A stretch of 40,000 nt of DNA. Source: an uncultured Actinomycetota bacterium (GTDB taxonomy: Bacteria > Actinomycetota > Actinomycetes > Actinomycetales > JBBAYJ01). Location: positions 296,237-336,236 of the forward strand of contig CAVVQD010000001.1 of assembly GCA_963750335.1 (NCBI GenBank). Direction: 5' to 3'. The notes under the pieces are model-generated. The model saw only the letters and a program-made list of their open reading frames with translations, was not told the DNA's origin and searched no databases. The position numbers and the translations under genes were made by a program. The number at the start of each line of letters is the position of its first letter. The stretch's first letter is position 1. Positions 1-40,000 of this stretch are shown one piece after another.

Positions 1-1
1 C

Positions 2-424
2 GGCTCGCTGCGGGCCCACCGGACCCGCTGGGGCACGCTGGACTCCCGCCGGATCCGCGGCACGATCCAGGGGCTCTTCACCCGCCTCCGGATCAAGGCC
101 CCCCACGTCGGCGCCCCGGTGCGCTCGCTCTCGGGCGGCAACGCCCAGCGCGTCGTGCTGGGCAAGTGGCTGGCCACCCGTCCCGCGGTCCTCATGCTCA
201 ACGGCCCCACCGTCGGCGTCGACGTCGGCTCCAAGGCCGAGATCCTCGGCCTCCTCCGCGAGGAGGCCGCCCGCGGGATGGGGGTCGTCGTCATCTCCGA
301 CGACGCGCCCGAGCTGGTCTCCAGCTGCCACCGCGTGCTCGTCGTCCGTCAGGGACGCATCGCGCACACCCTCACGGGAGCCGACGTCGAGGTCGCCACG
401 ATCCTGGACAGGATGGCCGCATGA
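2..424 (+). CDS. ABC transporter ATP-binding protein, C-terminal part (5' end lies outside the window), sugar/ribose type
   Basis: The frame is open from the window edge. ABC signature 'LSGGNAQRVVLGKWL' is followed by 'VLMLNGPTVGVDVGSK'. The stop overlaps the next start (ATGA at 421-424). Confidence 0.85.
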   Translation, partial: GSLRAHRTRWGTLDSRRIRGTIQGLFTRLRIKAPHVGAPVRSLSGGNAQRVVLGKWLATRPAVLMLNGPTVGVDVGSKAEILGLLREEAARGMGVVVISDDAPELVSSCHRVLVVRQGRIAHTLTGADVEVATILDRMAA

Positions 425-1434
425 GCCGGTTCCGCGGCGCGAACAACGAGGGCGTCCTGCTCGTCATCCTCGTGGCCCTCGTCATCGGGATGTCCCTCGC
501 CAACCCCGCCTTCTTCTCCGTGTCGACGCTGTTCGCGGTCGTCCGCAGCTCGATCGTCCCGGTCGTGCTCGCGCTCGGGGTGCTCATCGTCATCGTCTCC
601 GGCGGGATCGACGTCTCCTTCGCGGCGGTCGCCGTGTTCGCGGCCTACTCCACCGTCCTGCTCACCGAGGGCGACCCGCTGGGCCTGGGGATCGTCGGGG
701 CGCTGCTGTGCGCGCTGGTCATCGGGGCGCTGCTCGGCCTGGTCAACGGGACGGTGATCTCCCGCTTCCGGCTGCCGACGCTCATCGTCACCCTCGGCAC
801 GCAGGGCATCTTCCGCGGCGTCCTGCTCACCTACGTGGGCGCGGCCTACATCGCGAACCTGCCCGCGCCGATGGCCGCGCTGTCCACCACGGACCTCGTC
901 ACCCTGACCGTCGGCGACCGGCGCACCAGCCTGACGGCCATGGTCGTCCCGCCGGTCCTGCTCTGCCTGTTCGTGGCCTGGCTGCTCGGACGGACCATGT
1001 TCGGGCGGGCCGTCTACGCCATCGGCGGCGACCCCGAGGCCGCCCGTCGCGCCGGCTTCCGCGTCGCGCGCACCCAGCTCATGGTCTACGTGCTCGTGGG
1101 GATGATGGCGGCCCTCGGCGGGCTGGTCTTCGTCATCATGGGCCGCAGCGCCAGCCCGCAGGACCTGGTCGGCGGCGAGCTCGACATCATCGCCGCCGTC
1201 GTCCTCGGCGGGGCGTCGATCTTCGGGGGGCGCGGCTCGGTGCTCGGCACCGTGCTCGGCGTCCTGCTGGTCCAGGTCATCAACAACAGCCTCATCCTCG
1301 CCGGCGTCCCCAGCGCCTGGCAGCGGACGGCGGTCGGCCTGCTCCTCGTCGTCGGCGTGGGCGTGCAGGCGCTCGCCGCCAAGCGCTCCGCGACCACCGT
1401 GCACGCCCACGACGAGCAGGGGGTCCCCGCATGA
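421..1434 (+). CDS. Sugar ABC transporter permease (RbsC/AraH-like)
   Basis: ATG at 421 inside ORF 166..1434 ('MSRFRGANNEGVLLVILVAL...'). Hydrophobic multi-TM protein with 'SGGIDVSFAAV' and 'TLGTQGIFRG'. Coupled to both neighbours by 4-nt overlaps. Confidence 0.85.
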   Translation: MSRFRGANNEGVLLVILVALVIGMSLANPAFFSVSTLFAVVRSSIVPVVLALGVLIVIVSGGIDVSFAAVAVFAAYSTVLLTEGDPLGLGIVGALLCALVIGALLGLVNGTVISRFRLPTLIVTLGTQGIFRGVLLTYVGAAYIANLPAPMAALSTTDLVTLTVGDRRTSLTAMVVPPVLLCLFVAWLLGRTMFGRAVYAIGGDPEAARRAGFRVARTQLMVYVLVGMMAALGGLVFVIMGRSASPQDLVGGELDIIAAVVLGGASIFGGRGSVLGTVLGVLLVQVINNSLILAGVPSAWQRTAVGLLLVVGVGVQALAAKRSATTVHAHDEQGVPA

Positions 1435-2534
1435 GCGCACCCGTGCGCACCGCCGACCCGCAGCCCGGGTCTCCCGCCGCCCCCGACCGCGGGGTCGCGG
1501 CGCTCGTCGGCCGGCTCCAGGTCGACCGCCGGCTCAGCCGGATGGCGGTCCTGCTGGTGGTGGCCTTCGCGTTCTTCGCCGTCCAGCGGCCGGGGGTGTT
1601 CCTCAACCCCATCAACCTGCAGAACATCATGGTCGCCACCCCCGAGATCGGGGTGCTGGCCCTCGCCATGACCCTGGCCATGCTCACCGGCGGGATCGAC
1701 CTCTCCCTCGTGGCCGTGGCCAACCTGTCCGCCATCAGCATGTCCATGACGTTCTCCGCGATCGCCGCCTCCGACCCGGCGCGCGCCGAGCAGAGCGCGC
1801 CGCTGCTCGTCCTGGTCGGCGCCGCCGTCGGCCTCGCGTGCGGGCTCGTCAACGGCCTGCTCGTCTCCCGGCTGGGGATCACGCCCATCCTCGCCACGCT
1901 CGGCAGCATGCAGGTGTTCAACGGCCTGGCCATCGTGTGGACCGGCGGGAGCGTGCTGTACGGCTCGCCCGAGGTGCTCACCGCCACGGGACGCTCCACG
2001 GTGGCCGGGGTCCCCGTCCTGTTCCTCGTGTTCCTGCTCGTGGCCGTCGCGGTCGCGGTGCTCGTCAACCGCACGCCGGTCGGGCTGAAGATCCAGCTGC
2101 AGGGGGCCAACCCCGTCGCCGCGCGGTACTCCGGCGTCGACAGCCGGTCCGTCCTCATGAGGACCTACCTGCTGACCGGGCTGCTCGGCGGCGTCGCCGG
2201 CGTGCTGTTCCTCACCCGCAACCCCACCGCGTCCGCGGACTACGGCGCCTCCTACGTCCTGCTCGTCATCGTCATCGCCGTCCTCGGGGGCACCAACCCC
2301 AACGGTGGCTTCGCCACGGTCGCCGGCGTCGTGCTGGCCGCCCTCACCCTGCAGATCGTGGCCAGCGGCTTCACCGCGATCCGGCTGACGAGCTACCACT
2401 ACGCCATCGCCCAGGGCGTCATCCTCATCGCGGTGATGGTGAGCGACCAGGTGCGCTGGCGCCGCCGCGGCCGACGGCCCCGCACGGACGCCCAGACCGC
2501 CGAGGCCACCGTACGCGAGGCCGCCGCGCCGTGA
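1431..2534 (+). CDS. Sugar ABC transporter permease, second subunit
   Basis: ATG at 1431 inside ORF 708..2534 ('MSAPVRTADPQ...'). Multi-TM protein with 'TGGIDLSLVAVANL' and 'ATLGSMQVFNGLAIV'. Confidence 0.85.
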   Translation: MSAPVRTADPQPGSPAAPDRGVAALVGRLQVDRRLSRMAVLLVVAFAFFAVQRPGVFLNPINLQNIMVATPEIGVLALAMTLAMLTGGIDLSLVAVANLSAISMSMTFSAIAASDPARAEQSAPLLVLVGAAVGLACGLVNGLLVSRLGITPILATLGSMQVFNGLAIVWTGGSVLYGSPEVLTATGRSTVAGVPVLFLVFLLVAVAVAVLVNRTPVGLKIQLQGANPVAARYSGVDSRSVLMRTYLLTGLLGGVAGVLFLTRNPTASADYGASYVLLVIVIAVLGGTNPNGGFATVAGVVLAALTLQIVASGFTAIRLTSYHYAIAQGVILIAVMVSDQVRWRRRGRRPRTDAQTAEATVREAAAP

Positions 2535-2586
2535 CGGGGCCCCGGCACCACCCAGACCTGCTCCGCCCGCATCCCGGAGGGACACC

Positions 2587-3588
<1,002 letters not shown>

Positions 3589-3591
3589 GCA

Positions 3592-4227
3592 GTGCGTGCC
3601 CCCGACATCAACGCCTCCATCCGCAGCAGCCTGGCCGAGCTGGTCGGCTCGGCCGACGAGCTGCGCGACCTGGACCAGGCCCTGGGCGACGGCGACCTGG
3701 GCATCACCGTGTCCCTCGGTGCCGCAGCCGTCATCGCCGCGCTCGAGGCGCTGCCGGACGACACGTCCCCGGGCCTCATCGCGCGCGAGTGCGCCAAGGC
3801 CTTCGCCAACGCCAACCCTTCGACCATGGCCGCGCTGGTCGCCGGCGGCCTGCTCGCCGGGTCCAAGGTCTGGGCGGACGCCGAGGAGGTCGACGTCGCC
3901 GACGCCGCCCGCTTCGTGCGGGCGGCGGGCGAGAACATCGCCCAGCGCGGCAAGACCCAGCTCGGGGACAAGACGATCCTCGACTCGATCATGCCGGCGG
4001 CCGACGCGCTCGCCGCGGCTACCGAGGCGCGTGCCGGCCTCGAGGCGGCCATCGAGGCCGCCGGCCGGGCGGTCGTGGACACCAAGGCCCTGCAGTCGCG
4101 ACGCGGCCGGGCCTCCTGGCTGCAGGAACGGAGCATCGGCCTGCAGGACCCGGGGGCCACCGCGTTCCTGCGGTTCCTGGAGTCCTGGCACGCCGCCAGC
4201 ACCGCCACCACCACCCCCCGCTCCTGA
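3592..4227 (+). CDS. dhaL: Dihydroxyacetone kinase subunit DhaL (Dak2 domain)
   Basis: GTG start 4 nt after the dhaK stop. 'LDQALGDGDLGITVSLG' and 'GDKTILDSIMPAADAL' are typical of the DhaL ADP-binding subunit. Confidence 0.88.
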   Translation: MRAPDINASIRSSLAELVGSADELRDLDQALGDGDLGITVSLGAAAVIAALEALPDDTSPGLIARECAKAFANANPSTMAALVAGGLLAGSKVWADAEEVDVADAARFVRAAGENIAQRGKTQLGDKTILDSIMPAADALAAATEARAGLEAAIEAAGRAVVDTKALQSRRGRASWLQERSIGLQDPGATAFLRFLESWHAASTATTTPRS

Positions 4228-4237
4228 GGAGACACGC

Positions 4238-5121
4238 ATGACCAGCATCGCCTACCTGGGTCTCGGCACGATGGGCCGCGGCATGGTCGCCACGCTCGCC
4301 GCGGCCGGCCACGACGTCACCGTCTGGAACCGCACGCCGACCGACGTCTCCGACCTCGGTGCCACCTCCGCGTCGAGCGTCGCCGACGCCCTGTCCGGCG
4401 CCGACGTCGTCCTGTACTGCCTGTCCGACGACACCGCTGTCCGCGCGGTCGCCCTCGGGCGAGGAGGGCGTGGCCGCGCTCGCCCGCCCCGACCAGGTCG
4501 TCGTCGACATGTCGACCATCAGCCCGGAGCTGTCGGACGAGGAGGCGGCCGCGTTCGCCGCGCGCGGGGTCCCGTTCCTGGACGCGCCGGTCTTCGGCTC
4601 CAAGGGCGAGGCCGCCGCCGGCGGCCTGTGGGTCGTCGTCGGCGGCGACGCCGACGTCCTGGCGCGGGTGCGGCCCGTGCTCGACGCGGTGGCCGAGAGC
4701 GTGCACCACATCGGCCCGCAGGGCTCCGGCGCGCGGATGAAGCTCGTCGGCAACCTCGTGGTCGCCGCCCAGCTGGAGGTGCTGGGGGAGTCCCTCAGCC
4801 TGGCCAGGGCCGCCGGGCTGGACCTGAGCAGGGTGCTCGAGGTCTTCGCGGCGACCGACTTCCGCTCGCCCATCTTCGACGGCGTCGGGCCGGGCGTCCT
4901 GGCCGACGACTACTCGCCCGCCTTCGCCCTGCACCTCATGGTCAAGGACGTCGGCCTGGTGCAAGGCCTTCGCGGGCAGCGTCGGCGCCGCCGTCCCCAC
5001 CGCCGAGGTCGTCGCGTCGTCGCTGGCCGGCGCGATGGACGCCGGCTACGGCGACGAGAACGCCTCGGCCCTCATCAAGGTCGTCGCCGGGCGGGCCGGG
5101 GTCGACCTCGCCCAGCGCTGA
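4238..5121 (+). pseudogene. NAD(P)-dependent oxidoreductase, 3-hydroxyisobutyrate/6-phosphogluconate dehydrogenase-like (beta-hydroxyacid dehydrogenase family). Needs two frame corrections.
   Basis: Rossmann N-terminus 'IAYLGLGTMGRGMVATLAAAGHDVTVWNRT' is in the frame of ORF 3596..5179. It continues as 'GEEGVAALARPDQVVVDMSTISPE...MKLVGNLVVAAQLEVLGESL...HLMVKDVGLV' in the frame of ORF 4359..6878. The C-terminus 'AFAGSVGAAVPTAEVVASSLAGAMDAGYGDENASALIKVVAGRAGVDLAQR*' is in the third frame (translated by hand). Frame changes lie near ~4459 and ~4965. Confidence 0.8.
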
Positions 5122-5136
5122 GGTGCGGCTCGAGCC

Positions 5137-5170
5137 GACCGGGCAGAACCCCCTGGGGTTCTGCCCGGTC
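5137..5170 (+). terminator. Strong GC-rich hairpin (perfect 16-nt inverted repeat) downstream of the dehydrogenase gene. Probable intrinsic terminator without a U-tract.
   Basis: 'GACCGGGCAGAACCCC'-CT-'GGGGTTCTGCCCGGTC' was read directly. It starts 16 nt after the stop at 5121 and ends 20 nt before the next start. Confidence 0.6.
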
Positions 5171-5189
5171 CGCTCGTAGGCTCCCCGGG

Positions 5190-8100
5190 GTGAGCGACGC
5201 TGCCCCGTATCTCCGGTATCCCACCGTCCGCGGCGACGTCGTCGCCTTCGTCGCCGAGGACGAGGTGTGGGCCGCCCCTACCGACGGCGGGCGCGCCTGG
5301 CCCCTGACCGCCGACCGGGCGCCGGTGGCCTTCGCGCACCTCTCCCCGGACGGCCGCCGGGTGGCGTTCACGAGCCGCCGCGAGGGGCCGCCCGAGGTGC
5401 ACGTCGCCGACCTGGACGGCGGCGGCGCGCGCCGGCTCACGTTCTGGGGCGACGACGTGACCCGGGTGCTGGGCTGGCTCGACGACGACCACGTGGTCGC
5501 GGCGACCCCGGCCGGGCAGGCGTCGCGCTGGGTGACGTGGGCCTACGCCGTGCCCGTCGACGGCGGTCCGGCCCGCCGCCTGCCGCTCGGACCGGTCTCC
5601 GGCTGGACCGCCCGCCCCGGCGGGGCCACGGTCGTGGCCACCGACGGCAACCGGCGCGGTGCGGCCGCCTGGAAGCGCTACCGCGGCGGGACCATCGGCC
5701 GGCTTCTGGCTCGACCCGACCGGCGAGGGGCGCTTCGACCGCTTCCTCGCCGAGGTGGACGGCCAGCTCGAGGACCCGGTGTGGACCGGCGACCGGCTGG
5801 CGTTCCTGTCCGACCACGAGGGCTGGGGCAACGTGTACTCCGTCGCCGCCGACGGCTCCGACCTGCGCCGGCACAGCGACCACGCCGACCGGTACGCCCG
5901 CGCCCTGTCCGGCGACGGCACCCGCCTCGTCCACGCCGCGCACGGCGACCTCTATCTCCTCGACGACCTCGACGACCCCGACGCGGGCCCCCGACGGCTC
6001 GACGTCGTGCTGCCGGGCACCCGGACCGGACGTCGTCCCGTCCCGGTCGACGTGGCCGAGGCGCTCGGCGACGTCGCCGTGGACCGCACCGGGCGAGCCG
6101 CGGCCGTCGAGGTGCGCGGCACCCTGCGCTGGCTGACCTCCCGCGACGGGCCGGTCCGGGCGGTCGCCGACGAGCCCGGCGTCCGGGTGCGGCTGCCCCG
6201 GGTGCTGCCGACGCCGGGCGAGGTCCCCGACCACGACCGGCCGCTCGTGCTCCGGGTCACCGACGCCCCCGGCGACGACGCGCTGGAGCTGGGGCCGGCG
6301 GACGGGTCGTCGGCGCCGCGCCGTCTCGCCGCCGGACGGCTGGGCCGGGTGCTGGACCTGGCCGTGTCGCCGGACGGGCACCGGGCCGCGGTGGCCAGCC
6401 ACGACGGCCGGGTCCTGCTCGTCGACCTCGCCGGCGACGGTCCCGACGGCCCAGACGCTCCCGACGGTCCGGACGAGCAGGTCGAGCCGGTCGTCCTGGC
6501 CGAGGGGCTGGAGAGCGACGCGACCGGGCTCGTGTTCTCGCCGTGCTCGGGCTGGCTCGCCTGGTCCCACCCCGGCACGCACCCGCTCCGTCAGCTCCGC
6601 CTGGCCGAGCTTGCGCCCGACGGCGGCGGCCCGGCGCGGGTCGTCGAGGCCACCCCGCTGCGCTTCGTCGACACCGACCCGGTGTTCACCGACGACGGGC
6701 TGCACCTCGCGTTCCTCTCGGTGCGGACCTTCGACCCGGTCTACGACGCGATGGCCTTCGACATGGCCTTCGTCGCCGCCCAGCGGCCCTACCTGCTGCC
6801 GCTGGCCGCGACCACCCCCTCCCCGCTGGACCCGTCGGTGGACGGCCGCCCGGTCGTCGACCCTCCGGCTGCCGCTGACCCCGGAGCCACCCCCGCCGCG
6901 CCCGCCCCCACGGTGGTCGACGTCGACGGCCTGCTCGCCCGCGCGGTGCCGCTGCCCGTGCCGGGCGGCCGGTACGAGGACCTGCAGGCGGCCGTCCACG
7001 GCCTGCTGTGGCGGGAGCCGCCGCTGGCCGGGGAGCTCGGCGAGTCCCGCCGCGCCCCGGACGACGAGCCCAAGGCCGCGCTGCGCCGCTTCGACCTGCG
7101 CACCCGCACCGTCGAGACCCTCGTCGAGGGGGTGCGCGGGGCCTGGGTGTCCGGCGACGGCACCCGCGTGCTCGTCCGCGGCGACGACGGGCTGCGGCTG
7201 CTGCCCGCCGACCGCAAGGTGCCCGCCGACGACACGCAGTCCGCCGTCACGGTCGACCTCGGCCGCGTCCGGGTCGTGGTCGACCCGGCCACCGAGTGGC
7301 GGCAGATGTTCGACGAGCAGGGCCGGCTCATGCGGGACCACTTCTGGGTGCCCGACATGGCCGGCGTCGACTGGGACGAGGTGCTGCGCCGCTACCGGCC
7401 CCTGGTCGACCGGGCGGCCACCCGCGACGACCTGTCCGAGATCCTGTGGGAGACGGTCGGCGAGCTCGGGTCCTCGCACGCCTACGAGACCCCGCCGCCC
7501 CGGCCCGTCGAGCCGCGCTGCGGCTCGGGCACCTCGGCGCGGACCTCGCCCGCGACCCCGACGGCACGTGGCGGGTGGCCCGGGTGCTGCCCGGCGAGCC
7601 CAGCGTCGTCGCCGCCCGCTCGCCGCTGCTGGCTCCCGGCGTCGGGGTGGGCGAGGGCGACGCCGTCGTCGCCGTCGACGGCCGCCCGGTCGATGCCGGC
7701 ACCGGGCCCGGCCCGCTGCTCGTCGGGACCGCGTCCCGGCCCACCGAGCTCACAATCCTGCCTGCCGACGGCGGCGAGCCACGCCGGGTGGTCGTCGTGC
7801 CGCTGGCCGACGAGCGGCCCGTCCGCTACCACGACTGGGTCTCCGGCCGGCGGCGCGCGGTGCACGAGGCGACGGACGGCCGGGTCGGCTACCTCCACGT
7901 CCCGGACATGGTGGCCAGCGGCTGGGCGCAGCTGCACCGCGACCTGCACAGCGAGGTCCGCCGCGAGGGCCTCGTCGTCGACCTGCGCGCCAACGGCGGC
8001 GGTCACCTGTCGGAGCTCGTGCTGGAGAAGCTGGCCCGCCGGGTCCGCGCCCAGACCGTGAGCCGCCACGCCGCCGCAGGAGACCTGGCCGAGCGACGCG

Positions 8101-8509
8101 CCCGCGCGGCCCGCTGGTCTGCGTGACCAACCAGTGGGCGGGCAGCGACGGGGACATCGGCACGTCGATGTTCCGCACGCTCGGCCTCGGCCCGGTGGTA
8201 GGGACGCGGACCTGGGGCGGGGTGGTCGGCATCGACGGGCGGTACACGCTGGTCGACGGGACCTCGGTCACCCAGCCCCGGTACGGGTTCTGGATGCGGG
8301 CCGAGGGGTGGGGGATCGAGAACCACGGCGTCGACCCCGACGTCGAGGTACCGCACCCGCCGCAGGCGTGGGCGGCGGGGGAGGACCCGCAGCTCGACGC
8401 CGCCGTCGGTCTGGTGCTCGAGGCGCTCGCGTCCGCCGAGCCGGTGCCCGAGCCGGAGTGGCGGACTCGGCCCGACCGGTCGGCCCCGGCGCTCCCGCCG
8501 CGCCGGTGA
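5190..8509 (+). pseudogene. Tricorn protease homologue (WD40/beta-propeller + PDZ + S41 peptidase). Needs about four frame corrections.
   Basis: GTG at 5190 ('VSDAAPYLRYPTVRGDVVAFVAEDEVW'). The gene reads through four frame segments:
- 'WKRYRGGT' in frame 0
- 'WLDPTGEGRFDRFL...SSHAYE' in the frame of ORF 5659..8061
- 'LGADLARDPDGTWRV...GYLHVPDM...VVDLRANGGGHLSELVLEKLARR' in the frame of ORF 7008..8126
- a short 'TWPSDAP' piece, then 'GPLVCVTNQWAGSDGDI...TRTWGGVVGIDG' in the frame of ORF 6611..8509
Frame changes lie near ~5704, ~7515, ~8068 and ~8105. Confidence 0.8.
6436..6474 (+). repeat. Imperfect 9-bp tandem repeat (about 4 units) inside the tricorn homologue, encoding (D-G/A-P)n
   Basis: 'GACGGTCCC GACGGCCCA GACGCTCCC GACGGTCCG GAC' encodes 'DGPDGPDAPDGPD'. 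It is in frame and coding, and looks like a low-complexity linker insertion. Confidence 0.7.
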
Positions 8510-8614
8510 CCGCGGCCGTGGCGCTCTCCCGGCCGAGGCGCGGCGGCGGTCGTCCCGCGGCGCCCTGCCCGGACGTGGTGCCCGGTTGTCGGACCCGGGC
8601 GGGAGGCTGACCGC

Positions 8615-9217
8615 GTGGCGGAGCAGGCGCAGGAGCTGACGGTCCCCGACGTCGACGCGTGGCGGGAGTGGCTGGCCGACAACGTCGACCACCAGCCCGG
8701 GGTCTGGCTCACCCTGGCGAAGAAGGGCACGACCACCCCCACGAGCCTCACCTACGCCCAGGCGCTGCAGGAGGCGCTGTGCCAGGGGTGGATCGACGGG
8801 CAGGCCAAGAGCATCGACGAGCAGATCTACCGCCAGCGGTACACCCCGCGGCGGGCTCGGAGCATCTGGTCCGCCCGCAACGTCGGCTACATCGAGAAGC
8901 TCACCGCCGAGGGGCGGATGCAGCCGCAGGGCATCGCCGAGGTCGAGCGGGCCAAGGCCGACGGCCGCTGGGCCGCCGCCTACGAGGGCCCGGCGTCCAT
9001 CCAGGTGCCCGACGACCTGGCCGCCGCCTTCGAGGACGAGCCCGCCGCGAAGGCCCTGTTCGACGAGCTCGACGCCCAGAACCGGTACGCGGTGTTGCAC
9101 CGGGTCACCTCGGCGGTCCGCCCGGAGACCCGAGCCAAGCGCATCAGGGCCAACGTGGCCATGCTCGCCCGGGGCGAGACGCCCTTCCCGCGGCGGATGA
9201 AGCGCACCAGCCGCTGA
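8615..9217 (+). CDS. YdeI/OmpD-associated family protein
   Basis: Intact 200-aa ORF (GTG start). 'TYAQALQEALCQGWIDGQ', 'RQRYTPRRARSIWSARN' and 'NRYAVLHRVTSAVRPETRAKRI' match the YdeI-type family pattern. Confidence 0.7.
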   Translation: MAEQAQELTVPDVDAWREWLADNVDHQPGVWLTLAKKGTTTPTSLTYAQALQEALCQGWIDGQAKSIDEQIYRQRYTPRRARSIWSARNVGYIEKLTAEGRMQPQGIAEVERAKADGRWAAAYEGPASIQVPDDLAAAFEDEPAAKALFDELDAQNRYAVLHRVTSAVRPETRAKRIRANVAMLARGETPFPRRMKRTSR

Positions 9218-9275
9218 GCGGCGGCGGTGTGCGCGCGCCGCTGAACTGTCGCGTCTGGGCGCGGTCGGGCCCCGC

Positions 9276-9755
9276 TCAGACCCCGAGCGCCTTCCGGACC
9301 GACGGCGGGCACGGCCCCGCGTACCGGCGCATCTGCTCGGCGTCGAGGACCACGCGCCGGTCCGTGCGCAGCCAGCTCGTCCCGGGCCTCGGTGACCAGC
9401 CCTGCCGCGGCATGGCCAGCCACCCCGGCCGGCCGGTCTTGTCGGTGCTGGTCACGTAGAGAACCACGCACCGGCGCCCGTGGGTCTCGACCACGACGCA
9501 GGGCCGGTCCTTGCTGCCGGTGCCGTCCTCGAACGGCACCTCCGCCCACCACACGTCCCCGGTCTCCGGCCGGGTCCGGACGGCCCGCCCTGTCGGCCGG
9601 CCGCCGGTACGCCGGGAGGGCGGTCGTCGGGTGGCCCGACGAACCGCTCCCCACAGCACGAGAAAGGCCAGGACGACTACGGCCCAGATCGGGGTCGGGT
9701 CGTCGATCAGCGACAGGGGCCCTGGTGACCCACCCGACAACCCCATGGACATCAC
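9276..9755 (-). CDS. PemK/MazF-like (toxin-fold) protein with an N-terminal transmembrane anchor
   Basis: 'GDVWWAEVPFEDGTGSKDRPCVVV' is the typical N-terminal PemK/MazF strand motif. It is preceded by the hydrophobic helix 'IWAVVVLAFLVLWGAV' and an Arg-rich linker. The start is uncertain (MMSM...). Confidence 0.6.
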   Translation of the reverse strand: MMSMGLSGGSPGPLSLIDDPTPIWAVVVLAFLVLWGAVRRATRRPPSRRTGGRPTGRAVRTRPETGDVWWAEVPFEDGTGSKDRPCVVVETHGRRCVVLYVTSTDKTGRPGWLAMPRQGWSPRPGTSWLRTDRRVVLDAEQMRRYAGPCPPSVRKALGV

Positions 9756-9996
9756 GGTGGCACCCCTACGGCTGCCCCGTCCCGCACTCTCCGCGGGTGC
9801 GTTGCCCTAAGACACAAAACGGTAACGGTGCGCTCAACCGGACTATCCGCCCTCCCGCCGCCCGGCATGCTCTCCCCGGGGTGAGGGGTGCGTGCCGACT
9901 GGCGCGAGCGGGGGGCCGAACGAGGGTCGAGCCGTGCTGCCAGCGTGCGCTCGCCTCTGGTCCCGTCCACAGCAGTCCTTTGAGCAGGAGATACCC

Positions 9997-10803
9997 ATGT
10001 CTACGCAGTACCCGCCGGCCACCCAGCCCGGCCCCGCCGGTGACCCCACCCCCTACGGTGCCCCGGCGCACGCCCCTCAGGGCACCGACACCGTGTCTGT
10101 CCTGGGCTTGGTGTTCGCTTTCTTGTTCTGGCCGGTCGGGCTCATCCTCAGCATCGTCGGCATCACGAGGACGGGCAAGGGCAAGCGGAACGGGCGCGGC
10201 CTCGCGATCGCCGGACTGGTCGTGTCGCTGCTGGCAGGCGTCGTGGCCATTGCCGTGATCGCCACTATCGCGAGCGCCGCCGACAACGCTGCGACTGAGC
10301 TCGATGCGGCCGGCGATCAGTTCCAGGAGGACATGGCGGAGCTTGAGGCGTCCGCGGACGCGTTGGCTCCTTCGGCTCCCGCCGACGCGGCAGCCACCGA
10401 GGAGGTAGCGGTCAGCGTGGGTCAGCCGGCCACAGTCGGCGACGTCACCTTCACCGTCAACTCCGAGGAGTGCGGCGCCACCTCGGTCGGGGACGAGAAC
10501 TTCGGCGTGACGGCGCAGGGCACCTACTGCTTCTTCGGTGTGACGGTCCTCAATGGCAGCACGGAGCCTTTCCTCTTCGACAGCTCAAGCGTCACCGGGT
10601 ACCTCGGCGAGGCTGAGTACAGCGCCGACGGCGAGGCCGCCATCTACCTGCCTGACAACGACGCGTTCCTGGAGGAGATCAACCCCGGGAACACCGTCAC
10701 CGCCACGGTCGTCTTCGACGTGCCCGCCGGTGCTCAGCTCAATCGCCTCGAGCTGTCGCCCGGCTTCCTTTCCAGCGAGCGTGCTGTGGTGACGCTCCGC
10801 TGA
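9997..10803 (+). CDS. DUF4190 (N-terminal membrane) + DUF4352 (Ig-like) domain protein
   Basis: ATG at 9997 with a 'GAGCAGGAG' RBS. Pro-rich N-terminus, two TM helices ('VSVLGLVFAFLFWPVGLILSIVGI', 'LAIAGLVVSLLAGVVAIAVIA'), then 'VGDVTFTVN...GTYCFFGVTVLNGSTEPF...TVVFDVP', typical of DUF4352. Third-position GC is visibly lower than in the neighbours. Confidence 0.65.
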   Translation: MSTQYPPATQPGPAGDPTPYGAPAHAPQGTDTVSVLGLVFAFLFWPVGLILSIVGITRTGKGKRNGRGLAIAGLVVSLLAGVVAIAVIATIASAADNAATELDAAGDQFQEDMAELEASADALAPSAPADAAATEEVAVSVGQPATVGDVTFTVNSEECGATSVGDENFGVTAQGTYCFFGVTVLNGSTEPFLFDSSSVTGYLGEAEYSADGEAAIYLPDNDAFLEEINPGNTVTATVVFDVPAGAQLNRLELSPGFLSSERAVVTLR

Positions 10804-10821
10804 TTTCGGCCAGCGTGGAGG

Positions 10822-10853
10822 GCCCGCGGACCATCAGGTCCGCGGGCTTTCTG
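10822..10853 (+). terminator. Intrinsic terminator-like hairpin after the DUF4352 gene
   Basis: 'GCCCGCGGACC'-ATCA-'GGTCCGCGGGC' (perfect 11-bp stem) is followed by 'TTTCTGCTG'. It sits in the convergent intergenic gap. Confidence 0.6.
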
Positions 10854-10886
10854 CTGTCTCGACGCGCGACATGTCCGTCCCGCATC

Positions 10887-11849
10887 TCACGACAACCAGA
10901 ACCGTCGCCAGGGGGCCGACGGCCCGCGACGGGTCGCCGCCTCACCCTCGGCCAGGTCGAGCCCGCGCAGCGACGGGGTGCCGCGGACCGCGTGCGCGAG
11001 GTGCTGGTGCGCCCAGTCCTCGTCGTGGTCGTGCTCCCGGTCGTCTCGGCCGCACACCAGCACCCACTGCGTCCGGCCGCGGGTGCGGGCGTGGATCACC
11101 GTCATCGGGCTCTCCCCGTCCAGCACGACGTGGCGGCAGGCGGCCGCGAGGTGCTCGGCCGGCGTCCCCAGCTGCCAGCCGGGGTCGGCGGCCACCCCGT
11201 CGGTGGGCACGGCCGGGGCACGCCACCCGGGGGGCTGCTCCGCCGAGGTGTCGCGCCCGCCCGGCTGCCACCCGAACACGCCCTGGGCGTCCGGCCACAC
11301 CAGCTGCAGCGCGCGCGGCGGGCGGCGGTGCAACCACGAGGACAGCCGCACCGTCTCGTCCGCCGCGGCGGGGGTGAGCTCGTCGACCACCAGGGGGTGC
11401 CAGGCGAGGGCGCCCTCCACCACGGTCCCCACGGCCAGCCGGTGCCCGCCCACCACCACCCGCTCCGCGACGTCATTGAGCACCTGCGCCATGAGCGCGA
11501 GGGGTTGTCCCGACATCAGCAGCTCGGGGTGGCCGGCCCGGTGGCCAAGCCCGACCGTGTAGACGAACGCCGGGTCGTCCCCGCTCGCGCCCACCCCGGT
11601 GAGGTGCCAGCCGGCGGCCCGCACGTTGCGCAGGACCGGTCCGCCGGTGTCGTCCGGGGCGCTGCTGTCACGACCCGGCCGGCAGAGCCGGCACGTGCAG
11701 CCGCGCGCGACCGGCCTCCGGCGGGCGGCCACCGCCCCGGGCGACGGGTCCGGGCGCAGCGCTGGACGGAGCGCGGTCGCGGGCAGGACGGCGTTGTCGC
11801 GGACCGCGCAGCCGCAGGTGCAGGTGCGCTCGGACGGGGTGCGGCTCAT
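10887..11849 (-). CDS. DUF4262 domain protein with a Cys-rich N-terminal region and a C-terminal extension
   Basis: This is the C-terminal 320 aa of the 746-aa ORF 10887..13127. 'VLRNVRAAGWHLTGVGASGDDPAFVYTVGLGHRAGHPELLMSG' matches the DUF4262 core and is preceded by 'CTCGCA...CTCRLC'. The ATG at 11849 is the first Met after the upstream gene's stop, so the start is uncertain. Confidence 0.6.
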   Translation of the reverse strand: MSRTPSERTCTCGCAVRDNAVLPATALRPALRPDPSPGAVAARRRPVARGCTCRLCRPGRDSSAPDDTGGPVLRNVRAAGWHLTGVGASGDDPAFVYTVGLGHRAGHPELLMSGQPLALMAQVLNDVAERVVVGGHRLAVGTVVEGALAWHPLVVDELTPAAADETVRLSSWLHRRPPRALQLVWPDAQGVFGWQPGGRDTSAEQPPGWRAPAVPTDGVAADPGWQLGTPAEHLAAACRHVVLDGESPMTVIHARTRGRTQWVLVCGRDDREHDHDEDWAHQHLAHAVRGTPSLRGLDLAEGEAATRRGPSAPWRRFWLS

Positions 11850-11901
11850 CCCGGGAGGGTGCGCCGGACCCCGGACACAAGGCCCCGCGACGCCGCGGGC
11901 C

Positions 11902-13127
11902 TCAGCCCAGCGCGGCGGCCAGCGCCCCGAGCAGCCGGTCCACGTCCTCGTCGTCCGTGTACGGCGCCACCCCGATCCGCAGCCCGCCCTCGTCGCCCAG
12001 GCCGAGCCAGCGGCTGGCCTCCAGGGCGTAGAAGTGCCCCGCGGGGGCGTTGACCCCGGCCGCGGCCAGGGCGTGCATGAGGTCGGCGGCCGGACGGTCC
12101 GCCGAGGTCGGCGAGCAGCGTCGGGGTGCGGGACGCGGCGCGCGACCAGACGGTAGCCCCAGGTCGAGCAGACCGGTCTCGATGCGCTCGCGGAGCCGGT
12201 CCTCGTGCTCCTCGAGCACCGCCATCGCGGCGAGGAGCCGGGCCCTGCGGTCGCCTTCGGTAGCGGCCGGCGCCAGGGAAGCCAGCAGGTCGATCGCGGC
12301 GGTGGTCCCGGCGACGAGCTCGTACGGCAGGGTGCCCAGCTCGTAGCGCTCCGGGACGGCGTCGGAGCTGGGGAGCAGCTTGTCCGGGCGGAGCTCCTCG
12401 AGCAGGTCCGGCCCGGCCGGTGAGCACGCCGTGGTGCGGGCCCAGGAACTTGTACGGCGAGCAGACGAAGGTGTCGGCCCCCAGCGCGGCGACGTCGACC
12501 GCGGCGTGCGCAGCGAGGTGGACCCCGTCCACGTGCACCAGCGCCCCGGCCTCGTGCGCGACGGCGGCGACCGCGGGCAGGTCCGGGCGGGTGCCGATGA
12601 GGTTCGACGCCCCGGTCACGGCGACCAGGCGGGTCCGCGGGCCGACGACGGCGGCCACCTCGGCGGGGTCGAGCTCGCCGGTCGCCGGGTCGAACGGCGA
12701 CCCAGCGGACCGTCGCGCCGACGGCCTCGGCCGCGAGCACCCAGGGGCGGATGTTGGCGTCGTGGTCGAGCCGGGTGACGACCACCTCGTCGCCGGGACC
12801 CCAGCCCTGCGACAGCGTGCGCGCCAGCTGGAAGGTCAGCTCGGTGGCGCTGCGCCCGAGCACCACCGTGTCGGCCGGCACCCCGAGCAGGTCGCCGAGC
12901 GCGGCCCGCCCGCCCCGGACGATGACGTCGGCGTTGCGGGCGGCCTGGTTCACGGTGCCCCGGTTCGACAGCGGCGCCAGCAGGGCGTCGCGGACCGCGT
13001 CGGCGACCACGTCGGGGGTCTGGGTGCCGCCCGGCCCGTCGAAGTACGCGGTGCGGTCGGCGAGCTGGGGGAAGTGCGCGCGCAGGGCGGCGACGTCCAG
13101 GGCGTGCGCGGTCGGGAGGTCGGTCAC
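11902..13127 (-). pseudogene. Class-V aminotransferase / cysteine desulfurase family protein. Needs about four frame corrections.
   Basis: The gene reads through these segments:
- N-terminus 'LRAHFPQLADRTAYFDGPGGTQTP...VVTRLDHDANIRPW' in the frame of ORF 10887..13127
- 'FDPATGELDPAEVAAVVGPRTRLVAVTGASNLIGT...VHVDGVHLAAH...CSPYKFLGPHHGVLTG' in the frame of ORF 11846..12658
- 'PDLLEELRPDKLLPSSDAVPERYELGTLPYE...MAVLEEHEDRL' in the frame of ORF 11902..12225
- a short excursion ('ATVWSRAASRTPTLL'), then back to 'AADLMHALAAAGVNAPAGHFYALEA...*'
Frame changes lie near ~12695, ~12414, ~12156 and ~12098. Confidence 0.8.
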
Positions 13128-13285
13128 GACCGCGATCGTGCCGTGCCGGGCGGCCGCGCGCCGCTCGGTCCAGGGCGCGTCCGGTGATACCGACGCGGCA
13201 TCCCCAGCGCGCTGGAACCGGTCGGGGTGACCGTGTGCCTCCCTGCACGCTCGTCCGCGTCTGCGCGGGACGCCGGTGTGCGCCG

Positions 13286-13531
13286 TCAGCGGTCGGCGGG
13301 CTCCCCGTCCGGCGGCGGGACGTCCTCGGGCGGGGCGTCGGACCCTGGTTCCGTCAGCGGGAACGGAGGACCGGAGCTGTCGAACCCGACGGCGAATCCG
13401 TACTTGGCCGGGTTGTCGACGACCCGTCGTTCGTCGGCGGGCACGGCCGCGCGTCGGGCGCGTGCGGCGCGCGCCTCGGCGATGCGCCGGCGCTGCTGCT
13501 CGTCCGGCTGCCAGGTCTCGTCATCGGGCAC
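13286..13531 (-). CDS. Small hypothetical protein (81 aa)
   Basis: GTG start preceded by a 'GGAAGAGG' RBS-like motif. Strong GC3 bias in this frame. No recognisable domain. Confidence 0.4.
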   Translation of the reverse strand: MPDDETWQPDEQQRRRIAEARAARARRAAVPADERRVVDNPAKYGFAVGFDSSGPPFPLTEPGSDAPPEDVPPPDGEPADR

Positions 13532-13649
13532 GGGGGACCTCTTCCATGACGATGTGGTGGACGCCGTCTACTGTCTCGTGCCTCAGGACCCGAACCGGGT
13601 GCCGCGCGTCAAACGGAAATCTGCTCCCAGGGGGCTACGTCGCCCGCCA

Positions 13650-13887
13650 CACCCGGGGGGCCTGGCCGCGCCGCTCGGGCGGATCACGCCGAAGACGTTC
13701 GTCCTGCCGATCGAGGAGGACATGCTCTTCCCGCCGCGCGACTGCGAGCCCAGCAGGTGCTGATCCCCTGCAGCCAGCTGCGGTGCCGGGGAGCATCACC
13801 GGGCACTTCGGGCTCTTCAGGTTCGAGCCGACCTACCTGGCCGCGGTGGACGAGGCGCTGGGGGAGCTGCTGGCGACGGAGGTGTGA
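13650..13887 (+). pseudogene. 5'-truncated remnant of an alpha/beta-hydrolase (homoserine O-acetyltransferase-like family). Only the C-terminal ~80 codons remain, with an internal frame change.
   Basis: 'GGLAAPLGRITPKTFVLPIEEDMLFPPRDCE' (frame of ORF 13227..13763) continues as '...GSITGHFGLFRFEPTYLAAVDEALGELLATEV*' (frame of ORF 13276..13887). No matching N-terminal ~290 codons exist upstream. The left coordinate is approximate. Confidence 0.45.
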
Positions 13888-13899
13888 GGCGCTGACGGC

Positions 13900-14432
13900 T
13901 CAGAGCTGGGCGGCGTAGCAGAACAGGGCGACGGCCGTCCGTCCCTCAACACCCTGCAGGAGGGCGACGTTCAGCTCGGAGGCGAGTGCCACGGTGTCAT
14001 TGAAGGTGCTGACCGCGTCGTAGGCCGGCGCCGTAGGTGCGTTGGCGAGGATGTTCGGGGCCAGCCCTTCTGGGGTGACGGGGGTGCCGCCGAGGACCTC
14101 GTCGCAGGCCGTCTTCGCCGTTCCCTTCCGATGGCGGCCCCGGTGATCCGTTTCCACGTGGACCTAGGCGTGGTGGTGACCACATTCTCGACGATGGCGG
14201 GCTCCACCTGGGCGGTGAGAGCAAGGCGCTCCACGTCATCCGTCGCGAGGACCAGTGAGTCGGACGCTGTCAGCCCGATGCGGGCGAGGTCGTCGGCGGT
14301 GGTGCTGGCAACCCGGACGCCGCTGCTGCAGCCAGCGAGGACGAGCAGCACGAGCAGCACGAGCACCGACGCGACCGGCGTCCTGGGCCGACGAGATGGC
14401 TCGGTCCTCAGGGACCGACTTGGACCAGACAT
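13900..14432 (-). pseudogene. Lipoprotein (hypothetical). Needs one frame correction.
   Basis: Signal peptide plus lipobox 'VLVLLVLLVLAGC' in ORF 13971..14432. After '...VVTTTPRSTWKRITGAAIG' the protein continues as 'KGTAKTACDEVLGGTPVTPEGL...FCYAAQL*' in ORF 13900..14157. One base appears to be missing near ~14131. Confidence 0.6.
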
Positions 14433-14496
14433 GGACGGCTCCGGGGCGGGCTCGTCACCATCGGCCCGCCATCTCAGTCGCCGCAGGTGGTTCCCG

Positions 14497-14910
14497 CTAC
14501 CGGGGACCCTCGTGGGACCTCTGATCCACGGGGTGGCCGGGATGCCTGTCTCCTGCCCCGGAGCGCGAACGGTCGGGGGCCGCGCCGAAAACCTGCTCGA
14601 CCGGGAACCTCAGCTGGTTGCTCGCCAGCTTGTGAAGCGCGGCCCCGGCCAGGTCGACCCCGAGCACGTCGGCCAGCCTGACGAGGTACAGGAGGACGTC
14701 CGCGAGCTCTGACGACATGGCGTCGCTGAGCGGCGCGGTCCGAAGCGCCTTGGTGGCGTTCTCGGCCGGGAGCCACTGCACGAGCTCGGCCACTTCTCCC
14801 ACCTCGCCGACGAGGGCGAGGACCAGAGACTTGGGGTCGTGGAACTGGCTCCAGCCACGGTCGTCCGAGAACCGGCGCATGGCCTCGGTGATGGCACTCA
14901 AGTCGCCCAC
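14497..14910 (-). CDS. MazG-like nucleoside-triphosphate pyrophosphohydrolase, DCTPP1 (dCTP pyrophosphatase 1)-like
   Basis: 'FSDDRGWSQFHDPKSLVLALVGEVGEVAELVQW...SSELADVLLYLVRLADVLGVDL...KLASNQLRFP' closely resembles the DCTPP1/MazG-like four-helix core (EVGE...E..D metal ligands). I prefer the GTG at 14910 because the upstream extension to the ATG at 15009 has poor GC3. GC3 is lower than the genomic norm. Confidence 0.75.
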   Translation of the reverse strand: MGDLSAITEAMRRFSDDRGWSQFHDPKSLVLALVGEVGEVAELVQWLPAENATKALRTAPLSDAMSSELADVLLYLVRLADVLGVDLAGAALHKLASNQLRFPVEQVFGAAPDRSRSGAGDRHPGHPVDQRSHEGPR

Positions 14911-15053
14911 GGCTCCAAGCGTTCCACGCGCACACAGCCACCGGTACGACGTAGGGTCTGCGTCGCGGCCCGACCGGCTTCCGTCGCCCTCACCGGCGGC
15001 ACAGGACATGCCCCCACCCGCACGATTATTCGTGCTGCCCTGGGGGTCCGTCC

Positions 15054-16933
15054 GTGTCGCTCTACCGGCACGTCCGCGGCTGCCCTCGCCGCCGAGGACC
15101 CGGAGTCCGTGGTCGAGCGGTTGTTGGTGCAGATGCTGCACACGGCCGGGGCCAGGGCCGGGGTGAGCGAGCAGCGCTCCTGGCGGGCGAGTCTCCCGGT
15201 GCTGGCCGCGACCTCGTCCACGCGGGGTTGGGGCAGGTCGAGATGCTCCTGGAGCACCCCCTCCCGCTCACCTCACGACGGGCCGACGTCGTCCTGGCTG
15301 GCGTGCACCCACAGACCGGTGAGTCGTCCTACGTGGTGGTCGAGCTCAAGCAGTGGACCGAGGCGTCCGCGTTCGAGGGCGACCCGACGCTGGTGGAGGT
15401 GCCAGGGGCCCCCGGGGGCCCGCGGCTGCACCCGGTTCGACAGGTCGGCGGCTACGTCGACTACTTCCGCAACTACCTCCGTGTCCTGGAGGACCAGCCC
15501 GACGCCATGGTGGGGGCGGCGTACCTGCACAACGCGACCGACCCCGGCAAGGTCGCCGACCTCCGCCTGCTGCCGGAGTCCCCGGCGGGCCGCCTCTTCA
15601 CCGGTGCGGACCGGGGCGCGTTCCACGAGTTCCTCCGCAGCCGCCTGGCGCCGTCGGTCTCGGGGGCAGTCCACGCCGACCGCCTCCTGCAGTCCCAGGT
15701 CGCTCCGAGCACCCAGCTGCTCAAGGTGGCGGCCGACGAGGTCCGCGATCGCGAGCAGTTCCGTCTTGTGGGCGACCAGCAGCTGGCCGTCGACCATGTC
15801 CTCCATGCCGTCGAGGCGTCTCGACAGGCCGACCGCAAGCGCGTCGTCGTGGTGAGCGGGGGGCCGGGCAGCGGCAAGAGCGTCGTCGCGCTGTCGCTGC
15901 TGGGGGAGCTGTCCCGCCGAGGGCGGACCGTCCTGCACGCCACCGGTTCACGGTCGTTCACGCAGACGCTCCGGAAGGTCGTCGGTCACCGCGCTCCCGA
16001 CGTGCGATCGATGTTCAAGTACTTCAACCAGTTCATGGACGCGCGGCGCAACGACCTCGACGTGCTCATCCTGGACGAGGCGCACCGGATCCGGGAGACC
16101 TCGGTGAACCGGTACACCAGAGCCCAGTTCCGTACAGGTCGGCCCCAGATCGACGAGCTGGTCGCGGCCGCTCGGGTGCCGGTCTTCCTGCTCGACCAGC
16201 ACCAGGTGGTGCGGTCGGGGGAGATGGGCTCCCGCGAGGTGCTCGACGCGTTCGTCGCCGACCAGGGCCTAGACGTCGTGCACATCAGCCTCGACGACCA
16301 GTTCCGTTGCGGCGGGAGCCAGGAGTACGTCCAGTGGGTGCAGCAGCTGCTCGGACTGCGCCCGGTGCGGCTGAGCCGTGGACCGGGGACGACCGCTTCG
16401 AGGTGGTCGTTGCCGACGCACCCGAGGAGCTGGAGCAGATCTTGCGCAGCCATACGGAAGCCGGCTACTCCGCCCGCATGTCGGCCGGCTACTGCTGGCC
16501 GTGGAGCAACCCGCGCGACGACGACACCCTCGTCCCGGACGTGCGGGTCGAAGGCTGGGCGAGGCCGTGGAACGTCAAGGCCGAGCGCCGCGTGGGGGAC
16601 GCGCCGCCGGCGTCGCTGTGGGCTACCGAGGACGGCGGCTTCGGCCAGGTGGGCTGCGTCTACACCGCACAGGGCTTCGAGTACGACTGGAGCGGCGTGA
16701 TCCTGGGTCCGGACCTGGTGTGGCGAGACGGCCGGTTCACGAGCGTGCGTGCTGCCAACCGCGACCCTGAGTTTCGGAACCGGAACAAGGTGAGCGACCC
16801 TGACTTCGACCGGCTGGTGCGCAACACCTACAAGGTGCTGCTCACTCGGGGCATGCAGGGGACGGTGCTGTATTCGACGGACGCGGAGACGCGTGCGGCG
16901 CTGCGAAGGCTGACTCGCAGCTCGAAGGGCTGA
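15054..16933 (+). pseudogene. DUF2075 family protein: N-terminal PD-(D/E)xK nuclease-like motif, P-loop/DEAH ATPase and SF1-like C-terminal domain. Needs two to three frame corrections.
   Basis: The gene reads through these segments:
- 'DPESVVERLLVQMLHTAGARAGVSEQRSWRASLPVLAA' in the frame of ORF 14839..15855
- 'DLVHAGLGQVEMLLEHPLPLTSRRADVVLAG...YVVVELKQW' (D...ELK), Walker A 'VVSGGPGSGKSVVAL' and Walker B 'VLILDEAHRI' in ORF 15054..16700
- 'EPWTGDDRFEVVVADAPEEL...GYCWPWS...VGCVYTAQGFEYDWSGVILGPDL...YKVLLTRGMQG' in ORF 15353..16933
Frame changes lie near ~15211 and ~16370. A third, near ~15070, is possible if the GTG at 15054 is the start. The start is uncertain. Confidence 0.75.
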
Positions 16934-16966
16934 ACCCGGCGAAAGCCGCGTGCCTGAAAGCTCCCC

Positions 16967-19900
16967 GTGACAAGCTGCCGGCCGTGGTACCCGAGGACGC
17001 TCCCTGAGGGCATCTACGAGAGCCTCCTCACCCGGGACCTGCTCGCTCGGCTGGCCGACCTGAAGGCCATCACCGCCGACGTCCCCGAGGCCCAGCAGGC
17101 CTCGGCCCTCGGCGACCACGTCGGCCGCCGTGTCACCAAGGCCCTCGAGGCTGTGCCCCCGGCTGAACGGGTGGCCCTGGTCAACGCACTCCTCCGAGGG
17201 CTCGACGGGGACGACGGTCGAGCCCGGTCCACAGCAGCTCTTTCCGTAGCGCGACAGGAGCAACCCGGCGTCTGGACCCTGCTCGGCACCCGCCCCTCCG
17301 TGCCGCTGTCCCGCCCCGCACTGCTGACGAACTCCTCCACCGACCCCAAGCTCGGCGCCGAGCTGCGCGCGGAGCTGGCCACGGCGGACCAGGTCGACCT
17401 GCTCTGCGCCTTCGTCAAGTGGTACGGGCTGCGCGTGCTGGAGGACCAGCTGCTGGCGCGCCACCAGCGAGGGGTGCCGCTGCGGGTCCTCACGACGACG
17501 TACATGGGAGCGACCGACCGGACCGCCCTGGACCGGCTCGTCCGCGACTTCGGCGCCGAGGTCAAGGTCAACTACGAGACGCAGTCGACCCGGCTGCACG
17601 CCAAGGCGTGGCTCTTCCGCCGGCACAGCGGCTACGACACCGCCTACGTCGGCTCCTCGAACCTCAGCCGCGCAGCCCTGCTCGACGGGCTGGAGTGGAA
17701 CGTCAAGCTCGCGGGCTCGCACACCCCCGAGCTGACCGCGAAGTTCGAGGCCACCTTCGACACGTACTGGGCCGACCCCGCGTTCGTCACGTACGACCCG
17801 GACCAGCGACCAGCGACCGGCTCGACCGAGCCCTCGCCGTCGCCGGCGGGCTGCAGGAGCGCGGCACCGTCACCCGCACCATCAGCGGGCTCGAGGTCCG
17901 GCCCTACCCGCACCAGGAGGCCATCCTCGACCGGCTCCGGGTGGAGCGCGAGACCCACGGCCACCACCGCAACCTGGTGGTCGCCGCCACCGGCACCGGC
18001 AAGACCGTCATCGCAGCGCTGGACTACGCCCGGATGCCGGGCCGTCCGTCGCTGCTGTTCGTCGCGCACCGCAAGGAGATCCTCGAGCAGTCGTTGCGGA
18101 CCTACCGCGAGGTCCTCGCCGACGGGGCGTTCGGCGAGCTCTACTGTCGGCGGCGAGGTCCCCTACCGGTGGCGCCACGTGTTCGCGAGCGTGCAGAGCC
18201 TGTCCGCCGCCGGGCTGCAGCGCCTGGCGGTCGACCAGTTCGAGGTCGTCGTGGTCGACGAGTTCCACCACGCCGAGGCCGCGACCTACCGCCGGCTCCT
18301 CGAGCACCTGGAGCCGACCGAGCTGCTGGGGCTCACGGCGACGCCCGAGCGGTCGGACGGGCTCGACGTCCGGACGTTCTTCGGTGGGCGCACCGCTGCG
18401 GAGCTCCGGCTCTGGGACGCCCTGGAGAACGACCTGCTCTGCCCGTTCCACTACTTCGGGATCAGCGACGCCACGGACCTGTCGCGTCTGGACTGGCGGG
18501 CGGGGGACTACAGCACCAGCGCCCTCGAGAACCTCTACACCGCCGACGACGCACGCGTCCGGATCGTCCTCCGTGAGCTGCGGGACAAGGTCCTGGACCC
18601 GACGTCGATGCGCGCGCTCGGGTTCTGCGTCTCGGTCAAGCACGCCCAGTTCATGGCGGACCGCTTCAACGCCGCAGGCATCCCCGCGAGGGCCGTGTCG
18701 GGGAGCACCTCGCGCGAGGACCGGGCCGACGCCCTCCAAGCACTGCGCGACCGGACCGTCAACGTGCTCTTCGCCGTCGACCTCTTCAACGAGGGCCTCG
18801 ACGTCCCCGACGTCGACACGCTGCTCCTGCTGAGGCCGACCCAGAGCGCGACGATCTTCCTGCAGCAGCTCGGGCGGGGCCTGCGCCGGACCGCCGACAA
18901 GCCCGTGCTCACCGTGCTGGACTTCATCGGGCAGCAGAGCCGCGAGTTCCGCTTCGACCTCAAGTACCGCGCCCTGACCGGGGCCAGCAGGTCGGGTCTC
19001 GAGCGACAGCTGGAGAGCGGGTTCGGCTTGTTGCCGTCCGGCTGCGAACTGGTGCTGGACGCCGTGGCCCGGGACGTCGTCCTCGACAACGTCCGCCGTC
19101 AGCTGCGGCTGAGCCGCAAGGAGCTGCTGCACGAGGTCCGCAGCCATGGCGACCTGTCGCTGGCCGACTGGCTGCGCGAGTCCGGGCGCGAGCTGGCCGA
19201 CGTGTTCAAGGCCGGGTCATGGACGGGGCTGCGTCGCGAAGCCGGGTTGCCTGCACCCGCGGCGGGCCCGATCGAGGAGCAGCTGCTCAAGCGGACCAGC
19301 GCGTTCGCGCACGTGGACGACCCCGAGCGGGCGGGGCTGTACCTGCGCCTGCTCGGGGAGGGGTGGACCTACGACGAGCTGTCCGAGCGGGAGCAGCGGC
19401 TCGCGCGGATGATGTTCTTCTCGCTGTGGCCGAACGCGGCCGGCTACACGAGCTACCAGGAGGGCTTTGATGTCCTCGCGGCTCATCCAGCGGTGCGAGA
19501 CGAGATACGGCAGGTCGTCGAGCTGGGGCTGGCCGAGGCCCAGCACGTCGCCCTTCCTCTCGGCCCGGGGCTGCAGCAAGTGACCCTCCAGACGCACGCT
19601 CACTACAGCCGCGACGAGATCCTCGCGGGACTCGGCTGGGCTGGCGTCGACGGCGGGTCACCCCGGAAGACTGCCGGCTTCGCCTCCGGTGTCGTGTGGG
19701 CGCCGGAGGCCAAGGCTGACGCGTTCATGGTCACGCTGACCAAGGACGAGAAGCACTTCTCGCCGCAGACCATGTACAGCGACTACGCCATCAGCCGTGA
19801 CACCTTCCACTGGGAGTCGCAGAACGCCACTGCCGAAGCGTCTCCGACCGGGCAGCGATACGTGCACCACGCCGAGCGGGGGAGCCACGTGCTGCTGTTC

Positions 19901-20065
19901 GTGCGTGCGACCCGGAGCAACAGCTGGGGCGGGACGGCGACGTACCAGTGCCTCGGGCCGGCGACGTACGTGTCGCACGAGGGCGAGCGACCGATGGCCA
20001 TCACCTGGCGCCTGCGGCACGGGATGCCGGTGGACACGTTCAGGGTGGCGTCGGTGGTGGCGTGA
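16967..20065 (+). pseudogene. SauUSI-like type IV (modification-dependent) restriction enzyme architecture: PLD-family nuclease + SF2 (ResIII/DEAH) helicase + DUF3427. An internal out-of-frame segment is bounded by two compensating indels.
   Basis: - PLD motif 'TRLHAKAWLF...AYVGSSNLS'
- helicase motifs II 'VVVDEFHH', III 'LGLTATPER' and VI 'FLQQLGRGLRR'
- DUF3427-like C-terminus 'FSPQTMYSDYAISRDTFHWESQNATAEASPTGQRY...VLLFVR'
Between ~17813 and ~18145 the long ORF reads Ser/Pro/Arg-rich nonsense. Over the same stretch the frame of ORF 17419..18576 reads 'DRLDRALAVAGG...LEVRPYPHQEAILDRL...NLVVAATGTGKTVIAALDYA...LLFVAHRKEILEQS' (Q motif and Walker A). The start (GTG at 16967) is uncertain. Confidence 0.8.
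17801..17818 (+). repeat. Heptanucleotide direct repeat (GACCAGC x2 + GACC) exactly at the first frame change of the SauUSI-like gene
   Basis: 'GACCAGC GACCAGC GACC' was read directly. Upstream codons are in frame 2 and downstream real codons are in frame 1. That fits loss of 1 nt, or loss of one 7-nt unit from a three-unit ancestor. Confidence 0.6.
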
Positions 20066-20126
20066 GCGGGTAGTACGGCGACCTCACGGCTCGCCGCCCA
20101 GCGGACCCGTTGCGAGGATGCGGCCC

Positions 20127-20456
20127 ATGATCTTCATCACCGCCAAGTTCCCCGCGAAGCCCGAGCACGCCGACGCCTGGCCCGAGCTCTCGCGCTCCTT
20201 CACCGAGGCGACCCGCGCCGAGCCCGGCTGCCTGTGGTTCGAGTGGTCCCGCTCGCTCGACGACCCGACCGTCTATGTCCTCGTCGAGGCGTTCCGCGAC
20301 GGCGACGCGGGCGGCGCGCACGTACGGTCCCACCACTTCCGCCAGGCCCAGGCCGACCTGCCGCAGTACCTGAGCGCCACCCCGTCCATCGTCAGCCAGG
20401 AGGTCGACCAGGACGGCTGGTCCGAGCTCGGCGAGATGCGCGTGGACCAGCCCTGA
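20127..20456 (+). CDS. Antibiotic biosynthesis monooxygenase (ABM) family protein
   Basis: 'MIFITAKFPAKPEHADAWPEL...GCLWFEWSRSLDDPTVYVLVEAFRDGDAGGAHVRSHHF' shows the typical ABM ferredoxin-like fold pattern. A GAGGA motif lies 8 nt upstream of the ATG at 20127. An alternative ATG is at 20118. Confidence 0.75.
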   Translation: MIFITAKFPAKPEHADAWPELSRSFTEATRAEPGCLWFEWSRSLDDPTVYVLVEAFRDGDAGGAHVRSHHFRQAQADLPQYLSATPSIVSQEVDQDGWSELGEMRVDQP

Positions 20457-21832
20457 GCACCGAGCACCCGCTGCTCGCCGAGCTGCGGGCGGCGCTGCCC
20501 GAGGCCGGTGCCCTGCTGGACGCGCCGGAGTCCACCGAGCGCTACCGGCGCGACCAGGCCGTGTGGGCCGAGGCCGCCGTCCCGCTCGCCGTCGCCCGGC
20601 CCTCGACGACCGAGCAGGTGCGTGACGTCGTCGTCGCGTGCCGTCGCCACGCCGTGCCGGTCGTGCCGCGCGGTGCGGGGTCGGGGCTCGCCGGGGGAGC
20701 GAACGCCGTCGAGGGCGGCGTGGTCGTCAGCACCGAGCGGCTTCTGGGGGTTGAGGTCGACCCCATCGAGCGGCTCGCCGTGGTCGGGCCGGGCGTGCTC
20801 AACGCCGACCTGCGCGCCGCGGCTGCCGAGCACGGCCTCTGGTACGCGCCGGACCCGGCGAGCGCGGCGTTCTCCAGCATCGGCGGCAACGTCGCCACCA
20901 ACGCGGGCGGCCTGTGCTGCGTGAAGTACGGCGTCACTCGCGACAACGTCCTCGCCGTGCAGCTGGTCACCGGCGCGGGCGACCTGGTCCGGCTCGGGCG
21001 GCGGACCGCCAAGGGCGTCGCCGGGCTCGACCTGCTCGGGGCCGTCGTCGGCTCCGAGGGCACGCTAGGCGTGGTGACCGAGGTGACGGTCCGGCTGCGG
21101 CCTGCGCGCCCGCCCGAACGGACCGTCGCGGGGTTCTTCGGCTCGCTCGTCGACGCGGGCGAGGCCGTCCTCGCGGTCTCTCGCGCCGGGGTGGTGCCGT
21201 CGGCGCTCGAGCTGATGGACGCCGACTGCCTGCGCGCGGTCGACGCGTGGAAGAACACGGGCCTGGCCGACGAGGCCGACACCCTGCTTCTCGCCCGCCT
21301 GGACGCGCCGGGCGAGGTCGGTGACGCCGAGGCCGCCGCGGTCGAGGCGTGCTTCACCGCGGCCGGCGCCACGTGGGCGGGCCGCTCGTCGGACGAGGCG
21401 GAGGCCGAGGCGCTCTTCGACGCCCGCCGTCTCGTCTGGTCCGCCGTGGAGCGGCTCGGGCCGCTGCTCACCGAGGATGTGTGCGTGCCCATCGGCGCCC
21501 TGCCACGGATGCTCGCCCGGGTGCAGGAGACGGCCCGGCAGCACGACCTCACCATCGCCACCACCGCCCACGCCGGCGACGGCAACCTGCACCCGCTCAT
21601 CGTCGTGCCGGCCAGGCCCGACGGCGAGGCGAGGGCCGCGGCGGCGTTCGAGCAGGTGATGGACGACGCGCTCGCCCTCGGCGGCACGATCACCGGCGAG
21701 CACGGGGTAGGCCGCCTCAAGCGGGAGGGGCTGACCCGCGAGCTCGACCCGGTCGTGCTCGACCTGCAGCGACGGGTGAAGGCAGCCTTCGATCCGGACG
21801 GGATCATGAATCCTGGAGCGGTCTGGCTCTGA
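20453..21832 (+). CDS. FAD-linked oxidase (GlcD/D-lactate dehydrogenase-like)
   Basis: Intact frame within ORF 20234..21832. 'PRGAGSGLAGGANAVEGGVVVS', 'FSSIGGNVATNAGGLCCVKYG' and 'GGTITGEHGVGRLK...FDPDGIMNPG' are present. There is no ATG or GTG near the expected N-terminus ('STEHPLLAELRAAL'). The only candidate is a CTG at 20453 overlapping the upstream stop (CTGA), so the start is uncertain. Confidence 0.8.
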   Translation: MSTEHPLLAELRAALPEAGALLDAPESTERYRRDQAVWAEAAVPLAVARPSTTEQVRDVVVACRRHAVPVVPRGAGSGLAGGANAVEGGVVVSTERLLGVEVDPIERLAVVGPGVLNADLRAAAAEHGLWYAPDPASAAFSSIGGNVATNAGGLCCVKYGVTRDNVLAVQLVTGAGDLVRLGRRTAKGVAGLDLLGAVVGSEGTLGVVTEVTVRLRPARPPERTVAGFFGSLVDAGEAVLAVSRAGVVPSALELMDADCLRAVDAWKNTGLADEADTLLLARLDAPGEVGDAEAAAVEACFTAAGATWAGRSSDEAEAEALFDARRLVWSAVERLGPLLTEDVCVPIGALPRMLARVQETARQHDLTIATTAHAGDGNLHPLIVVPARPDGEARAAAAFEQVMDDALALGGTITGEHGVGRLKREGLTRELDPVVLDLQRRVKAAFDPDGIMNPGAVWL

Positions 21833-21847
21833 ACCTGCTTGAGTTTT

Positions 21848-21877
21848 CACATCCTGAATGACAGTATTCAGGATGTG
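21848..21877. promoter_or_regulatory. Perfect 12-bp inverted repeat (6-nt spacer) in an AT-richer patch at the 5' edge of the MNT/HEPN operon. Candidate operator for the wHTH-MNT protein and/or terminator of the upstream oxidase gene.
   Basis: 'CACATCCTGAAT'-GACAGT-'ATTCAGGATGTG' was read directly. It begins 16 nt after the oxidase stop, and the right arm contains the probable GTG start (21875) of the next gene. Confidence 0.55.
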
Positions 21878-22462
21878 GTCCAAACCGCACCGGCCCTGTT
21901 GCCCCTCCTGCGCAGCGCCGCGCAGGCCCGGGTGCTCGCGCGACTTCTCTTGGCGCCGGCAGTGACGTGGACCGTTTCGTCGCTCGCTGAGGCGGCGGAC
22001 GTGTCCCAGCCGACGGCGAGCCGCGAGGTGCGCCGGCTCGAGCAGACCGGTGTCGTCACGGTCGCCGGCGACCGGAACCTCCGCTCGGTCACCGTGGACA
22101 CCGACGCGCTGTTGTACCCAGAGCTGGCGGGGCTCGTGCTCAAGGCCTTCGGTCCGGCCGCGGTGCTGGGCGAGGAGCTCGCCGACGTGGACGGGGTCGA
22201 CGAGGCGTGGGTGTTCGGCAGCTGGGCCCGCCGCTACCTCGGTGACCCCGGCCCTTCACCGACCGACATCGACCTGCTCGTGGTCGGTGAGCCGGACATG
22301 GACGCCCTCGCCGACGCCGTGACCCGGGCAGGGTCACGTCTGGGCCGTCCGGTTGGTCCTACGGTGCTGAGCCCAGGGGAGTGGGACGCTCCTCCGGACG
22401 GTTTCGTCCGGGCCGTCCGTGATGGTGCGCGGGTGCCGGTGGCCCTGGGGCCGGCCGGATGA
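21875..22462 (+). CDS. Winged-HTH (ArsR/MarR-like) + minimal nucleotidyltransferase (MNT) fusion, an MntA-type antitoxin candidate
   Basis: 'LLRSAAQARVLARLLLAP...SLAEAADVSQPTASREVRRLEQTGVV' is the wHTH. 'VFGSWARRY...SPTDIDLLVVG' is the GS...DxD NTase motif. The ORF track starts it at a TTG at 21839, but I prefer the GTG at 21875. A 4-nt ATGA overlap links it to the next gene. Confidence 0.7.
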   Translation: MVQTAPALLPLLRSAAQARVLARLLLAPAVTWTVSSLAEAADVSQPTASREVRRLEQTGVVTVAGDRNLRSVTVDTDALLYPELAGLVLKAFGPAAVLGEELADVDGVDEAWVFGSWARRYLGDPGPSPTDIDLLVVGEPDMDALADAVTRAGSRLGRPVGPTVLSPGEWDAPPDGFVRAVRDGARVPVALGPAG

Positions 22463-22884
22463 GCGTCGACGCACTGCTCCGCAGCGGTCGGATCGAACGG
22501 GTACCTGCGGACCCCGCCTCGTCCCGCGACCGGATCGCTGCGTGCGAGCAGCACTTGCGCAGCGCCGACCTGCTGGCCGAGGTCGACCCGGCCATGGCCT
22601 ACGCCGCGCTGTACGACGCCGCGCGCAAGGCCCTCACCGCGCACATGCTCGCCCACGGGTACCGGGCCGCCAACCGGGCGGGAGCGCACGAGACCGTGGG
22701 GCTGTACGGCGCCACGGAGGTCGCCGACAGCACCGGAAGCGTGCTCCGGTTCCAGGCGATGAGGTTCAAGCGGAACCGCAGCGAGTACCACGACGTCCCG
22801 GTGGGGCGGCAGGAGGTGGCGGCAGACCTGAACCGGGCTCGAGACATCGTCGAGGCCGTCCGTCGCGCCCTCGAGCAGATGTAG
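22459..22884 (+). CDS. HEPN domain protein, a HepT-type toxin candidate
   Basis: 141-aa all-helical-looking protein with an Rx4-6H motif 'RNRSEYH' near the C-terminal third. It is translationally coupled to the MNT gene. Confidence 0.7.
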   Translation: MSVDALLRSGRIERVPADPASSRDRIAACEQHLRSADLLAEVDPAMAYAALYDAARKALTAHMLAHGYRAANRAGAHETVGLYGATEVADSTGSVLRFQAMRFKRNRSEYHDVPVGRQEVAADLNRARDIVEAVRRALEQM

Positions 22885-22973
22885 CGACCCCCGCCGTGGA
22901 CGGTGGTGCGCAGGCACCACGGCACGTCCACAGATCGGTCCGTCAGGGTGTCCCAGGCCTCGCGCCCCCCGGC

Positions 22974-25120
22974 ATGCTGGTCGTCGTGCCCGTCACCACC
23001 GAAGATCTCCGCCGGCTGGACCCGGACGGCCTCGCCGTCGTCCTCGCGCTCCGCCCGGACGTGCTCGGCCCGACCGACCCGCGCTCGTTGGCGGAGGTCG
23101 CTGCCCGGCTGAGCCACCACGCGTCGCTCGAGCGGGCCGTGCGGACCCTCGACACCCCGACCCTGCAGGTCGCTCGTGCGCTGGTGCTCCTCGGCTGCCA
23201 CGACGACCCGACCGCGCTGCCGCGCCTCCTGCGCCTCACCCGCGCGGAGGAGCTGGACGCGCTCGAGGACTGCCTCCAGGTGCTCGACCACCTGCTGCTG
23301 CGGGAGGACTGCGGCTGCCTGGCCGACGGCCTCGCCGAACGGTGGACGCCCTACGGGCTCGGCCCGTCCGTCCTCCGGTCGCTGGGCTGGCGGACGGGCG
23401 AAGGGCTGCGCCGGGCGCTGCGTGCGTGGGGCGAGCCCACCGAGGGGGACACGCTGGCCTTGGTCGAGCGGCTGGCCGCGGTCCTCACCGACGGCGAGCG
23501 GGTGCGACGGGCGCTGCGGCAGGCACCTGAGGCGGACCGTCGGCTGCTGGCGGAGGCCGCAGCGCGGGACGGGACGGTGGCGCTGGGGCGAACGACCTCA
23601 GGCGGCCGCGGTCCGGGTCCGGGGGACTGGCTCGTCGAGCGGGGGTTCCTCGACGCCGACGGTCCGGACCGGCTGCCGGCCGAGGTGACCATCGCCCTGC
23701 GCGGGCCGTCGTGGCGGCCGCCGTTCGACGGCAGCAGCCTCCCCTACCGACCACGGACCTGCCGCGGGAGCTGGTCGACCGCGAGGCTGCGGCGGCGGCG
23801 AGGCGCTGGCTCCGGCTGATGACGGACCTGGTCCGCAAGGCCGGCCGCACCCCCGTGCGCCTCAACCGGGACGGCAGCCTCGGCGTCCGCGAACGGGGCC
23901 GTCTCGCGGGGATGCTGCGCGCCGACCCCGGCCAGGTGAGCCTCGCGGTGGCCCTGGCCTTCGCGGCGGGGTTCCTCGCTCACCTCGACCAGCACCTGTC
24001 CCCGACCGCGGAGGCGTCCGGGTGGGCGGGCCTGCCCCCGGCGCAGCGCCACGCGGAGGTCGTCCTCGTCTGGCTCGGCCTGCAGCAGGAGGTCCTCGCC
24101 GACGCGGGGACGAGCTGGTGGCCGGCGTCCCACCTCACCTTCTCCGGCAGCAAGCACGTCCTGCTGCGGGTGCTGGCCGCCGTACCCGACCAGGCTGCCG
24201 TCGACGTGGCCGACCTGGTGCGGCTGCTCGCCTGGCTGTCCCCGGCGCGGCTCGGCGAGGGGGACGGCCCGGCGCTGGTGCAGGGTGCGCTCGACGAGGC
24301 GGCTGCGCTCGGGGTCGTCGGCGCGGGGGCGCTGTCGAGCCTCGGCCACGCGCTGATGAACGGGTCCGACGCCGAGCCGGTGCTGGGTCGGTGGCTCGGG
24401 GCCGCGGCGTCGGTCGCCCGCCTGCAGGCCGACCTCACCGCGGTGGTCCTCGGGGACCCCTCGCCGCGCCTGGCCCGGGTGCTCGACCTCCTCGGTACCC
24501 GTGAGGCGAGCGACGAGGCCTCCACGTGGCGGTTCGACGCCCGGTCGGTCGCCCGCGCCCTGGACGCCGGGCACACCGTGGACGGACTGCTGGGCGCGCT
24601 CGCCTCGGTCGCCGAGGGCGAGGTGCCGCAGCCTCTCTCCTACCTGGTCCGGGACACGGCACGGCGCCACGGGGTGCTGCGGCTGGGGGCGGCGTCGTCG
24701 TACCTGCGCTCCGACGACCACGCGCTCCTCGCCGAGATCGCCGCGGACTCCCGGCTGCGGGGCCTGGGCCTGCGGCTGCTCGTCCCCGGGGTGCTCGTCG
24801 CGGACGCGACCCCCGAGCAGACCCTGGCCCGGGTCCGGGACGCCGGCTTCCTGCCCCTGCACGAGGACGGCGACGGCGACCCGGTCCGCCCCGAGGGCAG
24901 GGCCGCTCTGGCTGTCGTGCCCGAGCAGGACGACCCCACCTGGCGGGAACCGACGGTCGGGTCGTCCCCGCAGGACGCTGCGGCCGCGGTGCGCGAGCTG
25001 CCCGTCGAGGCGCCGGGGCCGCTGCTCGACACCGGCCAGAGCGTCGTCGACCGGCAGGCATGGCACGAGCTGGTGCTCAACGAGGCTCGTAGGCGGGTGA
25101 CGGACGCCCCGGTGCGATAG
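22974..25120 (+). pseudogene. Helicase-associated (Helicase_C_3 type, XPB-neighbour family) DNA-binding protein. Needs one frame correction.
   Basis: 'MLVVVPVTTEDLRRLDPDGLAVVLALRPDVLGPTDPRSLAEVAARL...' in ORF 22419..23819 continues as '...LPTTDLPRELVDREAAAAARRW...WRFDARSVARALDAGHTVDGLLGALASVAEGEVPQPLSYLVRDTARRHGVLRLG' in ORF 23711..25120. The frame change lies near ~23745. Confidence 0.65.
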
Positions 25121-25173
25121 AAAACGGTATCGACCCGGCAGGGTCGGCCCCGCTCACCGACGAGAGGTCCCCC

Positions 25174-25873
25174 GTGACGGACAAGCGAGCCCTGGTCGTG
25201 CGCGGCGGCTGGGACGGCCACCAGCCGGTCGAGGCCACCGACCGGTTCATCCCGTTCCTGCGCGAGCCACGGCTACGACGTCCGGGTCGAGGAGTCGGCC
25301 GCGGTCTTCGCCGACGGCGACTACATGGCCGGGGTCGACCTCGTCGTCCACTGCGTGACCATGAGCACCATCGAGGCCGACGAGGTCGCCGGCCTGCGGG
25401 CCGCGGTCGCGGCGGGCACGGGGCTCGCGGGCTGGCACGGCGGCATCGCCGACGCCTACCGCGGCACCTCGGACTGGCTGCAGCTGGTCGGCGGGCAGTT
25501 CGCCGGGCACCCGGGCAAGCACCCCGACGAGCGCACCGGTGAGCAGTCCGACAACTACGTGCCGCACCGGATCGAGATGACGGCGGCCGCGGCGGAGCAC
25601 CCGATCACGGCCGGGCTGTCGCGACTTCGACCTGGTGACCGAGCAGTACTGGGTGCTGGCCGACGACTACGTCGACGTGCTCGCCACCACCACCCAGGCC
25701 GTCCTCGGCTGGGAGCCGTGGCACCGGCCCGTCACCTCCCCGGCGGTGTGGACGCGCGCCGTGGGGCGCAGGGCCGGGTGTTCGTCTGCACGCCGGGGCA
25801 CCGGGTCGAGGTCCTCGACGACACGAACGTGCGCACGCTGGTCGAGCGCGGGCTGCTGTGGGCGAGCCGATGA
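25174..25873 (+). pseudogene. ThuA domain protein (trehalose-utilisation-like). Needs at least three frame corrections.
   Basis: The gene reads through these segments:
- 'KRALVVRGGWDGHQPVEATDRFIPFLRE' in the frame of ORF 25174..25542
- 'HGYDVRVEES...VVHCVTMSTIEADEVAGLRAAVAAGTGLAGWHGGIADAYR...QFAGHPG...HPITAGL' in the frame of ORF 25325..25873
- 'DFDLVTEQYWVLADDYVDVLATTT...PAVWTRA' in the frame of ORF 25635..25937
- 'GRVFVCTPGHRVEVLDD...RGLLWASR*'
Frame changes lie near ~25267, ~25621 and ~25761-25773. Confidence 0.8.
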
Positions 25874-26950
25874 GGGTCGGCATCGTCGGCTGCGGCGCCA
25901 TCGTCGGGCAGTACCTCGAGACGTTCGCCCGGCGTGAGCGCGGTCGACCTCGTCGCCGTCGCCGACCGGGACCCGGCCAGGGCGCAGACGGTCGCCGCCC
26001 AGAGGCCCGGGGTGCGGGCGCTGAGCGTCGACGACCTGCTCGCCGACGACGCAGGTCGACGTGGTCCTCAACCTCACCGTCCCCGCGGCGCACGCCGAGG
26101 TCGGCCGGCGCGTGGTCGCGGCCGGCAAGCACCTGTACGGCGAGAAGCCGCTGACCGCCACCACGGCCGAGGCGGTCGAGCTGCTCGATGCGGCCCGCGC
26201 CGCCGGGGTGCTCGTCGGCTGCGCCCCGGACACCGTCCTGGGGACGGGCGTGCAGACCGCGCGCAAGGCGCGTCGACGACGGGCTCGTCGGGGCCCCGGT
26301 CTTCGCTACCGCGACCATGATCACGGCGGGCCACGAGCGCTGGCACCCGGACCCGGACTTCTACTACGTGCCCGGCGGCGGGCCGCTCATGGACATGGGC
26401 CCGTACTACGTGACCACGCTGGTGACGCTGCTCGGGCCGGTCTCGTCGGTCGTCGGGGCGGGCAGCCGCACCCGGGGCGAGCGGACCATCGCCACCGGCC
26501 CGCGGGCCGGGCAGAGCGTGCCGGTCGACCACGGACACGCACGTGAGCGCGGTGCTCACGCACGCGTCGGGGGTGCTGTCGACGCTGGTCATGAGCTTCG
26601 ACGGGGTGGCCACCCGCACGCCCAACATCGAGGTGCACGGCGAGCGGGGCAGCCTCGTGCTGCCCGACCCCAACTACTTCGACGGCGAGGTCCGGCTCCG
26701 CACCCTGGACCAGGACGACTGGTCGGTGCTGCCGATGTCGGCCGGGTACGAGGACGCGGGCCGCGGCTACGGCCTCGCCGACATGGCGCGCACGCCCGCC
26801 GGGCAGCCGCACCGGGCCAGCGGCGAGCTCGCGCTGCACGTGCTCGAGATCATGGAGTCCGTGCTCGCCTCGGCCGCGAGCGGGACGTCGGTGACGCTGC
26901 GGAGCACGGTCGAGCGGCCTGCGGCGGTGCCGCTCGGGTCGCTGCCCTGA
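25870..26950 (+). pseudogene. Gfo/Idh/MocA family oxidoreductase. Needs four frame corrections.
   Basis: The gene reads through these segments:
- 'MRVGIVGCGAIVGQYLETFAR'
- 'SAVDLVAVADRDPARAQTVAA...'
- 'QVDVVLNLTVPAAHAEVGRRVVAAGKHLYGEKPL...'
- 'VDDGLVGAPVFATATMITAGHERWHPDPDFYYVPGGGPLMDMGPYYVT...'
- 'TDTHVSAVLTHASGVLSTLVMSFDG...*'
The pieces come from ORFs 25858, 25934, 26061, 26188 and 26543 in turn. Frame changes lie near ~25932, ~26051, ~26271 and ~26530, and all are in the same (+1) direction. Confidence 0.85.
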
Positions 26951-26957
26951 GGGAGCC

Positions 26958-27360
26958 GTGAGCAGCTGCTGGGTCTTCCACGCCACCCCGAGGGGGAGCC
27001 GGGTCCTCGAGGACCTGAGGGGCGGGGAGGTGACGACCCGGCGCTGCGTGACGCAGCACGCCCGCGACATCCGGGTCGGGGACGGCGTGCTGCTGTGGCT
27101 GAGCGGGCCGGGCGCCGGCGTCTACGCGATCGGGACGGTCGCGGAGGACGTCGTCGAGGACGTGAGCCAGATGGGCACGCGGCCCAGCCGGTCCTGCCTG
27201 CTCAGGTGGGACGAGGTCCGGCCGGACGACCCCATCAGCAAGGCCCGGCTGCTCGCGGTCGGTGGGTTCGCGCAGGCGCGCATCGTCCGTCAGCCCATGG
27301 GCGGCAACCCGCTGCGGTTCGACGCCAGAGGAGTGGGACGTGGTGCAGGCCCTGCGGTAG
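26958..27360 (+). pseudogene. EVE/PUA-like domain protein (probable). Needs one frame correction near the C-terminus.
   Basis: 'SSCWVFHATPRGSRVLEDL...IRVGDGVLLWLSGPGAGVYAIGTV' fits the stand-alone EVE-type pattern. The natural end 'EEWDVVQALR*' (TAG at 27358-27360) is one frame off from '...GNPLRFDA'. The frame change lies near ~27325. Confidence 0.5.
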
Positions 27361-27365
27361 CGGGC

Positions 27366-28031
27366 TCAGCGGCTCGCGCGGGCCAGCGGGGTGCCGTCCA
27401 GCGCGTGCCGGAAGGCCACCAGCGAGTCGAAGACCTGCAGGACGCCGGCCTCCTGCAGCTCGCCGACCGAGAAGCCGCCGGTGCGCACCCCGAGGGTCGG
27501 CATCTGCAGCTTGGCCGCCGCCTGGGCGTCGTAGACGGAGTCGCCGACCATGACGCCGCTGCGCGCCCTCCGACCTTGGCCAGCGCGGCCGCCAGAGGTC
27601 CGGCTCGGGCTTGCTCTTCTGCACGTCGTCGGAGGTGGTCCAGGCGTCGGCGAGGGACTTGCCGTCGATCAGGTCGAGGAAGGCCTCGACGTGCTCGGTC
27701 TTCCCGGAGCTGGCCAGCACGAGCCGGAACCCGCGCTCCTTGACCTCGGCGAGCAGCTCGTGCGGCGCCCTCGAAGGGCTGGACCTCGCCGATCAGCTCG
27801 TCGAACTCCTCTGTCCAGGCGTCGCGCAGCTCGTCGCCGTGCGCCTGCTCGACCTCCGGGCCGGCCACCTCGGTGACGAACAGGTCCCCGCCCATGCCGA
27901 TGGCGCGGTGCGAGGCGCCACAGCGGCCGGGTGATGTCGAAGCGGCGGAACGCCCGGAACCAGGCGAGGGCGTGCTGGTAGTTGGTGTCCACGAGGGTGC
28001 CGTCGACGTCGAAGATCGCGGTGTCGGCCAT
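27366..28031 (-). pseudogene. HAD-superfamily hydrolase (phosphatase). Needs four frame corrections.
   Basis: The gene reads through these segments:
- 'MADTAIFDVDGTLVDTNYQHALAWFRAFRRF' (DxDGT motif I)
- 'HRAIGMGGDLFVTEVAGPEVEQAHGDELRDAW...'
- 'HELLAEVKERGFRLVLASSGKTEHVEAFLDL...SKPEPDL'
- 'LAAALAKVGG'
- 'VMVGDSVYDAQAAAKLQMPTLGVRTGG...*'
The pieces come from ORFs 27669..28031, 27290..27895, 27235..27720, 27290..27895 and 27366..27551 in turn. Frame changes lie near ~27918, ~27765, ~27600 and ~27563. Confidence 0.8.
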
Positions 28032-28165
28032 GGTTGACGTCCTACCCCGGGTCCGTACGGGTACTCAGAGACCGGCTCCTTCTGGCGACGCGAGCGACGA
28101 CGGGCCCCCGGCGCGCCACCGGCCCGCCCCCGAGGAGGGGACGGGCCGGTGCCGAGCGAGGCGGG

Positions 28166-30099
28166 TCAGCCCACCGGGTACCGCACGAGGTACGCGGGGT
28201 CCTCGTAGTTGTCCGGGTCGCCCACGGGCGGGATCCCGTCGACGCGGTCACCCACCCCGTTGACGATGTGGTTGATGATCCCGGGCCCGCTGAGGTTCTT
28301 CGTCATGATGTGGTTGAGGACGACGCCGGGGGTCTGCGGCACCTCGTAGCCGTTCTCGGTGACGATCGACGGGTTGTTGCGGTTGAACACGTAGACGCCG
28401 CCGCCGGTCAGGGTGTGCGTCTTCACGTCGTCGGCCACCTTGTACGCGGCCCAGCCCAGCGTGCCGTCGTCCGCGGTCCAGTCGGCCTGGGTCGGCGGGT
28501 CGTAGGGCAGCTCGTTCTGGAAGAACAGCACCTGGCCGCCCTCGCCGTTCCAGACGACGTTGTGCTCCTGGAAGTGCTCGACGAAGAACCCGGTCGCGGT
28601 GACCCGGTCGCCGTTGACGACCACGCCGTTGCGACCGGTGTTGGTCCGCCAGCGCACGTTGTCGCCGAAGACGCCGTCGGTGCGGTCGAAGCCCTCGATG
28701 CCGTGGTCGGCCCGCCACACCCAGGTGTGGTCGACGAGCACGTCGTCGCTGTTGATCTCGAGCGCCACGTCGGTCTTGCCGACGTAGGGCCCGCCGACGC
28801 GGAAGTACACGTCGGACAGCGTGGTCGGGTTGCTCGCGCTGGACTTGTTGGCCGCCGAGGGGCCGTTCGGCCTTGCCGACGCGGAGCAGCGCGGGCGACT
28901 CGACCGCGCCGGCGTCGACGGTGAGGCCGGCGACGACGACGCCCGGGACGTCGGCGACGGTCAGCGGCACGGAGCCGCCGACGGAGTGCAGCGTGGCCAG
29001 GCCGAGGCCGAGCACGACCGTGTCCGGCACGCTTGACCGCGATGCTCTGCGCCACGTCGTAGACGCCGGGGGTGAGCAGCAGGTGCTTGCCGCGGGCGAG
29101 CTGGTTGTTGATGACCTGGACGCAGTCGCCCGGCTTCGCGACGTAGAAGTCGGTGAGCGGGACGGTGCGGCCCGCGGTCTGGCCGTCGGCCCAGGTGATG
29201 CCGCGGGTGCCGGTCCGCGCGGACGGCACGCGCACCTGGTAGGCGCCCTTGCGGTCGAGGAACAGGTACGGCTTCTCGCGGCTCAGCGGGGTGGTCGCGA
29301 GGGTCGTGTACGGGACGGTCGGGTAGTCCGCGTCGTCGGGGGCGCCGACGACGCCGGAGAAGACCTGGTTCCAGACGGCGTTCGACCAGCCGCCGACCTG
29401 GCTGTCGCGGGTGAAGTACTGCTGCTGCGACCCGTTGACGACGGTGCCCTCGATGCGGGAGTCGGCGATGAAGCCGCCGCTGGCGAACGACGGCTGGGTG
29501 CAGTAGTCCATGAGGCTCGTGGTGCCGCCGCGCAGGTCGACCCGGCGCATGGAGACCGCCTGCGAGGCGGCCCAGAAGTTGGCCGAGTTGGCGCAGCCGT
29601 CGGGGCCCTGCTTGGTGATGTCGATGGTGAGGTTGGAGACGCCGCGCCAGAAGTTGTTGAGCGCGAAGCACCCGATGAACTCCGGGTTGGTCGGGTCGTC
29701 GAAGCACTGGTTGTAGACCTCGACCGCACCGTTGATGACCACGTCGCCGGGCTGCGCGCCCAGGCCGATCACCTCGGTGTAGTAGCCGACCTTGATCTGC
29801 AGCGGCGCGGCGTCGGTGCCGTACACGCCGGGCTCGAAGAGCAGCGCGTAGCGGTCGCTGCCCATCTCGGCCCCGACCTGCTCGGCGTAGACCGCGTCGA
29901 CCGTCGCCTGGATCTCGCCGACCGGCATGCTCGGGTCGAACACGATCGTGCCGGGACCGAGGTCGGGGTCGGTGGCCGAGGTGCTGGGGGGCGGGGCGGC
30001 CGAGGCGGCGGCGACCGGCACGAGGGCCAGCGCGACTCCGACGACCAGGGCCTGGCCGAGCCGTCGTGCGGTGCCGCCGCGGGGTGCCCGACCGAGCAT
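28166..30099 (-). pseudogene. Secreted pectin-lyase-fold (right-handed beta-helix) protein, probably a glycoside hydrolase. Needs two frame corrections.
   Basis: ATG at 30099 with signal peptide 'MLGRAPRGGTARRLGQALVVGVALALVPVAAASA'. Then '...IKVGYYTEVIGLG...NFWRGVSNLTI...YDVAQSIAVK' (frame of ORF 28423..30792), 'PDTVVLGLGLATLHSVGGSVPLTVADVPGVVVAGLTVDAG...LLRVG' (ORF 28248..29030) and 'SNPTTLSDVYFRVGGPYVGK...DHTWVWRADHG...*' (ORF 28166..28810). Frame changes lie near ~29038 and ~28855. The exact enzymatic family is not resolved by eye. Confidence 0.6.
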
Positions 30100-30303
30100 G
30101 GCTGTTCTCACCGATGGACTCCTTCGTCCTGTGGGCTGGGGTCGTCCGCGCCGTCCGGCATGGTGCTGGGCCGTTCGGGTGAGCGGACAGCCGAACTGTC
30201 GCACGTCGCGGCCACGGCGGCGAGAGCGCGGCCGCCCCTTCTGTCCGACGTCCTGGCTAGCGTCCGGAGCCCACGGACGACCGACCGACGGAAGGGGACC
30301 GCC

Positions 30304-30885
30304 ATGGTCCACGTGCTGCTGTTCCACCACGCCCTCGGGCTCACCCCCGGCCTGCTCGAGACGGCCGAGCGGCTGAGGTCGGAGGGCCACGAGGTGACGA
30401 CACCGGACCTGTTCGAGGGCCGGACGTTCGCCACCGTCGAGGAGGGTGTCGCGCACGCGTCGGAGACGGGTTTCGGCACCCTGATGGAGCGGGGGGTCGC
30501 GGCCGCGGACGGGCTGCCCGCCGACCTCGTCTACGCGGGCGTCTCGCTCGGGGTGATGCCCGCCCAGCAGCTCGCGCAGACCCGGCCCGGGGCCCGCGGC
30601 GCGGTGCTGCTGGAGGCCGCCGTGCCGACGAGCGAGTTCGGGGGCTGGCCGGCCGGCGTGCCGGTCCAGGTGCACGGGATGGACGCCGACGCGTTCTTCG
30701 CCGACGAGGACCTGCCGGCCGCGCAGGCCCTCGTCGAGGAGGCGTCGGCCGGGGCGTCGGCCGAGCTCTTCCTCTACCCGGGCGACGGGCACCTGTTCGT
30801 CGACCCGTCCTCGCCCGCCTACGACCGGGACGCCGCGGAGCTGGTCCTCACCCGGGTGCAGGGGTTCCTGCGCGGGCTGGGGTAG
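30304..30885 (+). CDS. Dienelactone hydrolase family protein
   Basis: The ATG at 30304 is the start, in the tail of ORF 28873..30885. 'MVHVLLFHHALGLTPGLLETAERLRSEGHEVTTPDLFEG...YAGVSLGVMPAQ...LYPGDGHLF' is present and the frame is intact. Confidence 0.7.
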   Translation: MVHVLLFHHALGLTPGLLETAERLRSEGHEVTTPDLFEGRTFATVEEGVAHASETGFGTLMERGVAAADGLPADLVYAGVSLGVMPAQQLAQTRPGARGAVLLEAAVPTSEFGGWPAGVPVQVHGMDADAFFADEDLPAAQALVEEASAGASAELFLYPGDGHLFVDPSSPAYDRDAAELVLTRVQGFLRGLG

Positions 30886-31045
30886 CCGACCGGCCGGGCA
30901 CGGCCAGGTACCGCCGGGGCGGCCTGCTGCCTCAGGCGGCGAGGGCGTCGGTCACCTCGCGGGAGCCGTCCAGGGTGACCACGTGCACGCCGAGCAGGTG
31001 CGGCCCGCCCTCGCAGGCCCGCTGCGCGGCGCGCCGACGACCAGG

Positions 31046-32254
31046 TCAGCCGACGACCCGCACGCCGTCCTTCCACACCTCGCGGACCCGGTCGCGCAGC
31101 CCGTCCAGCTGCAGCGCGTCGCCCTCGACGACGACCACGTCGGCGCGCAGGCCCGGCGCCAGGCGTCCGACCTGGTCCTGCATCCCGAGCAGCGCGGCCG
31201 CCCCCGACGTGGTCGCGGCCAGCACCTGCGCGGGCGTCATGCCGCCGGCAGCCATCAGGGGCAGCTCGTCGAGGTTGGTGCCGTGCGGGGACACGGCCGC
31301 GTCGGTGCCCATCGCCACCTTGACCCCGGCGGCGACGGCGCGGGCGAAGGAGTCCCGGTGCACCTCGACCACGCCGCGCGCCTTGGTCACGCTCGACTCG
31401 GGGATGGACGCCCCCGCCTCGGCGGCCTTGATGACCGCGAGGGGCGCGGACAGCGTCGGCACGAGCCAGGTGCCGTGGGCGAGCATGAGCTCGATCGCCT
31501 CGTCGTCCAGGTAGATGCCGTGCTCGATGGACCGGATGCCCGCGCGGACGGCGTTCTTGATGCCCGGGCGCGCCCTGCGCGTGCGCCATCACCGAGGCGC
31601 CCTGGGCGGCGGCCTCGGCCACCATCACCTCGAGCTCGGCGGGGGAGAAGTGGGCGTGCTTGCGGGTCGTCGGTGGGGGAGAGGACGCCGCCGGTGGTGT
31701 GGACCTTGATGACGTCGGCGCCGGCCCGCAGCATCTGCCGCACGGTGCGCCGGACCTCGTCCGGGCCGTCGGCCAGCCCGGACGGGCGCCCCGGGTGGGG
31801 GACGAAGAACTCCAGGTGCGTGCCGGAGGGCAGCCAGTCGTCGCCGTGCCCGCCGGTGATGCTCAGCGGGGCGACGGAGATCTGCATCCGGGGCCCGGCG
31901 ACCAGCCCGTCGTCGACGGCCTTCTTCACGCCGAGGTCGGCCCCGCCGGCGTCGCGCACGGTGGTGATGCCGGCCGCCAGGGTGGCGCCGAGGTTCTGGA
32001 CCGCCTCGTAGAAGGAGTAGCTGAACGGGGTGTACGCCATCCGCAGCGAGTCGACGCTGGTGACCATCACGTGCACGTGGCAGTCGAGGAGGCCGGGCAG
32101 CACGGTCGTGCCCGTGCAGTCGACCTCGACGTCGCCGTCCAGCCCGGTGCCGACGTCGACGACCCGGCCGTCCTCGACGACCACGTCGCCGGCGCGCGGG
32201 CCCGGCACCCGTCCCGTCGAAGACGGTGCCGCCGGTGAACAGGGTGCGGGTCAT
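31046..32254 (-). pseudogene. Amidohydrolase family protein (metal-dependent, HxH 'DCHVHV'). Needs three frame corrections.
   Basis: The gene reads through these segments:
- 'MTRTLFTGGTVFDGTG'
- 'GDVVVEDGRVVDVG...VLPGLLDCHVHV...TTVRDAGG...IKVHTTGGVLSPTDDP'
- 'KHAHFSPAELEVMVAEAAAQGASVMAHAQGAPG'
- 'IKNAVRAGIRSIEHGIYLDDEAIELMLAHGTWLVPTL...KVAMGTDA...*'
The pieces come from ORFs 31625..32368, 31387..32208, 30819..31628 and 31046..31486 in turn. Frame changes lie near ~32200, ~31672 and ~31563. The start overlaps the epimerase stop (ATGA). Confidence 0.8.
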
Positions 32255-33165
32255 GCGCCGGCCCCGTCGCGCAGGCCCTCGCGGAGCTCGTCCAGCGCGG
32301 TGGCCAGGTCGACCGTCGGCGACCAGCCCCAGGCGGCGGCCCGGTCGGCGTGCAGCCGGCCGGTCCACACCGGCTCGTCGGTCCAGTCCGGCTCCACGCC
32401 GAGCGCCTCGGTCACCGCGCCGTGGTACTCGCGCCAGGTGGCGTGCTCACCGGCCACGACCACGGCGGTCGTCCCGCCCTCGACGGGCCCGCGGGCCGGG
32501 TCGTCGGAGGTCGCGACGGCGCCGGTGGCCACGTCGGCGAGCAGGGCCGCGAGGTCGTCGACGTGGACCCAGCCGAAGGTCTTGGCCGGGTTGGCCTCGC
32601 GGCGCCCCTCGCGGACGGTCGCCGGACGGACGGTGTTCCAGATCGAGGTCTCGGCCCGGCCGAGGATGGCCGGCGGGCGGACGAGGACCAGGGTGAGGCC
32701 GCCGACCGCGGCCAGGGCGGCGTCGGTGTCGCGCTTGGTCACCGGGTAGTCGCCGGCGCCGTCGCCGACGAGGGGGCTGTCGTCGCTCACGTCGCCGACG
32801 CCCGGGCTGGTGTCGTAGACCGCGACCGTGGAGACGTGGACGAAGCGCGGGACACCGGCGTCGCGGGCGGCGCGGGCGAGCACCGGGGTGCCCTCGACGG
32901 CGACGCGCTGCTGGGTCTGCAGGTCCGAGCCCATGGGGTGCACGGTGGTGACGACCGCGTCGGCCCCGGCGACGACCTCGCGGGCCACGTCGGGGTCGGA
33001 GAACTCGCCCACGTGCTCGGTCACGCCGTCCAGGGCGGGGGCGGTCCCGGCCCGGCGGACCACCGCGCGGACCTGGGCGCCGCGCTCGACGAGGGTGCGG
33101 CAGAGGCGCTCGCCGACGAGGCCGTTGGCTCCGGTGACGACGACGACGGGGGAGATATCGGTCAT
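32251..33165 (-). CDS. NAD-dependent epimerase/dehydratase family protein
   Basis: Intact 304-aa ORF. Rossmann motif 'VVVTGANGLVGERL' and 'RFVHVSTVAVY...YPVTK' (YxxxK) are present. Confidence 0.8.
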   Translation of the reverse strand: MTDISPVVVVTGANGLVGERLCRTLVERGAQVRAVVRRAGTAPALDGVTEHVGEFSDPDVAREVVAGADAVVTTVHPMGSDLQTQQRVAVEGTPVLARAARDAGVPRFVHVSTVAVYDTSPGVGDVSDDSPLVGDGAGDYPVTKRDTDAALAAVGGLTLVLVRPPAILGRAETSIWNTVRPATVREGRREANPAKTFGWVHVDDLAALLADVATGAVATSDDPARGPVEGGTTAVVVAGEHATWREYHGAVTEALGVEPDWTDEPVWTGRLHADRAAAWGWSPTVDLATALDELREGLRDGAGA

Positions 33166-33251
33166 GGTCCGACCCTGCCACCGCGTCCCCGCCGGCGCCC
33201 GAGGAGGGCGGCCGGACGAATGGGGGCGCCCTCAGCGGGCACCGGGCGACC

Positions 33252-33515
33252 ATGACGACCACCAGCCACCACCGCCCCGGCACCGCTGGACGGCGCGCCG
33301 TCGCCGCCGTGCTCCTGGCCGCCGTCCTGCCGCTCGCCGCGTGCAGCGACGAGCCCGCCGACCCCGGGCCGGCGCCCGCCCCCGCCGAGCCGACCGAGAC
33401 CTCGGACCCTGAGGGCACGGCCACCGCCACCAGCACCGAGGAGCCGACCGAGGACCCGGCGGCCACGCCGGAGCAGAGCGTGCTCCCCTCGGACGGTGCC
33501 TCGACCACCGGCTGA
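33252..33515 (+). CDS. Small acidic Pro/Thr/Glu-rich lipoprotein
   Basis: 'MTTTSHHRPGTAGRRAVAAVLLAAVLPLAAC' (signal peptide plus lipobox) is followed by a low-complexity acidic tail. Confidence 0.55.
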   Translation: MTTTSHHRPGTAGRRAVAAVLLAAVLPLAACSDEPADPGPAPAPAEPTETSDPEGTATATSTEEPTEDPAATPEQSVLPSDGASTTG

Positions 33516-33564
33516 GCACACGGCCGGGCAGGCCCGGTCCGGGCGCGTCCGGTGGGCGGACCGG

Positions 33565-34098
33565 TCAGGCCGCCGGCGCGCCGTGGGGGAGGGGGCGGAC
33601 GGCCCGGCGCCGTCCCGCCCTCCGGTCGCGGTCGCGCCGGGCCCACCGGTGCGCCCCGCCCACGACCGCCGTCCACACGAGCGCCAGCGACGCGAGGGCG
33701 GCGAGCGCGCCGAGCGGCTCGGTGACCACGAACGTCGGGACCAGCCGTCCGGGCACCGCCACGGCGCCGACGAACGCGCCGACCAGCCCCAGGTAGCTGC
33801 CGAGCATGTTGCCGCGGTGCGCCTGGCGGTCGTGCCGCCGGGCGGCGCGGACCCCCAGCACCAGCGCGGTGAGGGTGACCAGCGAGAGCACGTGCAGCAC
33901 GCTGAACCGGCCGTCGCGCAGGTCGCGGACCGCGAACGACGACGTCGCCACGAAGGTCATGCCGGACACCCACGCCCAGCCGACGACGCGGTGGACGGTG
34001 TCGCCCTTGCGGCGGCGGAGCAGCGCGTACCCGCCCAGGCCGAGCGCGAGGACGGCGGTCGCGGCGTGGGCGACGAGCAGGGCGAGCGGTGCGGTCAT
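33565..34098 (-). CDS. DUF2306-like integral membrane protein
   Basis: 177 aa with four or five hydrophobic helices and 'HRVVGWAWV...' and 'HRGNMLGSYLGL' motifs. The start overlaps the marR stop (ATGA at 34095-34098). Confidence 0.6.
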   Translation of the reverse strand: MTAPLALLVAHAATAVLALGLGGYALLRRRKGDTVHRVVGWAWVSGMTFVATSSFAVRDLRDGRFSVLHVLSLVTLTALVLGVRAARRHDRQAHRGNMLGSYLGLVGAFVGAVAVPGRLVPTFVVTEPLGALAALASLALVWTAVVGGAHRWARRDRDRRAGRRRAVRPLPHGAPAA

Positions 34099-34538
34099 GG
34101 TCGGGCCTCCGGGTCAGGGGCGGTGCCGTCGAGCGCCCGGACCAGGCTCCGGGTGTCGGCGGCGTACCGGGCGTAGTCGACGCCGCTGCCCTGCACGAGG
34201 CCGGCGAGGCGTCCTTCCAGCAGGGCGGCGCAGGCCTCGACCTGCTCCGCGCCGGCAGGGGTGAGGGCGAGCCGCCGACGGTTGCCCCCGGCGGGGTCGG
34301 GGGTCGCCTCGAGCAGGCCCGCCTCGGCGAGCACCCCGACCATGCGGCTGGTCGACGGCTCGGTCACGCCCAGCCGCTCGGCGAGGACCTTCTGCGTCGG
34401 GGCGCCCTCGCCCACCAGCACCAGGGCGAGGAACCGGCGGTAGGGCAGGGCCAGGTGGGCGCGGAGCAGCCGGTCCGCCTCGCGGTCGAGGCGCGCGGTC
34501 AGGGCGTGGAGGTCGAAGGCGAGCGAACGGTCCGGCAT
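34095..34538 (-). CDS. MarR family transcriptional regulator
   Basis: 'LPYRRFLALVLVGEGAPTQKVLAERLGVTEPSTSRMVGVLAEAGLLEATPDPAGGNRRRLALTPAG' is a typical MarR wHTH. Confidence 0.85.
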   Translation of the reverse strand: MPDRSLAFDLHALTARLDREADRLLRAHLALPYRRFLALVLVGEGAPTQKVLAERLGVTEPSTSRMVGVLAEAGLLEATPDPAGGNRRRLALTPAGAEQVEACAALLEGRLAGLVQGSGVDYARYAADTRSLVRALDGTAPDPEARP

Positions 34539-34547
34539 CCACCAAGA

Positions 34548-34565
34548 CTAAGCATTCTAACTTAG
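34548..34565. promoter_or_regulatory. AT-richer palindrome in the marR / lipoprotein divergent intergenic region, a candidate MarR operator
   Basis: 'CTAAG-CATTCTAA-CTTAG' was read directly, 10 nt upstream of the marR start codon. It is the most AT-rich stretch of the local region. Confidence 0.4.
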
Positions 34566-34632
34566 CCAGGCAAGATCCTGACGGCGCCTGTCTCGAAGGC
34601 ATGGGCAGGGCGCAGGGGGGCAGCCCACGTCC

Positions 34633-34827
34633 ATGACGACCACAAGGTCTGCGGCGACCGGCCGGTCGACGGTCGTCGCCGCAGCTGTCCTGCTCGCCGT
34701 GCTCCCGCTGTCCGCCTGCGGCGAGGATGCTCCTGCGGCACCGGCGCCCGGTGAGGCGAGCACGGGCGTGCCGCTGAACGTGGGCAGCGAGGACCCGGTG
34801 GCGACGGCCACCGAGGCCGTCCCCTGA
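34633..34827 (+). CDS. Small lipoprotein, paralogue-like to 33252..33515
   Basis: 'MTTTRSAATGRSTVVAAAVLLAVLPLSAC' (signal peptide plus lipobox) is followed by a short acidic Pro/Ala-rich tail. Confidence 0.5.
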   Translation: MTTTRSAATGRSTVVAAAVLLAVLPLSACGEDAPAAPAPGEASTGVPLNVGSEDPVATATEAVP

Positions 34828-34836
34828 GCCGCGCGC

Positions 34837-36816
34837 TCAGCCGCGGACGACCCGCTCGATGGCCGGGACGACCGTCTCGTCCTGCAGGGACGTGGTGTCG
34901 CCCAGCGGCCGGCCGTCGAGCACGTCGCCGAGCAGGCGCCGCATGATCTTGCCCGAGCGGGTCTTGGGCAGGTCGGGCACGAGGACGACGTGGGCCGGCC
35001 TGGCCACCGGACCGATGGCGCGCGCCACGTGCGACACGAGCTCGGCGCGCAGCTCGTCGGCGAGCGCACGCCAGGCGGCGGGGCTGTCGTCGGCCGGGCG
35101 GGTCACGGGCACGACGAACACCGCGACGGACTGACCGGTGAGCGCGTCGGCCACCCCGACCGCCCCGGCCTCGGCGACGAGCGGGTGCTCGACCAGCGCC
35201 GACTCGATCTCGATGGTGGACAGCCGGTGCCCCGACACGTTGACGACCTCGTCGACGCGACCCTGGAGCCGGACGTAGCCGTCGGCGTCCATGACGGCCC
35301 CGTCGCCGGCGAGGAACAGCCCGCGCGCGGCGAACCGGGCGAAGTACGTGTCGCGGTAGCGCTCGTGGTCGCCCCACACCGTGCGGGCCATGGCCGGCCA
35401 GCGGCCGCCCACGGTGATGAGGCCGCTGGTCCCGGGCGGCACGTCGGCGCCGTGCTCGTCGACGACGTGCACGGACTGCCCGGGCAGCGCGACCCCGGCC
35501 GCACCCGGCACGCCGACGTGGACGCCGGGCAGCGTGGACACCACCGCGGCGCCGGACTCCGACTGCCACCACGTGTCCACCAGCGGCGCCCGGCCGCCGC
35601 CGACGTGGCGGTGCATCCACACGTACGCCTCGGGGTTGAGCGCCTCGCCGACGCTGCCGAGCAGCCGGACGGTGGACAGGTCGTGGCGCTCGGGGAAGCC
35701 GTCGGGGAAGCGCGCCATGAACGAGCGGATCAGCGTCGGCGCCGTGTAGTAGACGGTGACCCCGAGCCGGTCGATCACCTCGGCGTGCCGCTCGGCGGTC
35801 GGGTGGTCCGGCGAGCCCTCGGCGACGACGACGGTGACCCCGTTGCTCAGCGGGCCGTACAGGACGTACGTGTGCGCCGTGACCCAGGCGAGGTCGGCGG
35901 TGCACCAGTACACGTCGTCGGGCTCGGCGTCGAAGACGGCGTGGTGGGTCCAGCTCGCCTGCACGAGGTAGCCGCCGGTGGTGTGGACCACGCCCTTGGG
36001 ACGTCCGGTCGTGCCCGAGGTGTACGTGATGAACAGCGGGTGCTCGGCGTCGCGGGGGGTGGCCTCGTGGCTGGTCGGGGCGCTGTCGACGGCGTCGTGC
36101 CACCACACGTCGCGGCCCTCGGTCCACGGCACGTCGGGCGTCTCGTCGCCGGTGCGGCGGACCACGAGGACGTGGGCGACGTGGTCGAGCCCGGCGACGG
36201 CCTCGTCGACGGTGTGCTTGACCGCGACCGCCGTCCCGCGGCGGAACTGCCCGTCGGTGGTGACGACGAGGACGGCGCCGGTGTCCTCGACCCGGAACCG
36301 CAGCGCCTCGGCCGAGAAGCCGCCGAAGACCAGCGAGTGCACCGCCCCGACCCGGGCGCAGGCGAGCGCGACGACGACGGTCTCCACGAGGACGGGCAGG
36401 TAGACGACGACCCGGTCCCCGGGGCGGACGCCGAGCGCCTCGAGGGCGTGCGCCGCCTGGGCGACGCGCCGCTGCAGCTCGGCGTACGTGACGCGCTCGG
36501 TGTCCCCGCGCTCGCCCTCGAACAGCAGGGCGGGGTGCTCGCCGCGGCCCGCGTCGACGTGCTGGTCGACGCAGACCACGCTCGCGTCGATCCGGCCGCC
36601 GGCGAACCAGGTCGCGCGCGGGGTGGTCGGGTCGTCGTCGTCCGGCGGGGTCCAGGTGTGGACGTCGGTCCACGGCGCGGCCCACGGCAGGCGGTGGGCC
36701 TGGGCCTCCCAGAACTCGACCGGGTCGGCCGGGAGGCCGGCGAGGACCTCGGGGGTGACGTTGGCGCGGGCGGCGAACCCGGGGGGCGGCGGGTAGCGGC
36801 GGGTGTCGTGGACCAT
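34837..36816 (-). CDS. acs: Acetyl-CoA synthetase (AMP-forming)
   Basis: ATG at 36816 within ORF 34837..37458. 'FITYTSGTTGRPKGVVHTTGGYLV', 'DTWWQSESG', 'GDGAVMDADGYVRLQGRVDEVVNVSGHRL' and 'LPKTRSGKIMRRLL' are present. The frame is intact over 1980 nt. Confidence 0.9.
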   Translation of the reverse strand: MVHDTRRYPPPPGFAARANVTPEVLAGLPADPVEFWEAQAHRLPWAAPWTDVHTWTPPDDDDPTTPRATWFAGGRIDASVVCVDQHVDAGRGEHPALLFEGERGDTERVTYAELQRRVAQAAHALEALGVRPGDRVVVYLPVLVETVVVALACARVGAVHSLVFGGFSAEALRFRVEDTGAVLVVTTDGQFRRGTAVAVKHTVDEAVAGLDHVAHVLVVRRTGDETPDVPWTEGRDVWWHDAVDSAPTSHEATPRDAEHPLFITYTSGTTGRPKGVVHTTGGYLVQASWTHHAVFDAEPDDVYWCTADLAWVTAHTYVLYGPLSNGVTVVVAEGSPDHPTAERHAEVIDRLGVTVYYTAPTLIRSFMARFPDGFPERHDLSTVRLLGSVGEALNPEAYVWMHRHVGGGRAPLVDTWWQSESGAAVVSTLPGVHVGVPGAAGVALPGQSVHVVDEHGADVPPGTSGLITVGGRWPAMARTVWGDHERYRDTYFARFAARGLFLAGDGAVMDADGYVRLQGRVDEVVNVSGHRLSTIEIESALVEHPLVAEAGAVGVADALTGQSVAVFVVPVTRPADDSPAAWRALADELRAELVSHVARAIGPVARPAHVVLVPDLPKTRSGKIMRRLLGDVLDGRPLGDTTSLQDETVVPAIERVVRG

Positions 36817-36902
36817 CGTGGTCGAGCCTAGGGCGGGCGCGCCGCTCCGCGGCAGGCACGGTCCGTGGCCGCCCGGGGCTCGACGACCATGCCGGCGAGG
36901 TC

Positions 36903-37640
36903 TCAGCGGCGTCCGGCACCCGGCGCGACCAGCCGCACCCCGAGCCAGGCGAGCACGGCCGCGACGACGAGGAAGCCGGCGAGCGCCACGACGAAGCCCA
37001 GGCCGCCGCCGACGAAGGCGACGACCGAGGCGACGCCCCCGAGCACGGCGACGGGCCACGAGAGCAGGCGGGCCCGCGCCAGGCCGGCGAGGAACAGCGG
37101 GACGCCGACGTGGAAGCACAGCAGGGCGAGGCCGGCGGTGACGGCGGTGCCCACCCCCTCGTCCGCGCGCGTGTACGCCTCGACGAGCCCCGCCGGGACC
37201 GGGAGGGTGCCGCCGACCATGTCGACGCTGTGGGCGTGCATGCCGCCGAAGCCGAACAGCCCGACCAGCCCGGCGCCGAGCACGGTGGTCCCGACGGTGG
37301 TGAGGCCGCGCCCTCTCCCCGGGCCCGCGGCGGCACGGGTGCGCCAGGCGACGACCCCCGGCAGCAGGAGCAGACCCGTCGCCATGATGAGCAGCGACCA
37401 CAGGAGCCACCGCCCGGGGTGCTCGCCGACGGAGACGAGCATCGCCTCGGCGGTCCACTCCCCGCCGACCTGGACGTGGACCGACTCGGCGAGGGCGAGG
37501 CAGGCGGCCCCGGCGACCATGGCCGCGCCGGCGAGCGGGGCGGCGGCGCGTGCCGCGGCCCCGACCGGCTCGTCGACGCGGGAGGCGTCCGTGCGCGGTG
37601 CGGGGAGCGCGGTGCTGCGGGTGGTGCGGTCCGTGCTCAT
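36903..37640 (-). CDS. Hypothetical integral membrane protein
   Basis: 245-aa ORF with about six hydrophobic helices. No recognisable catalytic motif. Confidence 0.5.
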   Translation of the reverse strand: MSTDRTTRSTALPAPRTDASRVDEPVGAAARAAAPLAGAAMVAGAACLALAESVHVQVGGEWTAEAMLVSVGEHPGRWLLWSLLIMATGLLLLPGVVAWRTRAAAGPGRGRGLTTVGTTVLGAGLVGLFGFGGMHAHSVDMVGGTLPVPAGLVEAYTRADEGVGTAVTAGLALLCFHVGVPLFLAGLARARLLSWPVAVLGGVASVVAFVGGGLGFVVALAGFLVVAAVLAWLGVRLVAPGAGRR

Positions 37641-37816
37641 GGCGTCCTCCGGGTGCTGGTGCGGTGTGACCGGGACCGGTCGGGTCGGACGCTAGGCAGC
37701 ACGGCCGGCCGCGTCGTCAGCACCGTGGGGGAGGACGGCCCGTCCGCCGGCGGACCGCGGCCGGTGGTCTCCCCCGGACGGGGTCCGCCCTGCGGGGGAC
37801 GCCGGGCCGGGCCGGG

Positions 37817-38989
37817 GTGCCTAGCCTGTGGGGGGTGAGGCCGGTCTGGGTCCCCGTGGCGCGCGACGTCTGGGTCGCGGCGGCCGTCAGCGCGGTGGCG
37901 CTGCTCGAGCTGCTGCTCGGTCCGGCGCGGGCCTCGGCGTCCCCGCCCGCCGTCGGGCTCTCGCTCGTGGTCACCGCGGCGCTGGCCTGGCGCACCCGGG
38001 CGCCGGTGGTCTCCGGCGTGGTGCAGGCCGGGGCGTTCGCGCTGGTCCCGCTGGTCGCGACGCCGGCGGACGTGCTGGTCGTGGGGCTGGTCGCGCTGTT
38101 CGTCGCCCCCTTCACCGTCGCCTCCCGCGCCGGCGGCCGGCGCCCCGCCGTGGCGGCCGGGCTGCTCGTCGTCGTGCTCCTGGCCCTGCAGGGTGCCTGG
38201 GACGACCGCTACGGCACCGTCGGCGCGGTGCTCGCGAACGTGGTGTTCGGGACGCTGGCCTGGGCGGCGGGGACGGGCGTGCGCGGCATCGACGAGCGGT
38301 CGCGGCAGCGGGTGGCGCGCGCCCAGGCCGAGGCGGAGGACGCCGTGCGAGCCCTGCGGACCGAGATGGCGCGCGACCTCCACGACGTGGTCGCCCACGC
38401 GCTGTCGGTCGTCGCGGTGCAGGCCGGCGGGGCCCGCGCGGTGCTCGACGACGACCCCGCGCTGGCCGGCCGGGCGCTGGAGGACATCCAGGACGTGTCC
38501 CGGCGGGCGCTGGTCGACATGCGCCACCTGCTGGGCCTGCTGCGCGACGGCGGGCCCGCGGAGGAGGTCGTGCGCCGGCCCGGCCTGGACGACCTCGAGG
38601 CCCTCGTCGAGCCGCTGCGCCGGGCAGGCACCCGGGTGGAGCTGCGCCGCGAGGGCGAGCCGGTGCCGCTGTCGCCCGGCACGGCCACCACCGCGGTCCG
38701 GGTGGTGCAGGAGGCGCTGACCAACGTGCTCCGGCACGCGGGGGCGACGTCGGCGTGCGTGGCGCTGCGGTGGGCCCCCGGAGGTCTCGAGCTGTCGGTC
38801 GTGGACGACGGGACGGTCGGTGGGCAGCGGCCGGGCGGCGGCGGCCACGGGCTGGTCGGCATGCGGGAGCGCGTCGACCTGCTGGGCGGCAGCCTGAGCA
38901 CGGGACCCCGTCCGGGAGGCGGGTGGGCGGTGACGGCGTGGTTGCCGCTCGCCGGCTCGCCTGCCGCCCGGGGCCGGACGCCGGCATGA
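37817..38989 (+). CDS. Sensor histidine kinase (HisKA_3 / NarL-partner type)
   Basis: N-terminal TM helices, H-box 'EMARDLHDVVAHALSVVAVQAGG', N-box 'QEALTNVLRHAG' and G-box 'GGGGHGLVGMRERV'. The start could be the GTG at 37817 or at 37835. Confidence 0.85.
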   Translation: MPSLWGVRPVWVPVARDVWVAAAVSAVALLELLLGPARASASPPAVGLSLVVTAALAWRTRAPVVSGVVQAGAFALVPLVATPADVLVVGLVALFVAPFTVASRAGGRRPAVAAGLLVVVLLALQGAWDDRYGTVGAVLANVVFGTLAWAAGTGVRGIDERSRQRVARAQAEAEDAVRALRTEMARDLHDVVAHALSVVAVQAGGARAVLDDDPALAGRALEDIQDVSRRALVDMRHLLGLLRDGGPAEEVVRRPGLDDLEALVEPLRRAGTRVELRREGEPVPLSPGTATTAVRVVQEALTNVLRHAGATSACVALRWAPGGLELSVVDDGTVGGQRPGGGGHGLVGMRERVDLLGGSLSTGPRPGGGWAVTAWLPLAGSPAARGRTPA

Positions 38990-39693
38990 GCGACGGCACG
39001 GGCACCGAGGGGGCGACCGGGGAGGGCCTGGTCCGGGTCGTCCTCGTCGACGACGAACGGCTCATCCGCGCGGGGCTGCGGATGCTCCTGTCGACGAGCG
39101 CGGACGTCGCGGTCGTCGGCGAGGCGGCGGACGGCGTCGAGGCCGTCGAGGTGTGCCGGCGGCTGCGGCCCGACGTCGTGCTCATGGACGTCCGGATGCC
39201 GCGGCTGGACGGGATCGAGGCCACCCGCCGGCTGCTGGCCGGTCCCCACCGCCCCGCCGTCCTCGTGCTCACGACGTTCGGGCTGGACGAGCACGTCCGC
39301 GCGGCCCTCCTGGCCGGGGCCGCGGGGTTCCTGCTCAAGGACGCCCCGGAGGAGAGGATCGTCGCCGCCATCCGGTCCGCGCGGACAGGGGTGTCGCTCC
39401 TCGACCCGGCCGTCACCCTGCAGCTGCTGGCGGGTCCTCCGGCGCCGAGCCTGCGGCCCCACCCGGCGGTGGCGTCGGCCGTCGCGTCCCTCACGGAGCG
39501 GGAGACCGAGGTGCTCCGGCAGCTCGCGACCGGGGCCAGCAACGACGACATCGCCCGGGCCCTGCGGATCGGCCCGGCCACCGTCAAGACCCACGTCTCG
39601 CGCGTCATGGCCAAGCTCGGCGTCGTCACCCGGACCCAGGCGGTCGCGCGGGCCTACGAGAGCGGCGTCGTCGTGCCGGGCTCCGGCCGCTGA
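38986..39693 (+). CDS. Response regulator, NarL/LuxR family
   Basis: 'VRVVLVDDERLIRAGLRMLL...DVVLMDVRMPRLDG' is the REC domain. 'LTERETEVLRQLATGASNDDIARALRIGPATVKTHVSRVMAKLG' is the LuxR HTH. An ATGA overlap links it to the kinase gene. Confidence 0.9.
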   Translation: MSDGTGTEGATGEGLVRVVLVDDERLIRAGLRMLLSTSADVAVVGEAADGVEAVEVCRRLRPDVVLMDVRMPRLDGIEATRRLLAGPHRPAVLVLTTFGLDEHVRAALLAGAAGFLLKDAPEERIVAAIRSARTGVSLLDPAVTLQLLAGPPAPSLRPHPAVASAVASLTERETEVLRQLATGASNDDIARALRIGPATVKTHVSRVMAKLGVVTRTQAVARAYESGVVVPGSGR

Positions 39694-39785
39694 CTCAGGT
39701 CGGCGGCCCAGGAGCCGATCCTCCTCCCGTCGACGGCTCCCGCCGTGCCGGGCCCGCCCGTCGTCGACCCGTGAGGAGGACCGAC

Positions 39786-40000
39786 GTGCCGCAGACGCCC
39801 GACGCGCACCAGCTCGTCCTCCACGACGACGAGGCCCCGCTGGCCGTCGCCGTCTGCAGCTTCCTGGCCGCACCGCTCCTGCGCGGCGAGGCGGTCGTCG
39901 TGGTCGCGACGCCGGCGCACCGGCAGCGCTTCGCCGAGGCGCTGGCCGCGGGCGGCGCCGACCTCGTCGCGGCCCGGGCCGCCGGCCGGTACGTCGAGCT
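39786..40000 (+). CDS. MEDS-domain-like protein, N-terminal part (3' end lies outside the window)
   Basis: GTG at 39786 preceded by 'GAGGAGGA'. 'HQLVLHDDEAPLAVAVCSFLAAPLLRGEAVVVVATPAHRQRFAEALAAGGADL' resembles MEDS-domain N-termini. The gene is truncated by the window edge. Confidence 0.5.
   Translation, partial: MPQTPDAHQLVLHDDEAPLAVAVCSFLAAPLLRGEAVVVVATPAHRQRFAEALAAGGADLVAARAAGRYVE

Follow-up and report, generated by a model that had tools for sequence, protein, structure and literature searches.

Clustered one-base frame breaks in a GC-rich Aquipuribacter-like contig look like assembly errors rather than real gene loss

Mycobacterium leprae is one case of pseudogene accumulation in a reductive genome, and the window analysed here (the whole 40,000-nucleotide stretch of DNA) resembles it in that many adjacent genes are frameshifted in a high-GC Gram-positive bacterium. 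Decay of that type, however, erodes codon bias, speeds up divergence and leaves stops and deletions, and the window shows none of these. Long-read assemblies are also documented to suffer from indels that fragment genes (PMC12007338; 10.1101/2021.08.23.457338), a problem that Kastor (PMC12007338) and proovframe (10.1101/2021.08.23.457338) address. As in such long-read or hybrid assemblies, the one-base indels of the window split conserved open reading frames, are detectable only through intact homologues and inflate pseudogene counts, with a density of the order of one per kb where polishing is poor; the window differs in that its indels are insertion-biased, not homopolymer-associated and concentrated in part of the contig. 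Inaccurate sequence is known to enter an assembly when gaps are closed with long reads (DENTIST preprint, 10.1101/2021.02.26.432990), and gap closing or bridging shares with the window the presence of kilobase-scale low-accuracy stretches between clean flanks. Here, however, the boundaries are diffuse and there is no marker of a former gap: a search of the window for N runs, repeats, rRNA, tRNA or other RNA genes, and IS or mobile elements as signs of an assembly join found none. We propose that the frame breaks very probably arose as base-calling or consensus errors in the deposited assembly, a contig of 675 kb from an Aquipuribacter-like actinobacterium, and that the organism itself does not carry them.

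Frameshift-aware alignment to orthologous proteins of Aquipuribacter relatives (74-92% identity) shows that 11 genes carry a total of 35 frame breaks, the first at 4458 and the last at 32194 (Table 1); codon periodicity suggests two further breaks, so that 11 to 13 genes would be affected. The initial annotation had counted about 35 single-nucleotide-type frame changes, at positions nearly identical to those found by alignment. A Viterbi reading of GC3 periodicity over six frames likewise puts intragenic switches within a few bases of its positions (4435, 4963, 5704, 7513, 8094, 12409, 12693, 15205, 16373, 17807, 18145, 23748, 25266, 25621, 25764, 25926, 26050, 26267, 26532, 27555, 27763, 27911, 28866, 29031, 31560 and 31660). 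Its counts per gene hold in nearly every case, with the exception of the SauUSI-like gene, which has four events and not two. Apparent frameshifts at the C-termini of HEPN (22883) and tricorn (8504) were discounted as alignment end effects, as was an apparent event at 28047, which lies upstream of the HAD start ATG.

Table 1. Genes with frame breaks and event-free stretches of the window (i, extra base; d, missing base).
Feature	Position	Strand	Breaks or evidence
3-hydroxyisobutyrate-dehydrogenase-family gene	4238..5118	+	4458i, 4962i
Tricorn protease gene	5190..8509	+	5706i, 7514d, 8073i, 8101i
Class-V aminotransferase gene	11905..13172	-	12695i, 12409i, 12155d, 12109i
Putative lipoprotein gene, one suspected frame switch ~14150	13900..14432	-	codon periodicity
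DUF2075 / Schlafen-group-3 helicase gene	15054..16933	+	15072i, 15209d, 16360d
SauUSI-like PLD-helicase-DUF3427 gene	16985..20065	+	17216i, 17242d, 17808d, 18145i
Helicase_C_3-domain gene	22974..25120	+	23731d
ThuA gene	25174..25873	+	25264i, 25622i, 25761i, 25768i
Gfo/Idh/MocA oxidoreductase gene	25858..26950	+	25933i, 26051i, 26271i, 26527i
EVE-like gene, earlier-proposed single break ~27320	26958..27370	+	weak EVE match
HAD hydrolase gene	27369..28032	-	27911i, 27763i, 27596d, 27564d
Secreted beta-helix (LAM55 pectate-lyase-like) gene	28169..30111	-	29025i, 28874i
Amidohydrolase gene	31049..32254	-	32194i, 31662i, 31568i
Event-free: ABC ATPase end, two permeases, DhaK, DhaL, dehydrogenase start	1..4457		full-length Pfam
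Event-free: tricorn 3' end, OmdA, PemK-like toxin, DUF4352, DUF4262, aminotransferase 3' end	8102..12108		OmdA/DUF4262 orthologue alignment, Pfam
Event-free: SauUSI-like 3' two-thirds, ABM, GlcD-like oxidase, NTase, HEPN, Helicase_C_3 5' end	18146..23730		orthologue alignment, Pfam
Event-free: part of beta-helix to amidohydrolase region	29026..31567		between events 29025 and 31568
Event-free: epimerase, DUF2306, MarR, acs, membrane protein, histidine kinase, response regulator	32195..40000		orthologue alignment, Pfam, PDB 2p20

When the frame segments are joined, the restored proteins give Pfam matches that run the length of the model and span the junctions (NAD_binding_2, Aminotran_5, SLFN-g3_helicase, ResIII, ThuA, GFO_IDH_MocA, HAD_2 and Peptidase_S41; ResIII over 2-164 of 164 and Peptidase_S41 over 1-165 of 165 profile positions), and the orthologues in four related genomes are all single intact open reading frames. 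Three-frame reading of the dehydrogenase gene gives the junctions as GGG[c]GAG and GTG[c]AAG; the restored protein matches NAD_binding_2 (1-161 of 161) and NAD_binding_11 (1-121 of 122) and aligns to PDB 3pdu across residues 1-281. All four tricorn sites are agreed by alignments to three orthologues (P0001, P0003 and P0004), with identities of 82-85%; 923 of 1087 residues (85%) are identical to P0001, with zero stops. The aminotransferase is 79-80% identical to the L081 and L082 orthologues and matches Aminotran_5 over 2-371 of 371. Close to it, at ~13600-13887, a C-terminal remnant of a hydrolase is a truly degraded element. The DUF2075 gene has 79-80% identity to P0241, P0242 and P0244, and SLFN-g3_helicase spans the junction (1-350 of 354).

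Once restored, the SauUSI-like protein aligns in a single stretch over 1-1016 with proteins of ~1030-1050 aa; it is 92% identical to the L089 orthologue in its N-terminal part and 87% in its C-terminal part, and the 3' 1.9 kb of the gene is without events. The L089 gene, from Aquipuribacter sp. MA13-6, itself appears split, and we rejected this as a parallel inactivation because the record contains a run of N. The Helicase_C_3 gene, with its one event only, is 74% identical to the L087 orthologue. ThuA shows 83-85% identity to the L085 and L087 orthologues and a Pfam ThuA match over 1-206 of 209. For the Gfo/Idh/MocA gene, whose identities range from 76 to 88%, the four sites are agreed by P0121 (87.6% identity), L085 and L087, and the restored protein matches GFO_IDH_MocA over 1-117 of 120. 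Identity is 82.5% between HAD and its L087 orthologue (HAD_2 2-178 of 178), 82% across 644 aa between the beta-helix protein and its L085 orthologue, and 90% across 401 aa between the amidohydrolase and its L085 orthologue. The suspected switch in the lipoprotein gene is suggested by overlapping minus-strand open reading frames (13971-14432 and 13900-14157) and a change of GC3 phase, and no homologue for this break was found. The EVE-like gene matches the EVE profile weakly (34-76 of 145, E=4.7e-5), and the loci compared contain no orthologue of it.

Apart from the breaks themselves, the affected genes are undecayed. Most of the 11 carry 2-4 breaks, and the restored frames contain no in-frame stop in about 5,900 codons. 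A random substitution in these codons creates a stop in just 2.2-2.9% of cases. Even so, neutral decay with at least five substitutions per indel would be expected to leave 4-10 stops, and the probability of finding zero is then 0.02 or less. Codon bias is intact, with a GC3 of 96.1% in broken genes as against 96.9% in clean genes, and identity to the same reference genomes is 74-90% in broken genes versus 63-83% in clean ones, with no extra divergence. The initial remark that the restored proteins are free of in-frame stops and obvious decay is thus borne out. All genes checked outside the affected stretches are intact: orthologue alignment finds no events in OmdA, DUF4262, ABM, NTase, HEPN, DLH, epimerase, DUF2306, MarR or GlcD, and the two permeases, Dak1, Dak2, acs, histidine kinase and response regulator have full-length Pfam matches (in the first stretch, BPD_transp_2 twice, Dak1 2-312 of 313 and Dak2 2-172 of 174). 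The acs product is collinear with PDB 2p20 over residues 5-651.

The breaks are unevenly distributed. Compared with 20,000 simulations in which the events fall at random on coding bases, the four largest gaps sum to 21.8 kb versus 14.1 +/- 1.9 kb expected (P=5.5e-4), the per-kb variance/mean ratio is 1.95 (P=1.4e-3) and 23 of the 40 1-kb bins are empty (P=1.8e-3); within 4225-32260 alone, clustering gives P values of 0.001-0.03. The clustering stands up statistically (P about 5e-4), but it is moderate. The stretch from 4.4 to 32.2 kb averages ~1.3 indels per kb, and the density peaks in 25.26-27.91 kb, where 16 events fall (up to ~6 per kb). The initial annotation had described three blocks of frame breaks separated by clean ones. 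It was right that the events cluster and that uniform random error misfits their spacing, as the simulations indicate, but the boundaries are diffuse and the gaps wider and less regular than described, so that the pattern is one of uneven density and not of three sharply bounded blocks. Nor are the blocks called affected solidly so, for event-free runs lie inside them (5707-7513, 18146-20059, 23732-25263 and 29026-31567), and these gaps inside the blocks are no more than moderately improbable under chance. In the blocks called clean, the genes checked by orthologue alignment and Pfam are intact. Short-read dropout at extreme GC is a classic cause of uneven polishing, and a drop in short-read coverage had been suggested here. 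Base composition lends this no support: GC is 0.744 at the events versus 0.746 in the background (p=0.63), and 37-39 kb, the GC-richest part of the window, is yet without events. GC-dependent dropout was therefore rejected as the cause of the blocks.

The spectrum of the indels bears on their source. Insertions outnumber deletions by 26 to 9 (binomial p=0.006). Half of the 24 testable insertions cannot be placed in any homopolymer; the other 12 could sit in a run of 2-3 bases, and no event can be assigned to one of 4 bases or longer. Homopolymers of at least 5 bases number 72 in 4225-32260, and all are free of events. With half of the insertions outside any homopolymer and the long runs untouched, neither replication slippage nor homopolymer-type platform error fits, and we rejected both as the driver. 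Same-direction pairs occur at 25761/25768 (7 nt apart) and 8073/8101 (28 nt apart), and look like noise bursts and not compensating mutations. For PacBio CLR, a substitution:insertion:deletion ratio of 22:45:33 is reported and the errors are called stochastic (PMC9713900). The random, insertion-biased spectrum of the window resembles PacBio CLR more closely than Nanopore or 454 homopolymer error; the 26:9 excess and the random context fit CLR raw-read statistics (PMC9713900), and not the homopolymer pattern of Nanopore or HiFi (PMC12007338). As an alternative to random CLR-like noise, a platform whose errors are driven by homopolymers (Nanopore R9, 454, Ion Torrent or HiFi) is an unlikely source of the artefacts, even though most descriptions of long-read assembly errors concern homopolymer indels (PMC12007338) and the 12 insertions that could occupy a short run are compatible with such a source. 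Insertions dominate here, whereas Nanopore consensus errors are mostly deletions, and in Table 1 of PMC12007338 most of the assemblies considered have more deletions than insertions. Errors that persist after polishing of CLR, HiFi or Nanopore consensus are usually described as homopolymer-associated (PMC12007338); the indels here are not, so any assignment of the exact error source is tentative.

A biological origin would have to account for the same observations. Genuine, very recent inactivation would mean that ~35 real one-base indels in a 28-kb neighbourhood had made young pseudogenes of 11-13 genes, for example by relaxed selection or by a local burst of error-prone repair synthesis. The clustering beyond chance would agree with this, as would the standing of the indels in the public record (P0019), and the hydrolase remnant implies some real decay in the region. 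We nevertheless regard it as very unlikely. Repeated breaks are useless once a gene is dead and so imply a long neutral time, yet stops are absent and GC3 and identity are unchanged. Bacterial pseudogenes show a deletional bias, opposite to the insertion excess here, and that excess, like the avoidance of homopolymers, is also opposite to known spontaneous indel spectra. Among the broken genes are some of conserved housekeeping type (tricorn protease, aminotransferase), which alternate with intact neighbours, and all four relatives have intact orthologues. A real, localised shower of one-base insertions over ~28 kb, produced for example when highly error-prone repair or break-induced synthesis acted once, is highly improbable; it would have to be too recent for any other decay to have accumulated. 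As for programmed recoding or phase variation, in which ribosomal frameshifting would read through the breaks or contingency repeats would toggle them, nothing speaks for it except that the frame changes exist. At the same positions the orthologues are single uninterrupted open reading frames, the sites have no simple-sequence tract, and no known recoding system is compatible with 35 sites in 11 unrelated genes, in both the +1 and -1 directions. Intact orthologues together with absent repeats effectively refute it.

Of the two options that the initial annotation had left side by side, assembly or polishing error is thus favoured, and genuine inactivation is disfavoured by indel direction, context, GC3 and identity. 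Very probably, the breaks are consensus errors left over from noisy long reads, or from gaps filled with long reads, after uneven polishing; we infer that the living organism lacks them and that the sequencing platform was CLR-like. The contig, or portions of it, would have been built from noisy single-molecule reads whose errors are mainly random one-base insertions and deletions, some of which would persist in the consensus where few reads contributed or polishing did not reach. Candidate settings are places where local depth was low, where long reads filled gaps between short-read contigs, or where a bridge consisted of just a handful of reads. Well-supported stretches would come out error-free and weakly supported ones would keep their indels. 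Each stray base would then shift the frame, so that gene callers would output fragments or wrong-frame open reading frames, which at 75% GC could remain open for hundreds of codons. An independent copy of the organism was also sought. Exact-protein look-ups of acs and of the window's tricorn fragment gave no match, a genome-collection scan with the GlcD-like protein reached a best identity of 67% among the matches listed, and a metagenome scan with the beta-helix protein reached at most 79%; no same-species sequence was among these matches.

The case looks like a data-quality warning and not new biology, and the breaks do not look like real gene loss. Were the indels real, which is unlikely, they would represent an unusual mutational signature. 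The initial annotation had warned that automatic annotation would be misled, and the public protein set indeed contains an 800-aa tricorn fragment from this contig (P0019). For a quarter to a third of the window's genes, annotation would yield pseudogenes, fragments or hypothetical proteins in the wrong frame, and pseudogene counts, pan-genomes and metabolic reconstructions that use the contig would be distorted. Error density can differ several-fold inside one contig. Even in very GC-rich DNA, the true proteins are recoverable by combining GC3 periodicity with orthologue-guided frameshift alignment.

Because the third codon position in this DNA is about 96% G+C, base composition alone is enough to reveal the reading frame, and we decoded this signal with a six-frame Viterbi model on third-position G+C. 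Within gene-sized stretches, the resulting frame changes fall no more than a few bases from the positions listed in the initial annotation. Proteins built from the joined frame segments cover their Pfam models from the first to the last profile position, junctions included, and the restored dehydrogenase aligns with PDB 3pdu (residues 1-281). A protein-to-DNA aligner permitting frameshifts, written for this analysis and queried with orthologues from related genomes (for the dehydrogenase, the 3pdu sequence), places 35 single-base events in 11 genes, and all orthologues used agree on each event. The total of about 35 and the per-gene counts proposed earlier are therefore essentially correct; the breaks claimed in a lipoprotein gene (~14150) and an EVE gene (~27320) found no confirmation by homology.

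Frame-breaking events, event-free stretches and other elements of the window
Feature	Coordinates (strand)	Events	Basis or observation
Dehydrogenase		2	frameshift-permitting alignment with 3pdu
Tricorn protease		4	orthologue alignment
Aminotransferase		4	orthologue alignment
DUF2075 helicase		3	orthologue alignment
SauUSI-like enzyme		4	orthologue alignment
Helicase_C_3 protein		1	orthologue alignment
ThuA		4	orthologue alignment
Gfo/Idh/MocA		4	orthologue alignment
HAD hydrolase		4	orthologue alignment
Beta-helix protein		2	orthologue alignment
Amidohydrolase		3	orthologue alignment
Event-free stretch	1-4457
Event-free stretch	8102-12108
Event-free stretch	18146-23730
Event-free stretch	29026-31567
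Event-free stretch	32195-40000
PemK/MazF-like toxin gene	9279-9582 (-)		E=6e-9; in event-free stretch
Alpha/beta-hydrolase-like C-terminal remnant	13600-13887 (+)		48% identity to L071 (related-genome locus) 9086-9385
DUF2075/Schlafen-like helicase, then directly SauUSI-like PLD-helicase-DUF3427 enzyme	15054-20065 (+)		pair kept in Aquipuribacter sp. MA13-6 (L089 10001-15055)
Nucleotidyltransferase + HEPN pair, toxin-antitoxin-type	21881-22884 (+)		in event-free stretch; adjacency conserved in A. hungaricus (L085 5063-6088)
Open frame between epimerase and DUF2306 genes	33165-33513 (-)		coding-like GC3; low-complexity Ala/Gly/Ser/Val-rich peptide; no family match

Orthologue alignment reveals no frameshift in OmdA, DUF4262, ABM, NTase, HEPN, DLH, epimerase, DUF2306, MarR or the GlcD-like oxidase. 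Two permeases, DhaK, DhaL, acs, a histidine kinase and a response regulator give full-length Pfam matches, and Acs from Salmonella (PDB 2p20) aligns collinearly with acs across residues 5-651. In 20,000 simulations that scattered 35 events randomly over the 35.5 kb of coding DNA, the four largest gaps were expected to total 14.1 +/- 1.9 kb; those observed total 21.8 kb (P=5.5e-4). The per-kb variance/mean ratio is 1.95 (P=1.4e-3), and 23 of 40 bins of 1 kb are empty (P=1.8e-3). Restricted to 4225-32260, P for these measures ranges from 0.001 to 0.03. Event density is thus truly uneven, peaking at 16 events within 25.26-27.91 kb, but it does not form three sharp blocks; the block structure is real, though looser than initially described.

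The window (GC ~75%) has its closest proteins in Aquipuribacter and relatives (A. hungaricus, A. nitratireducens, Aquipuribacter sp. MA13-6 and 'Jannaschia sp. R86511'), at 74-92% amino-acid identity and with partial synteny. An 800-aa tricorn piece from it is already in the public protein set (P0019), encoded on a contig of 675,357 bp, and searches across the window returned no tRNA, Rfam RNA or significant repeats. Loci L082 and L087, from the 4.68-Mb GCA_042466345.1 deposited as 'Jannaschia sp. R86511', carry syntenic actinobacterial genes at 74-85% identity to the window. Jannaschia is an alphaproteobacterial genus, and the organism name on this record looks wrong.

The restored genes contain no in-frame stops. 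A random substitution in these codons would yield one in about 2.2-2.9% of cases, and neutral accumulation of 35 indels at five or more substitutions per indel predicts 4-10 stops (probability of none at most 0.02). GC3 is 96.1% in broken genes versus 96.9% in intact ones, and identity to the same reference genomes is 74-90% versus 63-83%; the broken genes are therefore not diverging faster. An extra base accounts for 26 events and a missing base for 9 (binomial p=0.006), the opposite of the bias in bacterial pseudogenes. Replication slippage and contingency-type variation act on homopolymer runs. For 12 of 24 testable insertions the extra base has no possible position inside a homopolymer, for none of the 24 can it lie within four or more identical bases, and all 72 runs of at least five bases in 4225-32260 are free of events. 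Neighbouring events at 25761/25768 (7 nt apart) and 8073/8101 (28 nt apart) share direction and are not compensatory. Programmed frameshifting is ruled out by the orthologues in four related genomes, each a single intact ORF. That the indels are real, the product of a very recent local burst of insertions in the organism, strikes us as highly improbable. The lack of stops, retained GC3, undiminished identity, insertion excess, avoidance of homopolymers, same-direction pairs and intact orthologues are several independent lines that point the same way, to artefact over biology, and support that branch of the initial interpretation.

The hydrolase remnant, whose matching N-terminal part is absent nearby, itself seems to switch frame once; unlike the other broken genes, it may be a genuine gene remnant. 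The open frame at 33 kb may not be a gene; high GC could have produced it as a wrong-frame artefact. Between the window and MA13-6, identity reaches 87-92% for the SauUSI-like protein but only 80% for the adjacent DUF2075 protein, a difference that may reflect recent exchange of a defence module. The MA13-6 SauUSI-like gene is called in two parts (756 + 271 aa); a biological split was rejected, as a run of ~150 N lies at L089 14089-14240.

Residual consensus error with uneven polishing is the most likely origin of the pattern, because the indel spectrum is random, insertion-biased and context-independent, as from noisy single-molecule reads. Indels of this kind persist in a consensus wherever few reads contribute or polishing does not reach. 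PacBio CLR errors are described as stochastic, with substitutions, insertions and deletions at about 22:45:33 (PMC9713900), and the window's indels look more like these than like Nanopore assembly errors, which are mostly homopolymer deletions (PMC12007338); a CLR-like platform is our guess. Long-read gap closing can also introduce inaccurate sequence (10.1101/2021.02.26.432990). The short-read dropout suggested initially gains no support from GC, which is 0.744 at events versus 0.746 in the background (p=0.63), and the GC-richest part, 37-39 kb, is free of events. Among the matches listed, no second sequence of this species was found; we infer that the indels are absent from the living organism. 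Gene-fragmenting indels are a recognised nuisance of long-read assembly for which dedicated correction tools exist (PMC12007338; 10.1101/2021.08.23.457338). What the window shows is a familiar sort of data-quality problem, of low scientific interest except for its effect on annotation.

Follow-up and report, generated by a model that had tools for sequence, protein, structure and literature searches.

Background

Several described proteins resemble the products of the locus studied here. SauUSI of Staphylococcus aureus carries out ATP-dependent cleavage of 5mC/5hmC DNA and works as a single polypeptide (PMC3141236). Nhi and Nhi-like, the latter described in Millman et al., 2022, are validated single-protein defences of nuclease-helicase architecture (10.1101/776245; 10.1101/2022.05.11.491447). 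McaZI-type DUF3427-DUF3883 nucleases adjoin DUF2075 NTPases, and a joint test of the two proteins with ATP has been proposed (Lutz et al., 2019, PMC6765204). Finally, DCTPP1 clears methylated dCTPs (PMC13291643), and a defence role for MazG domains has been predicted, though not validated (PMC13092281).

Relatives of these proteins are encoded side by side in a 40,000-nucleotide stretch of DNA from an uncultured Actinomycetota bacterium, hereafter the window. A first-pass annotation described three adjacent genes at a short divergent control region and proposed that they could form one functional unit against modified-cytosine DNA. Profile searches and reading of the open reading frames place the three neighbouring genes as first described, and the family assignments made at that time (MazG-like, DUF2075, PLDc_2, ResIII/Helicase_C and DUF3427) hold. 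The main features of the locus are as follows.

14497-14910, minus strand: gene for a MazG-like, DCTPP1-like nucleoside-triphosphate pyrophosphatase (Pfam, PDB, family alignment)
14911-15053, no strand: divergent intergenic control region between the MazG and DUF2075 genes, 143 nt (direct sequence reading)
14952-14957, plus strand: -10-like hexamer TAGGGT (TAnnnT type), putative promoter element (position conserved across loci)
14963-15065, plus strand: conserved structured 5′ leader of the DUF2075 mRNA (covariance model R1, folding, covariation)
15054-16933, plus strand: gene for a predicted PD-(D/E)xK nuclease with a DUF2075 (SF1B) helicase, Nhi-like architecture (Pfam, tblastn, AF2, Foldseek)
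16967-20065, plus strand: gene for a SauUSI-like Type IV modification-dependent restriction enzyme (Pfam, PADLOC, PDB)

Identities of the three genes

The DUF2075 protein matches PF09848 over two frames, with 136 bits for profile positions 1-178 and 144 bits for positions 180-354, and thus carries the helicase domain of Nhi and Nhi-like across profile positions 1-354. The Walker A motif GPGSGKS, the DEAH motif and the 'D...ELK' motif singled out in the first-pass annotation (D78...E97-x-K99) are all found, and their key residues do not vary among homologues; D78, E97 and K99 are unchanged in sets of 14 and of 24. No Pfam family matches residues 1-232. However, this motif and an AF2 model of the N-terminus, which shows an alpha-beta-beta-beta-alpha-beta fold with medium confidence (pLDDT 69), together suggest a PD-(D/E)xK nuclease fold. 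Foldseek searches with the model return RecD2, SLFN11, Dda, Dna2 and Upf1. Among PADLOC models, the best match is the candidate PDC-S41 (68 bits); the protein falls outside the curated Nhi model, which matches residues 240-400 alone (34.5 bits).

The SauUSI-like protein matches PLDc_2, ResIII, Helicase_C and DUF3427, which is the SauUSI architecture recognized at the outset, and it scores 1085 bits against the PADLOC model mREase_IV. Its PLD nuclease (PLDc_2, 41.7 bits) carries 'LHAKAW' and 'GSSNLS', its SF2 helicase carries 'AATGTGKT' and 'VDEFHH' once the frame is corrected, and DUF3427 covers residues 825-1025 (PF11907, 67.2 bits). The PLD and helicase regions align to PDB entry 7CLG ('Putative helicase', E 5.4e-81), which we take to be the structure of SauUSI. 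The protein is 90% identical to the intact protein P0121 and 88% identical to one from Aquipuribacter hungaricus. The gap of 33 nt from the DUF2075 stop codon to its start is correct as first given. We found no leader of its own at this gene, and a scan for a consensus terminator before it, which was uninformative, gave no match. It is probably co-transcribed with the DUF2075 gene.

The description of the MazG-like core as strikingly DCTPP1-like is likewise borne out, as indicated by its best PDB matches, mouse RS21-C6 and human DCTPP1 (E 5.6e-20). The protein matches PF03819 with 31 bits (cut-off 22) and PF12643 with 26.7 bits, slightly below the cut-off of 27. Its MazG domain is all-alpha and carries the E-x2-E ... 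E-x2-D motif for metal binding, whose ligands E36, E39, E68 and D71 are invariant in the 19 sequences of the family alignment, and W20, W46 and Y75 are conserved (W47, W73 and Y102 in the mouse protein). Because the family is typically 115 aa long, the gene most likely begins at the GTG codon at 14910, and the intergenic region is therefore 143 nt. The database annotates a 170-aa product (P0241), which probably runs too far and takes in part of the leader region.

The lower third-position GC content attributed to the three genes agrees with our values. GC3 is 0.89-0.93 over most of their length and 0.97 in one short stretch, compared with 0.97-0.99 for most other window genes checked; the exceptions are a FAD-oxidase-like downstream gene (0.94) and a MNT/HEPN-like pair, which is lower.

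A conserved structured leader precedes the DUF2075 gene

Essentially every member of the DUF2075 family carries a conserved 5′ leader of ~100 nt that buries the ribosome-binding site and the start codon. The short divergent control region of the first-pass annotation contains this RNA, which was overlooked there. Its elements in the window, all on the plus strand, are listed below.

14968-14978, plus strand: P1 hairpin
15004-15007 / 15050-15053, plus strand: outer helix
15011-15015, plus strand: anti-SD, CCCCC
15020-15025 / 15030-15035, plus strand: inner helix, invariant
15042-15046, plus strand: SD, GGGGG
15054-15056, plus strand: DUF2075 start codon GTG, paired with 15000-15002

Covariance model R1 scores the window leader at 91.6 bits (E 7e-21) and gives 101 matches at E<1e-9, including three second copies. 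By regular-expression search, the leader lies upstream of the DUF2075 gene in 75 of the 78 loci with at least 100 nt of upstream sequence, and it is kept whatever the partners of that gene. The window leader is predicted to fold with an MFE of -48.9 kcal/mol (z -3.6). In the alignment, which was fitted to the R1 model and whose high sequence conservation limits the covariation, 85.9% of cells are paired versus 38-54% in slid controls, and 50 cells carry compensatory changes, a number reached in 0 of 500 shuffles. Columns 16/90 are G-C in 76 cases, A-U in 17, A-C in 6 and G-U in 1, as part of a three-way covariation that points to two alternative folds. G-U pairs far outnumber A-C pairs in the well-aligned helices, as fits a sense-strand RNA. 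Rfam 15 has no plus-strand match at E <= 10 overlapping 14963-15065, and the leader appears to be a previously undescribed structured RNA.

Diverged second copies of the leader, with the same 5′ half and a different inner helix, precede HNH genes and one DUF2075 paralogue. The hexamer TAGGGT is located ~7 nt upstream of the conserved 5′ end of the leader, and its position is conserved across loci (TAGAGT, TAAAGT, TACTGT and others); we consider it a putative promoter element of the leader. The block of DNA common to the window and two of its close relatives (L002 and L004) begins at 14947.

The DUF2075 gene is a hub with interchangeable partners

Gene neighbourhoods were surveyed at 80 species-level loci with the DUF2075 gene as anchor. 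These loci are the best 80 among 556 or more relatives, and the counts are uncorrected for phylogeny. The same loci supplied an internal control, with 216 kb of near sequence (<=1.5 kb) and 881 kb of far sequence. MazG genes occur within 1.5 kb in 32 loci and in none farther out, SauUSI-like genes in 12 (3 farther out) and HNH nuclease genes in 15 (1 farther out). Co-location is therefore non-random. No recurrent neighbours beyond these three types were found at the DUF2075 loci, and 27 loci have neither partner.

The MazG gene is tied to the DUF2075 gene in other respects as well. Twenty-five divergent MazG/DUF2075 pairs are spaced by 106-224 nt, as in the window, and when MazG is used as the anchor, DUF2075 or its leader adjoins about 26-29 of 80 MazG loci. 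In a tree of MazG proteins the DUF2075-linked members cluster (nearest-neighbour label concordance 83/96) and include the window protein; a second clade is located in housekeeping-like synteny.

Given the DUF2075 hub, the partners do not co-occur above expectation in the 80 loci. MazG and a modification-dependent nuclease are found together in 7 loci versus 11.2 expected (odds ratio 0.36, p 0.057), and SauUSI-like genes are present in 3 of 32 MazG loci versus 9 of 48 loci that lack MazG (odds ratio 0.45). All three genes lie within 1.5 kb in only 3 of the 80 loci. Close relatives show every sub-combination: at 79-84% DNA identity, L002 has DUF2075 and SauUSI-like genes without MazG, L004 has DUF2075 only and L001 has the SauUSI-like gene only. 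Orthologues of the SauUSI-like gene also stand alone in A. hungaricus, at the syntenic position, and in L169 and L170. From the near and far counts, the lack of a positive link between MazG and nuclease genes and this full set of sub-combinations, we conclude that DUF2075 is a hub with interchangeable partners. The three genes thus behave as separable modules round one leader-bearing nuclease-helicase gene, rather than as a fixed three-part machine or the single functional unit first proposed.

A probable modular island and its alternatives

It seems probable that the locus is a small modular anti-phage island. By homology to SauUSI, the SauUSI-like protein would act on its own as an ATP-dependent Type IV restriction enzyme: its C-terminal DUF3427 would recognise modified cytosine, its SF2 motor would drive translocation and its PLD domain would cleave. 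The DUF2075 hub protein would attack invading or replicating phage DNA, unwinding it with its SF1B helicase and degrading it with its predicted PD-(D/E)xK nuclease. In the predicted default fold of its leader, the anti-SD would pair with the SD and bury the start codon, turning translation off, whereas in the alternative fold the 3′ strand of P1 would pair with the anti-SD and free the ribosome-binding site. The SauUSI-like protein would probably be made from the same transcript. The MazG-like protein, as a DCTPP1-type dNTP pyrophosphatase of a clade that has co-evolved with DUF2075, would probably be expressed from its own divergent, possibly leaderless promoter. It most likely hydrolyses non-canonical (5-modified) dCTP, and such action would starve phages with modified DNA or keep these nucleotides from host DNA. 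Counting against the island view are the partial match to the PADLOC Nhi model (34 bits), the absence of a PADLOC match to MazG, and both the high conservation of DUF2075 and the loci without a partner, which also fit a role in DNA repair or replication stress.

We consider it unlikely, although not negligibly so, that DUF2075, with or without MazG, is a regulated nuclease-helicase of DNA repair or replication stress with a nucleotide-pool sanitiser, and that restriction genes accrue beside it at a permissive hotspot. The family is 57-81% identical across several actinobacterial orders, which is unusually high for a defence gene, and a dedicated, universally conserved leader for translational control is seen more typically in housekeeping or stress genes under tight regulation. 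In addition, 27 of the 80 loci have no defence-type neighbour, RecD2, Dna2 and SLFN11 are among the structural neighbours, and the housekeeping synteny of one MazG clade is clear. However, the gene moves, because flanks differ between loci and nothing recurs beyond MazG, SauUSI-like and HNH nuclease genes, and its GC3 is below that of most other window genes checked. Its predicted architecture is that of the validated Nhi and Nhi-like proteins (10.1101/776245; 10.1101/2022.05.11.491447), and it resembles PDC-S41. Moreover, adjacent HNH nuclease genes are driven by a related leader, which favours shared regulation over accretion at a hotspot.

An integrated three-gene system against modified-cytosine DNA, with all three genes needed, is in our view a doubtful reading. 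MazG would remove modified dCTP from the nucleotide pool and so prevent attack on self DNA by the DUF2075 nuclease and the SauUSI-like enzyme, in keeping with the clearing of methylated dCTP by DCTPP1-type enzymes (PMC13291643) and with DUF2075 beside another DUF3427 nuclease (PMC6765204). The trio recurs, in four or more gene orders, at no fewer than eight independent loci (window, L005, L006-8, L105, L136, L039, L043 and L062), and spacing can be tight, as between MazG and the SauUSI-like gene in L006 (76 nt) or in the window. This recurrence and the 33-nt spacing leave room for genuine functional coupling. Against the integrated system stand the survey results, namely the odds ratios below 1, the rarity of the complete trio, the lone SauUSI-like orthologues and the close relatives that lack one or two genes, together with the sufficiency of a single polypeptide for SauUSI (PMC3141236).

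The DUF2075 and SauUSI-like genes are both broken as sequenced. Aligned to the DNA of an intact relative that is 82% identical, they carry seven indels of 1-2 nt within 5 kb. Three single-nucleotide indels cause the DUF2075 gene to be read in three frames (15071, +1; 15209, -1; 16359, -1), and four affect the SauUSI-like gene (17216, +1; 17240, -1; 17806-17807, +2; 18145, +1). As a result, the 1032-aa SauUSI-like open reading frame as written lacks the segment 17815-18144, which encodes helicase motif I (Walker A) and is out of frame. Since unrelated genes of the window, Aminotran_5 and ThuA, are likewise split across frames, the indels look like assembly errors, and this is the most likely explanation. 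Other metabolic genes of the window are probably frame-broken too, and the breaks are not specific to the locus, a point missed in the first-pass annotation. Given the sequence quality, the 'truncated remnant' once noted at its flank is indistinguishable from a gene with a frameshift. That the frameshifts are real and the two genes are pseudogenes in this strain is improbable: the density of indels, the identical 1032-aa frame in the contig as publicly deposited (P0122) and the frequent loss of island genes would fit, but the metabolic genes are broken as well, the relative is intact, the corrected genes yield full-length proteins without stop codons or large deletions, and within each frame segment, including 17815-18144, substitutions relative to L005 fall mainly at the third positions of codons.

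Comparison with known systems

As first suggested, the combination appears to be new: PADLOC and the literature searched contain no curated model or publication that joins MazG, DUF2075 and DUF3427. MazG has no match in PADLOC, and a literature search for MazG with Nhi, DUF3427, Schlafen or 'defense island' returned no such system.

The SauUSI-like protein shares with S. aureus SauUSI the order of PLD nuclease (HxK...N), SF2 helicase and C-terminal DUF3427. It differs in being actinobacterial, ~1025 aa long and more diverged in DUF3427 (67 bits), and its gene, frame-broken as sequenced, lies 33 nt 3′ of a DUF2075 gene with which it is probably co-transcribed. The DUF2075 protein shares with Nhi and Nhi-like a DUF2075 SF1B helicase, joined in a single protein to what is predicted here to be an N-terminal PD-(D/E)xK-type nuclease, and the structural neighbours reported for the S. 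epidermidis Nhi, Dda, Upf1 and Dna2, were also found here (10.1101/776245). Unlike Nhi, it matches the Nhi model only partially, in the helicase N-lobe, and PDC-S41 better, and its family has a conserved structured leader and recurrent MazG, SauUSI-like and HNH partners.

McaZI-type loci likewise place a DUF3427 modification-dependent nuclease beside a DUF2075 protein, an association that is quantified here and is facultative. In the window, however, DUF3427 is part of a complete SauUSI-type enzyme that has a motor of its own, and the DUF2075 family also partners HNH nucleases and MazG. With DCTPP1/RS21-C6, the window MazG has in common the near-identical core 'FH.P..L.LALVGEVGE.AEL.QW', the metal ligands and the W/W/Y residues of the substrate site, although mouse H38 is not retained; by contrast, it is a bacterial protein of 115 aa whose gene is divergently paired with that of a nuclease-helicase.

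Finally, the leader resembles SD-sequestering riboswitch platforms and translational leaders in placing an anti-SD/SD helix over both the ribosome-binding site and the start codon. Two further riboswitch-like traits are an upstream strand that competes for pairing and shows matching covariation, and a peripheral hairpin of variable length. In contrast to known leaders of this kind, it matches no Rfam family, its inner helix does not vary in sequence within the main type, and it precedes nuclease genes of defence type.

Domain composition of the three-gene locus

Domain profile searches with Pfam and PADLOC confirm the three adjacent genes that the first-pass annotation had recognized at 14497-20065 of the window, each in the family it had named. 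To these we add a conserved RNA leader:

14497-14910, minus strand: MazG-like gene, DCTPP1-type pyrophosphatase (Pfam MazG, PDB, family alignment)
14963-15065, plus strand: conserved structured 5′ leader of ~100 nt (covariance model, 91.6 bits)
15054-16933, plus strand: DUF2075 gene (Pfam PF09848 in two pieces, in two frames)
16967-20065, plus strand: SauUSI-like gene (PLDc_2, ResIII, Helicase_C, DUF3427)

The MazG-like protein scores 31 bits against Pfam MazG (cut-off 22) and 26.7 bits against the Pfam MazG-like family, slightly below the cut-off of 27; NCBIfam holds no model for it. Among solved structures it matches mouse RS21-C6 and human DCTPP1 best (E 5.6e-20). The metal ligands E36, E39, E68 and D71 are invariant among 19 homologues, as are the aromatic residues matching mouse W47, W73 and Y102. 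Because homologues are typically 115 aa long, translation most likely begins at the GTG at 14910, and the database call P0241 (170 aa) would overlap the DUF2075 leader in the antisense direction. The position of a -10-like hexamer ~8 nt 5′ of this GTG (14911-14935, minus-strand sense), with similar hexamers at other loci, suggests that the MazG mRNA may be leaderless. MazG domains have been predicted to be defensive, without validation (PMC13092281).

The DUF2075 protein covers the full PF09848 profile, split across two frames (136 and 144 bits), and carries GPGSGKS and DEAH. Residues D78, E97 and K99 show no variation among homologues, and in the AlphaFold model of an 81%-identical homologue (mean pLDDT 69) they lie within an N-terminal alpha-beta-beta-beta-alpha-beta unit. 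Foldseek retrieves the SF1B helicases RecD2, Dda, Upf1, Dna2 and SLFN11; Dda, Upf1 and Dna2 are also among the structural neighbours given for Nhi (10.1101/776245). A sequence search of the PDB yielded only a chance-level RadA match, NCBIfam has no model for the protein, and PADLOC gave weak matches for the module, to the candidate PDC-S41 and, in part, to Nhi. The protein is a new sequence family with what is probably an already known architecture, present in at least 556 species-level genomes in a scan of one genome per species. A role in repair rather than defence, for which the unusual conservation of DUF2075 and its dedicated leader both speak, seems to us unlikely beside this Nhi-like architecture.

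The SauUSI-like protein reaches 1085 bits with the PADLOC Type IV model and matches PDB chain 7CLG (‘Putative helicase’, 953 aa; E 5.4e-81), which we take to be SauUSI. Its domain order is identical to that of SauUSI (PMC3141236), and by itself the gene merely adds one more member, of an ordinary kind, to an established family. Because a gap of 33 nt separates its start from the DUF2075 stop codon, it is probably expressed from the DUF2075 transcript. A scan for consensus promoters and terminators across 14300-20300 returned nothing, and such a scan is uninformative in 70% GC DNA.

A conserved structured leader precedes DUF2075 genes

The leader was exposed by aligning MazG-DUF2075 intergenic regions, where the conserved element ends ~8 nt 5′ of the DUF2075 start. 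A simple pattern locates it in 75 of the 78 loci that have at least 100 nt of upstream sequence, and a covariance model locates it in essentially all family members, pattern-missed loci included. Its presence is independent of that of MazG or the SauUSI-like gene. From 5′ to 3′, the conserved region has five parts:

Part 1: -10-like hexamer, TAnnnT
Part 2: small hairpin P1, G-Y-C / G-R-C, with loop CGACN
Part 3: UUCC
Part 4: hairpin of variable length and sequence, missing from some loci
Part 5: three-tier hairpin, with an outer helix that often takes in the start codon, a middle helix in which CCCCC pairs with the SD sequence GGGGG, an internal loop conserved as ACCC / UGCC, and an inner helix, GCACGA/UCGUGC, that does not vary

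Predicted stabilities of the 3′ hairpin range from about -16 to -36 kcal/mol across loci, and the window leader as a whole folds at -48.9 kcal/mol (z -3.6 relative to shuffled sequences). An Rfam search of 14400-15400 (E <= 10) produced chance-level matches only, none of them on the leader. Two further candidates were set aside. A second match to the 5′ box, at 17224 on the minus strand, is a chance occurrence inside the SauUSI-like gene and has no other leader features. A leader belonging to SauUSI-like genes themselves was ruled out, since no copy was found 5′ of standalone or divergent members. Viral carriage was likewise rejected: the pattern matched a single one of 2.9 million viral contigs, a 54-kb IMG/VR contig carrying another divergent MazG-leader-DUF2075 pair (L171:635-2973; L numbers denote homologous loci).

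Covariation and second copies suggest a structured RNA, possibly with two folds

Base pairing was evaluated in 101 leader copies fitted to the covariance model, so that the counts lean towards that model. This alignment replaced a raw MAFFT alignment because the G-run columns of the latter were out of register; from the raw alignment, RNAalifold recovered no more than the inner helix and some of the middle helix. Overall, 85.9% of cells are paired, versus 38-54% with the partners shifted by 1-3 columns. Double changes occur in 10 pairs, and the total of 50 compensatory cells was reached in 0 of 500 shuffles. G-U greatly outnumbers A-C in the well-aligned helices, as expected for a sense-strand RNA; this count is informative in those helices only, the global count being affected by register.

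Column 16 of the alignment, a purine on the 3′ side of P1, covaries with column 7, to which it pairs in that hairpin, and still better with the pyrimidine at column 90, the 5′ edge of the anti-SD (G-C 76, A-U 17, A-C 6, G-U 1; Fisher p 2.5e-13, without phylogenetic correction). Because column 16 cannot pair with both columns at once, this three-way covariation suggests that the leader has two alternative folds. The ‘OFF’ fold would combine P1 with the SD-sequestering hairpin, and in the other fold the P1 3′ strand would pair with the anti-SD and thereby free the SD.

Diverged second copies of the leader lie directly 5′ of three kinds of gene: the HNH genes nearby, a DUF2075 paralogue in tandem (L084 and L087) and another HNH-like gene (L083). 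Those upstream of HNH_2 genes, which we designate type 2, are located as follows:

L014:11926, L015:11921, L026:11913, L027:2138, L028:11918
L033:11911, L035:4798, L038:2446, L046:5049, L053:8893
L065:11873, L067:3354 (minus), L068:3587, L080:9433 (minus), L088:2611 (minus)

In L080 and L088, MazG sits between two leaders. The copies belonging to the paralogue (~645 aa, 3′ of the first DUF2075 gene), at L084:11946-12044 and L087:11907-11992, are near-canonical at ~52 bits. Because the diverged copies keep the 5′ half (the P1 box and GGACAUGCCYCCACCC) and change the inner helix, they speak for a structured RNA rather than for a fixed operator in the DNA, and suggest that DUF2075 and its nuclease neighbours are under shared control as a small leader-defined regulon.

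DUF2075 is accompanied by alternative partners

The neighbourhood of DUF2075 was surveyed in the best 80 of at least 556 relatives (57-80% identity), with up to 10 kb of flank fetched and partners scored by tblastn with the partner proteins.

Partner genes within 1.5 kb of DUF2075
MazG-like: 32/80; 25 divergent upstream, gap 106-224 nt
HNH_2 nuclease, N-terminus weakly EVE-like: 15/80; 14 of them immediately 3′ of DUF2075 and co-directional with it
SauUSI-like: 12/80; 15/80 within 10 kb
ScoMcrA-like SBD-HNH: 2/80
None of these: 27/80

The same loci provide an internal control, as the near zone (216 kb) holds the 32 MazG, 12 SauUSI-like and 15 HNH genes, versus 0, 3 and 1, respectively, in the 881 kb lying more than 1.5 kb out. 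Clustering of all flanking ORFs of the 80 loci revealed no further recurrent neighbour, and therefore the partners travel with DUF2075 and are not markers of a fixed chromosomal site.

A survey anchored on MazG gave a corresponding picture, with DUF2075 or the leader adjoining MazG in ~26-29 of 80 metagenome loci. Neighbour-joining places the DUF2075-linked MazGs together (concordance of nearest-neighbour labels 83/96), and the window MazG falls in this clade. Members of the other clade reside in a conserved block whose products, judged by eye, resemble a transporter of the MFS type, a UvrD-like helicase and an FMN reductase. The idea that MazG is a housekeeping landmark at an integration hotspot was ruled out for the DUF2075-linked clade, because the gene past MazG is not conserved and these MazGs also form a clade of their own.

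The first-pass annotation had proposed that the three genes could act as one unit, to be checked by their co-occurrence in related genomes. In favour of this proposal, all three genes are found together elsewhere in various arrangements, which argues for more than accident:

MazG (minus), DUF2075 (plus), SauUSI (plus): window and L005, the closest intact relative; more loosely L039 and L062
DUF2075 (minus), MazG (plus), SauUSI (plus): L006-8, a Motilibacteraceae MAG, and L105
Convergent, in two variants: L043 and L136

MazG and the SauUSI-like gene each do occur beside DUF2075, but the survey finds no positive link between the two. Among DUF2075 loci, MazG and any modification-dependent nuclease are found together 7 times versus 11.2 expected (odds ratio 0.36, p 0.057), and a SauUSI-like gene is present in 3 of 32 MazG loci versus 9 of 48 non-MazG loci. 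SauUSI-like orthologues also occur by themselves in L169, L170 and Aquipuribacter hungaricus. Relatives at 79-84% DNA identity show all of the sub-combinations:

L005: all three genes
L002: leader-DUF2075-SauUSI, without MazG
L004: leader-DUF2075 and a convergent HNH gene
L001 (A. hungaricus): SauUSI alone

The DNA block common to the window, L002 and L004 starts at window position 14947, just 5′ of the leader. An integrated three-gene system is therefore quite improbable. Because MazG and the nucleases show no positive association and relatives carry sub-combinations, we conclude from these comparisons that DUF2075 is the likely hub, with accessory modules that are interchangeable.

Genomic surroundings

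Flanking toxin-antitoxin-type genes, together with lower GC3, mark 9-23 kb as a variable region. A PemK/MazF toxin fragment is present at 9399-9581 (minus), and an HTH and nucleotidyltransferase gene at 21839-22884 (plus) is followed by a small gene, a possible HEPN-like partner, for which a Pfam search gave no HEPN match. The OmdA-domain gene at 8579-9181 is the counterpart of L001:8041-8648 in A. hungaricus. The distance from this gene to the downstream SauUSI-like gene is ~1.3 kb in A. hungaricus versus 7.8 kb in the window, where other genes, MazG-DUF2075 among them, lie between, which indicates insertion in the window or loss in A. hungaricus beside a resident SauUSI-like gene. After its SauUSI-like gene, A. 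hungaricus carries a pair of genes of the GmrSD type and a gene for a 1661-aa AAA_11/AAA_12 helicase with MTES_1575 (L001:13170-22890). They form a defence island of their own, in which neither DUF2075 nor MazG is present. In L005, a PF26887 (Phage_T4_End_IV) gene at 6864-7466 (minus) adjoins MazG, with a Fic gene after it; no counterpart is present in the window. Phage T4 endonuclease IV cuts cytosine-containing single-stranded DNA.

Frame breaks in the window

The window has an actinobacterial GC content of 70-80%, and its nearest relatives are Aquipuribacter species. L005, a Logan contig, bears an intact trio at 82% DNA identity, and alignment of its DNA to the window places the following indels:

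15071 (+1), 15209 (-1), 16359 (-1): DUF2075
17216 (+1), 17240 (-1), 17806 (+2), 18145 (+1): SauUSI-like

Removing them restores a full-length DUF2075 protein of 626 aa and a SauUSI-like protein of 1031 aa with zero stop codons. Third codon positions account for 51-93% of substitutions relative to L005, a majority in every frame segment, and the bias also holds over 330 nt that the annotated SauUSI-like ORF reads in the wrong frame. The indels therefore appear to be recent or, more simply, assembly errors.

Other genes in the window are also broken:

11902-13169, minus strand: class-V aminotransferase (Aminotran_5), three frames, Pfam-confirmed
25141-25870, plus strand: ThuA gene, at least two frames, Pfam-confirmed
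26025-26929, plus strand: oxidoreductase, frame probably broken
27366-28058, minus strand: HAD hydrolase, frame probably broken
28166-29985, minus strand: glycosyl hydrolase, frame probably broken

The pieces of the first two have consecutive or non-overlapping Pfam profile coordinates, and a GC3 frame plot suggests more breaks at 26-30 kb. Other long genes, the acetyl-CoA synthetase-like gene at 34837-36798 for one, are unbroken, and this distribution suggests that assembly introduced indel errors mainly in certain stretches. Genuine pseudogenisation of the DUF2075 and SauUSI-like genes in this strain is very improbable beside these breaks elsewhere. A DUF4262 gene (10929-11585, minus) is joined in one long ORF to the upstream frameshifted aminotransferase; this 746-aa ORF (10887-13127) is an artefact of out-of-frame reading without stops in high-GC DNA. 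The breaks are a data-quality issue that matters for any annotation of this assembly.

Discussion

These analyses define a widespread actinobacterial module in which a probable Nhi-like nuclease-helicase would be kept translationally silent by a structured leader, often paired with a dedicated clade of DCTPP1-like pyrophosphatases or with one of several modification-dependent nucleases. By homology, DUF2075 would act as the nuclease-helicase, with its synthesis held off by the leader until a trigger arrives; MazG, from the opposite strand, would be a DCTPP1-type pyrophosphatase; and the SauUSI-like protein would be a self-sufficient Type IV enzyme, a likely obstacle when methylated DNA is brought into such bacteria. 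MazG and the modification-dependent nucleases may both handle modified cytosine for the hub, the former in the nucleotide pool and the latter at the DNA level, a shared task that would fit their tendency to occur in place of one another rather than side by side. Should these pairings prove functional, they would amount to a layered strategy against modified-cytosine phages, acting on nucleotide pool and DNA, and would give DCTPP1-type enzymes their first role in bacterial immunity.

A more speculative proposal, which we consider a long shot, is that the leader is a riboswitch-like sensor of a non-canonical nucleotide that gates the nuclease regulon, with MazG clearing the ligand. The ligand might, for example, be a 5-modified dCTP made by the phage, or a metabolite related to it, whose binding would turn on translation of DUF2075, of the co-transcribed SauUSI-like gene and, via the sister leader, of HNH nucleases, which would be useful only against phages with modified DNA. 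The divergent DCTPP1-like MazG, if constitutive, would hydrolyse the ligand and in this way both fix the threshold and reset the switch, and the whole would form a metabolite-gated innate immune circuit in which an enzyme partner tunes the sensor. This proposal is compatible with the data because two exclusive pairings show three-way covariation, the leaders of different nucleases have a common 5′ half, and MazG lies between leaders in L080 and L088. The trigger could equally be a protein, a small RNA, temperature or the helicase itself.

The interest of this locus lies mainly in the leader and the MazG pairing, not in the composite system as first claimed. The leader is a candidate for a new class of cis-regulatory RNA over defence genes. 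In the papers searched we found no description of the module, no mention of MazG in the context of DUF2075/DUF3427 nucleases, and no precedent for the dedicated MazG-DUF2075 pair, for facultative nuclease partners as a pattern or, above all, for the leader. A related arrangement is already on record from Lutz et al. (PMC6765204), who observed a DUF2075 NTPase beside McaZI, a DUF3427 nuclease other than the SauUSI-like enzyme, and suggested joint testing of the two.
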